Part shown: piece after piece, positions 1 to 25,647 of the stretch
Layout: each line of letters opens with the position of its first letter
Numbering within the stretch: the first letter of the stretch is position 1
DNA from: Kiritimatiellota bacterium
GTDB taxonomy: Bacteria; Verrucomicrobiota; Kiritimatiellia; Kiritimatiellales; Tichowtungiaceae
Length of the DNA stretch: 25,647 nucleotides
Assembly: GCA_014381785.1 (NCBI GenBank)
Contig: JACNKZ010000074.1
Span: 1 to 25,647 of the forward strand
Direction of reading: 5' to 3'
Program-made: the position numbers and the translations under genes
Notes under the pieces: model-generated
The model's database searches: none
Seen by the model: the letters and a program-made list of their open reading frames with translations, nothing else
Told to the model about the DNA's origin: nothing

Positions 1-86
1 GGTTCACCGTGGCCGCTGTTGACCTCGATCTCCACCGTGTAGGCATCCACACCGTACACCGCACCCGAAAACACTTTCGCCAGCAT
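1..86 (-). CDS. YifB/ComM-family Mg-chelatase-like AAA+ ATPase, N-terminal fragment (gene continues beyond window start)
   Basis: Minus-strand ATG at 86 reads MLAKVFSGAVYGVDAYTVEIEVNSGHGE and stays open to position 1. This resembles the conserved YifB/ComM N-terminus (MLAxVxSxxxxGxxAxxVxVEV). It is absent from the ORF track because there is no in-window stop. An in-frame upstream ATG at 125 is an alternative start. Confidence 0.55.
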   Translation of the reverse strand, partial: MLAKVFSGAVYGVDAYTVEIEVNSGHGE

Positions 87-174
87 AAATTTGTACTCCG
101 TACTGATTAAGTCGCTTTTCGGCATTGTGCGGATTGCCATCCACATCGGCAAGAAGGTTTAGCGTGAAAACAGT

Positions 175-283
175 TTCCAAACATTGGAACCGGCGCGGTC
201 ACCGCCCGCACCTACAGATCTGTAGCCACGCACGACGGGCGCGGTTGTCCTGCCCTTGGAAAAAATTCTTCCAAACTTTGGAA
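175..283. repeat. Iterated palindrome copies (TTCCAA-N3-TTGGAA) in the comM-upstream spacer
   Basis: Perfect copies at 175-189 (ACA core) and 269-283 (ACT). A degenerate copy GTCCTGCCCTTGGAA lies at 247-261. The 14-bp palindrome CTACAGATCTGTAG at 212-225 sits between them. Confidence 0.9.
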
Positions 284-405
284 GCGAGGGGTAGGGCGAC
301 GCCTCCGGCGGAGCCGCCTTTTCAGTTCTGCGGCTCACCGGGACGGTTCGCCCCACCTTAAGAATGCGCCTTGAAAAAGGGAGGGTTTGGCTCTACAAAG
401 CGGGC

Positions 406-597
406 ATGACAACGGTAAAAGAAATCGAAAAAGCGGTTGAGCATCTTCCGCCCAAAGATTTGAACCAGTTCCGCAACTGGTTCGAGGCATTTGAGGCCGC
501 CGCATGGGATCGGCAGTTGGAGGCTGATGCCCGTAGTGGACGCCTTGACCTTCTGGCGAATGAAGCCCGCGAAGAATACAGACGAGTAATTCGCTGA
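406..597 (+). CDS. Small conserved hypothetical protein, weakly antitoxin-like (addiction-module-component style), no toxin partner nearby
   Basis: ORF 364..597. The internal ATG at 406 gives MTTVKEIEKAVEHLPPKDLNQFRNWFEAFEAAAWDRQLEADARSGRLDLLANEAREEYR. The pattern LPxxxxxxFRxWFxxF..WDxQxExD..xGxLD recalls small antitoxin-like proteins. The functional call is from memory only. Confidence 0.4.
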   Translation: MTTVKEIEKAVEHLPPKDLNQFRNWFEAFEAAAWDRQLEADARSGRLDLLANEAREEYRRVIR

Positions 598-610
598 TTG
601 ATATTCACTT

Positions 611-677
611 TTCCAACCCTTGGAAACATCCGCGTTGATCCATGTTCATCCGCGGTTAAATCTTCCGATCATTGGAA
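611..677. repeat. Iterated palindrome copies at the convergent junction of the small ORF and the helicase
   Basis: 611-625 TTCCAACCCTTGGAA (perfect) and 663-677 TTCCGATCATTGGAA (1 mismatch). Centres are 52 bp apart. Confidence 0.9.
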
Positions 678-700
678 ACCATTCGTGACGATTCGCGGTC
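628..700. repeat. 10-bp-period short tandem repeat modules downstream of the helicase
   Basis: ATCCGCGTTG/ATCCATGTTC/ATCCGCGGTT (628-657) and ATTCGTGACG/ATTCGCGGTC (681-700). Confidence 0.7.
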
Positions 701-705
701 AATCC

Positions 706-2637
706 CTAAAAAAATCCACGGTCTTTTTGCAAGAGATGCGGAGGGATTTCGTTGATGAAGCGGGAGGGCTCTAAAAAGATGATGCCGCCGTCGCGCTGGC
801 GGCGCACCTCGGGGCTGCACAGGAAGAGGTGGTCTTCGGCGCGGGTGACGGCGACGTAGAACAGCCGTCGCTCTTCGGAATCCCCCGCCTCTTCGATCGA
901 TTTGGTGCCCGGGAACATGCTCTCACACAGGAAGAGCACAAAGACCGCCTTGAACTCCAGTCCTTTGGCCTGATGAATGGTGCTGAGGCGCAGGGAGTCG
1001 GCCGGATCGGTGTCGGTTCGTGTGTCGCCCTCCGCATCGAGGTTCGAGAGCAGGGCGATTTCGCTGAGAAACGCCTCGGTGGTTTCAAATTTGGTGGTGA
1101 AGTCGATCAGTCCATCGAGATCTTCGGCGCGGTATTTGGAGTTATCAAAATTTTCTACCATGAACTCGTTGTAGAACGCCTTATTGAAACGGTAGACGAT
1201 TTCGCCGGGGTCGGCGTCGAGGGTTTCTTCGCGGTAAGCCAGAAAGACCGGCTCGATTTTTTTCCATTCGTCGCGCGCGGCGGCGGGCAGGGCGGTTTCA
1301 ACCTGCATACAGACCTCTTTGCGCTGCAGATTCACCCGTCCGCCGAGGGTTCGGAAAATTTTGAGCGAGGTCTTTTTTCCAACCTTTGGAAAAAGTTCCA
1401 ACAGACGGGTGAAGGCCAGCTCGTCGCCGGGGTTGACCAGGATCCGCAGTACGGTGCAGACGTCTTTGATGTGCGCCTGCTCGAAGAACCGGACGCCGGA
1501 GGTGACGATGTAGGGCATGGACGCGCGCGCCAGCTCCATCTGCAGTTCCATGGCGTGGAAGTGGGAGCGGTAGAGCACGCACATGTCCGAAGGGGAAATC
1601 CCTTCGCGGCGGAGCATCTGTACCTTTTCGATAATGTAGCGCGCCTGCGCACTGCCGTCGCGCAGTCCGGCGAGGACGGGATAGGCCCCTTCCGGACGGA
1701 CGGCTTTGAGTTCTTTCTGGAACTGGTCGGGATTGCCGGCAATCGCCGCGTTGGCGACCTCGAGGATTTCCGGCGTGGAGCGATAGTTGATCTGCAGCTT
1801 AAATTCGCGTGTGCCGGGATAGTGGCGTCCGAAGTCGAGAAAGTTGCGGAAGTCGGCGCCGCGCCACGAGTAGATGCTCTGGAAGTCGTCCCCCACCACC
1901 ATGATGTTCTGATGGACCTTGGCGAGCAGCTCCACCATGCGCGCCTGAATGGCGTTGGTGTCCTGATACTCATCGACAAGGATGTATTGAAACTCCTCCT
2001 GATAGAACCGCAGGATCTGTTCGTTTTGTTCGAGCAGCTTCAGGGCGTAGGAAAGGAGATCGTCGAAGTCCATCGCGTTCTGCTCTTTCTTGCGCTTCTG
2101 ATAGAGGTCGTGCACGCGGATGACATCTTCGAAGTCCACCTCGGTGTGTTCGAAGCGCTCAGCCAGCCCGTCGGCCAGATCGCCCATCTGTCCGCCGATG
2201 ACGCCGAAGATGCTTTGCAGCACCTGCGGCTTGGGAAAATGCTTTTTATCCATCTTCAGGTCGTCCGCGCAGGATCCGAGCAGCTTTTTGGAGTCGTCGG
2301 CGTCGAGGATGGCGAAGTTGTTGTCGAAGCCGACGCGCGGCGCGTGCGAGCGCAGGATGCGGTTGGCGAAGCGGTGGAATGTGCCGCTATAGCCGCTGGT
2401 GAAGGGGCGGTTGACCAGCCGTTCCGCGCGCTCAAGCATTTCGCCGGCGGCTTTGTTCGTGAAGGTCAGCAGTAGCATGTTGCGCGGGTCGAGCCCGCGC
2501 TCTTTCACCAGCCAGGCCAGACGATAGACCAGCGTGCGGGTTTTACCGGTTCCGGCCGCGGCAATGACGAGCGCCGGCCCGTCCGGAGCGGTGACGGCGG
2601 CGTACTGCTCTTCGTTGAGTTCCTTTTTGAAATTCAT
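706..2637 (-). CDS. UvrD/PcrA/Rep-family superfamily 1 ATP-dependent DNA helicase (643 aa)
   Basis: Motif I AAAGTGKT, motif II VDEYQDTN, motif III VGDDFQSIYSWRGA, NYRS, TIHQAKGLEF and YVAVTRAEDHL are all present in canonical order. Confidence 0.93.
   Translation of the reverse strand: MNFKKELNEEQYAAVTAPDGPALVIAAAGTGKTRTLVYRLAWLVKERGLDPRNMLLLTFTNKAAGEMLERAERLVNRPFTSGYSGTFHRFANRILRSHAPRVGFDNNFAILDADDSKKLLGSCADDLKMDKKHFPKPQVLQSIFGVIGGQMGDLADGLAERFEHTEVDFEDVIRVHDLYQKRKKEQNAMDFDDLLSYALKLLEQNEQILRFYQEEFQYILVDEYQDTNAIQARMVELLAKVHQNIMVVGDDFQSIYSWRGADFRNFLDFGRHYPGTREFKLQINYRSTPEILEVANAAIAGNPDQFQKELKAVRPEGAYPVLAGLRDGSAQARYIIEKVQMLRREGISPSDMCVLYRSHFHAMELQMELARASMPYIVTSGVRFFEQAHIKDVCTVLRILVNPGDELAFTRLLELFPKVGKKTSLKIFRTLGGRVNLQRKEVCMQVETALPAAARDEWKKIEPVFLAYREETLDADPGEIVYRFNKAFYNEFMVENFDNSKYRAEDLDGLIDFTTKFETTEAFLSEIALLSNLDAEGDTRTDTDPADSLRLSTIHQAKGLEFKAVFVLFLCESMFPGTKSIEEAGDSEERRLFYVAVTRAEDHLFLCSPEVRRQRDGGIIFLEPSRFINEIPPHLLQKDRGFF
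1377..1391. repeat. Iterated palindrome copy inside the helicase CDS
   Basis: TTTTTTCCAACCTTTGGAAAAAG, perfect with T/A-run flanks. Translated on the minus strand as FPKVGKK. Confidence 0.9.
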
Positions 2638-2741
2638 AGACCGCCGATTAAATCACGGCCGGTTGACGGGGGAAACTTTAAACTACTGAGTGAAAAGTCC
2701 CATACCTCTACAGGTACGGGATAATAATATTTATAATCATC

Positions 2742-2770
2742 TTGTGTTTATATAGTTATGAAAATATATC
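2742..2770 (+). promoter_or_regulatory. Candidate sigma70-like promoter in the AT-rich spacer upstream of the ArsR-like gene
   Basis: TTGTGT (2742-2747), 17-nt spacer, TATATC (2765-2770). It lies in a very AT-rich stretch (about 2700-2790) within otherwise GC-rich DNA. GGAGG at 2795-2799 follows, 5 nt before the ATG at 2805. The match is weak and many alternatives exist. Confidence 0.3.
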
Positions 2771-2804
2771 TCTGATGGTTTTAGCTTAAGCAATGGAGGT
2801 TGTT

Positions 2805-3350
2805 ATGGAACTGCGAAGAGGCCTTTGGAAAACGTGCCGAGTGATTGCTTCGGAAACCCGGTTGAAGATGTTGTGGTATCTTTTTGCAGAAGGGGAGTTA
2901 ACGGTGATGGAGTGCAGCCAGTTTATGAGATTGTCGCCGTCGAACACGAGCTTCCAGCTGAAGATGCTGCGCGAGTGCGGTCTGGTCATTTCGCGTCGGG
3001 AAAAGATGGAGGTATTTTGCCGGGCGGAGGCGAACAGCGCGGTGGAGTTTGCACCAGAGGTTCTGGAGGCGCTGAGGAGATGTCATGAGTTGGGTGTTTC
3101 TTTCAAAACATTGATTCGTCACGCGACAGCTTTTACTCATGAGCGACGGATCGAAATTTTGCGGGCACTGCGCGGGAGGTCATTGTCGGCGTTGGCGTTG
3201 CGGGATGCGACGGGAATGTCATCCTCTGCATTCTGTCGCCATCTGGATAAGCTAATACGGCGGGGTTACGTGAGGAATCTCGACAGGTCGTGTCGCATTG
3301 GGATCCCAGCGAATACGTTGGGCCGGACGCTGTTAAAGCTGGCGACTTGA
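2805..3350 (+). CDS. ArsR/SmtB-like transcriptional regulator with two tandem winged-HTH domains
   Basis: ORF 2793..3350. Start 2805 is preferred because of GGAGG 5 nt upstream. There are two ArsR-type segments. The first is RVIASETRLKMLWYLFAEGELTVMECSQFMRLSPSNTSFQLKMLRECGLVISRRE. The second is AFTHERRIEILRALRGRSLSALALRDATGMSSSAFCRHLDKLIRRGYV. GC content is visibly lower than in neighbouring genes. Confidence 0.7.
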   Translation: MELRRGLWKTCRVIASETRLKMLWYLFAEGELTVMECSQFMRLSPSNTSFQLKMLRECGLVISRREKMEVFCRAEANSAVEFAPEVLEALRRCHELGVSFKTLIRHATAFTHERRIEILRALRGRSLSALALRDATGMSSSAFCRHLDKLIRRGYVRNLDRSCRIGIPANTLGRTLLKLAT

Positions 3351-3364
3351 TAGGCGAGTTGTTT

Positions 3365-3462
3365 TTCCAATGCTTGGAAAAAAGACTGAGGCTAAAAATT
3401 TTTGAGCACCTGTTTTTCCAATGTTTGGAAGCAGGGATCGGTTATTTTTCCAAACATTGGAA
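3365..3462. repeat. Cluster of three perfect iterated palindromes between the ArsR-like and yihY 3' ends
   Basis: 3365-3379 (TGC), 3416-3430 (TGT), 3448-3462 (ACA). Centre spacings are 51 and 32 bp. Confidence 0.95.
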
Positions 3463-4687
3463 AATCGGCGGCCAGACCGAGCGCGGTGGGTGCGGTGCCG
3501 TCGTCGAGAATCGCGTCGGTGATGTCGCGGGCGGTGATGTTGAGCGGGTTGCGCAGCAGCGTGTAGCAGGAGGGGTTTTCGGCCGATTCCGCCACTAACC
3601 CGGCTTGCGCCAGCGTATGGATGACGTCGTTGATGAGGCGAATGGGGATTCGGTTTTCTATTCCGTAGGCGATGGTGTCGAACGGCGGTTCGGGAGACTC
3701 AAATTTGTCGGTGATTTTTTTCATGAGCGCGACGGCGAGGCAGAGGCGGGCGCGGGCGCTGGGCGTGACGGCGAGGCGTTCGCGGGCATAGGTGCCGGCG
3801 TTCTGAACCGAGAAGGCGACCTCCGCGCCCATCAGCAGAATCATCCAGCTCATCTGAACCCAGAAGAGGAAAATCGGGATGGCGGCCAGGGCCCCGTAGA
3901 TTTTGTTGTATTTGCTGACGCCGACGCCGAGTTTGATGATGCCGTACTGGAAGGCGATAGAGAGCAGCGCGGCGATGAATGCGCCGGTGAAGGCGGCGGA
4001 GAAGTTGACTTTGGTGTTGGGTAGAAAGAGATAAACGATGCTGAACGCGATCGCCATTGTGAAGACTGGGACCAGCTGCAGACCGATTTTCAAGAGGGGG
4101 CCCATCCATTCCAGTCGGCTGGCGAAGCCCATGATCACCGGCTGTCCGGAGGTGGCGACGATCATCAGAATTGGCGCCGCGACCATGATGACGATGTAGT
4201 TGCGGATTTTATCGATCAGGGTGCGCGATGTTTTTACTCCCCAGACCATATTGAATGTTTCTTCGATATTGCTGAGCATTTTGATGGCGATCCACAGGAA
4301 GAGGATGGTGCCGATCGAGCCGAGAGCTCCGGCGCTGGCTGATTCCACGGTGGTAATGATGTTGGTAATTGCCTGTTGGAAGGCGTCGGGCATTCCTGCT
4401 GTTTTTTCGAGCAGCATCTCACTCGCCCTTTCAAAGCCGAGTCCTTTGGCGATGGCGAAGAGAATGACGAGAAAGGGGACAAGCGCCATGACGGAAATAA
4501 AGGTGAGGGCCGAGGCGTGGATGGGGCACTTGTCTTCCTTGAAGCCTTTGATCACGAGCATACACACGCGCAGGAATTTGAGGCCGGCGGCGCGCGCTTT
4601 GGTCAGGGATGTCGGTTCCAACTCCCACAGGCCCTGTGAGAGAAAGGTTTTAATTGTGTCGCCGATTTCGCCTGCTTTTTTTTTCAT
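3392..4687 (-). CDS. YihY/virulence factor BrkB family inner-membrane protein with C-terminal soluble extension
   Basis: Start MKKKAGEIGDTIKTF at 4687, because the ORF-track start at 4762 adds an implausible leader. It has multiple TM segments and the family-typical ASALTFISVMALVPFLV. The last ~24 codons (3392-3465) are read through two copies of the iterated palindrome. Confidence 0.8.
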   Translation of the reverse strand: MKKKAGEIGDTIKTFLSQGLWELEPTSLTKARAAGLKFLRVCMLVIKGFKEDKCPIHASALTFISVMALVPFLVILFAIAKGLGFERASEMLLEKTAGMPDAFQQAITNIITTVESASAGALGSIGTILFLWIAIKMLSNIEETFNMVWGVKTSRTLIDKIRNYIVIMVAAPILMIVATSGQPVIMGFASRLEWMGPLLKIGLQLVPVFTMAIAFSIVYLFLPNTKVNFSAAFTGAFIAALLSIAFQYGIIKLGVGVSKYNKIYGALAAIPIFLFWVQMSWMILLMGAEVAFSVQNAGTYARERLAVTPSARARLCLAVALMKKITDKFESPEPPFDTIAYGIENRIPIRLINDVIHTLAQAGLVAESAENPSCYTLLRNPLNITARDITDAILDDGTAPTALGLAADFPMFGKITDPCFQTLEKQVLKNF

Positions 4688-4812
4688 CTTCGCTCTCCTT
4701 GTCCGCTGAGGGCACCATAAAGAGCTTCCGGTCGGAAATAAAACCCAAAAACAGGGTTTCACCGAAAGGGGGAGTGTGGCTTAATCGCGCCTCGTTTTCA
4801 GAAAGGAAAAAA

Positions 4813-5190
4813 ATGATGAGCGACCAACCCGAAAAAATCAGCGATGTGAAAATGGATACAGCCAACCTGTATCGCGAAGAGGCTTATACCGATCTTAAAA
4901 CCGGCGGAATCCGCAAACTGGTTCCAATCAAACTGGATGGTTCTGAAGATGAATCCCGTCCGGCGGTATTCAGCGGCCACACGCAGGTGATGAGCCCGCA
5001 CGGCCCGGTTCCGATTCAGGGCGTAATCGAAGCCAACACTCTTGAAGAAGCTGTGCTCGGTTTCCCGCTGGCGATGGAGAGCGCCATGAATCAAATGGTT
5101 GAAGAGGCGCAGCGGATGCAGCGCGAACAGGCCAACAGGATCGTTACGCCTGGCGACCTGAAAAAAGATAACGGCGGCATTATCGTTTAA
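4813..5190 (+). CDS. Conserved hypothetical cytoplasmic protein (125 aa)
   Basis: ATG at 4813 is preceded by AAAGGAAAAA and followed by a clean intrinsic terminator. The protein MMSDQPEKISDVKMDTANLYREEAYTDLKTGGIRKLVPIKLDG... has no assignable domain from memory. Confidence 0.6.
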   Translation: MMSDQPEKISDVKMDTANLYREEAYTDLKTGGIRKLVPIKLDGSEDESRPAVFSGHTQVMSPHGPVPIQGVIEANTLEEAVLGFPLAMESAMNQMVEEAQRMQREQANRIVTPGDLKKDNGGIIV

Positions 5191-5209
5191 AACGCCCCGT
5201 TGCTTCGCG

Positions 5210-5243
5210 AAAACCGCCTCCAAATCTGGGGCGGTTTTTTTTT
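5210..5243 (+). terminator. Rho-independent terminator after the 4813..5190 gene
   Basis: AAAACCGCC - loop - GGCGGTTTTTTTTT. GC-rich stem 5213-5218 / 5230-5235 followed by a 9-T run. Confidence 0.8.
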
Positions 5244-5372
5244 CGGCATACCCCATGCTTTGATTTGATCTCATTACGTATTTTTTAGGGGTAAAAGATA
5301 CAATAATGAAAGTTTCGGCGTGCACCTGCCACAAAGATGTTTTTGTGCGGAAAAGGAGCGGGGGGATGGGGA

Positions 5373-5858
5373 ATGACCAAGCTAATGGATAAAAATCAAG
5401 AAGCTGCTGCGGATGCCTTTTGGATTCGGCCGGCTTCTCATGAGGATGTGCGATCGATGACGCGACTGCTTCAGGAGCTGTTCGCCGTGGAAACCGAATT
5501 TGAATTTGACGAAGAAAAGCAGCGTTGCGGGCTCGAAATGCTGCTGGACTCGCCCACGGCAGGCATCTGGGTAGCGGATCGTCGCGGTCGGGTGGTCGGA
5601 ATGGTGGCCGTTCAGCTCGTTGTGTCCACAGCGGAAGGTGCCTTTTCGGGCTGGCTGGAAGATCTGGTGGTTTCCTCTGCGTATCGCCGGCGCGGACTCG
5701 GCAAAGCATTGTTGAAGTCGGCGGTAAACTGGGCGCAGGACCAAGGTGCCTCGCGGATTCAATTACTGGCAGACAGTCGTAACGTGCCGGCGCTGATTTT
5801 CTACCGACGGCAGGAGTGGCTTCAAACCAACATGATTGCCCTGCGCCGGAAAGCCTGA
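5373..5858 (+). CDS. GNAT-family N-acetyltransferase
   Basis: Acetyl-CoA motif YRRRGLGKALL and typical GNAT length. Start 5373 (MTKLMDK) was chosen within ORF 5337..5858. 5385 is also possible. Confidence 0.8.
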   Translation: MTKLMDKNQEAAADAFWIRPASHEDVRSMTRLLQELFAVETEFEFDEEKQRCGLEMLLDSPTAGIWVADRRGRVVGMVAVQLVVSTAEGAFSGWLEDLVVSSAYRRRGLGKALLKSAVNWAQDQGASRIQLLADSRNVPALIFYRRQEWLQTNMIALRRKA

Positions 5859-5895
5859 TCCGGAATCGATCACAAAATCGATAAGGACTGGAGCC

Positions 5896-6438
5896 TTATT
5901 TGGCTGTAAGTAGATTTTTGTTCTGCACAAAGTAGTGCCAGCCGCTCCAGATGGAGAGCGCGGTGACGAACAGCCCGCCCCACCAGAGGATCGTACCGCA
6001 TTTGTCCAAACAGTGGAAAACGCCGGCGAACAGAACAACGAGGATGAAGACCATCTGCCAGATGGTCTTGTGTTTCCCCCAGATGCCCGCAGCCAGCACG
6101 ATGCCTTTGTCGGCGGCGAGCAGCCGCAGACCGGTCACCATAAATTCACGGGAGAGAATCAGCGTGACCATCCAGGCGGGCATAACCCCCAACTCGATAA
6201 ACCCGATGAAGGCGGCGGCGGTCAGGACTTTGTCGGCCAGCGGATCCATCAGCTTGCCGAAATCGGTGCAGCCGTAAACGGTCCGGGCGAGGTGCCCGTC
6301 AAGCGCGTCGGTGAGCGCGGCGAGCGCAAAAACCACCAGCGCCAGAATCATGGAGCCGGGGAAGGTGATGCTGAGGCAGACCATTAAAAGAGCGGCCATG
6401 CCGAAACGGCTGAGGGTAAGAATGTTGGGTGGGTTCAT
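5896..6438 (-). CDS. pgsA: CDP-diacylglycerol--glycerol-3-phosphate 3-phosphatidyltransferase (CDP-alcohol phosphatidyltransferase family)
   Basis: CDP-alcohol motif DALDGHLARTVYGCTDFGKLMDPLADKV (D-G-x2-A-R-x8-G-x3-D-x3-D). 180 aa with multiple TM segments. Confidence 0.88.
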   Translation of the reverse strand: MNPPNILTLSRFGMAALLMVCLSITFPGSMILALVVFALAALTDALDGHLARTVYGCTDFGKLMDPLADKVLTAAAFIGFIELGVMPAWMVTLILSREFMVTGLRLLAADKGIVLAAGIWGKHKTIWQMVFILVVLFAGVFHCLDKCGTILWWGGLFVTALSIWSGWHYFVQNKNLLTAK

Positions 6439-6440
6439 AG

Positions 6441-6480
6441 AAAGAGTTTCGGGTTCAGAGTTTCAAGTTTCGAATTTCCA
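6441..6480. repeat. Short tandem repeat module (AGTTTC units) immediately upstream of the pgsA start
   Basis: AGAGTTTC-GGGTTC-AGAGTTTC-AAGTTTCG-AATTTCC fills the pgsA/RodZ-like intercistronic gap. No SD is visible. Confidence 0.65.
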
Positions 6481-6483
6481 ACC

Positions 6484-7092
6484 TCAGTTGGTTTCAATTT
6501 TTCCGGGTTCGGTGAGGTAGAGATCTGGCAGGGGCTCCTCAAGCAGCATGCGGGCCGGTGCGATGGCGGGGGTCTCCGGTTTTTCGACCGCATGTTTGCG
6601 CACGCAGGTGGAAACAGAGCCGACGAGGGCCGCCAGCACCAGAAGCCCGGCGATGACCCCGGCGGCCACGCGGATATCCTTGAGCGGGCCAAGGGGCACC
6701 TTTTTGATTCCGCCGGAGAGGAGTCCGCCGAGAGGCGCGAGCCAGGCGAACGGGGTGCCGCTTTTTGTGGTGGATCGGTTCGTGTGGTTGGGGAAGATGC
6801 GGGAGTCCTGCGTGTTCTGTTCGAGCTGACTGCTTTCGTCGATCAGCCGCCGCGGGCCGCCCGCGTGTTTTTCGATGTATTCGTCCACCAGCGGGGCGGG
6901 GTCGAGGCCGAGGTATTCCGCATACAGACGGATGAAGCCTTTGGCGTAGGTCGGGGCGGCCATCACCGAAAAATCATCAGCTTCCATGGCGACAATAATC
7001 TTCGTCAGGATTTTGGTCGCGGCAGCCGCCTCGGATTCCGAGGCTCCTTTGGCTTCGCGTGCGGCTTTGAATTGCTGTCCGAGTGTGGCCAT
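6484..7092 (-). CDS. RodZ-like HTH domain membrane protein
   Basis: The N-terminal Cro/C1-type HTH region (LGQQFKAAREAKGASESEAAAATKILTKIIVAMEADDF...YAKGFIRLYAEYLGLD) is typical of RodZ. There is a single TM segment IRVAAGVIAGLLVLAALVGSV. AGGAGA SD lies upstream of the ATG at 7092. Confidence 0.6.
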   Translation of the reverse strand: MATLGQQFKAAREAKGASESEAAAATKILTKIIVAMEADDFSVMAAPTYAKGFIRLYAEYLGLDPAPLVDEYIEKHAGGPRRLIDESSQLEQNTQDSRIFPNHTNRSTTKSGTPFAWLAPLGGLLSGGIKKVPLGPLKDIRVAAGVIAGLLVLAALVGSVSTCVRKHAVEKPETPAIAPARMLLEEPLPDLYLTEPGKIETN

Positions 7093-7103
7093 GGCGTGCT
7101 CTC

Positions 7104-9506
7104 CTATGCGTCCGGTCTGTATTCCTCGTCATCGTCGGGAAAATCCTGCGGGGCTTCCGCCTCGGCGATCGGTTCGTCCGGTATGTCGCCGGGCTCCTCC
7201 GCGGGGGTGTACACGGTGGGGGCATCGGGGATTTCGCCGTCGAGATCCACAAGAATATCGCGCGGACCGGTTTCGGTCGGCGGACCGATGATGCCTTTTT
7301 CTTCGAGCAGATCCATGAGGTTGGCGGCGCGGTTATACCCGATCCGCAGGCGGCGCTGCAGCGAGGAGGTCGACGCGCGCTTGGTGGAGCGCAGCACCTC
7401 CATCGCCTGTTCGAGCAGCTCGTCGCTCTCGTCGAGCTCCGGCATGGCCGGTTTGTTACTCTCGATCTTCTGCGTGATTTCGGTGATGAAATCGGGCGTG
7501 CCCTGCGTGCGGACAAAGTCGGTAACGCGGGCCATCTCTGTGTCTTTGGTCCAGGCTCCCTGCAGGCGGACCGGCTTGCTCCTGCCGGGCGGTAGGTAGA
7601 GCATGTCGCCTTTGCCGAGCAGTTTTTCGGCGCCGATGGTGTCGAGAATGGTGCGGCTGTCGTTGCCCTGCGCCACCTGGAAGGCGATGCGGCCCGGGAT
7701 GTTGGCTTTGATGGTTCCGGTGATGACGTTCACGGACGGGCGCTGCGTGGCGAGGATCATATGGATACCGGCGGCGCGCGAGAGCTGGGCCAGACGTACG
7801 ATGCACGGCTCAATCTCCTGCTGGGCGACGCCCATCAGCTCGGCCAGCTCATCGACCACAATAACGATGTAGGGCAGCTTGGCCGGAACGTCATTCACGG
7901 CGGGTTTGAGTTCGCCGAACATGTCTTCCTGTTTTTCAATCGGGCGCTCGTTGAAGCTCTTGATGTCGCGCACCTTCATTTTTTTGAACAGCGCATAACG
8001 TTTTTCCATCTCTTTAATCGCCCAGCGCAGGCCGAGGGTCACCTTTTTGGCATCGGTGATGATCGGCACCACGAGATGTTTAAGGTTTTCGTAGGCTTGG
8101 AATTCGAAGGTTTTCGGGTCGACGAGAATCATGCGCATCTGCTCCGGGGTGCGCGTGAGCAGCAGGCCGGTCAGCAGGGAGTTCATACAGACGGTTTTGC
8201 CCGCGCCGGTGGCGCCGGCGATCAGCAGATGCGGCATACTGGCGAGGTCGCCGACAATCAGTTTGCCGGACACATCGGTTCCGAGCGCGAGCGGCAGCGC
8301 CACGGTGGGATCGTGGAACGCCCTGCTTTCCGCCAGCTGGCGCAGAAGGACCGGCGAGCTTTTGGAGTTGGGAATTTCAATGCCGACCGCCCCTTTGCCG
8401 GGAATCGGAGCCTGAATACGAATGCTCTGCGCGCGCAGTGCCAGCGCGATGTTGCGTTCGAGCGAGGAGATTTTTTCGACGCGCACGCCGGGGGCCGGGG
8501 TAACCTCGTACGAGGTGACGGTCGGGCCGACCTCAACGTGAGTCACTTCGCCTTCCACACCGAACTGTTCCAGCGTGGCTTGTAGAATGCGGGCTTTTTC
8601 GGCTGTGTTCTCGGTGGACTGCATGGTTCTGGCCGGGGGCAGTTCGTCGAGCAGCGTGATCGGCGGCAGCTGGTAGCCGGACTTGTCGACACCGGGGGCG
8701 ATATTGACGGAAACGTGCGCCAGATCATCTTTTTCCGGCGCGACGACCGGCGCTTTTTTCCTCGCTTCGATTTTAGGAGCCGCCGGCTTCGGAGCCGGTT
8801 TGGGTGCGGGAGCCGCCGCCGGAGCGGGCGGGGTGAAGAGCTCTTGCGCTTTTTGTTTGCGGGTGCGCTTTTTCGGTTTAGCCGTTGGCACTGGCGCGGC
8901 GACCGGCTCTTCTACCGAACCCTTTTTGCGGTTCACCAACGCTTTCACCTGCGTCCAGAGGAAGATGAACGGCGTGAACGGATGCATGCCGGTTAGTTGA
9001 AGAAGGGCCAGCACCAGAACGGTGACAAACACGATGCTCGCGCCGGCATGGCCGATCCAGCTCCCAAGGGTGCGGACGGCCAACAGCTGACCAATCAGTC
9101 CGCCGGGGCTGCCGACATTCAGCCAGCCGGCCAACCGGTCAGCCCACTGCCAGGGGAGATATTCAAAAAGTCCGGCCAGCGCAATCAGCCCTCCGGCGAG
9201 CCAGCTCCAGACCGGCCAGATCCGTTCATAGGAGCGCAGGGTCATCAGCAGCCCGCCCATCAACAGAGCGAACGGCACCAGATAGCCGGCAATGCCGAAC
9301 CACATAAACCCGGCGAAGGAAAACCAGACGCCGACGATTCCGCTGGGGGAGAAACTCTCCGGCGGATTGTTAAACAGTGGAACGTATTCCGGCCGGTAAC
9401 TGAAAAAACAGAAGAAGCTCCAAAAGCAGAGTCCCAGCAGGATAATGCCAAAGGCTTCCTTCTTTGTGGAACGGACGGGTTCAGCGGGTTTTGATTTTTT
9501 AGCCAT
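7104..9506 (-). CDS. ftsK: DNA translocase FtsK
   Basis: N-terminal TM segments, a Pro/Ala/Lys-rich linker, Walker A GATGAGKTV, Walker B IVIVVDELAELM, and the gamma wHTH domain ASTSSLQRRLRIGYNRAANLMDLLEEKGIIGP. Start MAKKSKP at 9506 is preferred over the ORF-track 9575. Confidence 0.93.
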   Translation of the reverse strand: MAKKSKPAEPVRSTKKEAFGIILLGLCFWSFFCFFSYRPEYVPLFNNPPESFSPSGIVGVWFSFAGFMWFGIAGYLVPFALLMGGLLMTLRSYERIWPVWSWLAGGLIALAGLFEYLPWQWADRLAGWLNVGSPGGLIGQLLAVRTLGSWIGHAGASIVFVTVLVLALLQLTGMHPFTPFIFLWTQVKALVNRKKGSVEEPVAAPVPTAKPKKRTRKQKAQELFTPPAPAAAPAPKPAPKPAAPKIEARKKAPVVAPEKDDLAHVSVNIAPGVDKSGYQLPPITLLDELPPARTMQSTENTAEKARILQATLEQFGVEGEVTHVEVGPTVTSYEVTPAPGVRVEKISSLERNIALALRAQSIRIQAPIPGKGAVGIEIPNSKSSPVLLRQLAESRAFHDPTVALPLALGTDVSGKLIVGDLASMPHLLIAGATGAGKTVCMNSLLTGLLLTRTPEQMRMILVDPKTFEFQAYENLKHLVVPIITDAKKVTLGLRWAIKEMEKRYALFKKMKVRDIKSFNERPIEKQEDMFGELKPAVNDVPAKLPYIVIVVDELAELMGVAQQEIEPCIVRLAQLSRAAGIHMILATQRPSVNVITGTIKANIPGRIAFQVAQGNDSRTILDTIGAEKLLGKGDMLYLPPGRSKPVRLQGAWTKDTEMARVTDFVRTQGTPDFITEITQKIESNKPAMPELDESDELLEQAMEVLRSTKRASTSSLQRRLRIGYNRAANLMDLLEEKGIIGPPTETGPRDILVDLDGEIPDAPTVYTPAEEPGDIPDEPIAEAEAPQDFPDDDEEYRPDA

Positions 9507-9546
9507 TCCGGCGATTATAGAGATCAAAGCGGGCTTTTGAAGCAAA

Positions 9547-10374
9547 TTAAGCTCTTCTGCATTTGAAAATAACAACCACCGGAATGCGGGCGAGCTGGTC
9601 GTACAGCGCGCGCCAGCCTTTGCTGTCGTAGGGAACCTTTTCGAGGATCTCCTTTTTGCTCATGTCGGGGATCGGCAGGGGGGCGGGTTCGAGCAGTCGC
9701 TCAATGACCAATCCGGCGTTATATATCCATTCGGCAATCTGTGAAATCGGCCAGGTTTGCGCGGCGTTCATGGTTTTGTCGTCCATCGACATGCGCACAT
9801 CGGCTTCGAGTTGAAAATAGTCGGGCAGGAAGACGCCGTCCTCCCCGTCGCCGATGTCGAGCCATTCTCCGGCGTAGAGCGGATGGCCGGTGGTCAGCAA
9901 CAGCGTGCCGCCGAGCTTGAGCATTGCGGCGCAGTCGGAGATCACCTTGGCCGGGTCGGCTGAGAACGGTAATGCGTAAGAGGAATGAATGAGGTCGAAG
10001 GAAGCAGGCTCCCACGCTCCCTCTTGCAATGAGTCCATCGAAACGCAGCGGAAATCGACGTTGACGTTTTCTTTGGCGGCCAGCTTGCGGCCGTGCGCGA
10101 GCTGTTCTTCAGAAATATCGATGGCGACACACTGCGCACCCTGCTTGGCCAGAAAGATGGAGTTCTGCCCCGCGCCGCAGCCGATTTCCAAACATTGGAA
10201 AATTCCGCCGGAATTTTTTCCAATGTTTGGAAGGAGTTCAAGCTGCGAATCGCCGGGCAGGAGCGGGCCGTAGTGGAAGTCGCTGGTGGAGATGCGGGTC
10301 TCTTTCTGATAGAGCTCCGCGATGTCGTTCCAGTAGCGCGCGCTGCTTGCGTCGGTGTTGCCATTAAATTGCAT
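9547..10374 (-). CDS. Class I SAM-dependent methyltransferase
   Basis: Motif I LEIGCGAGQN and the Methyltransf_11/25-like layout. Start MQFNGNTD at 10374. The ORF-track extension to 10533 reads through repeat DNA (SNVWK). Confidence 0.82.
   Translation of the reverse strand: MQFNGNTDASSARYWNDIAELYQKETRISTSDFHYGPLLPGDSQLELLPNIGKNSGGIFQCLEIGCGAGQNSIFLAKQGAQCVAIDISEEQLAHGRKLAAKENVNVDFRCVSMDSLQEGAWEPASFDLIHSSYALPFSADPAKVISDCAAMLKLGGTLLLTTGHPLYAGEWLDIGDGEDGVFLPDYFQLEADVRMSMDDKTMNAAQTWPISQIAEWIYNAGLVIERLLEPAPLPIPDMSKKEILEKVPYDSKGWRALYDQLARIPVVVIFKCRRA
10186..10232. repeat. 47-bp near-perfect composite palindrome (two iterated palindromes plus palindromic spacer) inside the methyltransferase CDS
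   Basis: TTCCAAACATTGGAA-AATTCCGCCGGAATTTT-TTCCAATGTTTGGAA, translated as PNIGKNSGGIFQCLE. Confidence 0.95.
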
Positions 10375-10384
10375 GTGGAAAATT

Positions 10385-10470
10385 TTCCAGACATTGGAAC
10401 CGGAAAGCAAGCCGCAACACGGCCGGAGGAGGAAATCATCCAAACCCCAGGGCTTTTCCACCCGTTGGAG
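10385..10470. repeat. Iterated palindrome copies in the methyltransferase/ferritin divergent spacer
   Basis: 10385-10399 TTCCAGACATTGGAA (1 mismatch) lies 10 nt upstream of the methyltransferase ATG. 10456-10470 TTCCACCCGTTGGAG has 2 mismatches. Confidence 0.8.
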
Positions 10471-10553
10471 AATTTCCACCTGCCCGCCCAGGCGGCTTGC
10501 ATTTCCGGGCCGGCTGAGTAATGTCGGGAGCAACGCGAAAGAGGAGGTGCGCT

Positions 10554-11063
10554 ATGGGAAGTCGTGGAATCTCAATCGTCGGAATGGATGTCAACGAGCT
10601 GGTGACTATCCTCAACAAAGCACTCAGTGATGAGTGGCTGGCCCACTATCAGTATTGGGTGGGCTCCAAGGTAGTGGCCGGGCCGATGAAGGACGCGGTG
10701 ATTGCCGAGCTGGTTCAGCACGCTGCGGAGGAGATGGGACACGCGGAGCTGCTTTCCACCCGAATTATTCAGCTGGGCGGCACGCCGGTGTTAACTCCGG
10801 AGCAGTGGTTTAAGTCGACCACCTGCGGTTATGACGCGCCGGAAGATCCGTTTGTGCAGGCGGTGCTGCAGCAGAACATCAAAGGCGAGCAGTGCGCGAT
10901 TGGGGTGTACGACCAGTTGATGAAGCTGACGAAAGATGCGGACCCGGTCACCTATAACATGGCCCTGCAGATTCTTGAGCAGGAAGTGGAGCATGAGCAG
11001 GATCTTCAGGATTTACTGGATGACCTCAAAATAATGCTCAGCCGCTGCCACATGAGCGAATAA
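10554..11063 (+). CDS. Ferritin-like (Dps/bacterioferritin superfamily) protein
   Basis: ATG at 10554 is preceded by AGAGGAGG. Di-iron style helices are present: LSDEWLAHYQYW, HAAEEMGHAELL, EQEVEHEQDL. Confidence 0.75.
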   Translation: MGSRGISIVGMDVNELVTILNKALSDEWLAHYQYWVGSKVVAGPMKDAVIAELVQHAAEEMGHAELLSTRIIQLGGTPVLTPEQWFKSTTCGYDAPEDPFVQAVLQQNIKGEQCAIGVYDQLMKLTKDADPVTYNMALQILEQEVEHEQDLQDLLDDLKIMLSRCHMSE

Positions 11064-11081
11064 TCGCACGGCGGGCGCGCG

Positions 11082-11603
11082 CTAAAAAACCGGCTGGCCG
11101 TTTTCGTCTTTTTTATGACGCAAAATCCAGGGGGTGTTGGGGAAAAGGCGTGTTTTTTGCATGAAGGAGAGGACGATGGCCGCCGCCGCCAGTGCCAGCG
11201 GAAGAACGGTTCCCGGACCGACGGTTCCTATGCTGAGCACGGTAGAGATTCCCAGCAGCAGGGCCAGCAGGTAGCCAATCAGGTTGAAGTTTTTGATGCC
11301 GTAGATCGTGTAGATATGGATGATCACGATCAGCACTGCGCGGGCAGTGTAGGGGCCCGGGGTCTGAAATGCGGGTGCCAGCCGGAGCGCATTGACGAGT
11401 GTGAAGACAATCACAATGATCATCAGCGGGTAGTTCAGGTAGCGGTTCTTTTCGCAAGCTTCCGGAAGGGGCCACTGGGCGAGGGCGCGCTCGACCGATG
11501 CGGCACTGAACCGCTCTTTCAGGGCGTTGTAGATATCGATTTTGCTTTCCCCGGCTTTGAGACGGGTTTGCACCGCTTGGCTAAGTTCTCTGCGTAGACT
11601 CAT
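11082..11603 (-). CDS. Hypothetical integral membrane protein
   Basis: AAGGAGAT SD before the ATG at 11603. Soluble N-terminus followed by 3-4 hydrophobic segments. No family recognised. Confidence 0.6.
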   Translation of the reverse strand: MSLRRELSQAVQTRLKAGESKIDIYNALKERFSAASVERALAQWPLPEACEKNRYLNYPLMIIVIVFTLVNALRLAPAFQTPGPYTARAVLIVIIHIYTIYGIKNFNLIGYLLALLLGISTVLSIGTVGPGTVLPLALAAAAIVLSFMQKTRLFPNTPWILRHKKDENGQPVF

Positions 11604-11680
11604 TGGATCTCCTTTTTATCAATCAGGTTCTGGAGTTTGTCGGCTAAAATCAGAAGAGGGTTTGTGCGTATAAAGTTTCC

Positions 11681-12967
11681 TTATGAGTGATCGCGGGAGA
11701 CTAGCAGGAACACTTTATCCTGTCGACGGGCTTTGGCGGTAAGCGCCCCGGCAGCAGAGCGCAGCTCGCTACAGGGCAGGCGCAGGGTGACCATGTCTCC
11801 GGGGTTTGCCGCGTCGGTGGGTTCGCCGTCGACGCGCAGGTTTTCGGCGGTGAAGCGAACGGCGCCGGTGGTCGGGCCTTCAATCAGCAGCTGGTCGCCC
11901 GGCTGAATGGTGTGTTTGATCAGTTTGAACTCTGCCACGTTGAGGTTGGCAAAAAAGTTGGAGACGGTTCCGATCTGGTCGCGCGTTTCGGTCGCCTGAG
12001 AATGGGAGTTACCCGACCATTCGCCGAGCGGTTTGCCGCAGTAGTAGCCGCCGTGCCAGAAGCCGCGGTTGAAGACCTTACTCAGTTCGTCAATCCATGG
12101 CTGGCAAGTTGACGGATCGTAGGTTCCGGCGGCGAGGGCGTCGAGCGCTTCGCGGTAGACGCGGGTGGTGACGGCCACGTAGTCGGCGGTGCGCGCGCGG
12201 CCCTCCAGCTTGAGCACGGAAATGCCGGCGACGGAAATTTTGTCGAGGTATTGAACGGTGCAGAGATCTTTGGGTGACATGATGTGTTTGTTATCGATCA
12301 CCAGTTCTTCGCCGGTTTCCTCGTCGGTGACGCGGTAGCTGCGGCGGCAGGTCTGCAGGCAGGCGCCGCGGTTGGCGGAGTGGTTGTTCTGCGCCAGACT
12401 CATGTAGCACTTGCCGCTGACGGCGACGCACAGCGCGCCGTGGCCGAACAGTTCGAGCCGGACCGGTTCGCCGGACGGGCCGCGCACATCGTGCTCCTGC
12501 ACTTTTTTATAAATAGTGGAAATCTGGTCAAGCGTCAGCTCGCGTGCGAGCACGACGGTGTCGGCCCAGCGCGAATAAAATTCCAAGGCTTGGAAATTGG
12601 CGACATTGGCCTGCACGGAGATATGCACTTCGAGGCCGAGTGAGCGGGCGGTTTCGATGGTGGCGATGTCGGTGGCGATGACGGCGGAAACGCCGGCGGC
12701 TTTGGCGGACTCGCACAGCGACTGCATCTCTTGCATCTCGTTGTCGTAGATGATGGTGTTGAGCGCGAGGTAGCTTTTTACGCCCGCTTCGCGGCAGCGC
12801 GCGGCGATGCTCGGCAGATCGTCCGCGGTGAAATCGGCTGAGCGCGCCCGCATATTGAGTTTGCCGACGCCGAAATAGACCGAGTCCGCGCCGGCGTCAA
12901 TGGCGGCGCTCAGCGCCGCCTGCGATCCGGCCGGAGCCATCAGTTCAATTTTTGATTGGTTGCTCAT
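11681..12967 (-). CDS. Peptidase U32 family protein (collagenase-like / RlhA-TrhP-type)
   Basis: N-terminus MSNQSKIELMAPAGSQAALSAAIDAGADSVYFG is the canonical U32 start. The rest matches U32 layout (ELFGHGALCVAVSGKCYMS). The ORF-track extension to 13309 is rejected. Confidence 0.88.
   Translation of the reverse strand: MSNQSKIELMAPAGSQAALSAAIDAGADSVYFGVGKLNMRARSADFTADDLPSIAARCREAGVKSYLALNTIIYDNEMQEMQSLCESAKAAGVSAVIATDIATIETARSLGLEVHISVQANVANFQALEFYSRWADTVVLARELTLDQISTIYKKVQEHDVRGPSGEPVRLELFGHGALCVAVSGKCYMSLAQNNHSANRGACLQTCRRSYRVTDEETGEELVIDNKHIMSPKDLCTVQYLDKISVAGISVLKLEGRARTADYVAVTTRVYREALDALAAGTYDPSTCQPWIDELSKVFNRGFWHGGYYCGKPLGEWSGNSHSQATETRDQIGTVSNFFANLNVAEFKLIKHTIQPGDQLLIEGPTTGAVRFTAENLRVDGEPTDAANPGDMVTLRLPCSELRSAAGALTAKARRQDKVFLLVSRDHS
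12581..12595. repeat. Iterated palindrome copy inside the U32 peptidase CDS
   Basis: AAAATTCCAAGGCTTGGAAATT, perfect. Translated as FQALE. Confidence 0.85.
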
Positions 12968-12981
12968 TACAGTTCCACAGT

Positions 12982-12996
12982 TTCCAATGTTTGGAT
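12982..12996. repeat. Iterated palindrome copy centred in the 42-bp U32/tspO divergent spacer
   Basis: TTCCAATGTTTGGAT (1 mismatch). It lies 14 nt from the U32 ATG and 13 nt from the tspO ATG. Confidence 0.85.
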
Positions 12997-13009
12997 AAAA
13001 TGCACAACC

Positions 13010-13477
13010 ATGAAGGGTCTTAAGAATGTCGGAAGGGTTCTCCTGTTTCAACTGATTGCGTTTTTGCCGTCGCTCGGAGCACTCGCGGTGCGGACGGACG
13101 GGTGGTACGCCCAGCTTTCGAAACCGGCCTGGAATCCGCCGCCTGCCGTGTTCGGCCCCGTGTGGACGGCTTTGTATGTTCTGATTGGGCTGGCCGGATA
13201 TTTTGCGTGGACGCGCGGCGGGCGGCGAGGCCGCCTTACCGTATTTGCCGTGTATGGAATGCAACTCCTTCTCAACGCACTGTGGACTCCGCTCTTTTTT
13301 GGACTGCACCGCCCGGCGCTCGCGCTGGCGGATCTGATTTTGATGTGGTTTCTGATTTTGCTTTGCATCGGCCGGTTTGCGCCGCGCAGCCGGTTGGCGG
13401 CCTGGCTGATGTTGCCGTACTTCCTGTGGGTATCGTTTGCCGGCGCGCTCAATGCCGCGATCGTCTGGATGAACTGA
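13010..13477 (+). CDS. tspO: TspO/MBR family tryptophan-rich sensory protein
   Basis: WYAQLSKPAWNPPPAVFGPVWTALYVL and LNALWTPLFFG are signature TspO motifs. Length from the ATG at 13010 is 155 aa, matching the family. Confidence 0.9.
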   Translation: MKGLKNVGRVLLFQLIAFLPSLGALAVRTDGWYAQLSKPAWNPPPAVFGPVWTALYVLIGLAGYFAWTRGGRRGRLTVFAVYGMQLLLNALWTPLFFGLHRPALALADLILMWFLILLCIGRFAPRSRLAAWLMLPYFLWVSFAGALNAAIVWMN

Positions 13478-13528
13478 TTGCCCGCTTTTTTCTTTTTCCC
13501 TAGGACGGGTTCAGATAGATTTTCGCGC

Positions 13529-14281
13529 ATGTCTGAAAATACAAAACCTGAGTGGACGCCCGAGCTGGACAAAGAAAACTCCTCTGCCGTCTGGGCGCAT
13601 GTGGTTCCCTTCCTCGCCTGGCTGCTAATGATGTCGCTGCTCGGCGATCCGTCCGGAACCCATTATGCGATCCAGACCGTCGGCGGACTTATTCTTCTTT
13701 TGGCGTTTCGTCCGTGGCGCTGGTATGAGCGCCCGAAGCTCAGCAGCCTGCCGCTGGCCATCGCCGTCGGCGTGCTGGTGTTTGTGTTTTGGGTCGGCCT
13801 TGAATCGGAATTTTTCAAAAGCGCACTGCCGGGCGTCAGCACCTTCTACGAAAAATATTTTGTCGACCTGATTCATTTCGGAACCCTGCGCGAACCGTTG
13901 GAGCTGGGTGAAAACGGATTGTATCACTACGACCCGCGCACCACCGGCTGGCCGCTGTTCTGGGTGCACATGCTCGGCACCACCCTGGTCATCGGCGCGA
14001 TTGAGGAGTTTATGTTCCGCGGCTTCCTCTATCGCTGGATGCAGGGCAGTCCCTTTTTCAAAAAAGATATCGGTGTGATGAACCCGCTGATGTGCATCCT
14101 CGTTGCCATCATTTTCGCCCTCGAACACAATGAGTGGCTGATGGGCTTCCTGTGCGGGCTGATGTTCACCTGGGTGATCGTGAGAACGAAGGACATCTGG
14201 GCGGGCATTTTCGCCCACGCACTCACCAACGGCCTGCTCGGCTGGTACGCCGTCCATACCGGCGCCTACTGGTTCTGGTGA
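13529..14281 (+). CDS. CPBP-family (CAAX-protease-like) intramembrane glutamic endopeptidase
   Basis: EEFMFRGFLY and FALEH motifs plus a C-terminal FAHALTN in a polytopic membrane protein. Start MSENTKPEW at 13529 is preferred over the TTG at 13478. Confidence 0.8.
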   Translation: MSENTKPEWTPELDKENSSAVWAHVVPFLAWLLMMSLLGDPSGTHYAIQTVGGLILLLAFRPWRWYERPKLSSLPLAIAVGVLVFVFWVGLESEFFKSALPGVSTFYEKYFVDLIHFGTLREPLELGENGLYHYDPRTTGWPLFWVHMLGTTLVIGAIEEFMFRGFLYRWMQGSPFFKKDIGVMNPLMCILVAIIFALEHNEWLMGFLCGLMFTWVIVRTKDIWAGIFAHALTNGLLGWYAVHTGAYWFW

Positions 14282-14283
14282 TT

Positions 14284-14526
14284 ATGAGCGAAGAACTGAC
14301 ACCCGACCCCGAGGTTTTTAAAAAACTGGTCACCGCGACGATGCCGTTTGGAAAATACGCCGGGCAGCGGCTGATTGATCTGCCGGAGCCGTATGTGGTT
14401 TGGTTTAAGCAGAAGGGTTTCCCGAACGGCGAGCTAGGGATCTTGCTCGAGACCGTCTACACCGTTAAAGCCAACGGCCTTGAATATCTCTTTCGCCCCG
14501 GCGCAAAAAATTCCGAGGGCCGTTAA
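14284..14526 (+). CDS. DUF3820-family small protein
   Basis: [33 protein letters not shown] matches my memory of the DUF3820 signature. It starts 3 nt after the CPBP stop. Confidence 0.7.
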
Positions 14527-14864
14527 ACCTTTTTGACGAATTCGGACTTCAACCCCATCTGGCCGATGCCGTCCACTTTGCAGTCGATGTTGTGGTCGCC
14601 TTCGACCAAGCGGATATTTTTGACCTTGGTGCCCGCCTTAATTCCGGTGGGGGAGCCTTTAACCTTCAGCCCTTTAATAACGGTGACGGTGTCGCCGTCC
14701 TGAAGAAGGTTTCCGTTGGCGTCTTTTACTCCGGTCTCTTCCGCTTCAGCTGCGGCCGCGTTCGGATTCCACTCATGGCCGCAGTCGGGGCAGACCCGTA
14801 GCGCGCCGTCTTCGTAGGCATATTCAGAATCGCATTTCGGGCAGTTGGGGATGTTGCTCATCAT
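14523..14864 (-). CDS. yjdM: Zinc-ribbon protein YjdM (PhnA family)
   Basis: CPKC...CPDCGHEW zinc ribbon plus the C-terminal [49 protein letters not shown], diagnostic for PhnA/YjdM. AAGGAGAA SD. Confidence 0.92.
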
Positions 14865-15043
14865 TTCTCCTTGTTCAAACGCGGGGAGTTAAACACAAGC
14901 AAACCTGTCGTGCCAGACCAGCGACCAGATAATTAACCGCGAAGGAACACCCCGCTCCGAAGAGCAAATTCGTTACAGTTTCATATCGCGACGGGCTCTG
15001 GAGTTTAGAAGAGCGCGCAACATCTGCACGTGGAGTCGGCTCA

Positions 15044-15173
15044 TTTTTGACAGGATAACAGGATGGACTGGATTTTCTAAAGGAGACAGCTCTTGACCCA
15101 GCTGATCAGAAAGGGCTCTCCTCCTGATTTACAGGATATTTGATCCTGATCATCTTGTTATCCTGTCAAAAAA
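15044..15173. repeat. 22-nt inverted repeat pair enclosing 85 nt, in the 387-bp non-coding tsaD-yjdM spacer
   Basis: TTTTTGACAGGATAACAGGATG (15044-15065) versus the reverse complement of CATCTTGTTATCCTGTCAAAAAA (15151-15173), 21/22 match. GATCCTGATCAT is directly repeated at 15142-15153 and 15233-15244. Confidence 0.7.
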
Positions 15174-15251
15174 CTGATCATGAAAAGTATATCCAGATGC
15201 TTCTCAAATTGCAAAAAAGGCGCAGGTTATTAGATCCTGATCATTCGGAAC

Positions 15252-16307
15252 CTAGCCTGCCCAGTTTTCGAGGGTGAGGTTGGGGTTCACATCCTCCGGT
15301 GCGGCGAAGGGCAGGCCCGCCCGCAGTTTGATGGCGGCGGCCCCGGCGATCATCGCGGCGTTATCGGTGCAAAATTTTGACGTTGAGAGCTTGAGCGGAA
15401 TGCCGGTTTTTTCGGAGAGCACGGCGAGCTTTGCGCGCAGGGGTTTATTGAGCGACACACCGCCGGCGCAGGAAAAGGAGGCGCACTTATATTTTTTGAG
15501 CGCGCGCTCCATTCGTCGGGTCAGCGCATCGGCGACTGCTTCCTGATAGCTGGCGGTCACATCCCGCTTTTCATTCTCGTCTTCGAGTGCGGATGGGTTT
15601 TTCTGCAGGTAGTAGAGCAGGGAGGTTTTCAGGCCGCTGAAGCTGAAGCAGAGTTTGCGGTCGTAGGAGTAGGTCCATTCACCGCCAGGGTTGTCGAGTC
15701 CGCGCGGGAAACGCACCGCGTTCGGGTTGCCGCCCTCGGCGAACTTCTGAATGACCGGCCCGCCGGGGTAGCCGAGGCCGAGCAGGGTGGCGCCTTTATC
15801 GAGCGCTTCGCCGGCAGCATCGTCGATGGTCTGGCCGATCACTTCGTAGTGTCCCGGTTCTTTCATGTAAACCAGACGGGTATCCCCGCCGGAAACCAGC
15901 AGGGTCAGCATAGGAAAAGAGCCTTCGAGCACGGGCGGCTCGTCGCCGAGGAAGACGGAGTAGATGTGCCCCTCGTGGTGATTCACGCCCATGATCGGCA
16001 GGTTGAGTCGCAGGGAGAGTGCGCGCGCGGCGGAGTAGCCGATCAGCAGTGAGCTGGACAGCCCGGGTCCGTAAGTAACGGCGATGCCGTCGAGATCGTC
16101 GAAGGTGCAGTTTGCCTCAGCCAGCGCCTGCTCAATAATTCCCGGCATTTTTTTGACATGGTCACGCGAGGCGATTTCCGGCACCACCCCGCCGTACGGT
16201 GCGTGCTTGGCGATTTGCGAGTAGATGGCGTTGGCCTTCACGGCACCATCTTTCACCACGGCCACGGCGGTTTCATCACACGAGCTTTCAATTCCTAACA
16301 GGATCAT
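15252..16307 (-). CDS. tsaD: tRNA N6-adenosine threonylcarbamoyltransferase TsaD
   Basis: MILLGIESSCDETAVAVV N-terminus, GVNHHEGH metal motif, and the full-length Kae1/TsaD pattern. ATG at 16307 is preferred over the GTG at 16319. Confidence 0.93.
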   Translation of the reverse strand: MILLGIESSCDETAVAVVKDGAVKANAIYSQIAKHAPYGGVVPEIASRDHVKKMPGIIEQALAEANCTFDDLDGIAVTYGPGLSSSLLIGYSAARALSLRLNLPIMGVNHHEGHIYSVFLGDEPPVLEGSFPMLTLLVSGGDTRLVYMKEPGHYEVIGQTIDDAAGEALDKGATLLGLGYPGGPVIQKFAEGGNPNAVRFPRGLDNPGGEWTYSYDRKLCFSFSGLKTSLLYYLQKNPSALEDENEKRDVTASYQEAVADALTRRMERALKKYKCASFSCAGGVSLNKPLRAKLAVLSEKTGIPLKLSTSKFCTDNAAMIAGAAAIKLRAGLPFAAPEDVNPNLTLENWAG

Positions 16308-16315
16308 ATTTTTAA

Positions 16316-16342
16316 CCACGAATGCACACGAATTTACACGAA
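16316..16342. repeat. Left terminal inverted repeat of the GxxExxY cassette (three ~10-bp ACACGAAT units)
   Basis: CCACGAATGCACACGAATTTACACGAA matches the reverse complement of 16719-16745 at 24 of 27 positions. Confidence 0.8.
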
Positions 16343-16352
16343 AGAGGGCAGA

Positions 16353-16739
16353 TTAGAGGACGATGCGTTCGTATTCCAGCTTTGCGTGTTTGAAGTTGAT
16401 AATGATGCCAAGTCGCAAGCCGATTATCCGTAGATAATTTAGCATTTGGCCTCGTTCATGATCGGTGATTTTATCGATAACTTTTGTATCGATGACGATT
16501 TTATCAAAAGCAATTAGATCGGGGATAAATGTACCTATCTTTTCCTGGCGGTAGAGAATCGGGAATTCCCGTTGTTGTTCGTAGGGGATGTTGTTGTGAC
16601 GAAACGCAATGGTCAGCGCATTCTCATAGGGCTTTTCATGATACCCGTGTCCCACTTCCTTGAGCACATCCAGCGCGCGCCCAATGATTTGATAGCTTTC
16701 CTCTTTAAAGAGAATCTGTTCGTGTGGATTCGTGTCCAT
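16353..16739 (-). CDS. GxxExxY family protein (PD-(D/E)XK nuclease-like fold)
   Basis: GHGYHEKPYENAL (G-x2-E-x2-Y), IPDLIAFDKIVIDTKV and QMLNYLRIIGLRLGIIINF fit the GxxExxY family. The ATG at 16739 gives 128 aa, the typical family size. Confidence 0.85.
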   Translation of the reverse strand: MDTNPHEQILFKEESYQIIGRALDVLKEVGHGYHEKPYENALTIAFRHNNIPYEQQREFPILYRQEKIGTFIPDLIAFDKIVIDTKVIDKITDHERGQMLNYLRIIGLRLGIIINFKHAKLEYERIVL

Positions 16740-16745
16740 TCGTGG
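16719..16745. repeat. Right terminal inverted repeat of the GxxExxY cassette, overlapping its start codon
   Basis: TTCGTGTGGATTCGTGTCCATTCGTGG has 10-bp periodicity. The start codon (16739-16737, minus strand) lies inside the repeat and encodes MDTNPHE. Confidence 0.8.
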
Positions 16746-16750
16746 TTTGG

Positions 16751-17992
16751 TTATTTTTTCCACTCCTGAGAGATAATCATTCCTTTGAGCGCGCCGATGG
16801 CGGCATCAAGCTGCACGTCACGGATTTCCGGCTCGGTGTTGAGCAGTTCGTCTGTTTCGTCAGGGTCCTGCGCTTCCTGGATGCGCAGCAGGAAGAGATC
16901 TTCGGCTGGCATGGTAACGGTGTGATCCGGCTCAATACCGTGGTCATGAATAACCCGCTCGCTCGGGGTGTAGTATTTGGCGGTGGTGAGTTTGACGGCG
17001 GAGCCGTCTTCGAGCGGCACAAGACTCTGCACGGAGCCTTTGCCGAAGGTTTTTTCGCCGACGAGCATCGCCCGTTTATGATCCTGCAGCGCGCCAGCCA
17101 CGATCTCAGAGGCGCTGGCGCTGCCGCCGTTGATAAGAATCACCATCGGGAAATTTTTGGCGGTGTAGTGGGTGAGCCCGTTCGATGTAAACCGCCGGTC
17201 TTCTGAGCCTGCTTCGCGGCCCTTGGTGAAGACAATTAACTTGCCGCGCGGCAGAAACAGTTCGGCCACTTCAGCGGCGGAGGTCAGCAGGCCGCCGGGA
17301 TTTCCGCGCAGGTCGAGCACCAGTCCGGTCAACCCTTCGTCGACGAGCGTTTTAAGCGCGGCTTTTAGATCGGTGCCGGTCGGCTCATTGAATTGGGTGA
17401 TGCGGATGTAGCCGATTCCATCCTGAACCATTTTGGCATCTTTCACGCTCGCGACATCAATTTCCTCGCGGGTGATGGTGATCTCTTCGACCTTATGAGT
17501 AGAAGGGCGCAGGGTTTTAAGTTGCACGTCGGTTCCGGGCTCGCCGCGCATCAGCTTCACGGAATCAGAGAGACTGAGCTCCCGGGTTTCCTGTTTATCG
17601 ACTTCCAGGATGACATCGCCGGATACAATGCCGGCGCGGAAACCGGGCGTGTCCTCCATTGGCGAAACGACGGTGAGCAGGCCGTCTTTCATGCTGATCA
17701 CGATGCCGATGCCGCCGAAGCTGCCGGCGGTGTCGTCTCTCATATCTTGGTATTCCTCCGCGTCCATGAACTGGCTGTAGGGATCGAGGTTTTGGAGCAT
17801 GCCGGTAAGTGCGTGGCGAATCAGGGCGTCATATCCCGCCTCATCCGTGTCGACATAGTTGCGGTGCACCTCCTCGAGAACCTTGGTGAACAGCCCGATT
17901 GCCTCGTAGGCATTGGTGAACGGCTCGGACGCGTGCGCGCCGCCGCTCAGGACGATCAGTAAAGACAGTGTGGCGAGAAGTTTACGTTTCAT
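16751..17992 (-). CDS. S41-family C-terminal processing peptidase (CtpA/Prc-like) with PDZ domain
   Basis: Signal peptide MKRKLLATLSLLIVLSGGAHA, FGGIGIV, PDZ segment, LDLRGNPGGLL, GGSASASEIVAGALQD, GEKTFGKGSVQ. Confidence 0.92.
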   Translation of the reverse strand: MKRKLLATLSLLIVLSGGAHASEPFTNAYEAIGLFTKVLEEVHRNYVDTDEAGYDALIRHALTGMLQNLDPYSQFMDAEEYQDMRDDTAGSFGGIGIVISMKDGLLTVVSPMEDTPGFRAGIVSGDVILEVDKQETRELSLSDSVKLMRGEPGTDVQLKTLRPSTHKVEEITITREEIDVASVKDAKMVQDGIGYIRITQFNEPTGTDLKAALKTLVDEGLTGLVLDLRGNPGGLLTSAAEVAELFLPRGKLIVFTKGREAGSEDRRFTSNGLTHYTAKNFPMVILINGGSASASEIVAGALQDHKRAMLVGEKTFGKGSVQSLVPLEDGSAVKLTTAKYYTPSERVIHDHGIEPDHTVTMPAEDLFLLRIQEAQDPDETDELLNTEPEIRDVQLDAAIGALKGMIISQEWKK

Positions 17993-18004
17993 AAGGCTAT
18001 CCCT

Positions 18005-18050
18005 TTCCAAAGGTTGGAAGATTTTTACCGTAAAGTTTCGAGCCTTGGAA
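18005..18050. repeat. Iterated palindrome pair between thiE and the S41 peptidase gene
   Basis: 18005-18019 TTCCAAAGGTTGGAA (perfect) lies 12 nt upstream of the S41 ATG. 18036-18050 TTTCGAGCCTTGGAA has 2 mismatches. Centres are 31 bp apart. Confidence 0.85.
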
Positions 18051-18081
18051 GCCATAGCATGGCGGCAAGCGGGTTTTTCTG

Positions 18082-18720
18082 TTATTGAGCGCAGCTGGCC
18101 CAGATCTTCTGGAGCTTGCGAATTTCCACTTCCGGGGTTTGGCTCTGCATGATGGCGCGCACAGCGCAGTAGTTTACTGCGCCGGCATTTAAAATTTCTG
18201 CCAGATTGGTTTCATCAATTCCGCCGAGCACCACATGGGGCAGGGGCGTGGCCTTGGCGATTGCGCCCGCGCGTTCGATGCCGAGGGCGGGGTCCGCAAT
18301 GGCTTTGGTCGGCGTCGGGAAAACCGGGCCGATGCCGATGTAGTCCGGCTGTTGCGCAATCGCCGCTTCCGCCTGCTCCTCGCTGTGCGTTGAAAGGCCG
18401 AAGATTTTCCCGGGCGCGTCCCAGATTCTGCGGGCCTCGGCAATCGGCATATCGCTCTGGCCGAGGTGCACGCCGTCGGCGTCCACCTCTTTGGCAATGG
18501 TCACATCGTCGTTGACGATAAACAGGCTGTCGGTGCCGCGCGTCACTTCGCGGATTTTCGAGGCTTCGGAAACAATTTCATCGCGCGTCGCGCCCTTCAT
18601 CCGCAACTGGATAAACGGCACGCCGCAGGCCACACCCGCTTTCGCGCACGCGTCGTATCCGACCAAGGGGTCGGTCATTACCATGTAGAGTCCGTAAGAA
18701 GTTTTCATGCCATCAAGCAT
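18082..18720 (-). CDS. thiE: Thiamine-phosphate synthase
   Basis: GLYMVMTDP, VHLGQSDMP, GLSTHSEEQ, DYIGIGPVFPTPTK and VVLGGI motifs. Start at 18720 or 18708. The ORF-track start at 18837 reads through a repeat hairpin. Confidence 0.9.
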   Translation of the reverse strand: MLDGMKTSYGLYMVMTDPLVGYDACAKAGVACGVPFIQLRMKGATRDEIVSEASKIREVTRGTDSLFIVNDDVTIAKEVDADGVHLGQSDMPIAEARRIWDAPGKIFGLSTHSEEQAEAAIAQQPDYIGIGPVFPTPTKAIADPALGIERAGAIAKATPLPHVVLGGIDETNLAEILNAGAVNYCAVRAIMQSQTPEVEIRKLQKIWASCAQ

Positions 18721-18821
18721 ACAGGTTTTGTTGACCGTGAAAAGCGTCCGAAAGCGAAGCGACAGATAATTTGCGAATGCAAATAATGAACGAAGTGAAT
18801 GATTCAAAATCGTAAAGGTAG

Positions 18822-18888
18822 AAAGTGGGACAGGCATCCTGCCTGTCTACCCATGCACTGCAGACAGGCAGGATGCCTGTCCCACTTT
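18822..18888. repeat. Perfect 27-bp inverted repeat with 13-nt loop (GC-rich REP-like element) between thiH and thiE
   Basis: AAAGTGGGACAGGCATCCTGCCTGTCT (18822-18848) and AGACAGGCAGGATGCCTGTCCCACTTT (18862-18888). Each arm also contains its own palindrome, GACAGGCA-N3-TGCCTGTC. The right arm overlaps the thiH stop codon. Confidence 0.9.
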
Positions 18889-19987
18889 ACCTATAAGCCG
18901 CATCCCAGTTTTTAAAGACGGGTTCCAGTTTGCGTTCGCGGAGCATGGTGCAAAAGGTCGTCACGTCGCGGTTGTCGTTCACGTCGAACTGTCCTTCGTC
19001 GGAGCCTACATCTCCATAGCCGCCGACGGTGGTTTTACTGGCAACACTCATCTTATTGCATCCGAGCCCGGCCATGCCGTCGCGGAAGGCGGCAGACTCG
19101 CGGGTGGAGAGCACCAGCGGGACATCGGGCAGGCAGATGCGGAAGGCGAAGACAAACTGCGCGAGCTGCTGTTCTGAAACCGGATGCGGGGCGGTAAAGC
19201 CCCCCGCTTCGTTCTGGATGCGCGGGAAGGAGATGCTTAAGCCCGCCTGCCACCGGGTTTTCTGCAGGTGGCGCACATGCCGGTAGAGCGCGAGCAGGTC
19301 AAACTGCGGATCGGCCAGCCCGAGCAGTGCGCCGAGCCCGGCGAAGCGCAGGCCGCCGCCCAGTGCGCGGCCGGGCGCATCGATCCGTTCGAGCATTTCA
19401 CTTTTCGGCCCCCAGCGGTGCATCTGCTGATAGGTCTGCGGGTGATAGGTTTCCTGATAGAGCGTCACGCCGGTGCAGCCCGCTTCGGCGAGCTGCCCGT
19501 ACTCTTTTTCAGACATTGGAAAAACCTCGATGGTGACCTTGTGGAAATGGTTCGCGGCCAGCTCAACACATTTCAAAACGTAATCGAAGTCTGCCTGCGG
19601 TGTGCGTTCGCCGGTCAGCAGCAGGATTTCTTCCAGCCCCATTTTTTTGAGCGCGGCCAGTTCGGTTTCAACCTGATCGAAGGAGAGCTTGTGGCGTTCG
19701 GTGTCGCGATCGGACGCAAATCCGCAGTAGGCGCAACCGCCGGGGCAGAAGCTCGATAGATAGAGCGGAACGTAGAGCTGGATGGTGCGGCCGAAGTGGC
19801 GGCGCGTCAGTGCCTGCGCGCGCGCGGCCATGGGTTCGATGAAGTCCGCGGCGGCGGGGGAAAGCAGCGCGGCCAGCGTCTTTTCGTCCGGCGACTCCGC
19901 GCCGAGGGCGCGTTGAACCTCCGCAGCCGAAAAGATGCGGTTCAGCCACGGGGACGGGTCGAGCCAAGTAGGGAGAGAGTTGCTCAT
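18887..19987 (-). CDS. thiH: 2-iminoacetate synthase ThiH (radical SAM)
   Basis: [10 protein letters not shown] radical-SAM cluster motif, ThiH-length protein, and position between thiG and thiE. ATGA overlap with the thiG stop. Confidence 0.88.
19507..19521. repeat. Degenerate iterated palindrome inside thiH
   Basis: TTTTTCAGACATTGGAAAAA keeps the T/A-run flanks. It has 2 mismatches to consensus and 1 to the 10385 copy. Translated as FPMSEK. Confidence 0.6.
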
Positions 19988-20793
19988 GAGAGAAATGATG
20001 TCAGGGGGCTGGAGGCCACGGCGACTTCGGATTTTGGCATGAGGCCCGCTTGGCGGGCGGCAAAACCGGTTTTAACGCCCAGCGCGAAGGCTCTGGCCAT
20101 GCCGGACGGATCGTTGGCCGCCGCAATGGCGGAGTTGACCAGGCAGGCGTCGCAGCCCATTTCCATGGCGCGGGCGGCTTCGGACGGCGCGCGCAGTCCG
20201 GCGTCGACGATGACGGGAATATTGCTGTCGCGGATGATCAGTTTGATCATTTCGGCGGTGGAAAGACCCCCGCCGGAGCCGATGGCGGCGCCGAGCGGCA
20301 TAACGGCCGCGCACCCGACATCTTCGAGTTTTTTGGCGAGGACGGGATCGGCCGGGATGTAAGGCAGAACGATGAAGCCGTCAGCGGCCAGCTCTTTGGC
20401 GGCGAGATAGGTTTCGATCGCATCGGGCATCAGGTGGTGCGGGTTGGGGTGGATTTCTACTTTCACAAAGGGGCTTCCGCTCAGTTCGCGACCGAGCTGC
20501 GCGGCGCGCACCGCCTCTTTGGCGTTCATGGCCCCGGAGGTGTTGGGCATCAGCTTGACGTTTTTGAGTTTGGCGAGCGGCGCGCACAGATCGTCGTCCG
20601 GCTTGTCGCGGTTAAAGCGGCGCAGGGCGACCGTCACCAGTTCGGTGCCGGACGCTTCGATGGCCTGAATCATCGTTTGGGTATCCGAAAATTTTCCGGT
20701 TCCTAAAATAAGTCGGGACGTAAATTCAACGCCTCCGAGAATGAGTTTTTGAGTGCCGACCTCTGATTTCTGATTTCTGACTTCTGATTTCAT
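19984..20793 (-). CDS. thiG: Thiazole synthase ThiG
   Basis: [46 protein letters not shown]. The ATG at 20793 lies 1 nt after the thiS stop. The N-terminus [12 protein letters not shown] is encoded by a 7-bp tandem repeat. Confidence 0.92.
20761..20793. repeat. Heptanucleotide tandem repeat (about 4.5 units) covering the thiG start and first codons
   Basis: CTCTGAT TTCTGAT TTCTGAC TTCTGAT TTCAT on the plus strand. On the minus strand it encodes [12 protein letters not shown]. Confidence 0.8.
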
Positions 20794-20794
20794 A

Positions 20795-20989
20795 TCAGCC
20801 TCCTCCCACAAAGGTGAGCACTTCGACGCTGTCGCCGTCGCTGAATTTAAAATTGTTCCAATCCTTGGAAAAAACGAGATCGCCGTTGACGGTGATCGCG
20901 GTGTATTCGGGGTTGGCGCCGAGTTCGGAGAGCAGGGCGGCGATGGTGCCGGCGTGTTCGTGGCTTTCGCCGTTAACTGTCAGATTCAT
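20795..20989 (-). CDS. thiS: Sulfur-carrier protein ThiS
   Basis: 64 aa, [11 protein letters not shown]..., ends in GG (FVGGG). AGGAGA SD. First gene after the TPP riboswitch. Confidence 0.88.
20856..20870. repeat. Iterated palindrome copy inside thiS
   Basis: TTCCAATCCTTGGAAAAAA, perfect. Translated on the minus strand as SKDWN. Confidence 0.85.
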
Positions 20990-21052
20990 AAAATCTCCTA
21001 TTTTATGAATGGAGTACTGGAGTGGGGGATTGTTGGATGGGTGGGTAACCCT

Positions 21053-21080
21053 TTCCATTAATCCTGTATTCCATTAATCC
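21053..21080. repeat. Direct 12-bp repeat (TTCCATTAATCC, 16-bp period) in the thiS leader downstream of the riboswitch terminator
   Basis: Copies at 21053-21064 and 21069-21080, enclosed by the complementary GGATGG.../...CCCATCC segments. Confidence 0.7.
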
Positions 21081-21103
21081 ATCCATCCGCGTTCTTCATG
21101 AAC

Positions 21104-21138
21104 GCAAAAAACTCCCGGCGCAGACGACGGGAGTTTTT
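21104..21138 (-). terminator. Intrinsic terminator forming the expression platform of the TPP riboswitch
   Basis: On the minus strand, ACTCCCG-N10-CGGGAGT is followed by TTTTTT. The 5' arm ACUCCC can alternatively pair with the GGGAGU of the aptamer's closing helix (anti-terminator logic). Confidence 0.8.
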
Positions 21139-21140
21139 AA

Positions 21141-21226
21141 CGTCACTCCCTTTCGCCGGTACTAACCGGATCAGGTTCTGCGGGTATTATCTCAGCGCTC
21201 CAAAAAAGAGGCACCCCGGGAACAGG
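21141..21226 (-). promoter_or_regulatory. TPP (THI-box) riboswitch aptamer
   Basis: Minus strand reads GGGGUGCC...GCGCUGAGAUAAUACCCGCAGAACCUGAUCCGGUUAGUACCGGCGAAAGGGAG. It contains the conserved CUGAGA, ACCC and AACCUGAUCCGG...CCGGCG..AGGGA elements of the TPP riboswitch. It lies upstream of thiS. Confidence 0.9.
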
Positions 21227-21333
21227 CTTGAGAGGATGCCAAGGTGGGGTGGAAAAGCATAGATCAAAAAAGCGCTTATTTTGTGTTGCGCCGTTCGCTC
21301 CGTTTGTTATCTTGCTCGCTCGCTTTTGCCGAT

Positions 21334-21408
21334 GGCCCCATCGTTCAGCGGTTAGGACTCCAGGTTTTCATCCTGGCAACACGGGTTCGATTCCCGTTGG
21401 GGTCACCA
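21334..21408 (+). tRNA. tRNA-Glu (anticodon UUC), CCA encoded
   Basis: GGCCCCATCGTTCAGCGGTTAGGACTCCAGGTTTTCATCCTGGCAACACGGGTTCGATTCCCGTTGGGGTCACCA. Acceptor stem GGCCCCA/TGGGGTC, anticodon stem CCAGG/CCTGG with loop TTTTCAT, T-arm CGGGTTCGATTCCCG. Confidence 0.93.
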
Positions 21409-21580
21409 TTCGACGCGCTCGTTTCACTCGCTTGCTCATGGCAGGCCATTCGACCCTCAATTCATCAGCAGGATATCGTTTTATCTTGGCGCGGCGAATG
21501 TCCCGGATCCGTCCCGCGTACAGCTGAACGAAGTTTTTTGCACCATTTGGCAGGAATGGGAAATTTTGTGTGATGTCAAA

Positions 21581-21652
21581 AAAGTGGAGCAGACACTCCT
21601 GTCTGCTCATCCCTGCGAGCCAGAAAAGGGCAGACAGGAGCGTCTGCCCCAC
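21581..21652. repeat. Inverted pair of GC-rich REP-like hairpins, same family as 18822-18888
   Basis: AAAGTGGAGCAGACActccTGTCTGCTC (21581-21608) and GGGCAGACaggagcGTCTGCCCCAC (21628-21652). The AAAGTGG/CCCAC flanks and CAGAC/GTCTG stems parallel the thiH-thiE element. Confidence 0.7.
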
Positions 21653-21654
21653 AT

Positions 21655-21690
21655 AACAAAAAAGCCGCCCCTTTCGGAGCGGCTTTTTTT
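21655..21690. terminator. Bidirectional intrinsic terminator (fabI on minus strand, tRNA-Glu transcript on plus strand)
   Basis: AAAAAAGCCGCCCCTTTCGGAGCGGCTTTTTTT. GC-rich stem flanked by an A-run and a T-run. Confidence 0.8.
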
Positions 21691-21759
21691 GACCTGCATA
21701 GCCCGCTGGCGACGCAGGTTTCAGGGGTTGCCTGCCCCGAGCGGAGTCGAAGGGGAAGC

Positions 21760-22650
21760 TTATTTTTCGCTCTCGTGCGAGGCTTTCAGTTCCCGCATCC
21801 GCTCCAGGCGTTCCTTGGCGGCTTGCTTCCGCTTGGCGGGCATGGATTTGATCGGCCGCTCTCTGGGAAGCAGTTCGCCTCCGACCACCGAGGCGCCGCC
21901 ATCCACATAGAGGGTCTGGCCGGTGATTTTTTTGGAGCCTTCACCCAGCAGGAAAACCACAGCATGAGCGACTTCTTTTTTGTCGTTGATGACATCCCAC
22001 GGCAGCGGGCTCATTTTTTTCCAGACGCGCGCCAGATGGGCGAAGTGCGGGATGGATTTCGCGGCCTTGGTGGCCAGCGGGCCGGCGGAGACCGCATTGA
22101 CGCGGACGTGCTCGCGGCCGTATTCACGGGCCAGCGCACGCACCAGCGCTTCGAGGGCGGCTTTGTTGACGCCCATCCAGTTGTAGAAGGGGAAGGCAAC
22201 CTGCGAGGCGAACGAGAGAGTTACGACCGATCCGCCTTTATGCATGTGCTCCTGCCCGAAATGGGCAACCGTCGCCAGTGAGGCGCAGCTGATGTGGAAG
22301 CCCTGTTTAATGTCCTCAACCGCATTGGTGTAAATGCTGTCACCCAGGCAGGTCTTCGGGTTGGCAAAGCCGATGGAGTGAACCACGCCGTAGATTTCGC
22401 CGATCCCGTTGAATAGGTTGCGGACTTCGTTTTCGACAGTGACATCACAGTAGCGGATGTCCATCTCATCTTTAACTTCCTGGGGGAGGTCGGTGCAGCC
22501 GCGGTCGAAAAAGATCTTTTTCAGCCGTTCGTTCTGCACCGTGTAAATTACTTTTCCGCCGAGATCTTCAATCATCTTCCCGGTGGCGTAGGCGATGGAG
22601 TCTGTATTCAGAAGCCCCATCACGACATAGGTTCCGCCTTTTTTAATCAT
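21760..22650 (-). CDS. fabI: Enoyl-[acyl-carrier-protein] reductase, FabI-like SDR with basic C-terminal tail
   Basis: GLLNTDSIAYATG N-terminal fold, the FabI-type Y-x6-K (YNWMGVNKAALE), and VNAVSAGPLATKAAKSI. It carries an extra Lys/Arg/Glu-rich tail of about 35 aa. Confidence 0.82.
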   Translation of the reverse strand: MIKKGGTYVVMGLLNTDSIAYATGKMIEDLGGKVIYTVQNERLKKIFFDRGCTDLPQEVKDEMDIRYCDVTVENEVRNLFNGIGEIYGVVHSIGFANPKTCLGDSIYTNAVEDIKQGFHISCASLATVAHFGQEHMHKGGSVVTLSFASQVAFPFYNWMGVNKAALEALVRALAREYGREHVRVNAVSAGPLATKAAKSIPHFAHLARVWKKMSPLPWDVINDKKEVAHAVVFLLGEGSKKITGQTLYVDGGASVVGGELLPRERPIKSMPAKRKQAAKERLERMRELKASHESEK

Positions 22651-22739
22651 CGCTGTTCCTTTCGCCGCCGAACAGGCGGTTTGGATTTAAAAGCGCCGGA
22701 CAATGCCAGACTCGCTGTGAAAAAAAAGCCTTTTGTTGC

Positions 22740-23807
22740 TTAAAAATCGACCCGAAGGAGCGGACAGGAGCTGAAGCGGGCTTCTTGAACCGTATTCAGC
22801 AGGCCGATCTGCACGCCTTCCAGGCGCGAACAGTGGTTAATTAGGCCGATCTGTACGCCGTGTACGCTCTGGGCGTGGTTGTAAAGGACAGAGGCCTGCA
22901 CCCCTCTGGCATGTTCGAACACATAATTCCACAGAAGGGAGCCCTGCAGCCCGTTGAGCGAGCCCGCCATGGTACTGGCAATCCCGAGCTGAACGCCGTC
23001 GGCTTCGCCGATTACATTCGCCGCGATTCCGGCCAGCTGAAGCCCGCTGTTCATTTCGCCGGCTTCCGCTAAAATCAGGGAGCCTTGAAGCAGGCCGTTG
23101 CCTTCCAGTTCGGACTTCGCCATTAGGCCGCCGAGCTGGATGCCTTGGGTGCGCTTGGACCGTGCGGTCAGTCCGCCAAGCTGAATGCCGCGCAGATCGC
23201 GCGCCTGGGCAAACAGCAGAGCTAGCTGAATGCCGTTGGCGTCGAGTTCTGCCTCGCTAAAGATTCCGCCGAGCTGGATGCCGCCCAGATTTTCCGCGCG
23301 GGCCTCGTAGAGACCGGCTTGCAGGCCGTTCATCCGGGCGTTGTTTTCTACCGATTGCGACAGGGCGGAAAGCCCTCCAATTTGAAACCCGTTAACACCA
23401 CGCGCTTTGCCGAGCAGGCCGGTTAGCTGCATGCCGGCTACATCTTCTGCATCGGTTGTGACCGTGGCGAACTGGAAGCCGCCCACGTTTTTGGTTCCAC
23501 TGCTCCAGCCGGCGATTTGAATTCCGCCAAAATGATAGGTTTCTGCGCGATAGAGCGCCAGCTGCAGCCCGCCGGCGTCTTCTGAAGCATTCCAGAATCC
23601 GAGGTCGATCCCGTACATATAGCGGTTATCCACAAAATAGCAGTTCAAGCGAAGGCCGTGCACGCCGTACTCTTCCGGGAAGAGGTAGTGAGCTTCATCG
23701 ACCCCCAGTTGGAACGGGGTGCTTACGTGGGTGATGGTTTCTTCAGCCGGTATCGCTGCAAAAACAGAGGATGCCGCCAGCACGAGAAGAAGGAGCGTCT
23801 TTTTCAT
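22740..23807 (-). CDS. Secreted/surface repeat protein with about 19 G-[IVLFM]-Q-[LIFA]-[GA] units
   Basis: Signal peptide MKKTLLLLVLAASSVFA. Motifs GGLQLAL, GGIQIAG, GGFQFAT, NGFQIGG, GGIQLGG, RGIQLGG, QGIQLGG, DGVQLGI, HGVQIGL, EGVQIGL etc. then recur every 16-22 aa. Function unknown. Confidence 0.75.
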   Translation of the reverse strand: MKKTLLLLVLAASSVFAAIPAEETITHVSTPFQLGVDEAHYLFPEEYGVHGLRLNCYFVDNRYMYGIDLGFWNASEDAGGLQLALYRAETYHFGGIQIAGWSSGTKNVGGFQFATVTTDAEDVAGMQLTGLLGKARGVNGFQIGGLSALSQSVENNARMNGLQAGLYEARAENLGGIQLGGIFSEAELDANGIQLALLFAQARDLRGIQLGGLTARSKRTQGIQLGGLMAKSELEGNGLLQGSLILAEAGEMNSGLQLAGIAANVIGEADGVQLGIASTMAGSLNGLQGSLLWNYVFEHARGVQASVLYNHAQSVHGVQIGLINHCSRLEGVQIGLLNTVQEARFSSCPLLRVDF

Positions 23808-23880
23808 AATAACGGTTTCTATCACGCTCTCCGTGTGCCCACCAAGCCAAACCTTGAGTGAAGCGCTGTGGATTTCGGGG

Positions 23881-24043
23881 TTCCAAGGGTTGGGCTCTGC
23901 GTTGCCAGAGGGCGATGCAGGTCAAGAAAAGAAAAGGAGCCGCCATGCTATGGCTTCCAATGTCTGGAAAAAATGTGCTAGCTTCGCTCCGGATTTTTCC
24001 AAGGGCTGGAAAAAAAGGTATGAAATTTTTCCAATGGTTGGAA
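23881..24043. repeat. Array of four iterated palindromes in the repeat-protein/nadB divergent spacer
   Basis: 23881-23895 TTCCAAGGGTTGGGC (2 mismatches). 23955-23969 TTCCAATGTCTGGAA (1). 23997-24011 TTCCAAGGGCTGGAA (1). 24029-24043 TTCCAATGGTTGGAA (perfect, 11 nt before the nadB ATG). Confidence 0.9.
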
Positions 24044-24054
24044 CTTGTCAGAAG

Positions 24055-25647
24055 ATGAGAACACAAGACACAGATTTTTTGATTGTCGGCAGCGGGCTGG
24101 CCGGACTGACGGCCGCGCTGAGCCTCAGTGCTCACGGGCGGGTTTTGCTGGCATCGAAGAAAGAAGCCGAGGAGGGCAATACCCGCTATGCGCAGGGCGG
24201 CATCTCCTGCGTAATGGATCCGTCGGACTCCATGGCCGAGCATGTGGCGGACACGCTGCAGACCGGCAACGGTCTTAGTGAAGAAGCGGCGGTTCAGGCG
24301 ATTGTGGAGGACGGCCCGGCGCGCATTGCCGAGCTGGAGGCGGTCGGCGTTCGGTTTGAGCATTGTGCGGATAAGCCGGAGGAATATGACCTTGGGCAGG
24401 AGGGCGGTCATTCGCGCCGCCGCGTGCTGCATGCCGGGGATGTGACCGGCGGTGAATTGAGTGATCGTCTGCTTGAACGCGCCCGAGCCGACAAAAATAT
24501 CACGCTGATCGAGAATTGGATCGCGATTGACGTGGTGCCGACCGGCTGGGTCGGCCTGCCCGGCGAAAACCGGTGCGTCGGCTGTTATTTTCTGAACAAG
24601 GCGGATAATGAGATTCTCGCCGTGCGCGCTTCGGCCACTATTCTGGCGACGGGCGGGCTGGGCAAAGTCTACCTCTACACCTCGAATCCGGATGTTGCCA
24701 CCGGCGACGGCGTGGCGATGGCCTGGCGGGCCGGCCTGCCCATTCGCGACATGGAGTTTGTGCAGTTCCACCCCACCTGTCTGTATCACCCGGCGGCCAA
24801 AACGTTCCTGATTTCGGAAGCGGTGCGCGGCGAGGGAGCCAAGCTGATCGACCGGCGCGGGCATGAATTTGTTTATGACTTTGATGACCGCGGCGCGCTC
24901 GCCCCGCGCGACATCACCGCCCGCGCCATCGACTCGGTGATGAAGCGCCGCGGCGATCCGTTTGTTTATCTCGACATCTCACACCGCGACGCGGACTTTC
25001 TGCAGCAGCGCTTCCCCACGCTTTATAAAACCTGCCTGCAGTTCGGTTTCGATATGGCCCGCGCGCCGGTGCCGGTGGTGCCCGCCGCTCACTATTCCTG
25101 CGGCGGCGTTGTGGCGGATGTGGACGGGACCACCGAAATGCCCGGGCTTTACGCCATTGGCGAGGTGGCCTCCACCGGTCTGCACGGCGCCAACCGGCTG
25201 GCGAGCAATTCGCTACTCGAAGCGGCCGTCTGCGGGCACCGCTGCGCCGAAAAAATTGCCAAAGAGTGGCGTGTCCGCCATAGCTCTTCGAGCGACGGCG
25301 GAAAAAACAATCCGGCGGACGGGGTTGAGATTCCGGCCTGGACTCCCGGCGAGGCGGTCTCAAGCGAAGACGCCGTTGTGGTGGAGCACGACTGGAACGA
25401 AGTGCGCGCCGTGATGTGGGACTACGTCGGCATCGTTCGTTCTGACCGCCGCCTCAAGCGTGCACGCCGCCGTATCCACACCATCCGTGAAGAGGTGGCC
25501 CACTATTATAAGGAATATCTGGTGACGGCTGACCTGATCGAGCTGCGCAACCTCGCCGCCGTGGCCGAGCTGATCATCCGTTCCGCCCAACGCCGCAAAG
25601 AGAGCCGCGGCCTGCACTATAATGAGGACTGGCCGGAAAAAAATGCG
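24055..25647 (+). CDS. nadB: L-aspartate oxidase (partial, continues past window end)
   Basis: The frame from the ATG at 24055 is open to the window end (531 codons) and is not in the ORF track. MRTQDTDFLIVGSGLAGLTAAL FAD motif, HYSCGGV, GEVASTGLHGANRLASNSLLE, RKESRGLHY. Confidence 0.93.
   Translation, partial: MRTQDTDFLIVGSGLAGLTAALSLSAHGRVLLASKKEAEEGNTRYAQGGISCVMDPSDSMAEHVADTLQTGNGLSEEAAVQAIVEDGPARIAELEAVGVRFEHCADKPEEYDLGQEGGHSRRRVLHAGDVTGGELSDRLLERARADKNITLIENWIAIDVVPTGWVGLPGENRCVGCYFLNKADNEILAVRASATILATGGLGKVYLYTSNPDVATGDGVAMAWRAGLPIRDMEFVQFHPTCLYHPAAKTFLISEAVRGEGAKLIDRRGHEFVYDFDDRGALAPRDITARAIDSVMKRRGDPFVYLDISHRDADFLQQRFPTLYKTCLQFGFDMARAPVPVVPAAHYSCGGVVADVDGTTEMPGLYAIGEVASTGLHGANRLASNSLLEAAVCGHRCAEKIAKEWRVRHSSSSDGGKNNPADGVEIPAWTPGEAVSSEDAVVVEHDWNEVRAVMWDYVGIVRSDRRLKRARRRIHTIREEVAHYYKEYLVTADLIELRNLAAVAELIIRSAQRRKESRGLHYNEDWPEKNA

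Follow-up and report, generated by a model that had tools for sequence, protein, structure and literature searches.

The palindrome ttTTCCAA-nSn-TTGGAAaa (15-19 bp, perfectly symmetric in its consensus) is iterated about once per 2-3 kb across Kiritimatiellota genomes, where copies often form helically phased arrays and occupy orthologous positions in related genomes. It was recognized in a stretch of chromosomal DNA of 25,647 bp from a Kiritimatiellales bacterium (the window). This lineage-wide palindrome appears to be undescribed so far: no account of it turned up in the literature searched, in keeping with the original remark that no described element with this sequence was known. Its anatomy, symmetry, phasing, lineage distribution and positional conservation were observed directly, and we infer a protein as the agent, its oligomerization and an effect of its binding: with moderate confidence, the copies are regarded as phased sites for a putative abundant dimeric DNA-binding protein, which may be an architectural protein or a global regulator.

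Within the window (GC content 57%), 13 perfect TTCCAA-N3-TTGGAA copies were counted against 0.01 expected from dinucleotide shuffles, and the numbers rise to 18 versus 0.09 when one mismatch is allowed (five such copies) and to 25 versus 1.25 when two are allowed (seven more). The recount reproduced every coordinate originally given for the perfect copies and for the five one-mismatch copies (663, 10385, 12982, 23955 and 23997), and the conclusion was unaffected by the GC content of about 60% assumed at that time. The five two-mismatch copies then listed were also right, although matches at 1546 and 8088, which are probably due to chance or coding constraint, had been overlooked; one of the five, in thiH, may itself be a chance match. 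As claimed, most copies are flanked by a T-run and an A-run, and 10 of 23 have an ACA/TGT center. Positions 174-193 and 10384-10403 do agree at 19 of 20 nt, but the copying deduced from these two similar copies has a weak basis because only five bases are added outside the core. The copies are presented in Table 1. An additional TTGGAA half-site is located at 255-260, near copy 269, and the methyltransferase gene that adjoins several copies (9547-10374) encodes a generic class I SAM enzyme according to Pfam.

Table 1. Copies of the palindrome in the window and their gene context
Copy	Coordinates	Context
Perfect, center ACA	175..189	Intergenic; 88 nt upstream of comM/yifB-like start (ATG at 86, minus strand)
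Perfect, center ACT	269..283	Shares spacer with copy 175; distance 94 bp (9 turns)
Perfect, center CCC	611..625	Spacer downstream of uvrD stop (706)
One mismatch	663..677	28 nt past uvrD stop; 52 bp (5 turns) from copy 611
Perfect, within uvrD	1377..1391	1246 nt from start; encodes L-F-P-K-V-G-K
Perfect, unit 1 of 3-copy array	3365..3379	Convergent spacer, 14 nt after stop of tandem-wHTH gene
Perfect, center TGT	3416..3430	Within final 24 codons of BrkB/YihY ORF; 51 bp from copy 3365
Perfect, center ACA	3448..3462	32 bp from copy 3416
Two mismatches, in pgsA	6004..6018	420 nt from start
Perfect, in SAM-methyltransferase CDS	10186..10200	174 nt from start; encodes FQCLE just before motif I (IGCGAG)
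Perfect, in methyltransferase CDS	10218..10232	142 nt from start; encodes LPNIGK; 32 bp from copy 10186
One mismatch	10385..10399	10 nt upstream of methyltransferase ATG (10374, minus strand); divergent spacer shared with dps
Two mismatches	10456..10470	50 nt upstream of dps ATG (10521)
Perfect, in U32 peptidase CDS	12581..12595	372 nt from start; L126 ortholog copy at 19839
One mismatch	12982..12996	14 nt upstream of U32 peptidase ATG (12967, minus strand); orthologous to L126 20235/20265
Perfect	18005..18019	Ends 12 nt before ctpA ATG (17992, minus strand); same position in L002, L122, L123
Two mismatches, distal ctpA copy	18036..18050	43 nt from ATG; 31 bp from copy 18005; kept in L002, L122, L123, L001
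Two mismatches, within thiH	19507..19521	Status uncertain
Perfect, in thiS	20856..20870	125 nt from start; encodes F-S-K-D-W; same position in four genomes
Two mismatches, first unit of array	23881..23895	Divergent spacer upstream of nadB/frdA-like gene
One mismatch	23955..23969	74 bp (7 turns) from copy 23881; GCCGCCATGCTATGGC immediately precedes
One mismatch	23997..24011	42 bp (4 turns) from copy 23955
Perfect	24029..24043	32 bp from copy 23997; ends 11 nt before ATG (24055) of FAD flavoprotein gene

The proposal of a palindrome iterated in both spacers and genes was borne out genome-wide and lineage-wide. The motif is not confined to the window: many Kiritimatiellota isolates and MAGs with GC contents of 51-69% carry it, and other taxa and viral contigs gave single chance matches only. 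Its frequency, 61 perfect copies in 162.6 kb of DNA chosen without regard to the motif (0.375/kb), is about 1000-fold above expectation, and the copies are not part of any catalogued IS or MITE. Called genes contain 50 of 102 copies with at most one mismatch, and coding copies show no preference among the three reading frames (45/42/38). Copy density is approximately 8-fold higher in spacers (~3/kb) than in coding sequence (~0.35/kb); it is alike in convergent, tandem and divergent spacers, and there is therefore no specific promoter link, which counts against the protein reading proposed here. Arrays are found ahead of many unrelated housekeeping genes, copies end 9-18 nt before the ATG of ctpA, nadB-like, U32, methyltransferase, gidA and hexokinase genes, and many others are located 0-30 nt past stop codons.

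The two half-sites have a fixed relationship. All 61 perfect copies have an N3 spacer, no TTCCAA/TTGGAA pair at any other spacer from 0 to 20 was detected in the same 162.6 kb, and isolated half-site hexamers occur there at the expected frequency. The middle base, whose restriction to G or C had been missed previously, is a C in 51% of copies and a G in 45%. Base frequencies are dyad-symmetric, such that the flanks and the positions beside the center mirror each other; positions 4/12 and 2/14 are almost invariant, and most variants fall at 6/10, an uneven tolerance that would be expected of base-specific contacts.

Some of these features might also be accommodated by an RNA hairpin, UUUUCCAA-nSn-UUGGAAAA, acting in 5' UTRs, intercistronic regions and 3' ends on mRNA stability or translation (e.g., a GGA-type ribosome-binding site might be masked). 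The folding energy is -5.1 kcal/mol for the 19-mer and -24.6 kcal/mol for the 18-bp hairpin into which two oppositely oriented copies can pair, and the copies close to start and stop codons would suit such a role, as would a modest, symmetric covariation at 6/10 (7 observed versus ~2 expected, p=0.003), which is also compatible with a cruciform and counts against the protein reading. However, there is no strand bias relative to transcription: on the sense strand, loop triplets are as common as their complements, the middle loop base is S on either strand, and variants creating A·C are as common as those compatible with G·U (22 and 20 single variants, respectively). An RNA element is thus very unlikely, and the spacing periodicity described below is a property of duplex DNA. 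The more specific possibility of an intrinsic (Rho-independent) terminator was rejected, as the six-pair core has two G-C pairs, the folding energy is the above -5.1 kcal/mol, and the T-run lies 5' and the A-run 3', the reverse of the terminator arrangement; a terminator scan picked up one copy only, via its flank. An Rfam 15 search of the window at the gathering score recovered only tRNA-Glu and a TPP riboswitch and left the motif copies unmatched.

A regular distance of 31, 32 or 42 bp between neighboring copies had escaped the original prediction. Neighbor distances were 31 bp in 41 cases, 32 bp in 29, 42 bp in six and 21/22 bp in five, and spacing in unselected loci followed a period of 10.4-10.5 bp (resultant length R=0.91, n=36, p ~1e-13) that persisted when the 30-33 bp class was removed (R=0.90). 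The 16/17-nt linkers have a common length and unrelated sequences, and nothing is shared past ~19 bp around the 31/32-bp units. The dominant layout of adjacent copies, TTGGAA-N16/17-TTCCAA, is reminiscent of a -35/-10 pair, so that arrays could be tandem bidirectional core promoters of a lineage-specific sigma specificity; their presence ahead of unrelated housekeeping genes and the fact that E. coli-consensus promoters in the window are not above chance agree with this idea. We nevertheless consider it the least probable of the explanations weighed here, since TTCCAA does not contain the -11A and -7T that are key to a -10 element, the promoter of the tRNA-Glu gene is of an ordinary kind (TTGCGC-16-TATCTT), and genes and convergent spacers contain arrays as well, at a comparable density. 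Nor would a promoter explain why each unit is dyad-symmetric, why single copies stand alone, or why spacings of 21/22 and 42 bp occur.

Related genomes keep copies at orthologous positions, some of them ahead of genes and others in coding sequence. At ctpA, the window, L002, L122 and L123 all have copies at distances of 11-12 and 43 nt upstream of the ATG, with varying centers, and arrays are retained upstream of nadB-like, U32 and hexokinase genes; that at 23881-24043 is kept in L123, and the arrangement of the three-copy array at 3365/3416/3448 in L126 (10615/10665/10697). Among coding copies, that in uvrD is identical and in the same position in L126 and L127, and the pgsA copy is a decayed ortholog of a perfect L126 copy (13554). 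The AT-ending codons of the thiS copy (GTT TTT TCC..GAT TGG) are preserved in four genomes despite third codon positions that are ~70% G or C in the window ORFs. The conservation at ctpA, of the upstream arrays and of the thiS codons is function-like.

Copies have also been gained. A 42-bp composite unit, TTGGAAaa-N-GGGTG[C/G]AGGCTCAGCCT[G/C]C-TTCCAA, which is minor and the only one with a conserved interior, forms an in-frame indel in tilS (L001 versus L122) and in the methyltransferase gene, where L126 has it in addition to the pair present in the window. These indels are real evidence of local unit gain, and the same unit occurs in spacers of L078, L002 and L125. Tandem duplications of 62 bp were observed in the L057 and L090 arrays, and the uvrD-comM spacer is 23 bp long in L126 versus 619 bp with four copies in the window. 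Center preference is genome-specific (TCA/TGA in 13 of 13 copies of one MAG, GCC/GGC in 10 of 17 of another), which suggests copying or homogenization rather than independent selection. Together with the 42-bp indels, such centers count against the protein reading and fit a selfish or mobile palindromic repeat (REP/BIME-, MITE- or RPE-like) that spreads through copy-and-paste or by inserting itself into copies already present and has a secondary host function or none; the equal density across spacer types agrees with this as well. We regard such a repeat as unlikely: beyond the lack of shared sequence around the common units, no target-site duplication was seen, a perfect palindrome offers a transposase no polarity, orthologous positions are held with conserved arms and free centers, and a single sequence spans a class of widely differing GC content, unlike species-specific REPs. 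Pure mobility would also leave the 10.5-bp phasing with unrelated linkers unexplained.

Several known repeat types were compared with the motif. REP/BIME (REPIN) elements of Enterobacteria and Pseudomonas are likewise short palindromic units present in hundreds to thousands of copies and forming modular spacer arrays, often directly behind stop codons, and they are bound by the host proteins IHF and gyrase. However, REPs are imperfect, polar, essentially extragenic, species-specific palindromes tied to RAYT transposases, and BIME linkers are conserved, whereas here linkers are unrelated, half of the copies are coding and the motif is class-wide. This identity was rejected on account of the genic copies in all reading frames, the symmetric arms and the unrelated linkers; no RAYT (Y1 transposase) gene was present among the called genes of nine loci. 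A MITE was also rejected, as most copies lack conserved sequence past ~19 bp and the triplets flanking the 42-bp unit are non-identical (ACC versus ACA). Rickettsia palindromic elements resemble the 42-bp unit of the methyltransferase and tilS genes in being palindromic in-frame insertions, but they are 100-150 bp long, are neither arrayed nor phased, and have no 15-bp operator-like core. CRISPR arrays combine repeats of 23-55 bp and spacers of 21-72 bp with cas genes; this candidate was rejected because the units total 31-42 bp, with 2-7 copies at hundreds of loci and no cas among called genes.

The original comparison with HIP1 and DUS/USS captured the abundance of the motif and its presence in coding sequence but not the phased arrays, dyad symmetry and positional conservation. 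HIP1 (GCGATCGC) of cyanobacteria is also a hyper-abundant palindrome limited to one phylum, with coding and non-coding copies and conserved orthologous copies; it differs in being 8 bp long, GC-rich and overlapping methyltransferase sites, whereas the present motif has 15-19 bp with a 3-bp center and is enriched in spacers, and no 31/32-bp helically phased arrays are known for HIP1. DUS (Neisseria) and USS (Pasteurellaceae) share with it a density of ~0.5-1 copy/kb, a family-wide occurrence and the use of compatible codons in coding copies, but they are asymmetric 9-12-mers recognized by competence proteins. A self-DNA recognition signal for natural transformation, recombination or methylation-dependent processes would account for lineage-wide over-representation in genes and spacers, as is found here at ~0.4 copies/kb, and for compatible codons that let coding sequence hold the motif. 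Papers on HIP1 describe a function long unknown and report selection for HIP1 and a role in transformation. This explanation is nonetheless distinctly improbable: DUS/USS are asymmetric and, to our knowledge, without helically phased tandem arrays, the 8-fold spacer enrichment is stronger than that known for USS, fixed positions relative to start codons are unexpected for an uptake tag, and neither a competence receptor nor a cognate methyltransferase was identified.

The whole-turn arrays, the unrelated linkers, the strict dyad symmetry and the conserved positions beside orthologous genes favor a duplex-DNA operator for a protein, which was among the options raised originally, more than they favor an uptake signal, RNA hairpin or mobile element. 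The putative protein would bind as a symmetric dimer to half-sites TTCCAA whose centers are 9 bp apart, with the dyad on a G:C pair, and adjacent dimers would touch along a single helix face, which may be why sites lie 2, 3 or 4 turns apart. Fixed N3 half-site spacing, dyad symmetry and whole-turn site spacing, all found here, characterize operator arrays. Lrp/AsnC-type (pap, gltBDF and Ss-LrpB promoters) and LysR-type tetramers use odd-length dyads of 13-15 bp near promoters, similarly with several sites 2, 3 or 4 turns apart on one DNA face; their operators are degenerate, with tens to hundreds in a genome, whereas the present sites are near-perfect, run into thousands, and are found in every spacer type as well as within genes. 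The motif was linked to no gene of the Lrp or LysR type. The sopC region of F has 12 units of 43 bp; a dimeric protein binds the 16-bp palindrome that each unit carries and then spreads or oligomerizes. It shares tandem palindrome-bearing units of whole helical turns but is a single locus with a conserved unit, in contrast to thousands of short chromosomal arrays with unrelated linkers. The only candidate found for the cognate protein, the neighboring tandem-wHTH family, is lineage-restricted, is not consistently beside copies and has two differing recognition helices. Two further points count against the protein reading: ~0.4 perfect copies/kb far exceeds any regulon that we know of, and the motif is more exact than typical nucleoid-protein sites.

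Should such a protein exist, its thousands of sites, spread over all spacer types and tolerated or selected in coding sequence, would point to an architectural, nucleoid-associated protein or a very global regulator of Kiritimatiellota rather than to a local transcription factor, and where an array abuts a start codon, binding would probably modulate expression of that gene as well.

A pattern search of the window recovered the 13 perfect copies of TTCCAA-N3-TTGGAA at exactly the coordinates of the original prediction, versus 0.01 expected from dinucleotide-preserving shuffles. Its one-mismatch copies were also borne out (18 copies with at most one mismatch versus 0.09 expected), and its two-mismatch list stood well above chance (25 copies with at most two mismatches versus 1.25 expected) but had overlooked matches at 1546 and 8088, which are probably not genuine members of the motif. 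The measured GC content was 57% instead of the assumed value of about 60%, whereas the 5' T-run and 3' A-run that had been noted were indeed found on most copies in the window, giving a full unit of about ttTTCCAA-nnn-TTGGAAaa. Counting in related genomes against a Markov expectation, which had been proposed as a check, revealed that the motif extends beyond this one window and is present in multiple copies in Kiritimatiellales-type relatives: seven loci retrieved by way of their proteins, independently of the motif (the complete Tichowtungia genome supplied L001 and L125, and related genomes supplied L002, L122, L123, L126, and L127), contained, together with the window, 61 perfect copies in 162.6 kb (0.375 per kb), a lineage-wide occurrence. 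These counts, in both the window and the unselected loci, rule out chance or base composition as the origin of the copies.

A scan of a genome collection (one genome per species) with the query TTTCCAANNNTTGGAAA matched at least 119 stretches, so that the taxonomic range is a lower bound. Among the matches listed, more than half came from Kiritimatiellales, Pontiella/Pontiellaceae, Tichowtungia, "Kiritimatiellae", or MAGs labelled "Lentisphaerae" or "Verrucomicrobiota", the taxonomy of the "Lentisphaerae" MAGs being taken from their labels. The lineage genomes among these matches had a GC content of 51-69%, and many of the lineage MAGs had several matching contigs with several copies per 8 kb. 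Other taxa among the matches listed showed single matches only, mostly in AT-rich genomes, in line with the chance prediction. A phage-borne source was dismissed, as the viral contigs scanned gave only single chance matches. A locus from a more distant lineage (L124, GC 46%, TsaD 74% identical) contained one perfect and three one-mismatch copies, all within genes.

The site itself is strictly built. The two hexamers were never paired at any spacer of 0-20 other than N3 in 162.6 kb, and isolated hexamers outside full sites occurred at Markov expectation. Across 159 perfect copies, the central base was C in 51% and G in 45%, and both the positions flanking the centre and the outer flanks had mirror-image base frequencies, so that the site is a dyad of 15-19 bp with a G:C pair at its centre; the flank signal is partly forced by the search pattern, and the window's own copies carry it too. 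In one-mismatch copies, most changes affected the innermost arm position (pair 6/10 of the 15-bp motif), mainly A>G and T>C, and positions 4/12 and 2/14 were nearly never altered. A likeness to the DnaA box (TTTTCCAAA compared with TTWTNCACA) was dropped, since the site is palindromic and always has A at position 8.

Copies with at most one mismatch numbered 52 in 18.4 kb of spacers (2.8 per kb) and 50 in 144.2 kb of genes (0.35 per kb). Tandem (24 copies in 7.9 kb, 3.0 per kb), divergent (22 in 7.1 kb, 3.1 per kb), and convergent spacers (6 in 3.0 kb, 2.0 per kb) had similar densities, implying that the motif is not tied exclusively to promoters; that it is a core promoter, as its frequent position ahead of genes might suggest, is extremely unlikely. 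Short spacers are often nearly all array, with copies starting 0-30 nt past the stop codon and ending 9-18 nt ahead of the next start. A fixed start-codon distance was rejected as a general rule: the global scan had no peak, and only a subset of genes had a copy as close as 9-18 nt to the ATG. The array-preceded genes, including those for sulfatase, ABC ATPase, YggS, MreC-like protein, PyrE, GidA, BipA, CtpA, and HsdS, revealed no common function.

Arrays of 3-7 units are common (coordinates are collected in the table below), and the spacings between successive copies with at most one mismatch are sharply quantised: 31 bp (n=41), 32 bp (n=29), 42 bp (n=6), 21/22 bp (n=5), and 30 bp (n=2), followed by 52/53, 63, 74, 85, and 94/95 bp. 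In the unselected loci, the strongest period for spacings up to 130 bp was 10.4-10.5 bp (mean resultant length 0.91, n=36, p about 1e-13), which persisted when the 30-33 bp class was removed (0.90, n=23). Apart from an A-run at one end and a T-run at the opposite end, the 16/17-nt linkers at 78 array junctions had nothing in common, with cores unrelated in sequence. Linkers equal in length and unlike in sequence favour a geometric constraint over descent from one repeat unit.

Coordinates of motif arrays and associated features in the window and in loci of related genomes
Feature	Locus	Coordinates	Strand	Remark
63-codon ORF	window	406-597	+	in uvrD-comM spacer; no family assignment
uvrD-comM spacer	window	87-705		619 bp, four motif copies
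uvrD-comM spacer	L126	7879-7901		23 bp
Tandem winged-helix protein (ArsR/HTH_5 + HTH_20)	window	2793-3350	+	single chain, about 182 aa
Array	window	3365/3416/3448
Array	window	10186/10218
Array	window	18005/18036
Array	window	23881/23955/23997/24029
16-mer GCCGCCATGCTATGGC	window	23939-23954	+
16-mer GCCGCCATGCTATGGC	window	18051-18066	-
16-mer GCCGCCATGCTATGGC	L122	8588
16-mer GCCGCCATGCTATGGC	L123	3961	-
16-mer GCCGCCATGCTATGGC	L126	1210	-
TPP riboswitch	window	21130-21228	-	Rfam RF00059, 60 bits; upstream of thiS-G-H-E
Sigma-70-like promoter candidate	window	21286-21313	+	TTGCGC-16 nt-TATCTT; 20 nt before tRNA-Glu
tRNA-Glu	window	21334-21408
42-bp composite unit	L126	17848-17936
42-bp composite unit	L001	11862-11950
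42-bp composite unit	L078	6969-7025
42-bp composite unit	L002	~10880-10930
42-bp composite unit	L125	1551-1607; ~14030-14080
Longest array	L078	6781-7025		7 units at 31/42/31/42/42/42 bp; precedes type I restriction HsdS-like gene; apparent defence or TA island, Tichowtungia MAG
Array over predicted 5' end of secreted-protein ORF	L042 (GC-rich relative)	4083-4159
Array over predicted 5' end of secreted-protein ORF	L057 (GC-rich relative)	1670-1808
Array over predicted 5' end of secreted-protein ORF	L071 (GC-rich relative)	2697-2847

Whole units have also been gained. In the methyltransferase gene, L126 carries an insertion of exactly 42 bp (14 codons) relative to the window; it lies at the centre of a copy and creates a third unit. 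A homologous 42-bp insertion is present in tilS of L001 relative to L122. This composite unit consists of a motif half, GGGTG[C/G]AGGCTCAGCCT[G/C]C, and another motif half, and in both genes it acts like an insertion that preserves the reading frame. Its linker, a small palindrome in its own right whose hairpin carries a compensatory C/G change, recurs between motif copies in L078 (another motif-bearing relative), L002, and L125; a GC-rich hairpin was discarded as a general trait of 42-bp linkers, only about half of which possess one. In addition, 62-bp duplications were detected in some arrays (L057 and L090, both from further relatives), and centre triplets were genome-specific (TCA/TGA in 13/13 for CAIVKH01, GCC/GGC in 10/17 for CAISWQ01, ACA/TGT in 7/11 for L126 and 5/13 for the window). 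Together with the very different uvrD-comM spacers, these observations suggest that arrays grow by unit gain and that copies are homogenised within genomes. A selfish palindromic repeat, to which such growth might point and which the geometric constraint on the linkers disfavours, appears unlikely, and mobility and a function for the host could exist side by side.

Copies are conserved at orthologous positions. Upstream of ctpA, the window, L002, L122, and L123 have copies that end 11-12 nt and 43 nt ahead of the ATG, and L001 retains the distal one; the arms are retained and the centres vary (CCT, CCT, TGT, TGG), which is a pattern of apparent purifying selection on the arms. Conservation was also observed for the array upstream of the nadB-like gene (window and L123) and for copies upstream of the U32 peptidase (window and L126) and hexokinase genes (L001 and L122). 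Within genes, between two and four genomes share copies at identical codons (uvrD +1246, thiS +125, methyltransferase +142 and +174, U32 +372, pgsA +420, and a pair in the BrkB tail). The TPP riboswitch leader has no motif copy. The thiS block, GTT TTT TCC AAG GAT TGG AA, is the best-conserved stretch of its gene, and four genomes retain T at three of its synonymous sites, although G or C fills about 70% of third codon positions in the ORFs of the window. Another recurring sequence, the 16-mer GCCGCCATGCTATGGC, contains the palindrome GCCAT-N3-ATGGC. It directly adjoins the 5' side of a motif copy ahead of ctpA and likewise ahead of the nadB-like gene, and relatives have kept it; it might be a further operator or a promoter element, as TGCTATGGC resembles an extended -10.

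A function as RNA hairpin would be favoured by the pairing of two units with complementary centres (18 bp, -24.6 kcal/mol for 3408-3470); a single unit folds weakly (-5.1 kcal/mol for the 19-mer). On the sense strand of ORF copies, each centre triplet was about as frequent as its complement (e.g., ACA 11 vs TGT 10, GCC 10 vs GGC 9), in-ORF copies used the reading frames 45/42/38 times, single variants leaving a G·U pair were not commoner than those creating A·C (20 vs 22), and a hand count of same-strand spacer copies gave a strand balance of 4 vs 3. These statistics show no transcript-level selection on the motif, and an RNA hairpin is very improbable. Doubly changed G...C pairs at 6/10 were more frequent than expected (7 vs about 2, p=0.003), which could be compatible with a hairpin, a cruciform, or merely a tolerated R/Y position. 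An intrinsic terminator was rejected because the flank polarity is reversed and the stem is weak, and an Rfam search of the window returned no match to the motif. The three frames of a unit read FQTLEK, FPNIGK, and FSKHWK; a peptide-coding motif (signal-peptide n-region), prompted by arrays at 5' ORF ends in L042 and L057, was excluded since frames are used equally and most copies are non-coding. Such overlaps with ORF ends in GC-rich relatives make the motif a caveat for gene callers, which may push N-termini through arrays.

According to Pfam and Rfam annotation (gene calls were our own for the window and supplied for the other seven loci), the window is an ordinary chromosomal segment with comM/yifB, uvrD, a tandem-wHTH regulator, brkB/yihY, pgsA, rodZ-like, ftsK, SAM methyltransferase, dps, U32 peptidase, phnA, tsaD, ctpA, thiE-H-G-S behind the TPP riboswitch, tRNA-Glu, fabI, and a nadB/frdA-like flavoprotein gene. 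Its E. coli-consensus promoters and terminator-like hairpins barely exceeded shuffled expectation. TsaD shares 87% identity with its Tichowtungia aerotolerans counterpart, and other best matches were from Kiritimatiellales or "Verrucomicrobiota" MAGs. The tandem-wHTH protein is 100% identical to one in a "Kiritimatiellales bacterium" MAG and belongs to a small family (104 clusters), seemingly restricted to Kiritimatiellales-type genomes, in which the segments ATAFTHERRI and RHLxKL are invariant; in the window, L126, and L127, its gene and uvrD are divergently oriented. As a binder of the motif it was rejected, because the association is inconsistent (in L125 and L127 the gene has no copies nearby) and the recognition helices are dissimilar. 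A tblastn search of the fetched loci with this protein and E. coli Lrp (as an approximate query) found nothing further.

The strict dyad symmetry, unique half-site spacing, uneven positional tolerance, indifference to the transcribed strand, and 10.5-bp phasing with unrelated linkers are best explained by sites for a putative symmetric dimeric protein, which would read duplex DNA and contact its neighbours on one helix face. That the sites are so numerous and so exact, and occur in every spacer type as well as within genes, suggests that this binder may be architectural or act very globally. Lrp/AsnC-type octamers and LysR-type tetramers typically bind odd-length dyads of 13-15 bp located 2-4 turns apart, and plasmid centromeres such as sopC contain palindromes in 43-bp units; these likenesses are analogies, not assignments. 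On sequence grounds, we rate the motif as a putative genome-wide iterated protein-binding motif, between HIP1, REP/BIME, uptake sequences, and operator arrays; it matches none of them on the defining features tested. A HIP1/DUS-type signal for uptake or self recognition, with which it shares hyper-abundance, is a quite doubtful explanation. No description of the motif was found in the literature searched (full text, with few subscription journals covered), an absence that is not proof.

It is tentatively possible that Kiritimatiellota have a sequence-directed chromatin-like system, in which a lineage-specific protein would assemble on thousands of near-perfect, helically phased palindromes. 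The resulting positioned nucleoprotein arrays, placed where genes meet, would give the chromosome its organisation and delimit transcription; the palindromes would fill inter-gene space and be kept even inside genes against codon preference. To our knowledge, no bacterial nucleoid protein is known to depend on so exact and hyper-abundant a site. Helical phasing and positional conservation make such a protein-scaffold model testable, and a defined oligonucleotide (e.g., TTTTCCAATGATTGGAAAA) with sites already mapped offers a handle for isolating a candidate major DNA-binding protein. The motif may also serve as a signature for binning Kiritimatiellota contigs and adds a new case to the old puzzle of lineages with hyper-abundant palindromes (HIP1, REP, and DUS). 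If the extrapolation from 20-40 kb samples holds, one word of 15-19 bp would occur at roughly 500 to 2000 exact sites per genome across the whole class and take up a large share of the intergenic DNA of environmentally and gut-relevant polysaccharide degraders. The motif also offers a route to understanding how genes are delimited and regulated in a phylum for which molecular genetics hardly exists.

Follow-up and report, generated by a model that had tools for sequence, protein, structure and literature searches.

Why should a bacterial chromosome carry the same 15-bp palindrome about once per kilobase, and why do neighbouring copies lie so often at 31 or 32 bp from each other? The question is raised by a contig of a Kiritimatiellota bacterium (JACNKZ010000074.1), of which the whole stretch analysed, 25,647 nucleotides, is called here the window. 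The core palindrome is TTCCAA-N3-TTGGAA, in extended form tTTTCCAA-n-S-n-TTGGAAAa, and with up to two mismatches the window contains 25 matches to the core, against 1.25 ± 1.27 in shuffled sequences (maximum 6). In this Kiritimatiellales chromosome its density is ca. one copy per 1-1.5 kb. Each site is made of two 6-bp arms, whose centres are 9 bp apart, around a 3-bp centre, and is flanked by T- and A-tracts, giving a footprint of ca. 21 bp. The dyad base is G or C in 92% of the sites, and the most frequent centres are ACA/TGT, ACC and GCA; beyond the palindrome and its A/T tracts no conserved sequence was found. The motif lacks a stop codon in all frames and for this reason inflates ORF calls. 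Two of the window matches with two mismatches, at 1546 and 8088, are probably due to chance, the latter because it belongs to a conserved FtsK codon string and the former solely on account of its weak match and off-phase spacing. A literature search for the motif, and for palindromes in Kiritimatiellota, returned nothing relevant.

We have extended the analysis to ca. 960 kb of related genome and metagenome DNA, comprising 29 Kiritimatiellales genome loci plus the window and 119 metagenome loci. One further locus, L096, was left out as unrelated, since it is a 41-bp low-GC satellite that contains the pattern by coincidence. The palindrome is specific to the lineage: the form TTCCA-N5-TGGAA is the top palindrome in relatives of both high and low density (81 copies in 140 kb and 27 in 191 kb, respectively) and is absent from 26 outgroup loci. 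Site density is roughly 0.3-1.2 per kb, with a spread of more than 10-fold among relatives, which also differ in dialect (TTCCAA vs. TTCCAG). The sites of the window are listed below.

175 to 283: two exact sites (starts 175 and 269), 94 bp (9 turns) apart, upstream of a small ORF.
611 to 677: two sites (611, exact; 663, one mismatch), 52 bp (5 turns) apart, in the convergent gap downstream of a uvrD/pcrA-like gene.
1377 to 1391: exact site with T- and A-tract flanks, inside the uvrD/pcrA-like coding sequence.
3365 to 3379: third site of the pair 1 cluster, in the intergenic stretch that separates the converging ArsR-like and yihY genes; site 3416 follows 51 bp (4.9 turns) downstream.
3416 to 3462: pair 1, sites 3416-3430 and 3448-3462, both exact, 32 bp apart, centres TGT and ACA, in the last ca. 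23 codons of a yihY-family ORF that is convergent with the ArsR-like gene.
6004 to 6018: decayed site with two mismatches, inside the pgsA coding sequence.
10186 to 10232: pair 2, sites 10186-10200 and 10218-10232, both exact, 32 bp apart, inside a SAM-methyltransferase coding sequence (9547-10374, minus strand), reading PNIGK...FQCLE just before SAM motif I.
10385 to 10399: site with one mismatch, upstream of the methyltransferase gene and ending 10 nt from its ATG (10374); site 10218 is 167 bp (16.1 turns) away.
10456 to 10470: weak site of uncertain membership (two mismatches) in the gap from which the methyltransferase and a Dps-like gene diverge, 71 bp (6.8 turns) from site 10385 and slightly off phase.
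12581 to 12595: exact site inside a U32/TrhP-like coding sequence.
12982 to 12996: single site with one mismatch; the U32/TrhP-like gene (start codon at 12967, minus strand) and a TspO/MBR gene (13010, plus strand) diverge from starts separated by 42 bp, and the site occupies the middle of that gap.
18005 to 18050: pair 4, an exact site (18005-18019) and a degenerate one (18036-18050, TTTCGAGCCTTGGAA, two mismatches), 31 bp apart, between thiE and the gene for an S41 C-terminal protease, with 12 nt from the end of the proximal site down to the protease ATG (17992).
19507 to 19521: weak site of uncertain membership (two mismatches), inside thiH.
20856 to 20870: exact site in the thiS ORF region.
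23881 to 24043: cluster of four sites (starts 23881, with two mismatches, 23955, 23997 and 24029), spaced 74, 42 and 32 bp (7, 4 and 3 turns), in the gap from which a hypothetical gene (minus strand) and a FAD-flavoprotein gene (plus strand) diverge.
23997 to 24043: pair 3, within that cluster, sites 23997-24011 (one mismatch) and 24029-24043 (exact), 32 bp apart.

From the end of site 24029 it is 11 nt downstream to the flavoprotein ATG (24055), a start that is confirmed by a Pfam match beginning at residue 7. The SAM-methyltransferase that contains pair 2 matches small-molecule families (UbiG/BioC type) and not DNA methyltransferases.

The initial annotation of the window had described four pairs of palindromes at 31 or 32 bp. 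All four are present, the 18036-18050 copy of the last being weak, and the second spacing that it pointed out, of 51 or 52 bp (3365 to 3416; 611 to 663), is also correct. Among the 10 neighbour distances of the window that do not exceed 100 bp, 4 equal 31 or 32, for which a hand calculation assuming a uniform distribution over 16-100 bp gives a probability of ca. 6e-5. The distribution of distances over the related loci is not flat either, having an excess at 31/32 bp and a ladder with steps of 10.39 bp. In the 29 genome loci plus the window the main peaks are at 31 bp (12 cases) and 32 bp (11), with minor ones at 20-22, 41-42, 51-53 and 70-74 bp. The 119 metagenome loci give 22 bp (21 cases), 30-32 bp (144), 42 bp (15) and 52 bp (12), and their peaks continue about every 10.4 bp to ca. 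200 bp. These metagenome loci had been picked with a double pattern separated by a gap of 5-35 nt, so that distances of 20-50 bp were seeded there; phasing was re-tested on distances of 51-250 bp, where there is no seeding, and on the genome loci, which were not selected for pairs.

The phasing is strict. The fitted helical repeat is 10.39 bp (CI 10.33-10.43) with a phase offset of 0.3 bp, i.e., near zero, and 94.6% of the 296 nearest-neighbour distances of up to 250 bp lie within 1.5 bp of a multiple of it (expected 28.9%), the rms residual from the ladder being 0.85 bp. Three turns is by far the commonest spacing (201 of the 296 distances), followed by two turns (30) and four turns (26), and the ladder extends to ca. 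22 turns. It is seen separately in the genome loci, in the metagenome loci, in the unseeded range and after the removal of all distances of 29-33 bp, with a periodicity strength R of 0.77-0.89 across the subsets against a null 99.9th percentile of 0.18-0.82; the smallest subset (n = 12) falls narrowly under its threshold (0.80 vs. 0.82). In the window itself the neighbour distances of up to 250 bp are 94, 52, 169, 51, 32, 32, 167, 71, 31, 74, 42 and 32, of which 10 out of 12 are within 1.5 bp of a 10.39-bp multiple, and both exceptions (169 and 71) involve a weak copy with two mismatches. Arrays hold 2-6 units with spacers of 7-17 bp and centres that vary within the array, and some step at 21-22 bp; a footprint of 21 bp would make packing at two turns possible. 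A period of 10.39 bp is the repeat of B-DNA, and phasing of this kind belongs to the double helix, not to RNA or to single strands.

There is one explanation that we consider probable for this arrangement, namely that the palindromes are same-face arrays of binding sites for a putative abundant, oligomerising protein that binds double-stranded DNA. In the simplest case it would be a dimer of the helix-turn-helix type that docks on the duplex palindrome, one subunit reading TTCCAA and the other TTGGAA in successive major grooves. Bound dimers would touch each other on the same side of the helix, or the DNA would be wrapped on an oligomer, and selection would for this reason hold neighbouring sites at whole turns, with three preferred, two and four common and the effect detectable to about 20. 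Arms of 6 bp, tract flanks and a 21-bp footprint are typical of dimeric operators. The initial annotation had already proposed that fixed helical phasing reflects cooperative binding of a dimer on one face, and as far as sequence statistics reach the proposal is supported, since the phasing recurs in two independent data sets, extends beyond the seeded range and survives removal of the 31/32 peak, and since the length of the spacers is conserved and their sequence is not. We infer that a protein is responsible, that it would oligomerise and that it may affect transcription.

Comparison among relatives reveals what is kept and what is free to change. In long syntenic alignments (at least 400 bp, with random positions as control) the cores TTCC/TGGAA have an identity of 0.81-0.88, vs. 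0.66 for the flanks and 0.52-0.68 for the centre; the sites are conserved islands in fast-evolving DNA. Pair 1 is a good example: in the orthologous locus L076 both palindromes and the 32-bp distance are kept, with the spacer and one centre diverged, and in L011 the pair is recognisable, with substitutions at inner arm positions. The neighbouring site 3365 sits in a segment of ca. 42 bp that is missing from the L076 locus. Site 10385 has the same placement in L004 and L023, and a site is also found in L008 and L009, while at the place orthologous to site 12982 two relatives (L001, L002) have a 31-bp pair. At the pgsA position seven relatives have TTTTCCA...GGAAA; the site is perfect in L002 and L019, and its centre and flanks vary. 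Site 12581 is kept in L001, L002, L018 and L019, but there its flanks are conserved too, so that constraint on the protein and on the DNA are inseparable. The turnover of sites is best followed at the position of pair 2 in the methyltransferase gene, where relatives have no copy, one, two (at 32 bp or, in L027, at 20 bp) or three (32 + 42 bp), the copies changing by substitutions and small in-frame indels; between L017 and L004 a site was gained by point substitution with no change in length. New sites thus arise in place by substitution and small in-frame indels, not by copy-paste, a point in favour of the binding sites. The same changes in copy number at one orthologous position, together with unrelated spacers (mean pairwise identity 0.30) and a ladder from 2 to ca. 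22 turns, speak against the composite element of defined architecture that had been offered as the other possibility.

The sites are also found within genes. As many as 58 are deep inside confident coding sequence calls, distributed over the three reading frames as 37/11/10, and since all frames are used and the sites persist in variable protein segments (pgsA, the methyltransferase loop), the signal inside genes is at the level of the DNA. Coding and intergenic counts are approximate, because the crude codon-usage gene finder overlooked the ArsR-like gene and draws some 5' ends too long. The genes that neighbour arrays are unrelated in function, and no gene, small ORFs included, was found to recur beside pairs or arrays, in a sample that would rarely include a single-copy gene. 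The putative protein would act as a nucleoid-associated protein or global regulator and not as the regulator of a single pathway, as judged from sites that lie by unrelated genes, in every intergenic class and inside genes. Sites that end 8-15 nt upstream of a start codon (ca. 15% of the total), or that lie between close divergent starts, would probably modulate transcription as well. A purely transcriptional role is unlikely, given the small bias among divergent (0.80 per kb), tandem (0.69) and convergent (0.49) gaps and a region with two promoters that has no site. As for the binder, the ArsR-like tandem winged-helix gene (2793-3350), which is the sole regulator nearby, adjoins pair 1 both in the window and in L076, but the sites are downstream of it and not upstream and, given the density of sites, the adjacency is not beyond chance; it was rejected as a candidate. 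A tblastn search with an E. coli Lrp sequence found no homologue in the ca. 960 kb, a sample too small to be informative. Some points weigh against a binding protein. To our knowledge, near-perfect sites of 12-18 bp at ca. 1 per kb are unusually many and unusually exact for any nucleoid-associated protein, and a density that varies more than 10-fold is expected equally of a spreading element and of the sites of a conserved protein.

Such an element would be a selfish one of the REP/BIME/REPIN or MITE kind, in which the palindrome is a hairpin for a transposase (e.g., RAYT) and the pairs are mobilised doublets. We regard this as unlikely, in spite of several similarities: the palindrome is short, very numerous and 4.2-fold enriched in intergenic DNA, its density differs widely among relatives, sites come and go by indels of 15-42 bp, and a sharply preferred pair spacing is how REPINs were recognised. 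Besides, two of the window pairs are long inverted repeats. The initial annotation had noted the mutually inverted central triplets of pairs 1 and 2 and had seen in the 47-bp unit a larger inverted repeat able to fold as a hairpin or cruciform. The inversion is real in these two pairs, which do fold as long hairpins (z about -6.3 to -6.5), but over the whole collection inverted centres occur in only 23 of 184 pairs (12.5%), identical (direct) centres being commoner (41 of 184), and the inner spacers show no self-complementarity (0.27 vs. 0.25 in shuffled sequences). Pairing between two copies is trivial, each copy being itself a palindrome, and single-site hairpins are weak (-3.5 to -6.7 kcal/mol as DNA); as a general picture the 47-bp inverted repeat is not supported. 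Neither does a mobile element account for unrelated spacers, for a 10.39-bp ladder in place of one or two lengths set by the element, for the many copies within genes in three frames, for copies gained by substitution at an orthologous position, or for the lack of conservation beyond the palindrome and its tracts. No transposase was found to recur beside the arrays, although this is a weak negative.

An alternative that we also find improbable is a motif of the HIP1 or USS/DUS kind, the abundance of which is kept by a genome-wide drive or by a function that is not architectural; candidates would be biased DNA uptake plus recombination, a methyltransferase/reader pair or biased repair. A frequency of ca. 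1 per kb, lineage specificity, dialects and the creation of sites by substitution would all be accounted for, and the A/T tracts that flank the core recall the USS of Haemophilus. As with USS, conservation of the sites extends over coding and non-coding DNA and over all frames, with a preference for the peptide that is tolerated best. The same has been described for HIP1 (PMC5861425). However, we know of no such system with helical phase or with tandem arrays at two or three turns, and the cores of USS and DUS are oriented and non-palindromic. Drive alone would leave unexplained why distances are conserved amid diverging spacers. A motif of this kind is in any case compatible with protein binding, as an uptake receptor or a reader of methylation also binds DNA.

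Still less probable, indeed very unlikely, is that a 31-32 bp unit was duplicated in tandem and then diverged, the arrays being minisatellites whose spacing is historical and functionless. Spacers are clearly similar in 4 of 36 arrays, which indicates that tandem duplication contributes to some of them; spacer identity is slightly higher within arrays (0.41) than between them (0.30), and the copy number at the methyltransferase locus varies. But duplication does not explain the peaks at 2, 4, 5, 6, 7 and up to 22 turns, the isolated sites, the 20-bp variant of L027, or palindromes that are kept while their spacers randomise. Nor does it explain the creation of sites by substitution alone, which suggests that pairs come from independent point gains.

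A structure formed by single strands or RNA (a hairpin, cruciform, bidirectional terminator or 5'-UTR hairpin controlling translation) is more improbable again. It would find some comfort in a palindrome with T- and A-tracts, in the sites that end shortly before start codons and in the long-hairpin folds of pairs 1 and 2, but phase over 200 bp belongs to the duplex, the stems are AT-rich and weak, the order T-tract, stem, A-tract is the reverse of a terminator, and sites are alike in convergent, tandem and divergent gaps and also inside genes. Rfam detects a TPP riboswitch and a tRNA only, neither of them at the sites. The idea of a lineage-specific core promoter element is scarcely credible, even though sites are enriched just upstream of start codons, one is centred between divergent starts 42 bp apart and TTGGAA agrees with the -35 hexamer TTGACA in 4 of 6 bases. 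The 105-bp gap that is required to hold the promoters of tRNA-Glu and of the TPP riboswitch has no site and carries an ordinary TTGCGC-N16-TATCTT promoter; most genes of the window lack an upstream site, sites also lie in convergent gaps and within genes, and palindromic symmetry fits a dimer and not a sigma factor. A scan with the sigma-70 consensus gave no excess over shuffles and is therefore uninformative for this organism. Two further candidates were rejected. A CRISPR array would have direct repeats of 21-48 bp that are identical, spacers of 26-72 bp and cas genes next to it, whereas the repeats here are 15-21 bp with variable centres and spacers of 7-17 bp, in 2-6 units scattered beside housekeeping genes. 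An intrinsic terminator would have a G+C-rich stem with a T-run after it, at the 3' ends of genes; here the stem has only 2 G-C pairs per 6 and is AT-rich, the T-run precedes it and convergent gaps are not enriched.

If phased sites for an oligomerising protein are indeed the explanation, the idea can be taken one step further. It is possible, and we advance it tentatively, that the Kiritimatiellales carry a new chromatin-like system with thousands of near-perfect palindromic sites and a dedicated protein that polymerises on one face of the DNA or wraps it in steps of two to three turns. Selection would maintain its sites even within coding sequence, and the protein would both organise the nucleoid and modulate numerous promoters together. 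Lineage-specific palindromes of the HIP1 type have lacked a functional explanation for decades. The present motif matches them in abundance and conservation and adds a physical signature (strict 10.39-bp phasing, a three-turn preference and arrays of up to ca. 6 sites) that points to a testable mechanism, the same-face oligomerisation of a putative DNA-binding protein. Were the chromatin-like system real, it would provide the first case of a hyper-abundant palindrome in a genome that reveals its mechanism directly by the way its copies are arranged. The system should also help to study how putative protein-binding sites are tolerated and maintained within coding sequence, how the nucleoid is organised in the poorly studied Kiritimatiellota and how density comes to vary more than 10-fold between close relatives, and when metagenomic contigs of Kiritimatiellales are binned the motif serves as a strong taxonomic marker.

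Among known systems there are several that share part of these features. REP, BIME and REPIN elements with their RAYT are likewise short and palindromic; their hundreds of copies are enriched in the DNA between genes and arranged in doublets or arrays with a preferred spacing, and in E. coli some REP elements are bound by IHF and gyrase. REPINs are extragenic inverted doublets that form one long hairpin, with a spacing defined by the element. Here inverted doublets are the minority and their spacers are not self-complementary, sites verified in the methyltransferase and pgsA genes are among the 58 deep in coding sequence, and neither a fixed spacing nor related copies are found. Uptake sequences (the DUS of Neisseria and the USS of Pasteurellaceae) also occur ca. 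once per kb, have family dialects, use tolerated frames and accumulate by substitution. Their copies are spaced more evenly than random, with no helical phase or tandem arrays, and they are oriented and non-palindromic, whereas the motif described here is a palindrome in strictly phased copies.

NrdR provides a match in spacing. It binds two 16-bp palindromic boxes with centres 31-32 bp apart (sometimes 21 or 41-42) as an oligomer on one face. Its consensus is acaCwAtATaTwGtgt, and there are few sites per genome, only at ribonucleotide reductase promoters. The sequence and gene context differ here, with hundreds to thousands of sites next to unrelated genes. Lrp, for its part, is a regulator that is also a nucleoid-associated protein. 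Myxococcus CdbA and M. tuberculosis EspR have hundreds of chromosomal sites and are nucleoid organisers, not regulators of one regulon; for neither are thousands of near-perfect long palindromes in strict helical phase reported.

HIP1 (GCGATCGC) is a hyper-abundant palindrome of cyanobacteria, found lineage-wide at a frequency close to one per gene; its conservation exceeds the background both in coding and in non-coding DNA and in three frames, and sub-lineages have dialects (PMC5861425). The present motif resembles it in an abundance far above what composition predicts and in conservation across coding and non-coding DNA in all frames. However, HIP1 is a contiguous 8-mer that contains methyltransferase targets, with a periodicity at the kb scale, and PMC5861425 has neither the word "helical" nor tandem arrays at two to three turns; what we find is an interrupted palindrome of 15-21 bp with helical phasing. 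In its geometry the motif is reminiscent of NrdR boxes and of the Lrp family, the semi-palindromic sites of which are clustered on one face, two or three turns apart, with wrapping of the DNA (PMC2995911). The arrays of Lrp/AsnC proteins (the Ss-LrpB boxes; E. coli Lrp at pap and ilvIH) consist of 13-15 bp (semi)palindromes with a centre of odd length, to which dimers bind cooperatively, wrapping the DNA (PMC2995911). The sites described here are alike in size (a 15-bp core, ca. 21 bp with the tracts, as would suit a dimer) and in their clustering at three and, less often, two turns. They differ in the centre, which is A/T-rich in Lrp/AsnC sites (abcdeWWWedcba) and N-S-N with a G/C dyad here, and in being near-perfect, often inside genes and ca. 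100-fold more numerous than in any described Lrp regulon.

The palindrome TTCCAA-N3-TTGGAA occurs 25 times (at up to two mismatches) in the 25.6 kb window, against 1.25 ± 1.27 copies expected from dinucleotide-preserving shuffles, whose highest count did not exceed 6. The sequence logo widens it to ca. 21 bp (tTTTCCAA-n-S-n-TTGGAAAa), flanked 5' by a T-tract and 3' by an A-tract; G or C occupies the dyad in 92% of the sites, and the commonest centre is ACA/TGT. The gene content is that of ordinary chromosomal housekeeping (uvrD/pcrA, an ArsR-like regulator, yihY, pgsA, rodZ-like, ftsK, a SAM-methyltransferase, Dps-like, U32/TrhP-like, TspO, yjdM, tsaD, an S41 protease, thiE-thiH-thiG-thiS behind a TPP riboswitch, tRNA-Glu, fabI and a FAD flavoprotein), and FtsK finds its best relatives among Kiritimatiellales (Pontiellaceae/Tichowtungia-like MAGs, 79-81% amino acid identity at best). 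Many of the 29 Kiritimatiellales loci, fetched through FtsK so that the motif played no part in their choice, carry 0.1-1.2 copies per kb; the outgroups are nearly devoid of it (four one-mismatch matches and no exact one in 26 loci, 493 kb). In an unbiased enumeration of all palindromes with 5-bp arms, TTCCA-N5-TGGAA ranked first in both groups of relatives, with 81 occurrences in 140 kb of the high-density group and 27 in 191 kb of the low-density one (ca. 0.2 expected), where a relaxed dialect, TTCCAG...CTGGAA, is used. Two small reading frames of the window were noted in passing.

406-597, + strand: small ORF with no Pfam match; by its look it may be an antitoxin-type component of an addiction module
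14278-14526, + strand: 82-aa protein of the QSregVF_b family

The initial annotation had described four pairs of palindromes with centres 31-32 bp apart, and all its coordinates are correct.

Pair 1: 3416/3448, 32 bp
Pair 2: 10186/10218, 32 bp
Pair 3: 23997/24029, 32 bp
Pair 4: 18005/18036, 31 bp, second copy degenerate

The 51/52-bp spacing that it also pointed out was recovered (3365 to 3416 and 611 to 663), and its recurrent phasing was borne out by the histogram of distances up to 150 bp in the genome loci, with an excess at 31 bp (12 times) and 32 bp (11 times) and smaller peaks at 20-22, 41-42, 51-53 and 70-74 bp. Metagenomes scanned for pairs of exact sites at 20-50 bp gave at least 120 loci (594 kb); among the loci listed, distances fell at 22, 30-32 and 42 bp inside the scanned range and, past it, at 52, 62-64, 73-74, 82-84, 93-96, 102-105, 113-116, 123-126, 133-136 and 144-146 bp. 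Since summed steps of 31/32 bp could by themselves produce such a ladder, we restricted the periodicity test to nearest neighbours. Its strength R was 0.77-0.89, with the period at 10.3-10.4 bp and a phase near zero, and the 99.9th percentile of the null was 0.18-0.82 across subsets; the one subset in which the observed value, 0.80, stayed just under that of the null, 0.82, was the smallest (12 distances of 51-250 bp in the genome loci). Genome loci and metagenome loci both show the periodicity, and it persists when only unseeded distances (51-250 bp) are taken or when those of 29-33 bp are deleted. Fitted by least squares, the repeat is 10.39 bp per turn (bootstrap 95% interval 10.33-10.43), with the offset at 0.3 bp and the rms residual at 0.85 bp; among the matches listed, 94.6% of 296 neighbour distances deviate by no more than 1.5 bp from a whole number of turns (28.9% expected).

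Table. Neighbour distances by number of helical turns (n = 296, among the matches listed)
2 turns: 30
3 turns: 201
4 turns: 26
5 turns: 8
6 turns: 5
7 turns: 4
9-22 turns: 22

Within the window, 10 of the 12 short neighbour distances sit on the 10.39-bp ladder, and the two that do not (169 and 71 bp) each include a weak two-mismatch copy. Three viral contigs have pairs 28 bp apart, off the helical ladder (L180 10093-10135, L182 5989-6031, L183 5438-5480), which may be a different repeat of one phage group.

The distance is kept while the sequence between the sites is not. In the locus orthologous to pair 1 (L076), both palindromes, the T-tracts and the 32-bp distance are retained, but not the sequence of the 17-nt spacer or of one centre; site 3365 belongs to a 42-bp segment missing from that locus. 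Pair 2 lies inside the methyltransferase gene (true start ATG 10374), where it is translated as PNIGK...FQCLE directly ahead of SAM motif I, and its orthologous position is found in several states.

No copy: L004, L009, L018, L024, L025
One copy: L017, L023, L028
Two copies at 32 bp: window, L001, L008, L010
Two copies at 20 bp: L027
Three copies, 32 + 42 bp: L002

To judge from the sequences, these states derive from a CTGGAA (Leu-Glu) half-site that was already present, altered by substitutions and small in-frame indels. In other species the same loop holds different in-frame insertions (L015 2776-2910, L016 8870-9004, L019 4789-4923, L023 2046-2171, L028 4872-4997), one of them a GC-rich segment translated as ARLRQGSGAARTAD and another a hairpin, ggccgggtg(a/c)ccccacccggc, translated as CRPGxPTRR; long insertions of the PPRPS... 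type appear further downstream in L010, L015, L019 and L025. They appear to be other repeat families housed in the same permissive loops. The methyltransferase (10186-10232) and the tail of the yihY ORF (3392-3470) read the 32-bp pair in the identical two frames (xPxxGK, five residues, then FQxLE). As the motif is free of stops in every frame, it can silently lengthen ORFs, and the last ca. 23 codons of yihY may be such an extension.

A site inside pgsA is kept in seven relatives with variable centre and flanks, and in long syntenic alignments the surroundings of sites evolve faster than average (flank identity 0.66 vs. 0.78 in controls), the TTCC/TGGAA cores being 0.81-0.88 identical. Deep-intragenic sites are read as FQxLE (37), PxxGK (11) or SxxWK (10), counts that take orthologous copies from different relatives separately and so overstate the number of independent sites; all three frames being used, a single peptide motif is no explanation. 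Spacers are similar in 4 of 36 arrays (identity 0.41 within arrays vs. 0.30 between), and tandem duplication contributes to this minority. Some arrays with reversed flank polarity (TTGGAAcTTTT...AAAAcTTCCAA) and mutually similar spacers (L170 1163-1302, L151 24-163) suggest recent tandem duplication together with a lineage variant of the flanks. An array architecture with steps of [22,30,31,22] bp (e.g., L100 8468-8587) is common to L061, L063, L065, L086, L100, L113, L154, L175 and L177, contigs of higher GC (most 0.63-0.70; L065 0.54, L177 0.59) with different neighbour genes; its unit is a 37-bp doublet, TTCCAATGATTGGAA-aaNtttt-TTCCAATGGTTGGAA, and its site centres, T-S-A, make CCAAT/ATTGG a perfect inverted repeat. 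The low-GC contig L096 (0.32) has at 9249-9550 a tandem satellite of 41 bp whose spacers are conserved and which contains TTCCAAAATTTGGAA by chance; it is unrelated and was left out.

Site density is 4.2-fold higher in intergenic DNA (1.03 vs. 0.25 per kb, with crude gene calls), and ca. 15% of the sites end 8-15 nt upstream of the ATG of a long ORF, most of these genes missing an obvious Shine-Dalgarno between site and ATG. The window has four such places.

10385: methyltransferase
12982-12996: single palindrome centred between the divergent U32/TrhP-like and TspO/MBR start codons
18005: S41 protease
24029: flavoprotein, start codon verified

The two divergent start codons are 42 bp apart (12967-13010), so both promoters overlap coding DNA or the mRNAs are nearly leaderless. 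Arrays of three to six sites adjoin unrelated genes (GH127, aspartokinase, PPDK, HrpB, FliI-type ATPase, LptE), and a search for a recurring gene family beside them found none.

Among other readings, that of a larger inverted repeat folding as one long hairpin does not hold in general. Pairs 1 and 2 do give long hairpin folds (z about -6.3 to -6.5), but this is a mere consequence of each copy being a palindrome; no such fold is seen for pairs 3 and 4, and that of a single site is weak (-3.5 to -6.7 kcal/mol). Centres are mutually inverted in only 23 of 184 31/32-bp pairs (10.2 by chance) and identical in 41 (10.5 by chance), and the inner spacers are mutually unrelated (mean identity 0.30) with no self-complementarity (0.27 vs. 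0.25). Terminators or 3'-end REPs are rejected by the site densities, 0.80 per kb in divergent gaps, 0.69 in tandem and 0.49 in convergent ones. A core promoter element is rejected by the 105-bp gap between two features of the window, where the promoters of both have to lie; it holds an ordinary sigma-70-like promoter (TTGCGC-N16-TATCTT), that of the tRNA gene, and no palindrome.

21130-21228, - strand: TPP riboswitch upstream of the thiS-thiG-thiH-thiE operon
21334-21408, + strand: divergent tRNA-Glu(ttc)

The definitions of REP/REPIN, USS/DUS, CRISPR and terminators each fail on at least one tested feature, no site is overlapped by any Rfam family, which rejects a known RNA, and a phage or mobile-element hallmark is rejected by the pair occurring in only 16 loci among 2.9 million viral contigs.

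A period that matches the B-DNA repeat, a near-zero phase and persistence over ca. 200 bp are a property of duplex DNA, and so is a distance conserved without sequence. Phasing plus conserved distance is what one classically sees with proteins that sit on one face of the DNA and contact each other. We consider it fairly probable that the sites are same-face binding sites for a protein with a nucleoid-associated or global role, a role suggested by their abundance, intragenic copies and neighbours without functional theme. The anatomy of the site suits a dimer that would place one reading head in each of two successive major grooves; as sites pack at 21-22 bp, its footprint would not exceed two turns, and the three-turn preference matches oligomers such as Lrp-family octamers, or NrdR. 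Free DNA loops in vivo have a longer helical repeat, roughly 11 bp, and that of relaxed or surface-bound DNA is close to the fitted 10.39 bp, which would make direct contacts or wrapping more likely than long-range looping. One regulator lies immediately upstream of the 3365/3416/3448 cluster, as it does in L076 (76% identity).

2793-3350, + strand: ArsR-like protein, 185 aa, two tandem winged-helix domains (HTH_5, residues 20-66; HTH_20/MarR-like, residues 116-161)

It is a possible but unsupported candidate for the binder.

A search of the accessible literature found no account of the motif. NrdR is an oligomer with a three-turn site preference. The geometry of the present sites is like that of NrdR. 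It is also like that of the Lrp family, for which site spacings of two or three turns and DNA wrapping are documented (PMC2995911). However, G or C at the dyad departs from the definition of an Lrp site, and the sites are linked to no member of that family. In abundance and conservation pattern it resembles HIP1, although the latter is an uninterrupted 8-mer whose periodicity is on the kb scale, with no helical phasing reported (PMC5861425). Here, unusually for a hyper-abundant palindrome, the arrangement itself points to a mechanism.

Follow-up and report, generated by a model that had tools for sequence, protein, structure and literature searches.

The window, by which we mean the whole 25,647-nt stretch of DNA analysed here, from a genome of the class Kiritimatiellia, carries an intact gene for a class I SAM-dependent methyltransferase on its minus strand (Table 1). 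The enclosing ORF runs over 9547..10533, with the real start at the ATG at 10374, and the gene is located at G000:C26:9550-10374 in this genome (G000). The product has 390 homologues, mostly in Kiritimatiellales, and matches Pfam Methyltransf_11 with E = 1.5e-18, the Methyltransf_11/25 domains beginning at residue 62. Just before them, at 10186-10232, lies a doublet of two perfect TTCCAA-NSN-TTGGAA boxes whose starts are 32 bp, or three helical turns, apart; the centres are ACA and TGT, and both arms are exact, so that the doublet fits the definition of the genome-wide family described below. It is translated as L48-P-N-I-G-K-N-S-G-G-I-F-Q-C-L-E63, followed by IGCGAG. The first half of box 1 overlaps the invariant Leu-Pro codons, and box 2 ends in the two codons for the invariant Leu-Glu with which motif I begins (LEIGCGAG, strand beta-1). 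The first-pass annotation had described a near-perfect 47-bp palindrome at this place, in frame, directly before the SAM-binding motif I and with a spacer that is itself palindromic, and each of these points is borne out. The sequence agrees with the one quoted, an inverted-repeat finder returned 17-nt arms (10186-10202 and 10216-10232) with 100% complementarity and a gap of 13 nt, and the spacer contains the 15-nt palindrome AATTCCG-C-CGGAATT (10201-10215). This inner palindrome is displaced by 1 nt from the centre of the outer one and the fold has a 2-nt bulge, so 'near-perfect' is the correct term. Folding of the 47-mer gave -25.4 kcal/mol as RNA (z = -4.9) and -18.9 kcal/mol as DNA (z = -6.3).

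The doublet is not alone in the window. Searching with TTCCAAACATTGGAA and allowing up to two mismatches gave 23 matches, compared with an expectation of 0.03; none of 100 shuffles yielded as many. Because four positions scored on both strands, the distinct positions number 19. The three boxes in the BrkB/YihY-family gene are spaced 51 and 32 bp apart, the second pair forming another 47-bp doublet, while the four-box array at the far end of the window lies upstream of, or in an N-terminal extension of, a flavoprotein (SdhA/FrdA-like) ORF in which the Pfam FAD_binding_2 domain begins only at residue 119. Coding copies had been listed earlier as FQxLE, PxxGK and SKDWN according to frame, a list that agrees with our translations: FQALE in the U32 peptidase and FQCLE in the methyltransferase; FPKVGK in the UvrD helicase, FPMSEK in ThiH (from a degenerate box) and LPNIGK in the methyltransferase; and FSKDWN in ThiS.

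Table 1. Features of the methyltransferase locus and other boxes in the window.
Feature	Position	Strand	Remarks
Class I SAM-dependent methyltransferase, 275 aa, intact	9547..10374	-	ATG at 10374, stop codon included; Pfam
Doublet, two boxes and spacer	10186..10232	.	Sequence, inverted-repeat finder, genome-wide spacing
Box 1 in mRNA order, TTCCAAACATTGGAA	10218..10232	-	Frame +1, (L48)P-N-I-G-K53
Spacer, 17 nt	10201..10217	.	Encodes N54-S-G-G-I58
Box 2 in mRNA order, TTCCAATGTTTGGAA	10186..10200	-	Frame 0, F59-Q-C-L-E63
Box, 1 mismatch, TTCCAGACATTGGAA	10385..10399	.	10 nt upstream of methyltransferase start codon
Four intergenic boxes (175-189, 269-283, 611-625, 663-677)	175..677	.	
Box in UvrD helicase gene	1377..1391	-	Read as FPKVGK
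Three boxes (3365-3379, 3416-3430, 3448-3462)	3365..3462	.	5' end of BrkB/YihY-family gene
Box in U32 peptidase gene	12581..12595	-	Read as FQALE
Second box in U32 peptidase gene, 1 mismatch	12982-12996		YPNIGN
Box close to 5' end of S41 peptidase ORF	18005..18019	-	FQPLE
Degenerate S41 copy, 31 bp from box	18036-18050		Adjoins GCCATAGCATGGCGGC hairpin at 18051
Box in thiS	20856..20870	-	Third frame, FSKDWN
Four-box array (23881, 23955, 23997, 24029)	23881..24043	.	Spacings 74, 42 and 32 bp

Throughout the 2.2-Mb genome, exact TTCCAA-NSN-TTGGAA boxes occur 597 times compared with about 0.1 expected from composition, and a reversed control word occurs once. In a logo of the 597 copies, conservation is limited to the arms (12 bases), the central C/G and 2–4 flanking T/A bases; the unit is 15–19 bp long. 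About 56% of the boxes fall in coding calls, a split that is approximate because the calls come from a rough, home-made ORF scoring. Coding boxes are evenly spread along genes and use all three frames (171/94/68), in keeping with the earlier claim that the conserved unit is a nucleotide word and not a peptide. In being short, palindromic and greatly over-represented both in genes and between them, whatever the frame, the box resembles the highly iterated palindrome HIP1.

The boxes are also phased. Neighbour spacings pile up at 22, 31–32, 41–42, 52–53, 62–63, 72–74 and 83–84 bp, and 85–90% of them are whole multiples of 10.5 bp; 133/147 coding and 199/234 intergenic spacings lie within 1.5 bp of such a multiple, where about 29% would be expected, and the vector strength is maximal at a period of 10.3–10.5 bp. 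The commonest class, at 31–32 bp (about 150 pairs), is the one to which the methyltransferase doublet belongs, and its spacers are mutually unrelated. Among the 42-bp class, 36 of 66 spacers belong to three copied GC-rich hairpin families, so that some boxes may spread within copied modules. The centre triplet is free to vary, and neighbouring boxes are not copies of each other.

Boxes are confined to the class Kiritimatiellia, where their distribution is patchy. Congeners carry from 1 to 777 per genome, the two box-poor ones being G002 with 1 and G010 with 16, neither of which has a box at the methyltransferase locus. Box-rich genomes are, besides G000, the congener G214 (a single contig of 3.9 Mb with 316 17-mers), G248, G044, G187, G242 and G272, and box-free ones are, besides G002, G013, G018, G019, G047 and G257; the 31/32/22 spacing is likewise present in other families of the class. 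Doublets of 31–32 bp were matched in at least 119 stretches of species-representative genomes; among the matches listed, all records are uncultured MAGs labelled Kiritimatiellia, Lentisphaerae or Verrucomicrobia, and none is from a cultured host. A literature search linking Kiritimatiellota with palindromes found nothing, and the 10 top-ranked of 147 matches for the letters of the box were unrelated. Compared with the box-free congener G002, 283 of 314 alignable coding boxes (90%) align without a gap, with 43% identity inside boxes vs 61% across the aligned stretches. Judging from these alignments, coding boxes arose mostly by substitution. The methyltransferase locus belongs to the indel minority.

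At that locus, between 0 and 3 boxes are present in congeners and metagenome orthologues, spaced in frame by 17, 20 or 32 bp (two boxes) or by 32+42 bp (three). Across 30 aligned orthologues, L47, L48 and P49 are invariant, while variation in the alignment is greatest in the box-encoded segment, an indel hotspot. An AlphaFold2 model predicts coil at residues 44–59 and strand beta-1 at 60–64, which would place the doublet in a permissive coil segment of an otherwise intact protein, as is seen for Rickettsia palindromic elements (RPEs). In box-free orthologues, including G002, the loop is five residues shorter, without N54-S-G-G-I58 (15 nt), and encodes different peptides (PPVPQRS-C, PPVENRR-C); orthologues with IGK/FQxLE peptides whose DNA was read have boxes or degenerate remnants. 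G004 has a locus of the same length with one perfect box, some orthologues have an extra 42-bp module made of a GC hairpin and a box, and in G005, G006 and G009 the same loop hosts unrelated in-frame repeats, including a GTAG-headed REP. The spacer differs between relatives and is not conserved. Hence the earlier suggestion of an element inserted in a tolerated loop holds in part: the coil before beta-1, the indel hotspot and five residues more than in the box-free form all agree with tolerance, but the segment as a whole shows no sign of being a discrete 47-bp mobile insert, given the variable spacer, the series of box numbers with its same-length one-box intermediate and the gapless majority genome-wide.

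This comparison of orthologue DNA also refutes the notion that the symmetry is incidental, a conserved peptide merely happening to be encoded by palindromic DNA, and we give it practically no credence. The invariant flanking LLP and LE residues do supply half-site bases; however, the segment between them is neither conserved nor kept in box-free orthologues, and the 15-mer recurs 597 times in all frames. Distant orthologues with the same peptide but no palindrome, which the first-pass annotation had proposed to look for, were not encountered among those whose DNA was read.

The same annotation had suggested that the gene might be regulated at this point by pausing, cleavage or recombination. 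Such a device could be an mRNA hairpin of about 21 bp that makes ribosomes pause or is cut by RNase III, or a DNA cruciform serving as a recombination or pause site, and the strong and significant RNA fold speaks for it. So does the complementarity of the two boxes, which is 15/15 in G000 and G008 and still 14/15 in G001 despite both centre triplets being flipped (ACA/TGT to TGT/ACA), a change that looks compensatory. On the other hand, the boxes of other orthologues, 32-bp doublets with unrelated spacers among them, match each other at only 11–14/15 positions, close orthologues such as L019 (88% identical) do without the perfect hairpin, and the same doublets are also present in intergenic stretches and in other, unrelated genes. 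Complementary centres in neighbouring boxes are no general rule genome-wide either (1/34 pairs at 31 bp and 4/14 at 32 bp, with 0.07 expected), and the long hairpin was rejected as a generally selected unit. Templated correction of quasi-palindromes could keep arms alike without selection. Among the orthologues compared, the long perfect hairpin is specific to one small clade, and the retention of complementary boxes in G000, G001 and G008 hints at some hairpin-level process there. Nothing sets the methyltransferase gene apart: its spacing is of the commonest class and its perfect hairpin is confined to G000 and G008. The gene is most likely a passive carrier of boxes, and we regard its regulation by the hairpin as very unlikely.

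Proteins that might write or read the boxes were sought by their distribution. Y1 transposase (PF01797) is present in 21/21 relatives, including genomes with 1–4 boxes, and was rejected as a driver. AsnC/Lrp (PF01037) is a single gene almost everywhere, box-free genomes included, which argues against an Lrp/AsnC reader, although a member of changed specificity would be compatible with this distribution. ComEC (PF03772), present in 39/40 genomes, does not track box number. A further 26 soluble candidates were hand-picked from G000 proteins that were absent or weakly matched by tblastn in about 90% of G002; the complete G002 genome does encode clear homologues of some of them. In searches of six box-poor and six box-rich genomes, none of the 26 follows the box-rich/box-poor split; those rejected were YceH, CRP/FNR, DUF2089, Rex, DtxR, Rrf2, two Xre, PadR, two ArsR, ORF6N, a SatD-like protein, XPF/ERCC4-like, HNH and PD-(D/E)xK-like nucleases, VF530, a type IIG-like methyltransferase and several unknowns. 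The screen covered soluble proteins of up to 250 aa, a fraction of a pool of some 570 G000 proteins without a G002 match; the pool also includes larger, membrane and pilin-like proteins and a low-complexity, lysine/alanine-rich histone-H1-like protein (C57:41010-41411).

Could the boxes be a selfish mobile repeat of the REP/REPIN, MITE or RPE kind, with a transposase putting the 47-bp unit or a box-plus-spacer module into frame where it is tolerated? The doublet of inverted palindromes does look REPIN-like, and the five additional codons, the 42-bp hairpin-and-box modules, the other in-frame repeats in the same loop (one of them a GTAG-headed REP), the copied spacers of the 42-bp class and the patchiness among congeners would all suit such an origin. 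Yet most alignable coding boxes are gapless against the box-free congener, flanks and 31–32 bp spacers are unrelated between copies, centre triplets vary freely between neighbours, the GTAG head is absent, Y1 transposase genes are found whatever the box number, and the G004 locus, equal in length, has a single perfect box. Mobility would also leave unexplained why the spacing classes differ by one helical turn. We therefore consider a mobile repeat unlikely.

Alternatively, the box may be a motif of molecular drive with no chromatin role, gained by substitution wherever tolerated, either as a DNA-uptake signal like USS and DUS or through biased repair or conversion. Boxes that are mostly substitutional, use every frame, lie at less conserved positions and are lineage-specific and patchy would be expected of it; they often stand beside terminator-like hairpins just 3' of stop codons, like DUS pairs, and ComEC is present. 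But ComEC does not discriminate between box-rich and box-free genomes, the analysis turned up no candidate receptor, known uptake signals lack both symmetry and helical phasing, and a simple uptake bias does not explain 10.5-bp phasing in coding as well as intergenic DNA. This origin, too, we think unlikely.

The explanation that we prefer, with a little better than even confidence, is that the boxes are helically phased docking sites of a putative dimeric DNA-binding protein and that the 47-bp palindrome is one doublet of them. The family, of the form (TT)TTCCAA-N-S-N-TTGGAA(AA), would be a lineage-specific, hyper-abundant set of sites, each box offering two 6-bp half-sites whose centres are about 9 bp apart, a geometry that suits a protein dimer. 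Neighbours are separated by whole numbers of helical turns, three (31–32 bp) being commonest, as would be expected if a protein bound numerous sites co-operatively along a single face of the double helix. Boxes would enter genes where the protein tolerates FQxLE, PxxGK or SxxWK peptides. In the methyltransferase, one half-site each is already provided by the codons of the invariant pairs Leu-Pro (cTTCCa) and Leu-Glu (TTGGAA), and the variable coil between them may have been rebuilt and extended by five codons to yield two full boxes 32 bp apart; the lengthening would then serve helical phase. Several points speak against this reading: the search by distribution yielded no binding protein, hundreds of sites inside coding DNA would, to our knowledge, be unusual for any known regulator, about half of the 42-bp-class spacers are copied, and the complementary boxes of G000, G001 and G008 hint at a process at hairpin level.

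More broadly, and only tentatively, some Kiritimatiellia may have an undescribed chromosome-wide DNA-reading system, in which an abundant putative dimer on phased 15-bp boxes would have recoded hundreds of housekeeping genes and lengthened a methyltransferase loop for the sake of phase. The locus offers a base-by-base view of a genome-wide DNA signal competing with protein sequence, with two invariant residue pairs donating half-sites and loop length changing in steps that keep the frame and mostly the helical phase (20, 32 and 32+42 bp). If a protein reads the boxes, it would be a nucleoid organiser of a new kind, from a little-known part of the PVC group, and would provide a rare example of chromatin-level constraints visibly shaping enzyme sequences. 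For annotation, FQxLE, PxxGK and SxxWK peptides and small indels in Kiritimatiellia proteins are better taken as DNA-level features than as functional protein motifs.

Several known systems share part of this picture. REP/REPIN elements with their RAYT are short palindromes in hundreds of copies, often inverted into long-hairpin doublets and patchy. They are, however, extragenic, have a conserved GTAG head and travel with the RAYT gene, whereas here a doublet lies in frame in a gene and over half of the boxes in coding calls, the logo has only T/A runs beside the arms, and the Y1 (RAYT) transposase is universal among the relatives. RPEs, like the doublet, sit in frame in intact protein genes, in tolerant surface loops, but they are conserved mobile inserts of about 100–150 bp; a box is 15–19 bp, the protein gains no residues in 90% of alignable coding copies, and the methyltransferase locus differs from its box-free form by 15 nt around a variable spacer, adding only five residues. 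USS (Pasteurellaceae) and DUS (Neisseriaceae) are likewise hyper-abundant, lineage-specific words at tolerant gene positions, often in inverted pairs near terminators, but are asymmetric and not helically phased, in contrast to the symmetric and phased boxes, for which no receptor or competence correlate was found. Lrp/AsnC operator arrays (the Ss-LrpB boxes, and E. coli Lrp sites about three turns apart) have the same 15-bp, 6-3-6 symmetry and the same spacing, with sites some 31–32 bp apart bound co-operatively on one DNA face. They comprise a handful of promoter sites, whereas boxes number hundreds to more than 1000 per genome, over half in genes, and the single AsnC gene is also found in box-free relatives. 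HIP1 (GCGATCGC) of cyanobacteria is, like the box, a short, lineage-specific palindrome over-represented by orders of magnitude, in coding and non-coding DNA and all frames, mainly by substitution, and with an unsettled reader protein. It is a contiguous 8-mer, whereas the palindrome of the box is interrupted (6-3-6) and flanked by T/A runs, and we know of no description of strict 10.5-bp neighbour phasing, doublets or arrays for HIP1. Word and host differ as well, the box being carried by Kiritimatiellia.

The 47-bp sequence within the methyltransferase gene is a doublet, that is, two neighbouring 15-bp boxes of the form TTCCAA-NSN-TTGGAA whose starts are 32 bp apart. The first-pass annotation had described a near-perfect, in-frame palindrome abutting SAM-binding motif I (LEIGCGAG), and this description holds: the sequence is as quoted, and its translation, L48-PNIGKNSGGIFQCLE63, runs into IGCGAG. 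The gene encodes a class I SAM-dependent methyltransferase of 275 aa (Pfam Methyltransf_11/25), with Tichowtungia aerotolerans providing the closest named homologue and Kiritimatiellales MAGs most of the others. The frames previously listed for copies in the helicase, U32 peptidase, ThiH and ThiS genes were also correct.

Positions of the features discussed, in the window unless a contig of the same genome (C57, C28) is named
Feature	Position	Strand	Remarks
Methyltransferase gene	9547-10374	minus	intact, ATG at 10374
Methyltransferase doublet	10186-10232		TTCCAAACATTGGAA-AATTCCGCCGGAATTTT-TTCCAATGTTTGGAA; arms 17 nt each, 100% complementary, 13 nt between (repeat finder)
One-mismatch box	10385-10399		10 nt upstream of methyltransferase start codon
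Another 47-bp doublet	3416-3462
GC-rich odd palindromes	18051-18066; 23939-23954
Two inverted repeats of a different family	18822-18888; 21584-21652		one lies between two genes and has 27-nt arms that are 100% complementary (AAAGTGGGACAGGCATCCTGCCTGTCT); the other has 32-nt arms, 81% complementary
Lysine/alanine-rich, histone-H1-like protein, 133 aa	C57:41010-41411	minus	no tblastn match in box-free congener (~90% searched)
ERCC4/XPF-like nuclease, helix-hairpin-helix tail, 216 aa	C28:17787-18437	minus	no tblastn match in box-free congener (~90% searched)

The window contains 23 box matches with up to two mismatches where 0.03 would be expected; they occupy 19 distinct positions, four of which were counted on each strand. 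It is one entire contig of a 2.2-Mb assembly (G000; 88 contigs, 54.7% G+C, 98% complete), in which TTCCAA-N3-TTGGAA occurs 597 times exactly, 383 times with one arm mismatch and 289 times with two, whereas the reversed box word gave 1, 20 and 132 and base composition predicts only ~0.1 exact boxes. In the box logo the 12 arm bases are fixed, the exact centre is C or G in ~98% of copies, and a collar of a T-run and an A-run of 2-4 bases is followed by no conservation further out. According to a rough home-made gene call, ~56% of the exact boxes are coding and 264 of 597 (~44%) are intergenic or lie across a gene end. Under the same rough calls, coding boxes are distributed evenly over gene length and occur in each of the three reading frames, as FQxLE, PxxGK and SxxWK (171, 94 and 68, respectively).

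Distances between successive boxes in this genome are quantised at 22 bp (35 pairs), 31-32 bp (149 pairs) and 41-42 bp (64 pairs), with further classes at 52-53, 62-63, 72-74 and 83-84 bp. Among pairs spaced 16-120 bp apart, 133 of 147 in coding DNA and 199 of 234 in intergenic DNA fall within 1.5 bp of a 10.5-bp multiple, compared with ~29% by chance, and vector strength is maximal at a period of 10.3-10.5 bp. Because the 31-32-bp class is the most populous, the 32-bp methyltransferase doublet represents the commonest arrangement. The spacers of this class have no sequence in common; what is kept is the box spacing, not any copied unit. Arrays in other Kiritimatiellia families repeat the 31, 32 and 22 steps (e.g. 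31-32-31 and 22-30-31-31-31-22). On balance, the best explanation is a putative dimeric DNA-binding protein that would dock co-operatively along one DNA face, proposed because it agrees with both the 6-3-6 symmetry of the box and the spacing by whole helical turns.

Proteins of G000 were aligned to a box-free congener, G002 (~90% of its sequence). Based on the rough gene calls, 314 of the 550 coding boxes with at most one mismatch lie inside alignable stretches, and 283 of these (90%) are gapless, 22 have a partial gap and 9 are wholly in a gap. Identity to G002 is 43% inside boxes versus 61% for the aligned stretches. The boxes were therefore mostly written into pre-existing codons where constraint is weaker; the methyltransferase doublet belongs to the minority of coding boxes with a length change too. 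Some copying does occur among boxes, in the spacer families of the 42-bp class, where 36 of 66 spacers come from three families of GC-rich odd palindromes (GCAGGCTGAGCCTGCACCC, 30 copies in the genome; GCCATAGCATGGCGGC, 18 copies). Often located immediately 3' of stop codons, followed by a T-run and adjoining a TTCCAA box, these palindromes resemble terminator- or REP-like hairpins that have been copied, and account for about half of the class. That the boxes themselves are a mobile repeat is unlikely, given the prevalence of gapless alignment.

At the methyltransferase locus, the protein's main indel hotspot (30-orthologue alignment) spans the residues flanked by the invariant L47-L48-P49 and L62-E63, and the DNA of congeners (G-numbered) and metagenome orthologues (the L- and P-numbered loci of this series) forms a graded series of box states. 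Short loops without a box, LLPPVPQRS-CLE or LLPPVENR-RCLE, occur in L019 (protein 88% identical), L021 (8 boxes elsewhere on its 20.8-kb contig) and G002, and an equally short one, LLPVAGGLRALE, in G010 (16 boxes genome-wide). One perfect box with length unchanged (PNLGKIHALE) and a degenerate second box 17 bp off is found in G004, one box with three extra codons (PPVPQRSGFQCLE) in G003, two boxes at 20 bp, the second or both degenerate, in L022 and G011, two at 32 bp in G000, G001, G008, G012, P0006, P0057 and P0010, and three at 32+42 bp in L020, whose additional 42-bp module contains a GC-rich hairpin. Since the reading frame is +1 for box 1 and 0 for box 2, in-frame spacings are restricted to 2 modulo 3; 20, 32 and 32+42 bp are the allowed values nearest 2, 3 and 3+4 helical turns, with the G004 remnant as the sole exception to near-whole-turn spacing. 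Between G002 and the window protein there is a gap of exactly five residues, within NSGGI-F. An AlphaFold2 model of modest confidence (mean pLDDT 64, pTM 0.70) has coil at 44-59 and strand beta-1 at 60-64 (CLEIG), which places the box-encoded residues in a permissive loop; of box 2, just the final two codons belong to the conserved fold.

Unrelated in-frame repeats occupy the same place in other orthologues, namely a GTAG-headed REP-like hairpin (TGTAGGCCGGGTGCCCCCACCCGGC, read EFCRPGAPTRR) in G005 (L012) and G009 (L015), and an element encoding 'ARLRQSSGAARTxD' in G006 (L008) and G009. The loop acts as a landing or tolerance site for repeats in general. A second indel hotspot follows SMDSL (~residue 116 of the window protein; columns 200-245 of A1, an alignment of orthologues), with inserts of 10-45 residues (e.g. 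'DLQHPPRPAGTPPQEG...PLHGRGGQSEAMAG') that the window's gene is without and that look like another translated repeat family.

A perfect long palindrome is a special case among the doublets: genome-wide, neighbouring exact boxes have complementary centre triplets in 4 of 14 pairs at 32 bp and 1 of 34 at 31 bp, versus 0.07 expected. In eight orthologous methyltransferase doublets the boxes are always 32 bp apart, with box-to-box complementarity of 11-15 of 15, and the spacers are unrelated except inside the small clade G000/G001/G008. In G001 (L006; peptide PLFGK...FQTLE), both centres are flipped relative to the window (TGT...ACA for ACA...TGT) while pairing is kept at 14/15. This is a double change, apparently compensatory, which could reflect templated correction between the arms or selection acting on the hairpin. 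Because a separate 15-nt palindrome in the doublet spacer is off-centre by one base, the folded single-strand 47-mer is a ~21-bp helix with a 2-nt bulge, with an RNA folding energy of -25.4 kcal/mol (z = -4.9) and a DNA folding energy of -18.9 kcal/mol (z = -6.3). An RNA or cruciform device acting at the level of this gene is nevertheless quite improbable, and merely incidental symmetry is hardly credible; the doublet is an instructive instance of the box phenomenon, not a separate mechanism.

Box counts in 12 congeners range from 1 (G002, 98% complete) and 16 (G010) up to 777 (G004); in a sister genus, counts of 319, 76 and 60 contrast with 3, 3 and 4. Across 301 genomes of the phylum, more than one copy of the 17-mer TTTCCAANSNTTGGAAA was found only inside class Kiritimatiellia (maximum 998; families f1, f2, f8, f9, f10, f11, f14, f16, f17 and f27), with a patchy distribution even inside genera, while other classes had zero or a single copy; the control word had no copies. 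A doublet scan of species-representative genomes returned, among the matches listed, uncultured MAGs only. The presence of Y1 transposase, AsnC/Lrp and ComEC families does not track box number in the relatives compared, and neither does any of 26 G000 candidates absent from or weakly matched by tblastn in the fetched part of G002 (~90%). The Y1 transposase, AsnC/Lrp and candidate results weaken the RAYT idea and the specific Lrp idea. A molecular-drive or uptake motif is rather unlikely. The ERCC4/XPF-like nuclease had no match in six box-rich genomes tested.

A literature search found no published account of the TTCCAA box. The tests that define REP/REPIN elements (extragenic location, GTAG head and associated RAYT) exclude the boxes, as does the long discrete insert that defines RPE. 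In geometry, the nearest likeness is an Lrp/AsnC-type operator array, and in abundance and manner of writing into genes it is cyanobacterial HIP1. We rate the TTCCAA box phenomenon as belonging with the highly-iterated-palindrome kind.

Follow-up and report, generated by a model that had tools for sequence, protein, structure and literature searches.

REP and BIME elements are iterated short palindromes that form arrays in spacers and often lie within about 15 nt of stop codons. The uptake signals of Haemophilus (USS) and Neisseria (DUS) have a density similar to that of the word described here; exact copies dominate, they are shared family-wide, and copies in coding sequence (CDS) are tolerated in preferred frames. 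HIP1 (GCGATCGC) is a cyanobacterial lineage-wide palindrome, present in CDS and spacers and kept at the DNA level, for which there is no agreed function. Regulation in Kiritimatiellota is, to our knowledge, essentially unstudied. Among regulators, dimers of the Lrp family bind 15-bp palindromic boxes, and neighbouring sites are helically aligned at two to three turns with the DNA wrapped round the protein (PMC2995911). Their binding is cooperative (PMC2995911, PMC1802622). Operators of this type typically have an A+T-rich centre, contacted via a compressed minor groove, and are confined to control regions. The natural sites of the family have been called degenerate (PMC2995911). The box of Ss-LrpB, TTGCAAAATTTGCAA, needs an A+T-rich centre, and strong base pairs at the centre impair binding (PMC1802622).

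The locus analyzed here carries a word with traits of several of these systems. Like the Lrp/AsnC sites it is a 15-bp dyad organized as 5-N5-5, its two 5-bp arms set one helical turn from each other, and 10 of its 12 defined positions match TTGCAAAATTTGCAA (TTsCAA ... TTGsAA). Its centre is G or C rather than A+T-rich, however, its copies are near-invariant where Lrp sites are degenerate, and it occurs about once per 2 kb, also in CDS and after stops, whereas Lrp has few promoter targets. Like HIP1 it is a lineage-wide, vastly over-represented palindrome in CDS and spacers; HIP1, in contrast, is a contiguous 8-mer without a reported spacing rule, and the present word is split over 15-19 nt, forms arrays and peaks after stops.

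A split palindrome is over-represented in Kiritimatiellales

The window, by which we mean the whole 25,647-nt stretch of DNA analyzed, contains 22 copies of the 15-bp palindromic word TTCCA-N5-TGGAA (17 exact and 5 with one mismatch) versus 0.95 expected, and 0 of 100 shuffles of the window gave 22 copies (Table 1). The extended form is tTTCCAAnSnTTGGAAa. Copies were found with an arm spacing of N5 only. Of 113 copies, 87% have C or G as the central base; a T-run precedes the stem, an A-run follows it, and conservation ends 3-4 A or T bases out. In related Kiritimatiellales sequence the box is present at about 0.4-0.7 per kb. Exact copies (443) outnumber one-mismatch copies (182) by 2.4 to 1 in 827 kb of this sequence, in which one-mismatch boxes number 6 per variant and two-mismatch boxes about 1 per variant, which is the chance level.

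The box is enriched in MAGs of Kiritimatiellales, Pontiellaceae and Tichowtungia and is absent from the loci of two outgroups, Spartobacteria and KSB1. A viral scan returned 33 hits, all but three of them single copies and mostly on low-GC contigs; these hits are consistent with chance level and also serve as a control for the metagenome hits. An Rfam scan detected a TPP riboswitch and a tRNA and no family at the boxes. A literature search on the box word and on Kiritimatiellota promoter motifs returned nothing relevant, and none of the papers searched mentions the sequence.

Table 1. Box copies and associated features in the window.
Feature	Positions	Strand	Description
Two boxes, leftmost spacer	175..283		exact; 94 bp apart
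Two boxes after uvrD	611..677		52 bp apart; in spacer between two stop codons
uvrD CDS box	1377..1391		exact; full T and A flanks
Convergent array	3365..3462		three exact boxes (3365, 3416, 3448); spacings 51 and 32 bp
Methyltransferase CDS boxes	10186..10232		two exact, 32 bp apart; encode LPNIGK and FQCLE
Methyltransferase box	10385..10399		exact; 10 nt upstream of ATG 10374 (minus strand)
Box towards ferritin-like gene	10456..10470		one mismatch; 71 nt from the 10385 copy; 83 nt upstream of the ferritin-like gene
U32 CDS box	12581..12595		exact; encodes FQALE
Divergent U32-tspO spacer	12968..13009		42 nt
Isolated TTCCA	12973..12977		TGGAAC on the U32 strand
Candidate tspO promoter	12974..13001	+	sigma-70-like; consensus match only
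Focal box TTCCAATGTTTGGAT	12982..12996		one mismatch, in tspO-side arm
S41 peptidase box	18005..18019		exact; 12 nt upstream of ATG 17992 (minus strand)
thiS CDS box	20856..20870		exact
GCCGCCATGCTATGGC	23939..23954	+	contains GCCAT-gct-ATGGC; adjoins first box of nadB array
nadB array	23955..24043		exact boxes at 23955, 23997 and 24029; spacings 42 and 32 bp

Neighbouring copies are helically phased

Neighbouring boxes lie 21-22, 30-32, 41-42, 52, 63, 73 and further up to 146 bp apart. Phasing was measured in a metagenome set that was fetched independently. Pairs in this set fell at 20-22 (13 pairs), 30-32 (75), 40-42 (22) and 50-53 bp (8) with almost nothing between, followed by classes at 62-64, 72-74, 83, 94-95, 105, 114-116 and 136 bp. 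These spacings are best described by a period of 10.45 bp with zero phase offset (R = 0.80, Rayleigh p ~1e-46), and periodicity persisted when the 30-32 class was left out (R = 0.68, p ~1e-18). The window shows this spacing pattern as well, and so do 21 named MAGs. Neighbouring boxes lie on one face of the helix, and the 20-22, 30-32 and 40-42 bp classes fit the two-to-three-turn alignment of Lrp/AsnC sites. The orientation of neighbouring centres is random (CG 42, GC 32, CC plus GG 50), and of 66 pairs spaced by 30-32 bp only 11 have complementary centres. Long hairpins and REPIN doublets were therefore rejected as a description of the pairs, which behave as independent two-fold-symmetric sites.

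We propose that TTCCA-N5-TGGAA is a putative high-affinity site at which an abundant dimeric protein, specific to the Kiritimatiellales lineage, binds DNA, a reading drawn from sequence features to which we give a probability of roughly one half. The protein would have an architecture like that of Lrp/AsnC-type regulators or of a sequence-specific nucleoid-associated protein. Its dimers would touch along one face of the helix, and arrays would wrap or loop the DNA; such contacts would keep boxes at two, three or four turns (21-22, 30-32 and 41-42 bp). Boxes would gather where the sequence can change, right after stops and in short spacers, and would also be held within genes. Several observations speak against this proposal. 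The ratio of exact to one-mismatch copies is much sharper than in ordinary transcription-factor regulons, and a ratio of this kind is rather expected of uptake sequences or of repeat families that copying keeps uniform. About two thirds of the copies lie within called CDS, an unusual place for the sites of a transcription regulator, the centre is G or C where Ss-LrpB needs A+T, and the neighbouring genes are unrelated housekeeping genes.

Copies peak after stop codons and are held within genes

Genes in the related sequence were called with home-made callers, of which one over-extended starts (81% of copies in CDS) and a penalised version under-extended them. Start metaplots were limited to starts agreed by both, which probably under-samples box-led starts of the methyltransferase and tspO type. 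The sharpest positional peak of the boxes lies 1-5 nt after stop codons, where the centre on the sense strand is C over G by 23 to 9. Box density is about 0.36 per kb in CDS versus 1.3-1.9 per kb in convergent, tandem and divergent spacers, and is equal or higher in convergent than in divergent spacers. In the window, copies follow stops at 611, 663 and 3365 and lie inside CDS at 1377, 1546, 3416, 3448, 10186, 10218, 12581 and 20856, with others further upstream of genes. The convergent array sits at the 3' ends of a double-ArsR gene and brkB with no start codon nearby, and two of its boxes fall within the last codons of brkB. A search for a recurrent regulator among the genes flanking the densest arrays found ordinary housekeeping genes only and no regulon theme.

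The earlier note had tied the palindrome to start codons at a nearly constant distance and had called for a metaplot of motif against starts. The metaplot does not bear this out. In the window, 5 of the 7 gene starts with a box in the 5' spacer have the nearest copy at 10-14 nt, and the five start gaps account for only 4 of the 22 copies. In relatives the gap varies from 0 to 36 nt (0, 3, 7, 8, 8, 8, 11, 12, 12, 14, 17, 19, 20 and others). Among 446 confidently called starts, 8 of 67 nearest upstream copies lie at 7-14 nt versus about 3 expected, a weak excess. Raw peaks at 27, 101 and 103 nt from ATG were discarded; those that could be traced are U32 CDS copies in orthologous loci. With the main peak after stops and convergent spacers as rich as divergent ones, the 10-14 nt cases are a selected subset of the boxes and a start-codon signal is not favoured. 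The 10-14 nt gaps can be put down to very compact 5' regions without Shine-Dalgarno leaders, with no fixed functional distance.

Copies inside genes carry a signature of their own. About 19 relatives conserve the U32 CDS box, and in 14 of them a second, exact box lies 74 bp from it. At the box position outgroups read NM[DE]AV[RK]FY versus NFQALEFY in the clade. The codons of the box are TTG for Leu in 13 of 19 sequences (3% gene-wide), ATT for Ile in 20 of 20 (35% gene-wide) and TCC for Ser in 18 of 19 (33% gene-wide). The methyltransferase CDS boxes are conserved in L007, L012 (with three copies) and L017 (with 20-bp spacing), and about 25 independent FQxLE peptides were found versus fewer than one expected by a rough estimate. 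These patterns indicate that CDS boxes are under DNA-level selection, with rare synonymous codons kept and the protein sequence reshaped.

The main competitor of the protein-box proposal is a selfish or self-propagating miniature palindrome, comparable to REP/REPIN, the Rickettsia palindromic elements or the neisserial dRS3/NIME, which would multiply through insertion, template switching or gene conversion and survive where it does little harm, namely behind stops, in spacers and in protein loops that tolerate it. We regard it as improbable. The dominance of exact copies and their concentration directly after stops and in convergent spacers agree with it, as do loci at which copy number differs (one or two upstream of U32; one to three in the methyltransferase loop, with added residues) and orthologous centres that are flipped from ACA to TGT, which amounts to three coordinated changes. 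Copying, however, explains neither spacings in multiples of 10.45 bp nor a clade-wide U32 pair with rare codons, and an element of this type would be hard to reconcile with flanks and linkers that are unconserved past the 3-4 A or T bases, with the lack of depletion between divergent genes and with the abundance in CDS. Boxes do share with REP, BIME and REPIN sequences that they are short palindromes iterated in spacer arrays. Those elements are imperfect palindromes of 20-40 nt that are extragenic and stable, whereas the box measures 15-21 nt, forms single hairpins that are weak and is found in CDS at the density given above; the length of the linkers is conserved and their sequence is not, pairs form no inverted doublets or REPIN-like long hairpins, and divergent spacers are also occupied.

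The U32-tspO spacer and other start-proximal copies

The focal box is separated by 14 nt from the U32 ATG (12967, minus strand) and by 13 nt from the tspO ATG (13010). The five gaps of 10, 11, 12, 13 and 14 nt listed in the earlier note, with their coordinates, were reproduced, apart from the U32 ATG, which lies at 12967 on the minus strand and not at 12968. The focal box with a 12-13 nt gap on the tspO side is also found in three related loci (L007, L010 and L013), and weaker copies occupy its position in L016 and L018. The isolated TTCCA in the same spacer is the remnant arm of a second box, which is kept 8-10 nt upstream of the U32 ATG in L007, L008 and L012.

A consensus match suggests a candidate tspO promoter with a -35 of TCCACA (12974-12979) and a -10 of TAAAAT (12996-13001), whose 16-nt spacer is almost entirely box. 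This -10 begins with the arm mismatch of the focal box (T at 12996). The predicted transcription start site (TSS), at about 13007-13010, would give a leaderless mRNA or a leader of at most 3 nt. Adjoining -10-like hexamers repeat this geometry in L007, L010 and L013. The arrangement resembles operators placed between -35 and -10, the box filling the spacer and overlapping the -10 by one base; this likeness applies to the present site and its orthologues, and most boxes lie outside promoters. Under the protein-box proposal, a single box filling the -35/-10 spacer of a sigma-70-like promoter for a near-leaderless tspO mRNA would, when occupied, occlude RNA polymerase, and both genes would be modulated, probably repressed. 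Modulation of both would be expected because the box in the candidate tspO promoter also lies 14 nt from the U32 ATG.

Among the genes with the other start-proximal copies, homology in tblastn to seven orthologues begins precisely at the methyltransferase Met (ATG 10374), and the S41 peptidase start is followed by a signal peptide. The S41 box lies 62 nt past the thiE stop, with a degenerate box 31 bp away (18036-18050), and the last box of the nadB array (24029-24043) is 11 nt upstream of ATG 24055. The 16-mer GCCGCCATGCTATGGC is repeated ahead of the S41 boxes, at 18051-18066 on the minus strand, and L007 has two copies of it. A role of GCCGCCATGCTATGRC as a -10 or sigma-54 element was rejected for want of a T at -7 and of GG/GC spacing; L007 and the species of the window are the only ones to carry it. 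L001 differs in length from the window by 155 nt because of a local duplication 5' of ferritin, which has no bearing on the boxes.

The suggestion in the earlier note that the palindrome region itself carries initiation signals for near-leaderless mRNAs finds local support at tspO only, from the candidate -35 and -10; a promoter scan upstream of nadB and S41 yielded no promoter-like match. Its statement on Shine-Dalgarno sequences was correct. The five box-led genes lack a GGAG core, S41 having a weak AGGGA, and GGAG is present at the ferritin-like gene (as GGAGG), yjdM, the rodZ-like gene, thiS and the gene starting at 11603. The box could on these grounds be the core promoter of leaderless or near-leaderless mRNAs, in which the TGGAA arm and its A/T flank would serve, in either direction, as an extended -10-like element. 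This would account for the 10-14 nt gaps and the missing Shine-Dalgarno sequences of five genes that all start with ATG. It would also fit the sigma-70-like elements that bracket the focal box with a predicted TSS at or just before the tspO ATG, the xAxxxT hexamers that adjoin the box in the tspO-side orthologues and at the methyltransferase, nadB and U32 starts, and a slight surplus of -10-like hexamers between -14 and -12 among 458 starts. We nevertheless give it a slim chance. Sigma factors need neither a dyad nor helical phasing between sites, the would-be -7 position shows no T enrichment, nadB and S41 lack a match, and many window genes and the tRNA lack a box; the variable start gaps, the convergent-spacer density and the main peak after stops argue in the same direction.

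Sequence rather than base pairing is conserved

Folded as RNA, the boxes form hairpins of -3.1 to -7.6 kcal/mol, which is weak. Double changes in the arms were compensatory at 1.7 per variant versus 1.0 for non-compensatory ones (827 kb). The box is conserved in sequence rather than in base pairing. The earlier note had also read the palindrome as either an operator or an RNA hairpin occupying the Shine-Dalgarno position. Dyad symmetry, conservation of sequence and not pairing, and whole-turn spacing favour the operator; the hairpin is unlikely at such low stability and with compensatory changes barely enriched.

A wider role for an RNA hairpin, as a 3'-end stability or processing mark, as an effect on ribosomes near the stop or, in leaders, as a Shine-Dalgarno substitute, is very unlikely in our view. 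Its stem is fixed in sequence and does not covary, although compensatory doubles slightly exceed the others, and a transcript-level element leaves the DNA-helix periodicity up to 146 bp unexplained. An intrinsic terminator would need a G+C-rich stem with a U-run behind it; the box has an A/U-rich stem between a preceding T-run and a following A-run and is no intrinsic terminator. In agreement with this, a terminator scan at the boxes examined gave no match and canonical terminators lie separately; a single copy, in L093, occupies the tip of a bidirectional, G+C-rich terminator hairpin and would suit the hairpin explanation. So would the sharp mode 1-5 nt after stops and the C-over-G bias there, which hint at a transcript-level or insertion-site component outside the protein-box model.

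Enrichment of the box as a DNA uptake signal by transformation-driven molecular drive is the least probable explanation, since the phased CDS pairs (74, 32 and 20 bp) point to a selected DNA-level interaction and the box is palindromic with copies spaced in whole helical turns, whereas the uptake signals known to us are asymmetric and their copies lack helical phasing, even though the box shares with USS and DUS a density approaching one copy per kb (about 0.4-0.7 per kb), dominant exact copies, presence in CDS and spacers, a preferred reading frame in CDS that imposes peptides such as FQxLE, and distribution throughout a family-level clade.

Implications for chromosome organization in Kiritimatiellales

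The box shows an unusual mix of traits, combining the abundance, exactness, post-stop position and CDS occurrence of uptake and REP sequences with the dyad symmetry and phasing, up to 14 turns, of operator arrays. It can be used as a clade marker for binning. Gene callers should be used with caution at boxes, which yield FQxLE-type peptides and spurious N-terminal extensions.

A more far-reaching version of the protein-box proposal is that Kiritimatiellales possess a sequence-directed chromatin-like system, in which an abundant protein on arrays phased at 10.45 bp would wrap DNA at gene boundaries under selection strong enough to rewrite proteins, as in the change from NM[DE]AV[RK]FY to NFQALEFY in U32. 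We consider this version doubtful. If it were true, arrays could be boundary or insulator elements between transcription units, and a box on a leaderless promoter would be a global on/off operator. The box-binding protein itself, if real, would be a sequence-specific factor for chromosome organization or global regulation whose site is sharply defined, and it would offer a tractable entry into the gene-boundary architecture of the PVC superphylum.

Abundance, consensus and lineage range of the box

The 15-bp palindromic box TTCCA-N5-TGGAA is present in the 25.6-kb window as 17 exact and 5 one-mismatch copies (0.95 in shuffles), and 5 nt is the only arm-to-arm gap length used. The extended consensus of 113 copies is tTTCCA(A/g)nSn(T/c)TGGAAaa, with C or G at the centre in 87%. 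In 827 kb of related sequence, 443 exact and 182 one-mismatch copies (~6 per variant) were found, with two-mismatch variants at chance level (~1 per variant). Compensatory arm changes were barely favoured (1.7 vs 1.0 per variant), and the RNA hairpin predicted for the focal copy is weak (-3.1 kcal/mol; maximum for any box -7.6). An intrinsic terminator is ruled out because the T-run precedes the stem and the A-run follows it.

Orthologues of the U32 peptidase gene assign the window to Kiritimatiellota, and the related MAGs carry the labels Tichowtungia, Pontiellaceae or Kiritimatiellales. Almost all of these MAG loci are enriched in the box (0.8-12 copies per 10 kb), which is absent from outgroup loci of Spartobacteria and KSB1. 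Among 33 viral-collection hits, multi-box content was seen solely in the IMG/VR contig IMGVR_UViG_3300010411_000001 (L152; 5 boxes in 9.1 kb, GC 0.56), possibly a prophage or a piece of host DNA from the box-bearing lineage.

Position of the box relative to genes

An earlier note had placed the palindrome 10-14 nt upstream of five start codons. Copies and gaps for the methyltransferase, nadB and S41 peptidase genes were recovered as described; the start codons used match stored gene calls of the same species, and the methyltransferase ATG is the exact start of homology to seven orthologues (tblastn). The focal U32 peptidase-tspO spacer is 42 nt long, as described, with the tspO ATG at 13010 and the U32 ATG at 12967 instead of 12968. 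The Shine-Dalgarno contrast is real: the GGAG core is absent from the five genes and present in ferritin, yjdM, the rodZ-like gene, thiS and the gene starting at 11603. What the note describes is correct, yet selective.

With two home-made gene callers, box density was 0.36 copies per kb in coding sequences, 1.7-1.9 in convergent, 1.3-1.8 in tandem and 1.3-1.4 in divergent spacers. The strongest metaplot feature was a post-stop peak, with 30 box centres at 0-19 nt from 614 stops (gene interiors, 2-6 per bin) and a modal stop-to-box distance of 1-5 nt. In tandem spacers the box lies close to the stop (median gap ~8-17 nt) and the next start follows at a median of ~55 nt; in divergent spacers it is often 7-22 nt from the start on one side. 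A box lies within 200 nt upstream of 67 of the 446 confident starts, with a gap of 7-14 nt in 8 of these 67 (~3 expected); proximal gaps include 0, 3, 7, 8, 8, 8, 11, 12, 12, 14, 17, 19 and 20 nt. Given the post-stop peak, the variable start gaps and the similar spacer densities, the metaplot shows essentially no enrichment specific to the interval from -10 to -25 relative to starts, beyond a weak proximal excess on imperfect start calls, and the data for the most part do not support a start-codon framing.

Short spacers sometimes consist wholly of phased boxes, as in the related locus L127 (stop, 6 nt, three boxes, 8 nt, ATG), and the flanking genes are unrelated housekeeping genes. The divergent uvrD/double-ArsR spacer is strongly A+T-rich, contains several TATAAT-like hexamers and is box-free, so conventional-looking promoter regions coexist with box-filled spacers. 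In one related locus (L093), a box is at the tip of an extended hairpin rich in G+C, aaagcccggtt[box]aaccgggcttt; the whole structure resembles a bidirectional intrinsic terminator centred on a box.

Coordinates of boxes and other features
Feature	Locus	Position	Remark
Focal box TTCCAATGTTTGGAT	window	12982-12996	U32 peptidase-tspO spacer
U32-tspO spacer	window	12968-13009	42 nt
U32 peptidase ATG	window	12967	minus strand
tspO ATG	window	13010	
-35 TCCACA	window	12974-12979	tspO putative promoter
-10 TAAAAT	window	12996-13001	tspO putative promoter, 16 nt from -35
Methyltransferase box	window	10385-10399	ATG 10374, gap 10 nt
nadB box	window	24029-24043	ATG 24055, gap 11 nt
S41 peptidase box	window	18005-18019	ATG 17992, gap 12 nt
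16-mer	window	23939-23954 (+), 18051-18066 (-)	
16-mer	L007	1996-2011, 16277-16292	
CDS-internal boxes	window	1377, 1546, 10186, 10218, 12581, 20856	
Boxes at convergent 3' ends	window	3365, 3416, 3448	
Boxes 3' of uvrD stop	window	611, 663	
Methyltransferase loop boxes	window	10186-10232	
Methyltransferase loop boxes	L012	4231-4319	
Methyltransferase loop boxes	L007	11929-11975	
Methyltransferase loop boxes	L017	12051-12085	
Box hairpin	L093	~7240-7310	between convergent genes 6059-7228 and 7311-7973
uvrD/double-ArsR spacer	window	2638-2792	
TPP riboswitch	window	21130-21228 (-)	
tRNA gene	window	21334-21405 (+)	
27-nt inverted repeat	window	18822-18888	13-nt loop
GCAGACAGG-type hairpin pair	window	21584-21652	
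Canonical terminator	window	21658-21689	
30-nt inverted repeat	window	15044-15073 / 15143-15172	arms 69 nt apart
Local duplication	L001	7508-7607	window 10617-10671

Helical phasing of neighbouring boxes

Distances between neighbouring boxes are 20, 31-32, 41-43, 51-52, 71-74, 94, 104 or 112-113 bp in the window and the named MAGs. Phasing was tested independently on metagenome contigs selected for carrying TTTCCAAACATTGGAAA (120 loci, 730 kb in total, 82 of them with at least two generic box copies). Unique neighbour pairs fell into classes of 20-22 (13 pairs), 30-32 (75), 40-42 (22), 50-53 (8), 62-64 (6) and 72-74 bp (5), with additional pairs at 83, 94-95, 105, 114-116 and 136 bp and almost none in the gaps between classes. 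A period scan gave 10.45 bp as the best period with zero phase offset (R = 0.80, Rayleigh p ~1e-46); with the dominant three-turn class removed, R was 0.68 (p ~1e-18). A neighbour lies within 160 bp of 352 of the 625 box copies. Linkers are conserved in length and not in sequence, the asymmetric centre is oriented at random from one box to the next, and complementary centres occur in just 11 of the 66 three-turn pairs. The pairs are thus independent two-fold-symmetric sites along one face of B-DNA, and neither long hairpins nor REPIN-like doublets.

Boxes inside coding sequences

The U32 peptidase gene contains two boxes 74 bp apart (~7 turns), coding for FQALE and ISNVWK, and both are retained by most of the ingroup species (exact in 13-14 of 20, most others with one mismatch); in outgroups and a divergent Pontiellaceae MAG (L016) the peptides are replaced by NM[DE]AV[RK]FY and I[TRK]..[CWA]. 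Synonymous codon choice at these boxes is highly atypical: Leu TTG in 13/19 (3% gene-wide), Ile ATT in 20/20 (35%), Ser TCC in 18/19 (33%) and Gln CAA in 12/20 (27%). In the methyltransferase gene, LPNIGK and FQCLE are encoded by two boxes at a distance of 32 bp; in relatives the spacing is 20 bp, or a third box with additional residues lies 42 bp further on. Across loci, reading frame 0 (F-Q-x-L-E) predominates (52 of 92 copies), and FQxLE has ~25 independent occurrences where we estimate fewer than one by chance. The gene-internal copies are held at the DNA level. The number of boxes in the methyltransferase loop preceding the SAM-binding motif varies from 1 to 3 among species, with residues added (...FQCLENNMGGGSASFQCLEIG in L012), and in L007, the closest relative, both centres are flipped compared to the window (ACA to TGT).

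The focal spacer and promoters

A consensus scan of the focal spacer found one sigma-70-like promoter, directed at tspO, whose 16-nt spacer is the box itself. The T at 12996 is both the sole mismatch of the focal box and the first base of the -10, and the predicted transcription start is 0-3 nt before the tspO ATG. The -10-like hexamer adjoining the box recurs in three related loci (L007, L010, L013), and ACAAC[CT]-ATG is conserved. On the U32 side, TGGAAC at 12973-12977 is the remnant of a second box, which L007, L008 and L012 retain 8-10 nt from the U32 ATG; the 42-nt spacer is therefore a shortened form of a two-box spacer.

The scan found no promoter comparable to that of tspO at nadB and the S41 peptidase gene. 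The first box of both is adjoined by the 16-mer GCCGCCATGCTATGGC, which does not fit a sigma-70 -10 or a sigma-54 site and was found in the window species and L007 only. This 16-mer (GCCGCCATGCTATGRC) holds a small palindrome, GCCAT-gct-ATGGC. As a Shine-Dalgarno core occurs at ~40% of confident starts and -10-like hexamers show a faint excess only, at -14 to -12, leaderless genes are a minority at most. Of the functions proposed earlier, the operator is supported and near-leaderless initiation has local support, for tspO.

Other features of the window

The thiS-thiG-thiH-thiE cluster is preceded by a TPP riboswitch, itself adjoined by a divergent tRNA gene. A perfect 27-nt inverted repeat (AAAGTGGGACAGGCATCCTGCCTGTCT / reverse complement) runs from the thiH stop codon on, and a related hairpin pair adjoins a canonical terminator. 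The unusually long yjdM-tsaD spacer (390 nt) houses a 30-nt inverted repeat (87% complementary), possibly what is left of a MITE-like element or a structure with a regulatory role. In L001, a metagenome contig from the window species, a local duplication adds ~155 nt to the 5' region of the ferritin-like gene, which might reflect strain variation or an artefact of assembly.

Interpretation of the box

The strict dyad symmetry, fixed arms, indifference to centre orientation, spacing quantised at 10.45 bp and phased pairs kept in genes point to a putative dimeric protein that reads the box on double-stranded DNA and contacts the dimers next to it along one face of the helix. Lrp-family regulators bind 15-bp palindromic boxes whose adjacent copies lie in helical register two or three turns apart, with the DNA wrapped round the protein (PMC2995911), and the Ss-LrpB box TTGCAAAATTTGCAA agrees with the present box at 10 of 12 defined positions (PMC1802622). 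However, Ss-LrpB requires A+T at the centre where the present box has G or C, Lrp sites are degenerate whereas the present ones are near-invariant, and boxes at ~1 per 2 kb extend through coding sequences and 3' ends, unlike Lrp sites; these differences argue against filing the box as an Lrp site.

We assign a lower probability to a mobile element, an uptake signal or an RNA function. These readings are kept alive by the sharp excess of exact over mismatched copies, the post-stop peak, copy-number differences among relatives, the flipped centres in orthologous copies and a mild sense-strand bias of C over G after stops (centre C in 23 and G in 9 first boxes within 15 nt of a stop, metagenome and MAG loci), which the symmetric DNA-binding model does not explain. 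The box is apparently an undescribed element that combines its properties in an unusual way.

Follow-up and report, generated by a model that had tools for sequence, protein, structure and literature searches.

The window, by which we mean the whole analysed stretch of 25,647 nucleotides, carries on its minus strand a gene for an S41 C-terminal processing peptidase (ctpA-like, 16751-18055), and downstream of it tsaD (15252-16307), whose product shares 87% identity with its counterpart in Tichowtungia aerotolerans (Kiritimatiellota), which identifies the organism as a member of Kiritimatiellota. The true start of ctpA probably lies near 17992, because gene calls on other contigs give a protein of 413 aa. 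The ctpA stop codon (16751-16753) and the tsaD ATG (16305-16307) are separated by a gap of 443 nt, the value also given in an earlier, sequence-only reading of this DNA. Within the gap lies a unit of 434 bp (16314-16747), in which two inverted arms enclose exactly one gene, a single ORF on the minus strand (16353-16739).

In gene orientation, the 5′ arm (16719-16747, minus strand) reads AACCACGAATGGACACGAATCCACACGAA and contains the start codon of the enclosed gene at 16737-16739. The 3′ arm (16314-16342) reads AACCACGAATGCACACGAATTTACACGAA on the plus strand. It starts 10 nt past the stop codon of the enclosed gene and ends 6 nt before the tsaD ATG, or 8 nt before it if only the arm core is counted and the conserved AA is left aside. 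Each arm consists of AA and three (A)CACGAAT boxes at an exact spacing of 10 bp. The sequence-only reading had described ends of 27 nt matching at 24 positions, each made of three repeats at 10-bp phasing and the left one ending 8-9 nt from tsaD, and for the arm core this description holds. In the repeat search the arms are 29 nt long with 26 of 29 matches (90% complementary) and lie 376 nt apart, and all three mismatches between them fall within the 2-nt spacers that separate the boxes. The arm pair is the sole 29-nt inverted repeat with at least 26 matches at a distance of up to about 660 nt in the window; the best 29-nt inverted repeat in shuffled windows (n = 40) reached only 20-22 matches. 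Four of the five copies of the heptamer CACGAAT in the window are located inside the element.

On both sides of the unit, the sequence TATTTTT is found as a candidate target-site duplication. One copy (16307-16313) overlaps the first base of the tsaD start codon and the other (16752-16758) overlaps the ctpA stop codon. The cassette has a GC content of 41-45%, compared to 57-62% in the flanking DNA, and its composition is foreign.

The enclosed gene encodes a GxxExxY protein of 128 aa with a PD-(D/E)XK nuclease fold, as had been proposed from the letters alone. It matches the profiles PF13366 (E 2e-31, 109.1 bits with a cut-off of 22, profile positions 2-117 of 117) and TIGR04256 (E 1e-34, 119.4 bits with a cut-off of 35). 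Because the ATG is situated inside the arm, residues 1-7 (MDTNPHE) are the arm in translation, which the sequence-only reading had also recognised. An alternative GTG start at 16763 would yield 136 aa; the ATG is preferred because it is supported by gene calls and by homologues of 128 aa. In 40 sequences, G32-x-x-E35-x-x-Y38, P73-D74 and D84-x-K86 are invariant, and the catalytic residues (E, D, D, K) are intact. The AF2 model has a pLDDT of 90.7, with the arm-encoded residues 1-6 below 50. The top PDB matches in Foldseek are Cas4 SSO0001 (E 7e-4), lambda exonuclease and LHK-Exo with a TM of about 0.5, and the model, which has an alpha-beta-beta-beta-alpha-beta core, resembles the PD-(D/E)XK cores of Cas4, lambda exonuclease and RecB-type enzymes. 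I-Bth0305I is found among the weak structural matches of the model (rank 45). A search of the PDB by sequence returned no relative of the protein. With a pN of 0.08-0.18 far below a pS of 0.79-0.88, the gene is maintained by purifying selection. Together with the intact residues and the model, this points to a functional nuclease gene. The PF13366 family comprises 7,565 clusters at 50% identity (E ≤ 0.001), and to our knowledge it has no known function.

The ctpA-tsaD junction in related genomes

The cassette occupies the ctpA-tsaD junction in the window and in three further lineages, L011, L012 and L014. The identity of their GxxExxY proteins to that of the window is 86%, 78% and 70%, respectively, and that of the flanking proteins 81%, 72% and 70%. 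Since GxxExxY identity tracks host identity across the filled lineages, the simplest history would be one old insertion followed by losses, with largely vertical inheritance of the cassette at this junction. The sequence-only reading had favoured mobility and had itself named conservation of gene and junction across a deep phylogeny as an observation pointing to non-mobile inheritance. This is what the four lineages show, and recent movement at ctpA-tsaD is contradicted.

Empty ctpA-tsaD junctions were found in close relatives (L296, L297, L298 and L299). In L297 and L298 the ctpA stop codon overlaps the tsaD ATG in AAATGA, L297 reading CCAAATGATT, and in L299 stop and start overlap in TAATG. 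The Tichowtungia junction holds a spacer of 109 nt without arms; when this was compared with the cassette in search of a remnant, CCRAAC, the first 6 nt beyond the stop codon, was all that the two had in common. Filled (four) and empty (three) lineages interleave in a tree of ctpA and TsaD, and filled L011 and empty L297 are 90% identical.

Direct repeats of 7-11 nt that contain the stop/start overlap flank the filled sites. They read AAAAAATGAA(A)C on both sides in L014, AAAAT[AG]A in L011 and AAAAATA in the window (the TATTTTT copies described above), and are better preserved at the orthologous cassettes than in the window itself. The statement of the sequence-only reading that no target-site duplication was seen is therefore to be revised for this junction; at the purM-purH cassette, described below, no flanking direct repeat was evident. 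At the filled sites, the ctpA stop and the tsaD start are kept at the same codons and, given an ancestor in which the two overlapped, this requires a duplication. An ancestor of this Kiritimatiellota clade would have acquired the cassette at the overlapping stop and start, and both codons would have been kept because the insertion duplicated a short target containing the overlap. From then on, inheritance of the cassette would have been mainly vertical, with purifying selection acting on it, and some lineages would have lost it, two of them without a scar. Such scarless losses are the product expected of recombination between the flanking direct repeats, which the palindrome may have stimulated. 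In more distant relatives, whose TsaD is 74% and 66% identical, tsaD does not adjoin ctpA, and the decision between gain and loss therefore rests on the parallel divergence of GxxExxY and host. Independent gains of the cassette may be the alternative history.

Arms with and without a GxxExxY gene

Among the 120 closest GxxExxY homologues (59-100% identity), about 85% start with M[DN]TN, which corresponds to ATG-RAC-ACG-AAT and thus to the box in translation. In a sample of 150 representatives of 50%-identity clusters, this leader is still common in the 'HEKPYENAL' subfamily and absent from a large, more distant part of PF13366. The latter finding counts against the explanation that we prefer below, namely an old insertion of selfish DNA with a nuclease for which the boxes are the probable target.

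Arms on both sides of a GxxExxY gene were found at 10 independent loci in several phyla. Besides ctpA-tsaD in its four lineages, these are purM-purH (L015-L020), a DUF6958 locus (L303-L312) where the cassette is antisense to both neighbours, the locus L314/L315, and L153, L193, L156, L174, L212 and L115 from MAGs labelled Verrucomicrobiota, Calditrichia, Anaerolineales, Nitrosomonas and others. The protein of L314 (P0086), encoded between leuA and a valS-like gene, has an MDTD leader, and all six of its boxes are of the CACGGAT type. This sister class (GGAT) occurs beside the CACGAAT class (GAAT), to which the window belongs. The box class is uniform across all six boxes within an element and clusters on the protein tree, where 6 changes are needed compared to 10.7 with shuffled labels; linkage alone could explain this correlation. 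The identical proteins P0001, P0007 and P0396, found on 14-24 contigs each, always have a single genomic context. They therefore give no sign of recent transposition, which also counts against the preferred explanation.

To find arms independently of the gene, contigs were searched with the pattern CCACGAATNNACACGAAT, which leaves the third box and the preceding AA unspecified. This gave 105 matches in IMG/VR and at least 119 stretches in contigs of one genome per species. Taken over 296 arms, the consensus reads ttAA-CCACGAAT-Gr-ACACGAAT-nn-ACACGAAT, and the unspecified third box is 72-98% conserved (64-98% with the AA included). It follows in 73 of 105 GAAT matches and in 91 of 121 GGAT matches, and AA precedes most of them. 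A scrambled control pattern led to 30 single matches, none with a third box. No arm was present in 400 kb of control loci, which were metagenome TsaD matches (42-56% identical) from unrelated bacteria and too distant for a survey of empty sites. The arms occur in Verrucomicrobiota/Opitutaceae, Planctomycetota, Kiritimatiellae, Acidobacteriota, Chloroflexota, Bacteroidota, Hydrogenedentota, Calditrichia, Nitrospinota, Nitrosomonas and Halofilum, with several contigs coming from the same MAGs.

About 70 convergent arm pairs are among the matches listed, most of them spanning 54-260 nt without an ORF. A GxxExxY gene is present at 7 of the 119 loci, always at arms, and ORF-less hairpins are about 10 times commoner than GxxExxY-bearing arm pairs among these matches. 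The sequence-only reading had tied the repeats to the gene, and for most copies this does not apply. The ORF-less hairpins are intergenic, usually located from a few to 40 nt past a stop codon, and their loops show no sequence relationship to each other, even on the same contig (e.g. L125). Hairpins of a different box class are nested in some loops (L090, L150). In 46 ORF-less hairpins, a target-site duplication was not detected above a flank-swap control. A six-frame hmmsearch for GxxExxY remnants scored no better in the loops than in control DNA, so that the hairpins are not demonstrably deletion derivatives. Both results count against the preferred explanation. A conserved leader peptide of seven codons in the ORF-less arms was considered and rejected; the stop frequency after box 3 corresponds to the base composition.

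Solo ends of the repeat were also found, as single arms in contigs of IMG/VR which represent genuine tailed phages with tail and head proteins. A further point against the preferred explanation is that no GxxExxY gene was found in IMG/VR, either with the HMM on arm-bearing loci or in a protein-pattern scan. The single arms point toward the downstream gene in 116 cases versus 52, and at least 14 phage ORFs start at the ATG of an arm, which suggests a role in expression. Both observations count against the preferred explanation, and so does the antisense position that a cassette can take relative to its neighbours, as in L303. In cultured phages and plasmids, blastn detected nothing except one single arm in a Persicobacter replicon.

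The arms might thus serve other machinery, with GxxExxY as their cargo. They would then function as sites of recombination or cassette exchange, or else as operator arrays that belong to a host or phage factor, and on them GxxExxY, for instance as an addiction or defence nuclease, has landed repeatedly. We regard this as unlikely, while giving it appreciable weight. It is favoured by the lack of a nearby GxxExxY at most arms, the phage contigs included, and by the unrelated loops and the other ORFs that begin at arms in phages; the make-up of L212 (arm-ORF-arm-arm) and of L115, where whole hairpins flank a gene, resembles modular shuffling. On the other hand, no gene other than GxxExxY recurs between two arms in the bacterial sample, the association with arms holds in most of a large GxxExxY subfamily, and the box class covaries with the protein clade. 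In addition, no integrase or transposase was adjacent at any locus examined, and GxxExxY matches no family among the PADLOC or PHROGs profiles.

Conserved boxes and a possible RNA stem

A role at the RNA level would make the unit a regulatory module and not mobile DNA. The arms would be a hairpin for processing or translation control, pairing in the ctpA-GxxExxY-tsaD transcript, sequestering the GxxExxY start and creating a site of the RNase III type by which the cistrons on either side are uncoupled or stabilised. Both the minimum-free-energy and the centroid fold of 16300-16760 close the terminal stem (z = -3.3). This agrees with such a role, but the stem closes because any inverted repeat would do so. 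The GxxExxY start codon within the arm, the location of hairpins in intergenic spacers mostly just past stop codons, and the sense orientation of single phage arms upstream of genes, some of which obtain their ATG from the arm, also point in this direction.

The pattern of conservation argues against it. An RNA stem under selection would be expected to show covariation in the spacers and a preference for G-U pairs on the transcribed strand. The box positions are 84-100% conserved, while the complementarity of the spacers is 0.373 compared to 0.357 ± 0.03 for shuffled partners, i.e. at chance level, and only 18% of hairpins have a pair at positions 19-20. Mismatches of the G-U type are not enriched on the sense strand: transition mismatches show no strand bias in 55 hairpins (P = 0.39, no overdispersion), with 8 versus 7 in gene-oriented cassettes. 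A stem would not require the same 8-mer from Nitrosomonas to Chloroflexota, single arms occur without a pairing partner, and the cassette of L303 is antisense to its operon. Rfam covariance models gave only chance-level matches (E at least 0.64, far below the gathering scores) and thus no family. Taking these points together, we consider an RNA-level role improbable. The conserved 8-nt box with its phasing of one turn in both arms is a signature of sequence-specific recognition, and the recogniser is most simply a protein on DNA.

That the unit is an ordinary, vertically inherited accessory gene, with the palindrome as a lineage-specific terminator or attenuator and no element at all, would fit the finding that four lineages have the same gene at this junction and that it diverges in step with the host genes, but this is very improbable, being already contradicted by the same arms at unrelated loci in unrelated phyla and further opposed by the overlapping stop and start at the empty junctions of sister lineages, the drop in GC within the cassette and the direct repeats that flank it.

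An insertion element and its known counterparts

The unit is an insertion with conserved inverted arms, empty sites in relatives and flanking direct repeats, and its arms belong to a very large, cross-phylum repeat family of mostly ORF-less copies. The explanation that we prefer, with a probability of roughly one half, is that the 434 bp represent a single member of a family of selfish insertion elements which is widespread and has inverted-arm ends of 30 nt. At this site the element would be an old insertion, and its nuclease would probably act on the boxes. Of the selfish or mobile cassette that the sequence-only reading had envisaged, the selfish character is supported by the family-wide arms, the unrelated loci, the empty sites and the foreign composition, with the change that the cassette is not recently mobile at this locus.

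Assuming that this explanation is correct, an arm of the family would be composed of AA and three 8-nt ACACGAAT boxes one helical turn apart, and GxxExxY, a minimal PD-(D/E)XK nuclease, would, as a multimer bound along one side of the helix, recognise these phased boxes and then cut at or near the arms. Cutting could drive insertion, excision or copying of the gene-conversion type, for which the 30-bp arms would provide both the recognition site and the homology. The ORF-less hairpins may be non-autonomous partners that are served in trans, much like REPINs with their RAYT, a single-copy gene under vertical inheritance. The ATG contained in the box-spacer sequence (CGA-ATG-RAC) starts the ORF and adds the disordered M[DN]TNxHE leader. 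In this scheme, we infer both the mobility of the hairpins and the link between the nuclease and the boxes.

Going further, GxxExxY could possibly be the enzyme of an unrecognised class of mobile DNA that crosses phyla, a nuclease of about 125 aa with a PD-(D/E)XK fold which reads arrays of phased 8-nt boxes (GAAT, GGAT and others) and mobilises or maintains its own cassette together with thousands of ORF-less three-box hairpins in bacteria and phages. We put this forward tentatively and with some doubt. If it is true, the system would be a nuclease-based counterpart of REPIN-RAYT, and it would explain why GxxExxY genes are wedged into conserved operons.

REPIN/RAYT, i.e. REP doublets together with the REP-associated tyrosine transposase, is indeed the nearest parallel as regards layout and population biology (PMC3116915, PMC3337134, PMC5581495, bioRxiv 10.1101/2021.07.10.451892). 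In that system, a repeat-flanked enzyme gene is vertically inherited at a single locus and accompanied by many short palindromic repeats (PMC3116915, PMC5581495). As in the element described here, the repeats are intergenic and numerous, inverted copies of them also flank the associated gene, which has long been at one locus, and the short repeats show no target-site duplication. The enzyme, however, is a transposase of the HUH/Y1 type (IS200/IS605-like) instead of a PF13366 PD-(D/E)XK protein, for which activity on the arms is predicted. REPs are headed by GTAG or CGTC and are lineage-specific, whereas our arms are three phased 8-nt boxes with the same box sequence across phyla; large paralogous families, moreover, are described for GxxExxY proteins. 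The element is not a member of REPIN/RAYT, since its enzyme has another fold, and the likeness is restricted to layout and population biology.

MITEs such as the Correia elements of Neisseria and the enterobacterial ERIC are inverted-repeat elements of 50-250 bp that also lie in intergenic or intercistronic positions, are co-transcribed with operons, show filled and empty sites between relatives, and have a mobilising enzyme that is unknown or acts in trans. Within a genome, MITE copies have the same internal sequence and, as a rule, a target-site duplication (TA or another). In contrast, only the 30-nt arms are common to the copies described here, the loops are unrelated, the short forms show no duplication, and a protein-coding version with a nuclease gene exists. 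As in transposons with terminal inverted repeats and MITEs, the terminal inverted repeats are conserved between loci and relatives have empty sites; near-identical copies at several loci of one genome were not found for P0001, P0007 and P0396, the proteins to which this comparison applies.

The intervening sequences of 23S rRNA carry an ORF for four-helix-bundle 'S23p' proteins in Leptospira and Coxiella. Like the cassette, they have an ORF of about 120 aa bracketed by inverted repeats able to form a long stem, as well as ORF-less versions and a patchy distribution, and their mobility has long been suspected and not demonstrated. They differ in that they sit in an rRNA helix and not in the mRNA spacer of an operon, and in the protein family. 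Free-standing homing endonucleases of the PD-(D/E)XK type (I-Ssp6803I, I-Bth0305I) share a small nuclease-fold gene between conserved genes and a patchy presence among relatives, but our element has no intron or intein context, and the long inverted repeats that bound it also occur without the gene. The PeSL 'mobile regulatory cassettes' of T4-type phages and integron cassettes are likewise single promoterless ORFs bounded by conserved repeats or stem-loops, which also act in expression and allow modular shuffling between genomes. Their sequence is different, and in our case inverted arms stand on either side of the gene and are found in cellular genomes across many phyla. The single 3′ attC and the integrase with attI that define an integron gene cassette have no counterpart here, since there are arms on both sides, no attC architecture and no integrase in the neighbourhoods that were examined.

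We found no description of the repeat or of its link to GxxExxY in Rfam or in the literature that we could search, the coverage of which was incomplete, and one may exist. The physical fusion of a large GxxExxY subfamily to a conserved repeat leads to a first concrete hypothesis for a substrate, namely the boxes. Should the link between nuclease and boxes hold, it would define a new enzyme class in bacterial mobile DNA and would explain how insertions can split translationally coupled housekeeping genes without harm. For annotation, the arm accounts for the recurrent M[DN]TNxHE leaders, for spurious ORFs of the IRVHSW type and for C-terminal '...TNKHE*' extensions of host genes, and the repeat ranges from Kiritimatiellota to Acidobacteriota, Chloroflexota, Nitrosomonas and tailed phages. 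In the window itself, two weak, degenerate single arms of related box classes are present at 629-698 on the minus strand, CCGCGGATGAACATGGATCAACGCGGA at 629-655 and CCGCGAATCGTCACGAATGG at 672-698, each with 17 of 23 matches; without an inverted partner, they are located just past the stop codon of a UvrD-like helicase gene.

Divergence and domain content of the GxxExxY family

The GxxExxY gene of the window (16353-16739, minus strand) was compared with its 'orthologues' at three other filled ctpA-tsaD sites (L011, L012 and L014). The pS values of 0.79-0.88 are far above those of the adjacent tsaD gene (0.51-0.56), although the amino-acid identities are similar for both genes. Possible reasons for the high pS of the GxxExxY gene are replacement by gene conversion, an older divergence or a weak codon constraint in AT-rich DNA. 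Some family members of 250-390 aa (P0272, P0278, P0285, P0295 and others) contain two tandem GxxExxY domains.

Single arms in the window and in Tichowtungia aerotolerans

Directly past the stop codon of a UvrD-like helicase gene (706-2637), the minus strand of the window carries two degenerate arms (CCGCGGATGAACATGGATCAACGCGGA and CCGCGAATCGTCACGAATGG, at 629-698), both single and of related box classes. Each of them is followed by TTTCCAA, a small TTTCCAAGGGTTGGAAA hairpin is located after the second, and an inverted partner is absent for both. The sequence-only reading had suggested a search for solo repeat ends, and these two partnerless arms may be such ends. Adjoining the single arms, a 77-aa ORF (MRLEKGRVWLYKAGMTTVKEIEKAVEHLPP...) on the plus strand at 364-597 is oriented convergently to the helicase gene.

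At the empty ctpA-tsaD site of Tichowtungia aerotolerans (L296, CP047593.1), the spacer (3392-3500) has only CCRAAC after the stop codon in common with the window. This cultured species does carry the repeat family, since a single arm that is intact, CCACGAATGGACACGAATTCGCACGAA, was observed 13 nt before tilS, at 6079-6105 of the same sequence.

Arms in tailed-phage contigs and at host gene ends

Among the IMG/VR loci L021-L096 and L316-L405, tailed-phage contigs carry up to nine arms each (for example L027/L046, L080, L083, L087 and L323), and GxxExxY was found in none of these arm-bearing contigs. Single arms mostly have the same orientation as the downstream gene. In 14 or more phage ORFs, the ATG of the arm serves as the start codon; among these are the ORFs for NlpC/P60-like tail proteins of L053, L063 and L096, three contigs in which these proteins are orthologous. 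In the genome loci L111, L135 and L151, host genes extend into the arm, which encodes their last codons and the stop codon (...TSTTNKHE*, ...FFSHE* and ...TTNKHQ*). Therefore, a gene can lose its own C-terminal end to an insertion that supplies a new one.

Box number and other phased-unit hairpins

L314 (2912-2956) and L315 (1374-1408) come from two samples whose MDTD-leader GxxExxY proteins are identical, yet their 3' arms are unequal: one has three boxes and the other two, a difference of a single 10-nt box. Box number therefore changes by slippage.

Hairpins of different short phased units, such as GGACGGAGGGCGGAG/TCCGTCATCCGTCA, AATCATAAATCATAAATCA, GTCAATAGTCAATAG, ACGCGAATGGACGCGAAT and CACAAAAAGCACAA, adjoin arms in L030 (~11700), L066, L080, L035 (~7750), L088 (~2380) and L134 (816-1237). 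Arms built of tandem boxes may represent a general design that comes in many specificities. In L115, a Nitrosomonas MAG locus (58-545 and 1279-3410), hairpins form tandem arrays whose arms are systematically asymmetric: the left-hand boxes read C[AG]CTAAT and the right-hand boxes ATTCG[TC]G; at the asymmetric position, pairing is impossible on either strand. A GxxExxY gene of this locus is flanked not by single arms but by complete hairpins.
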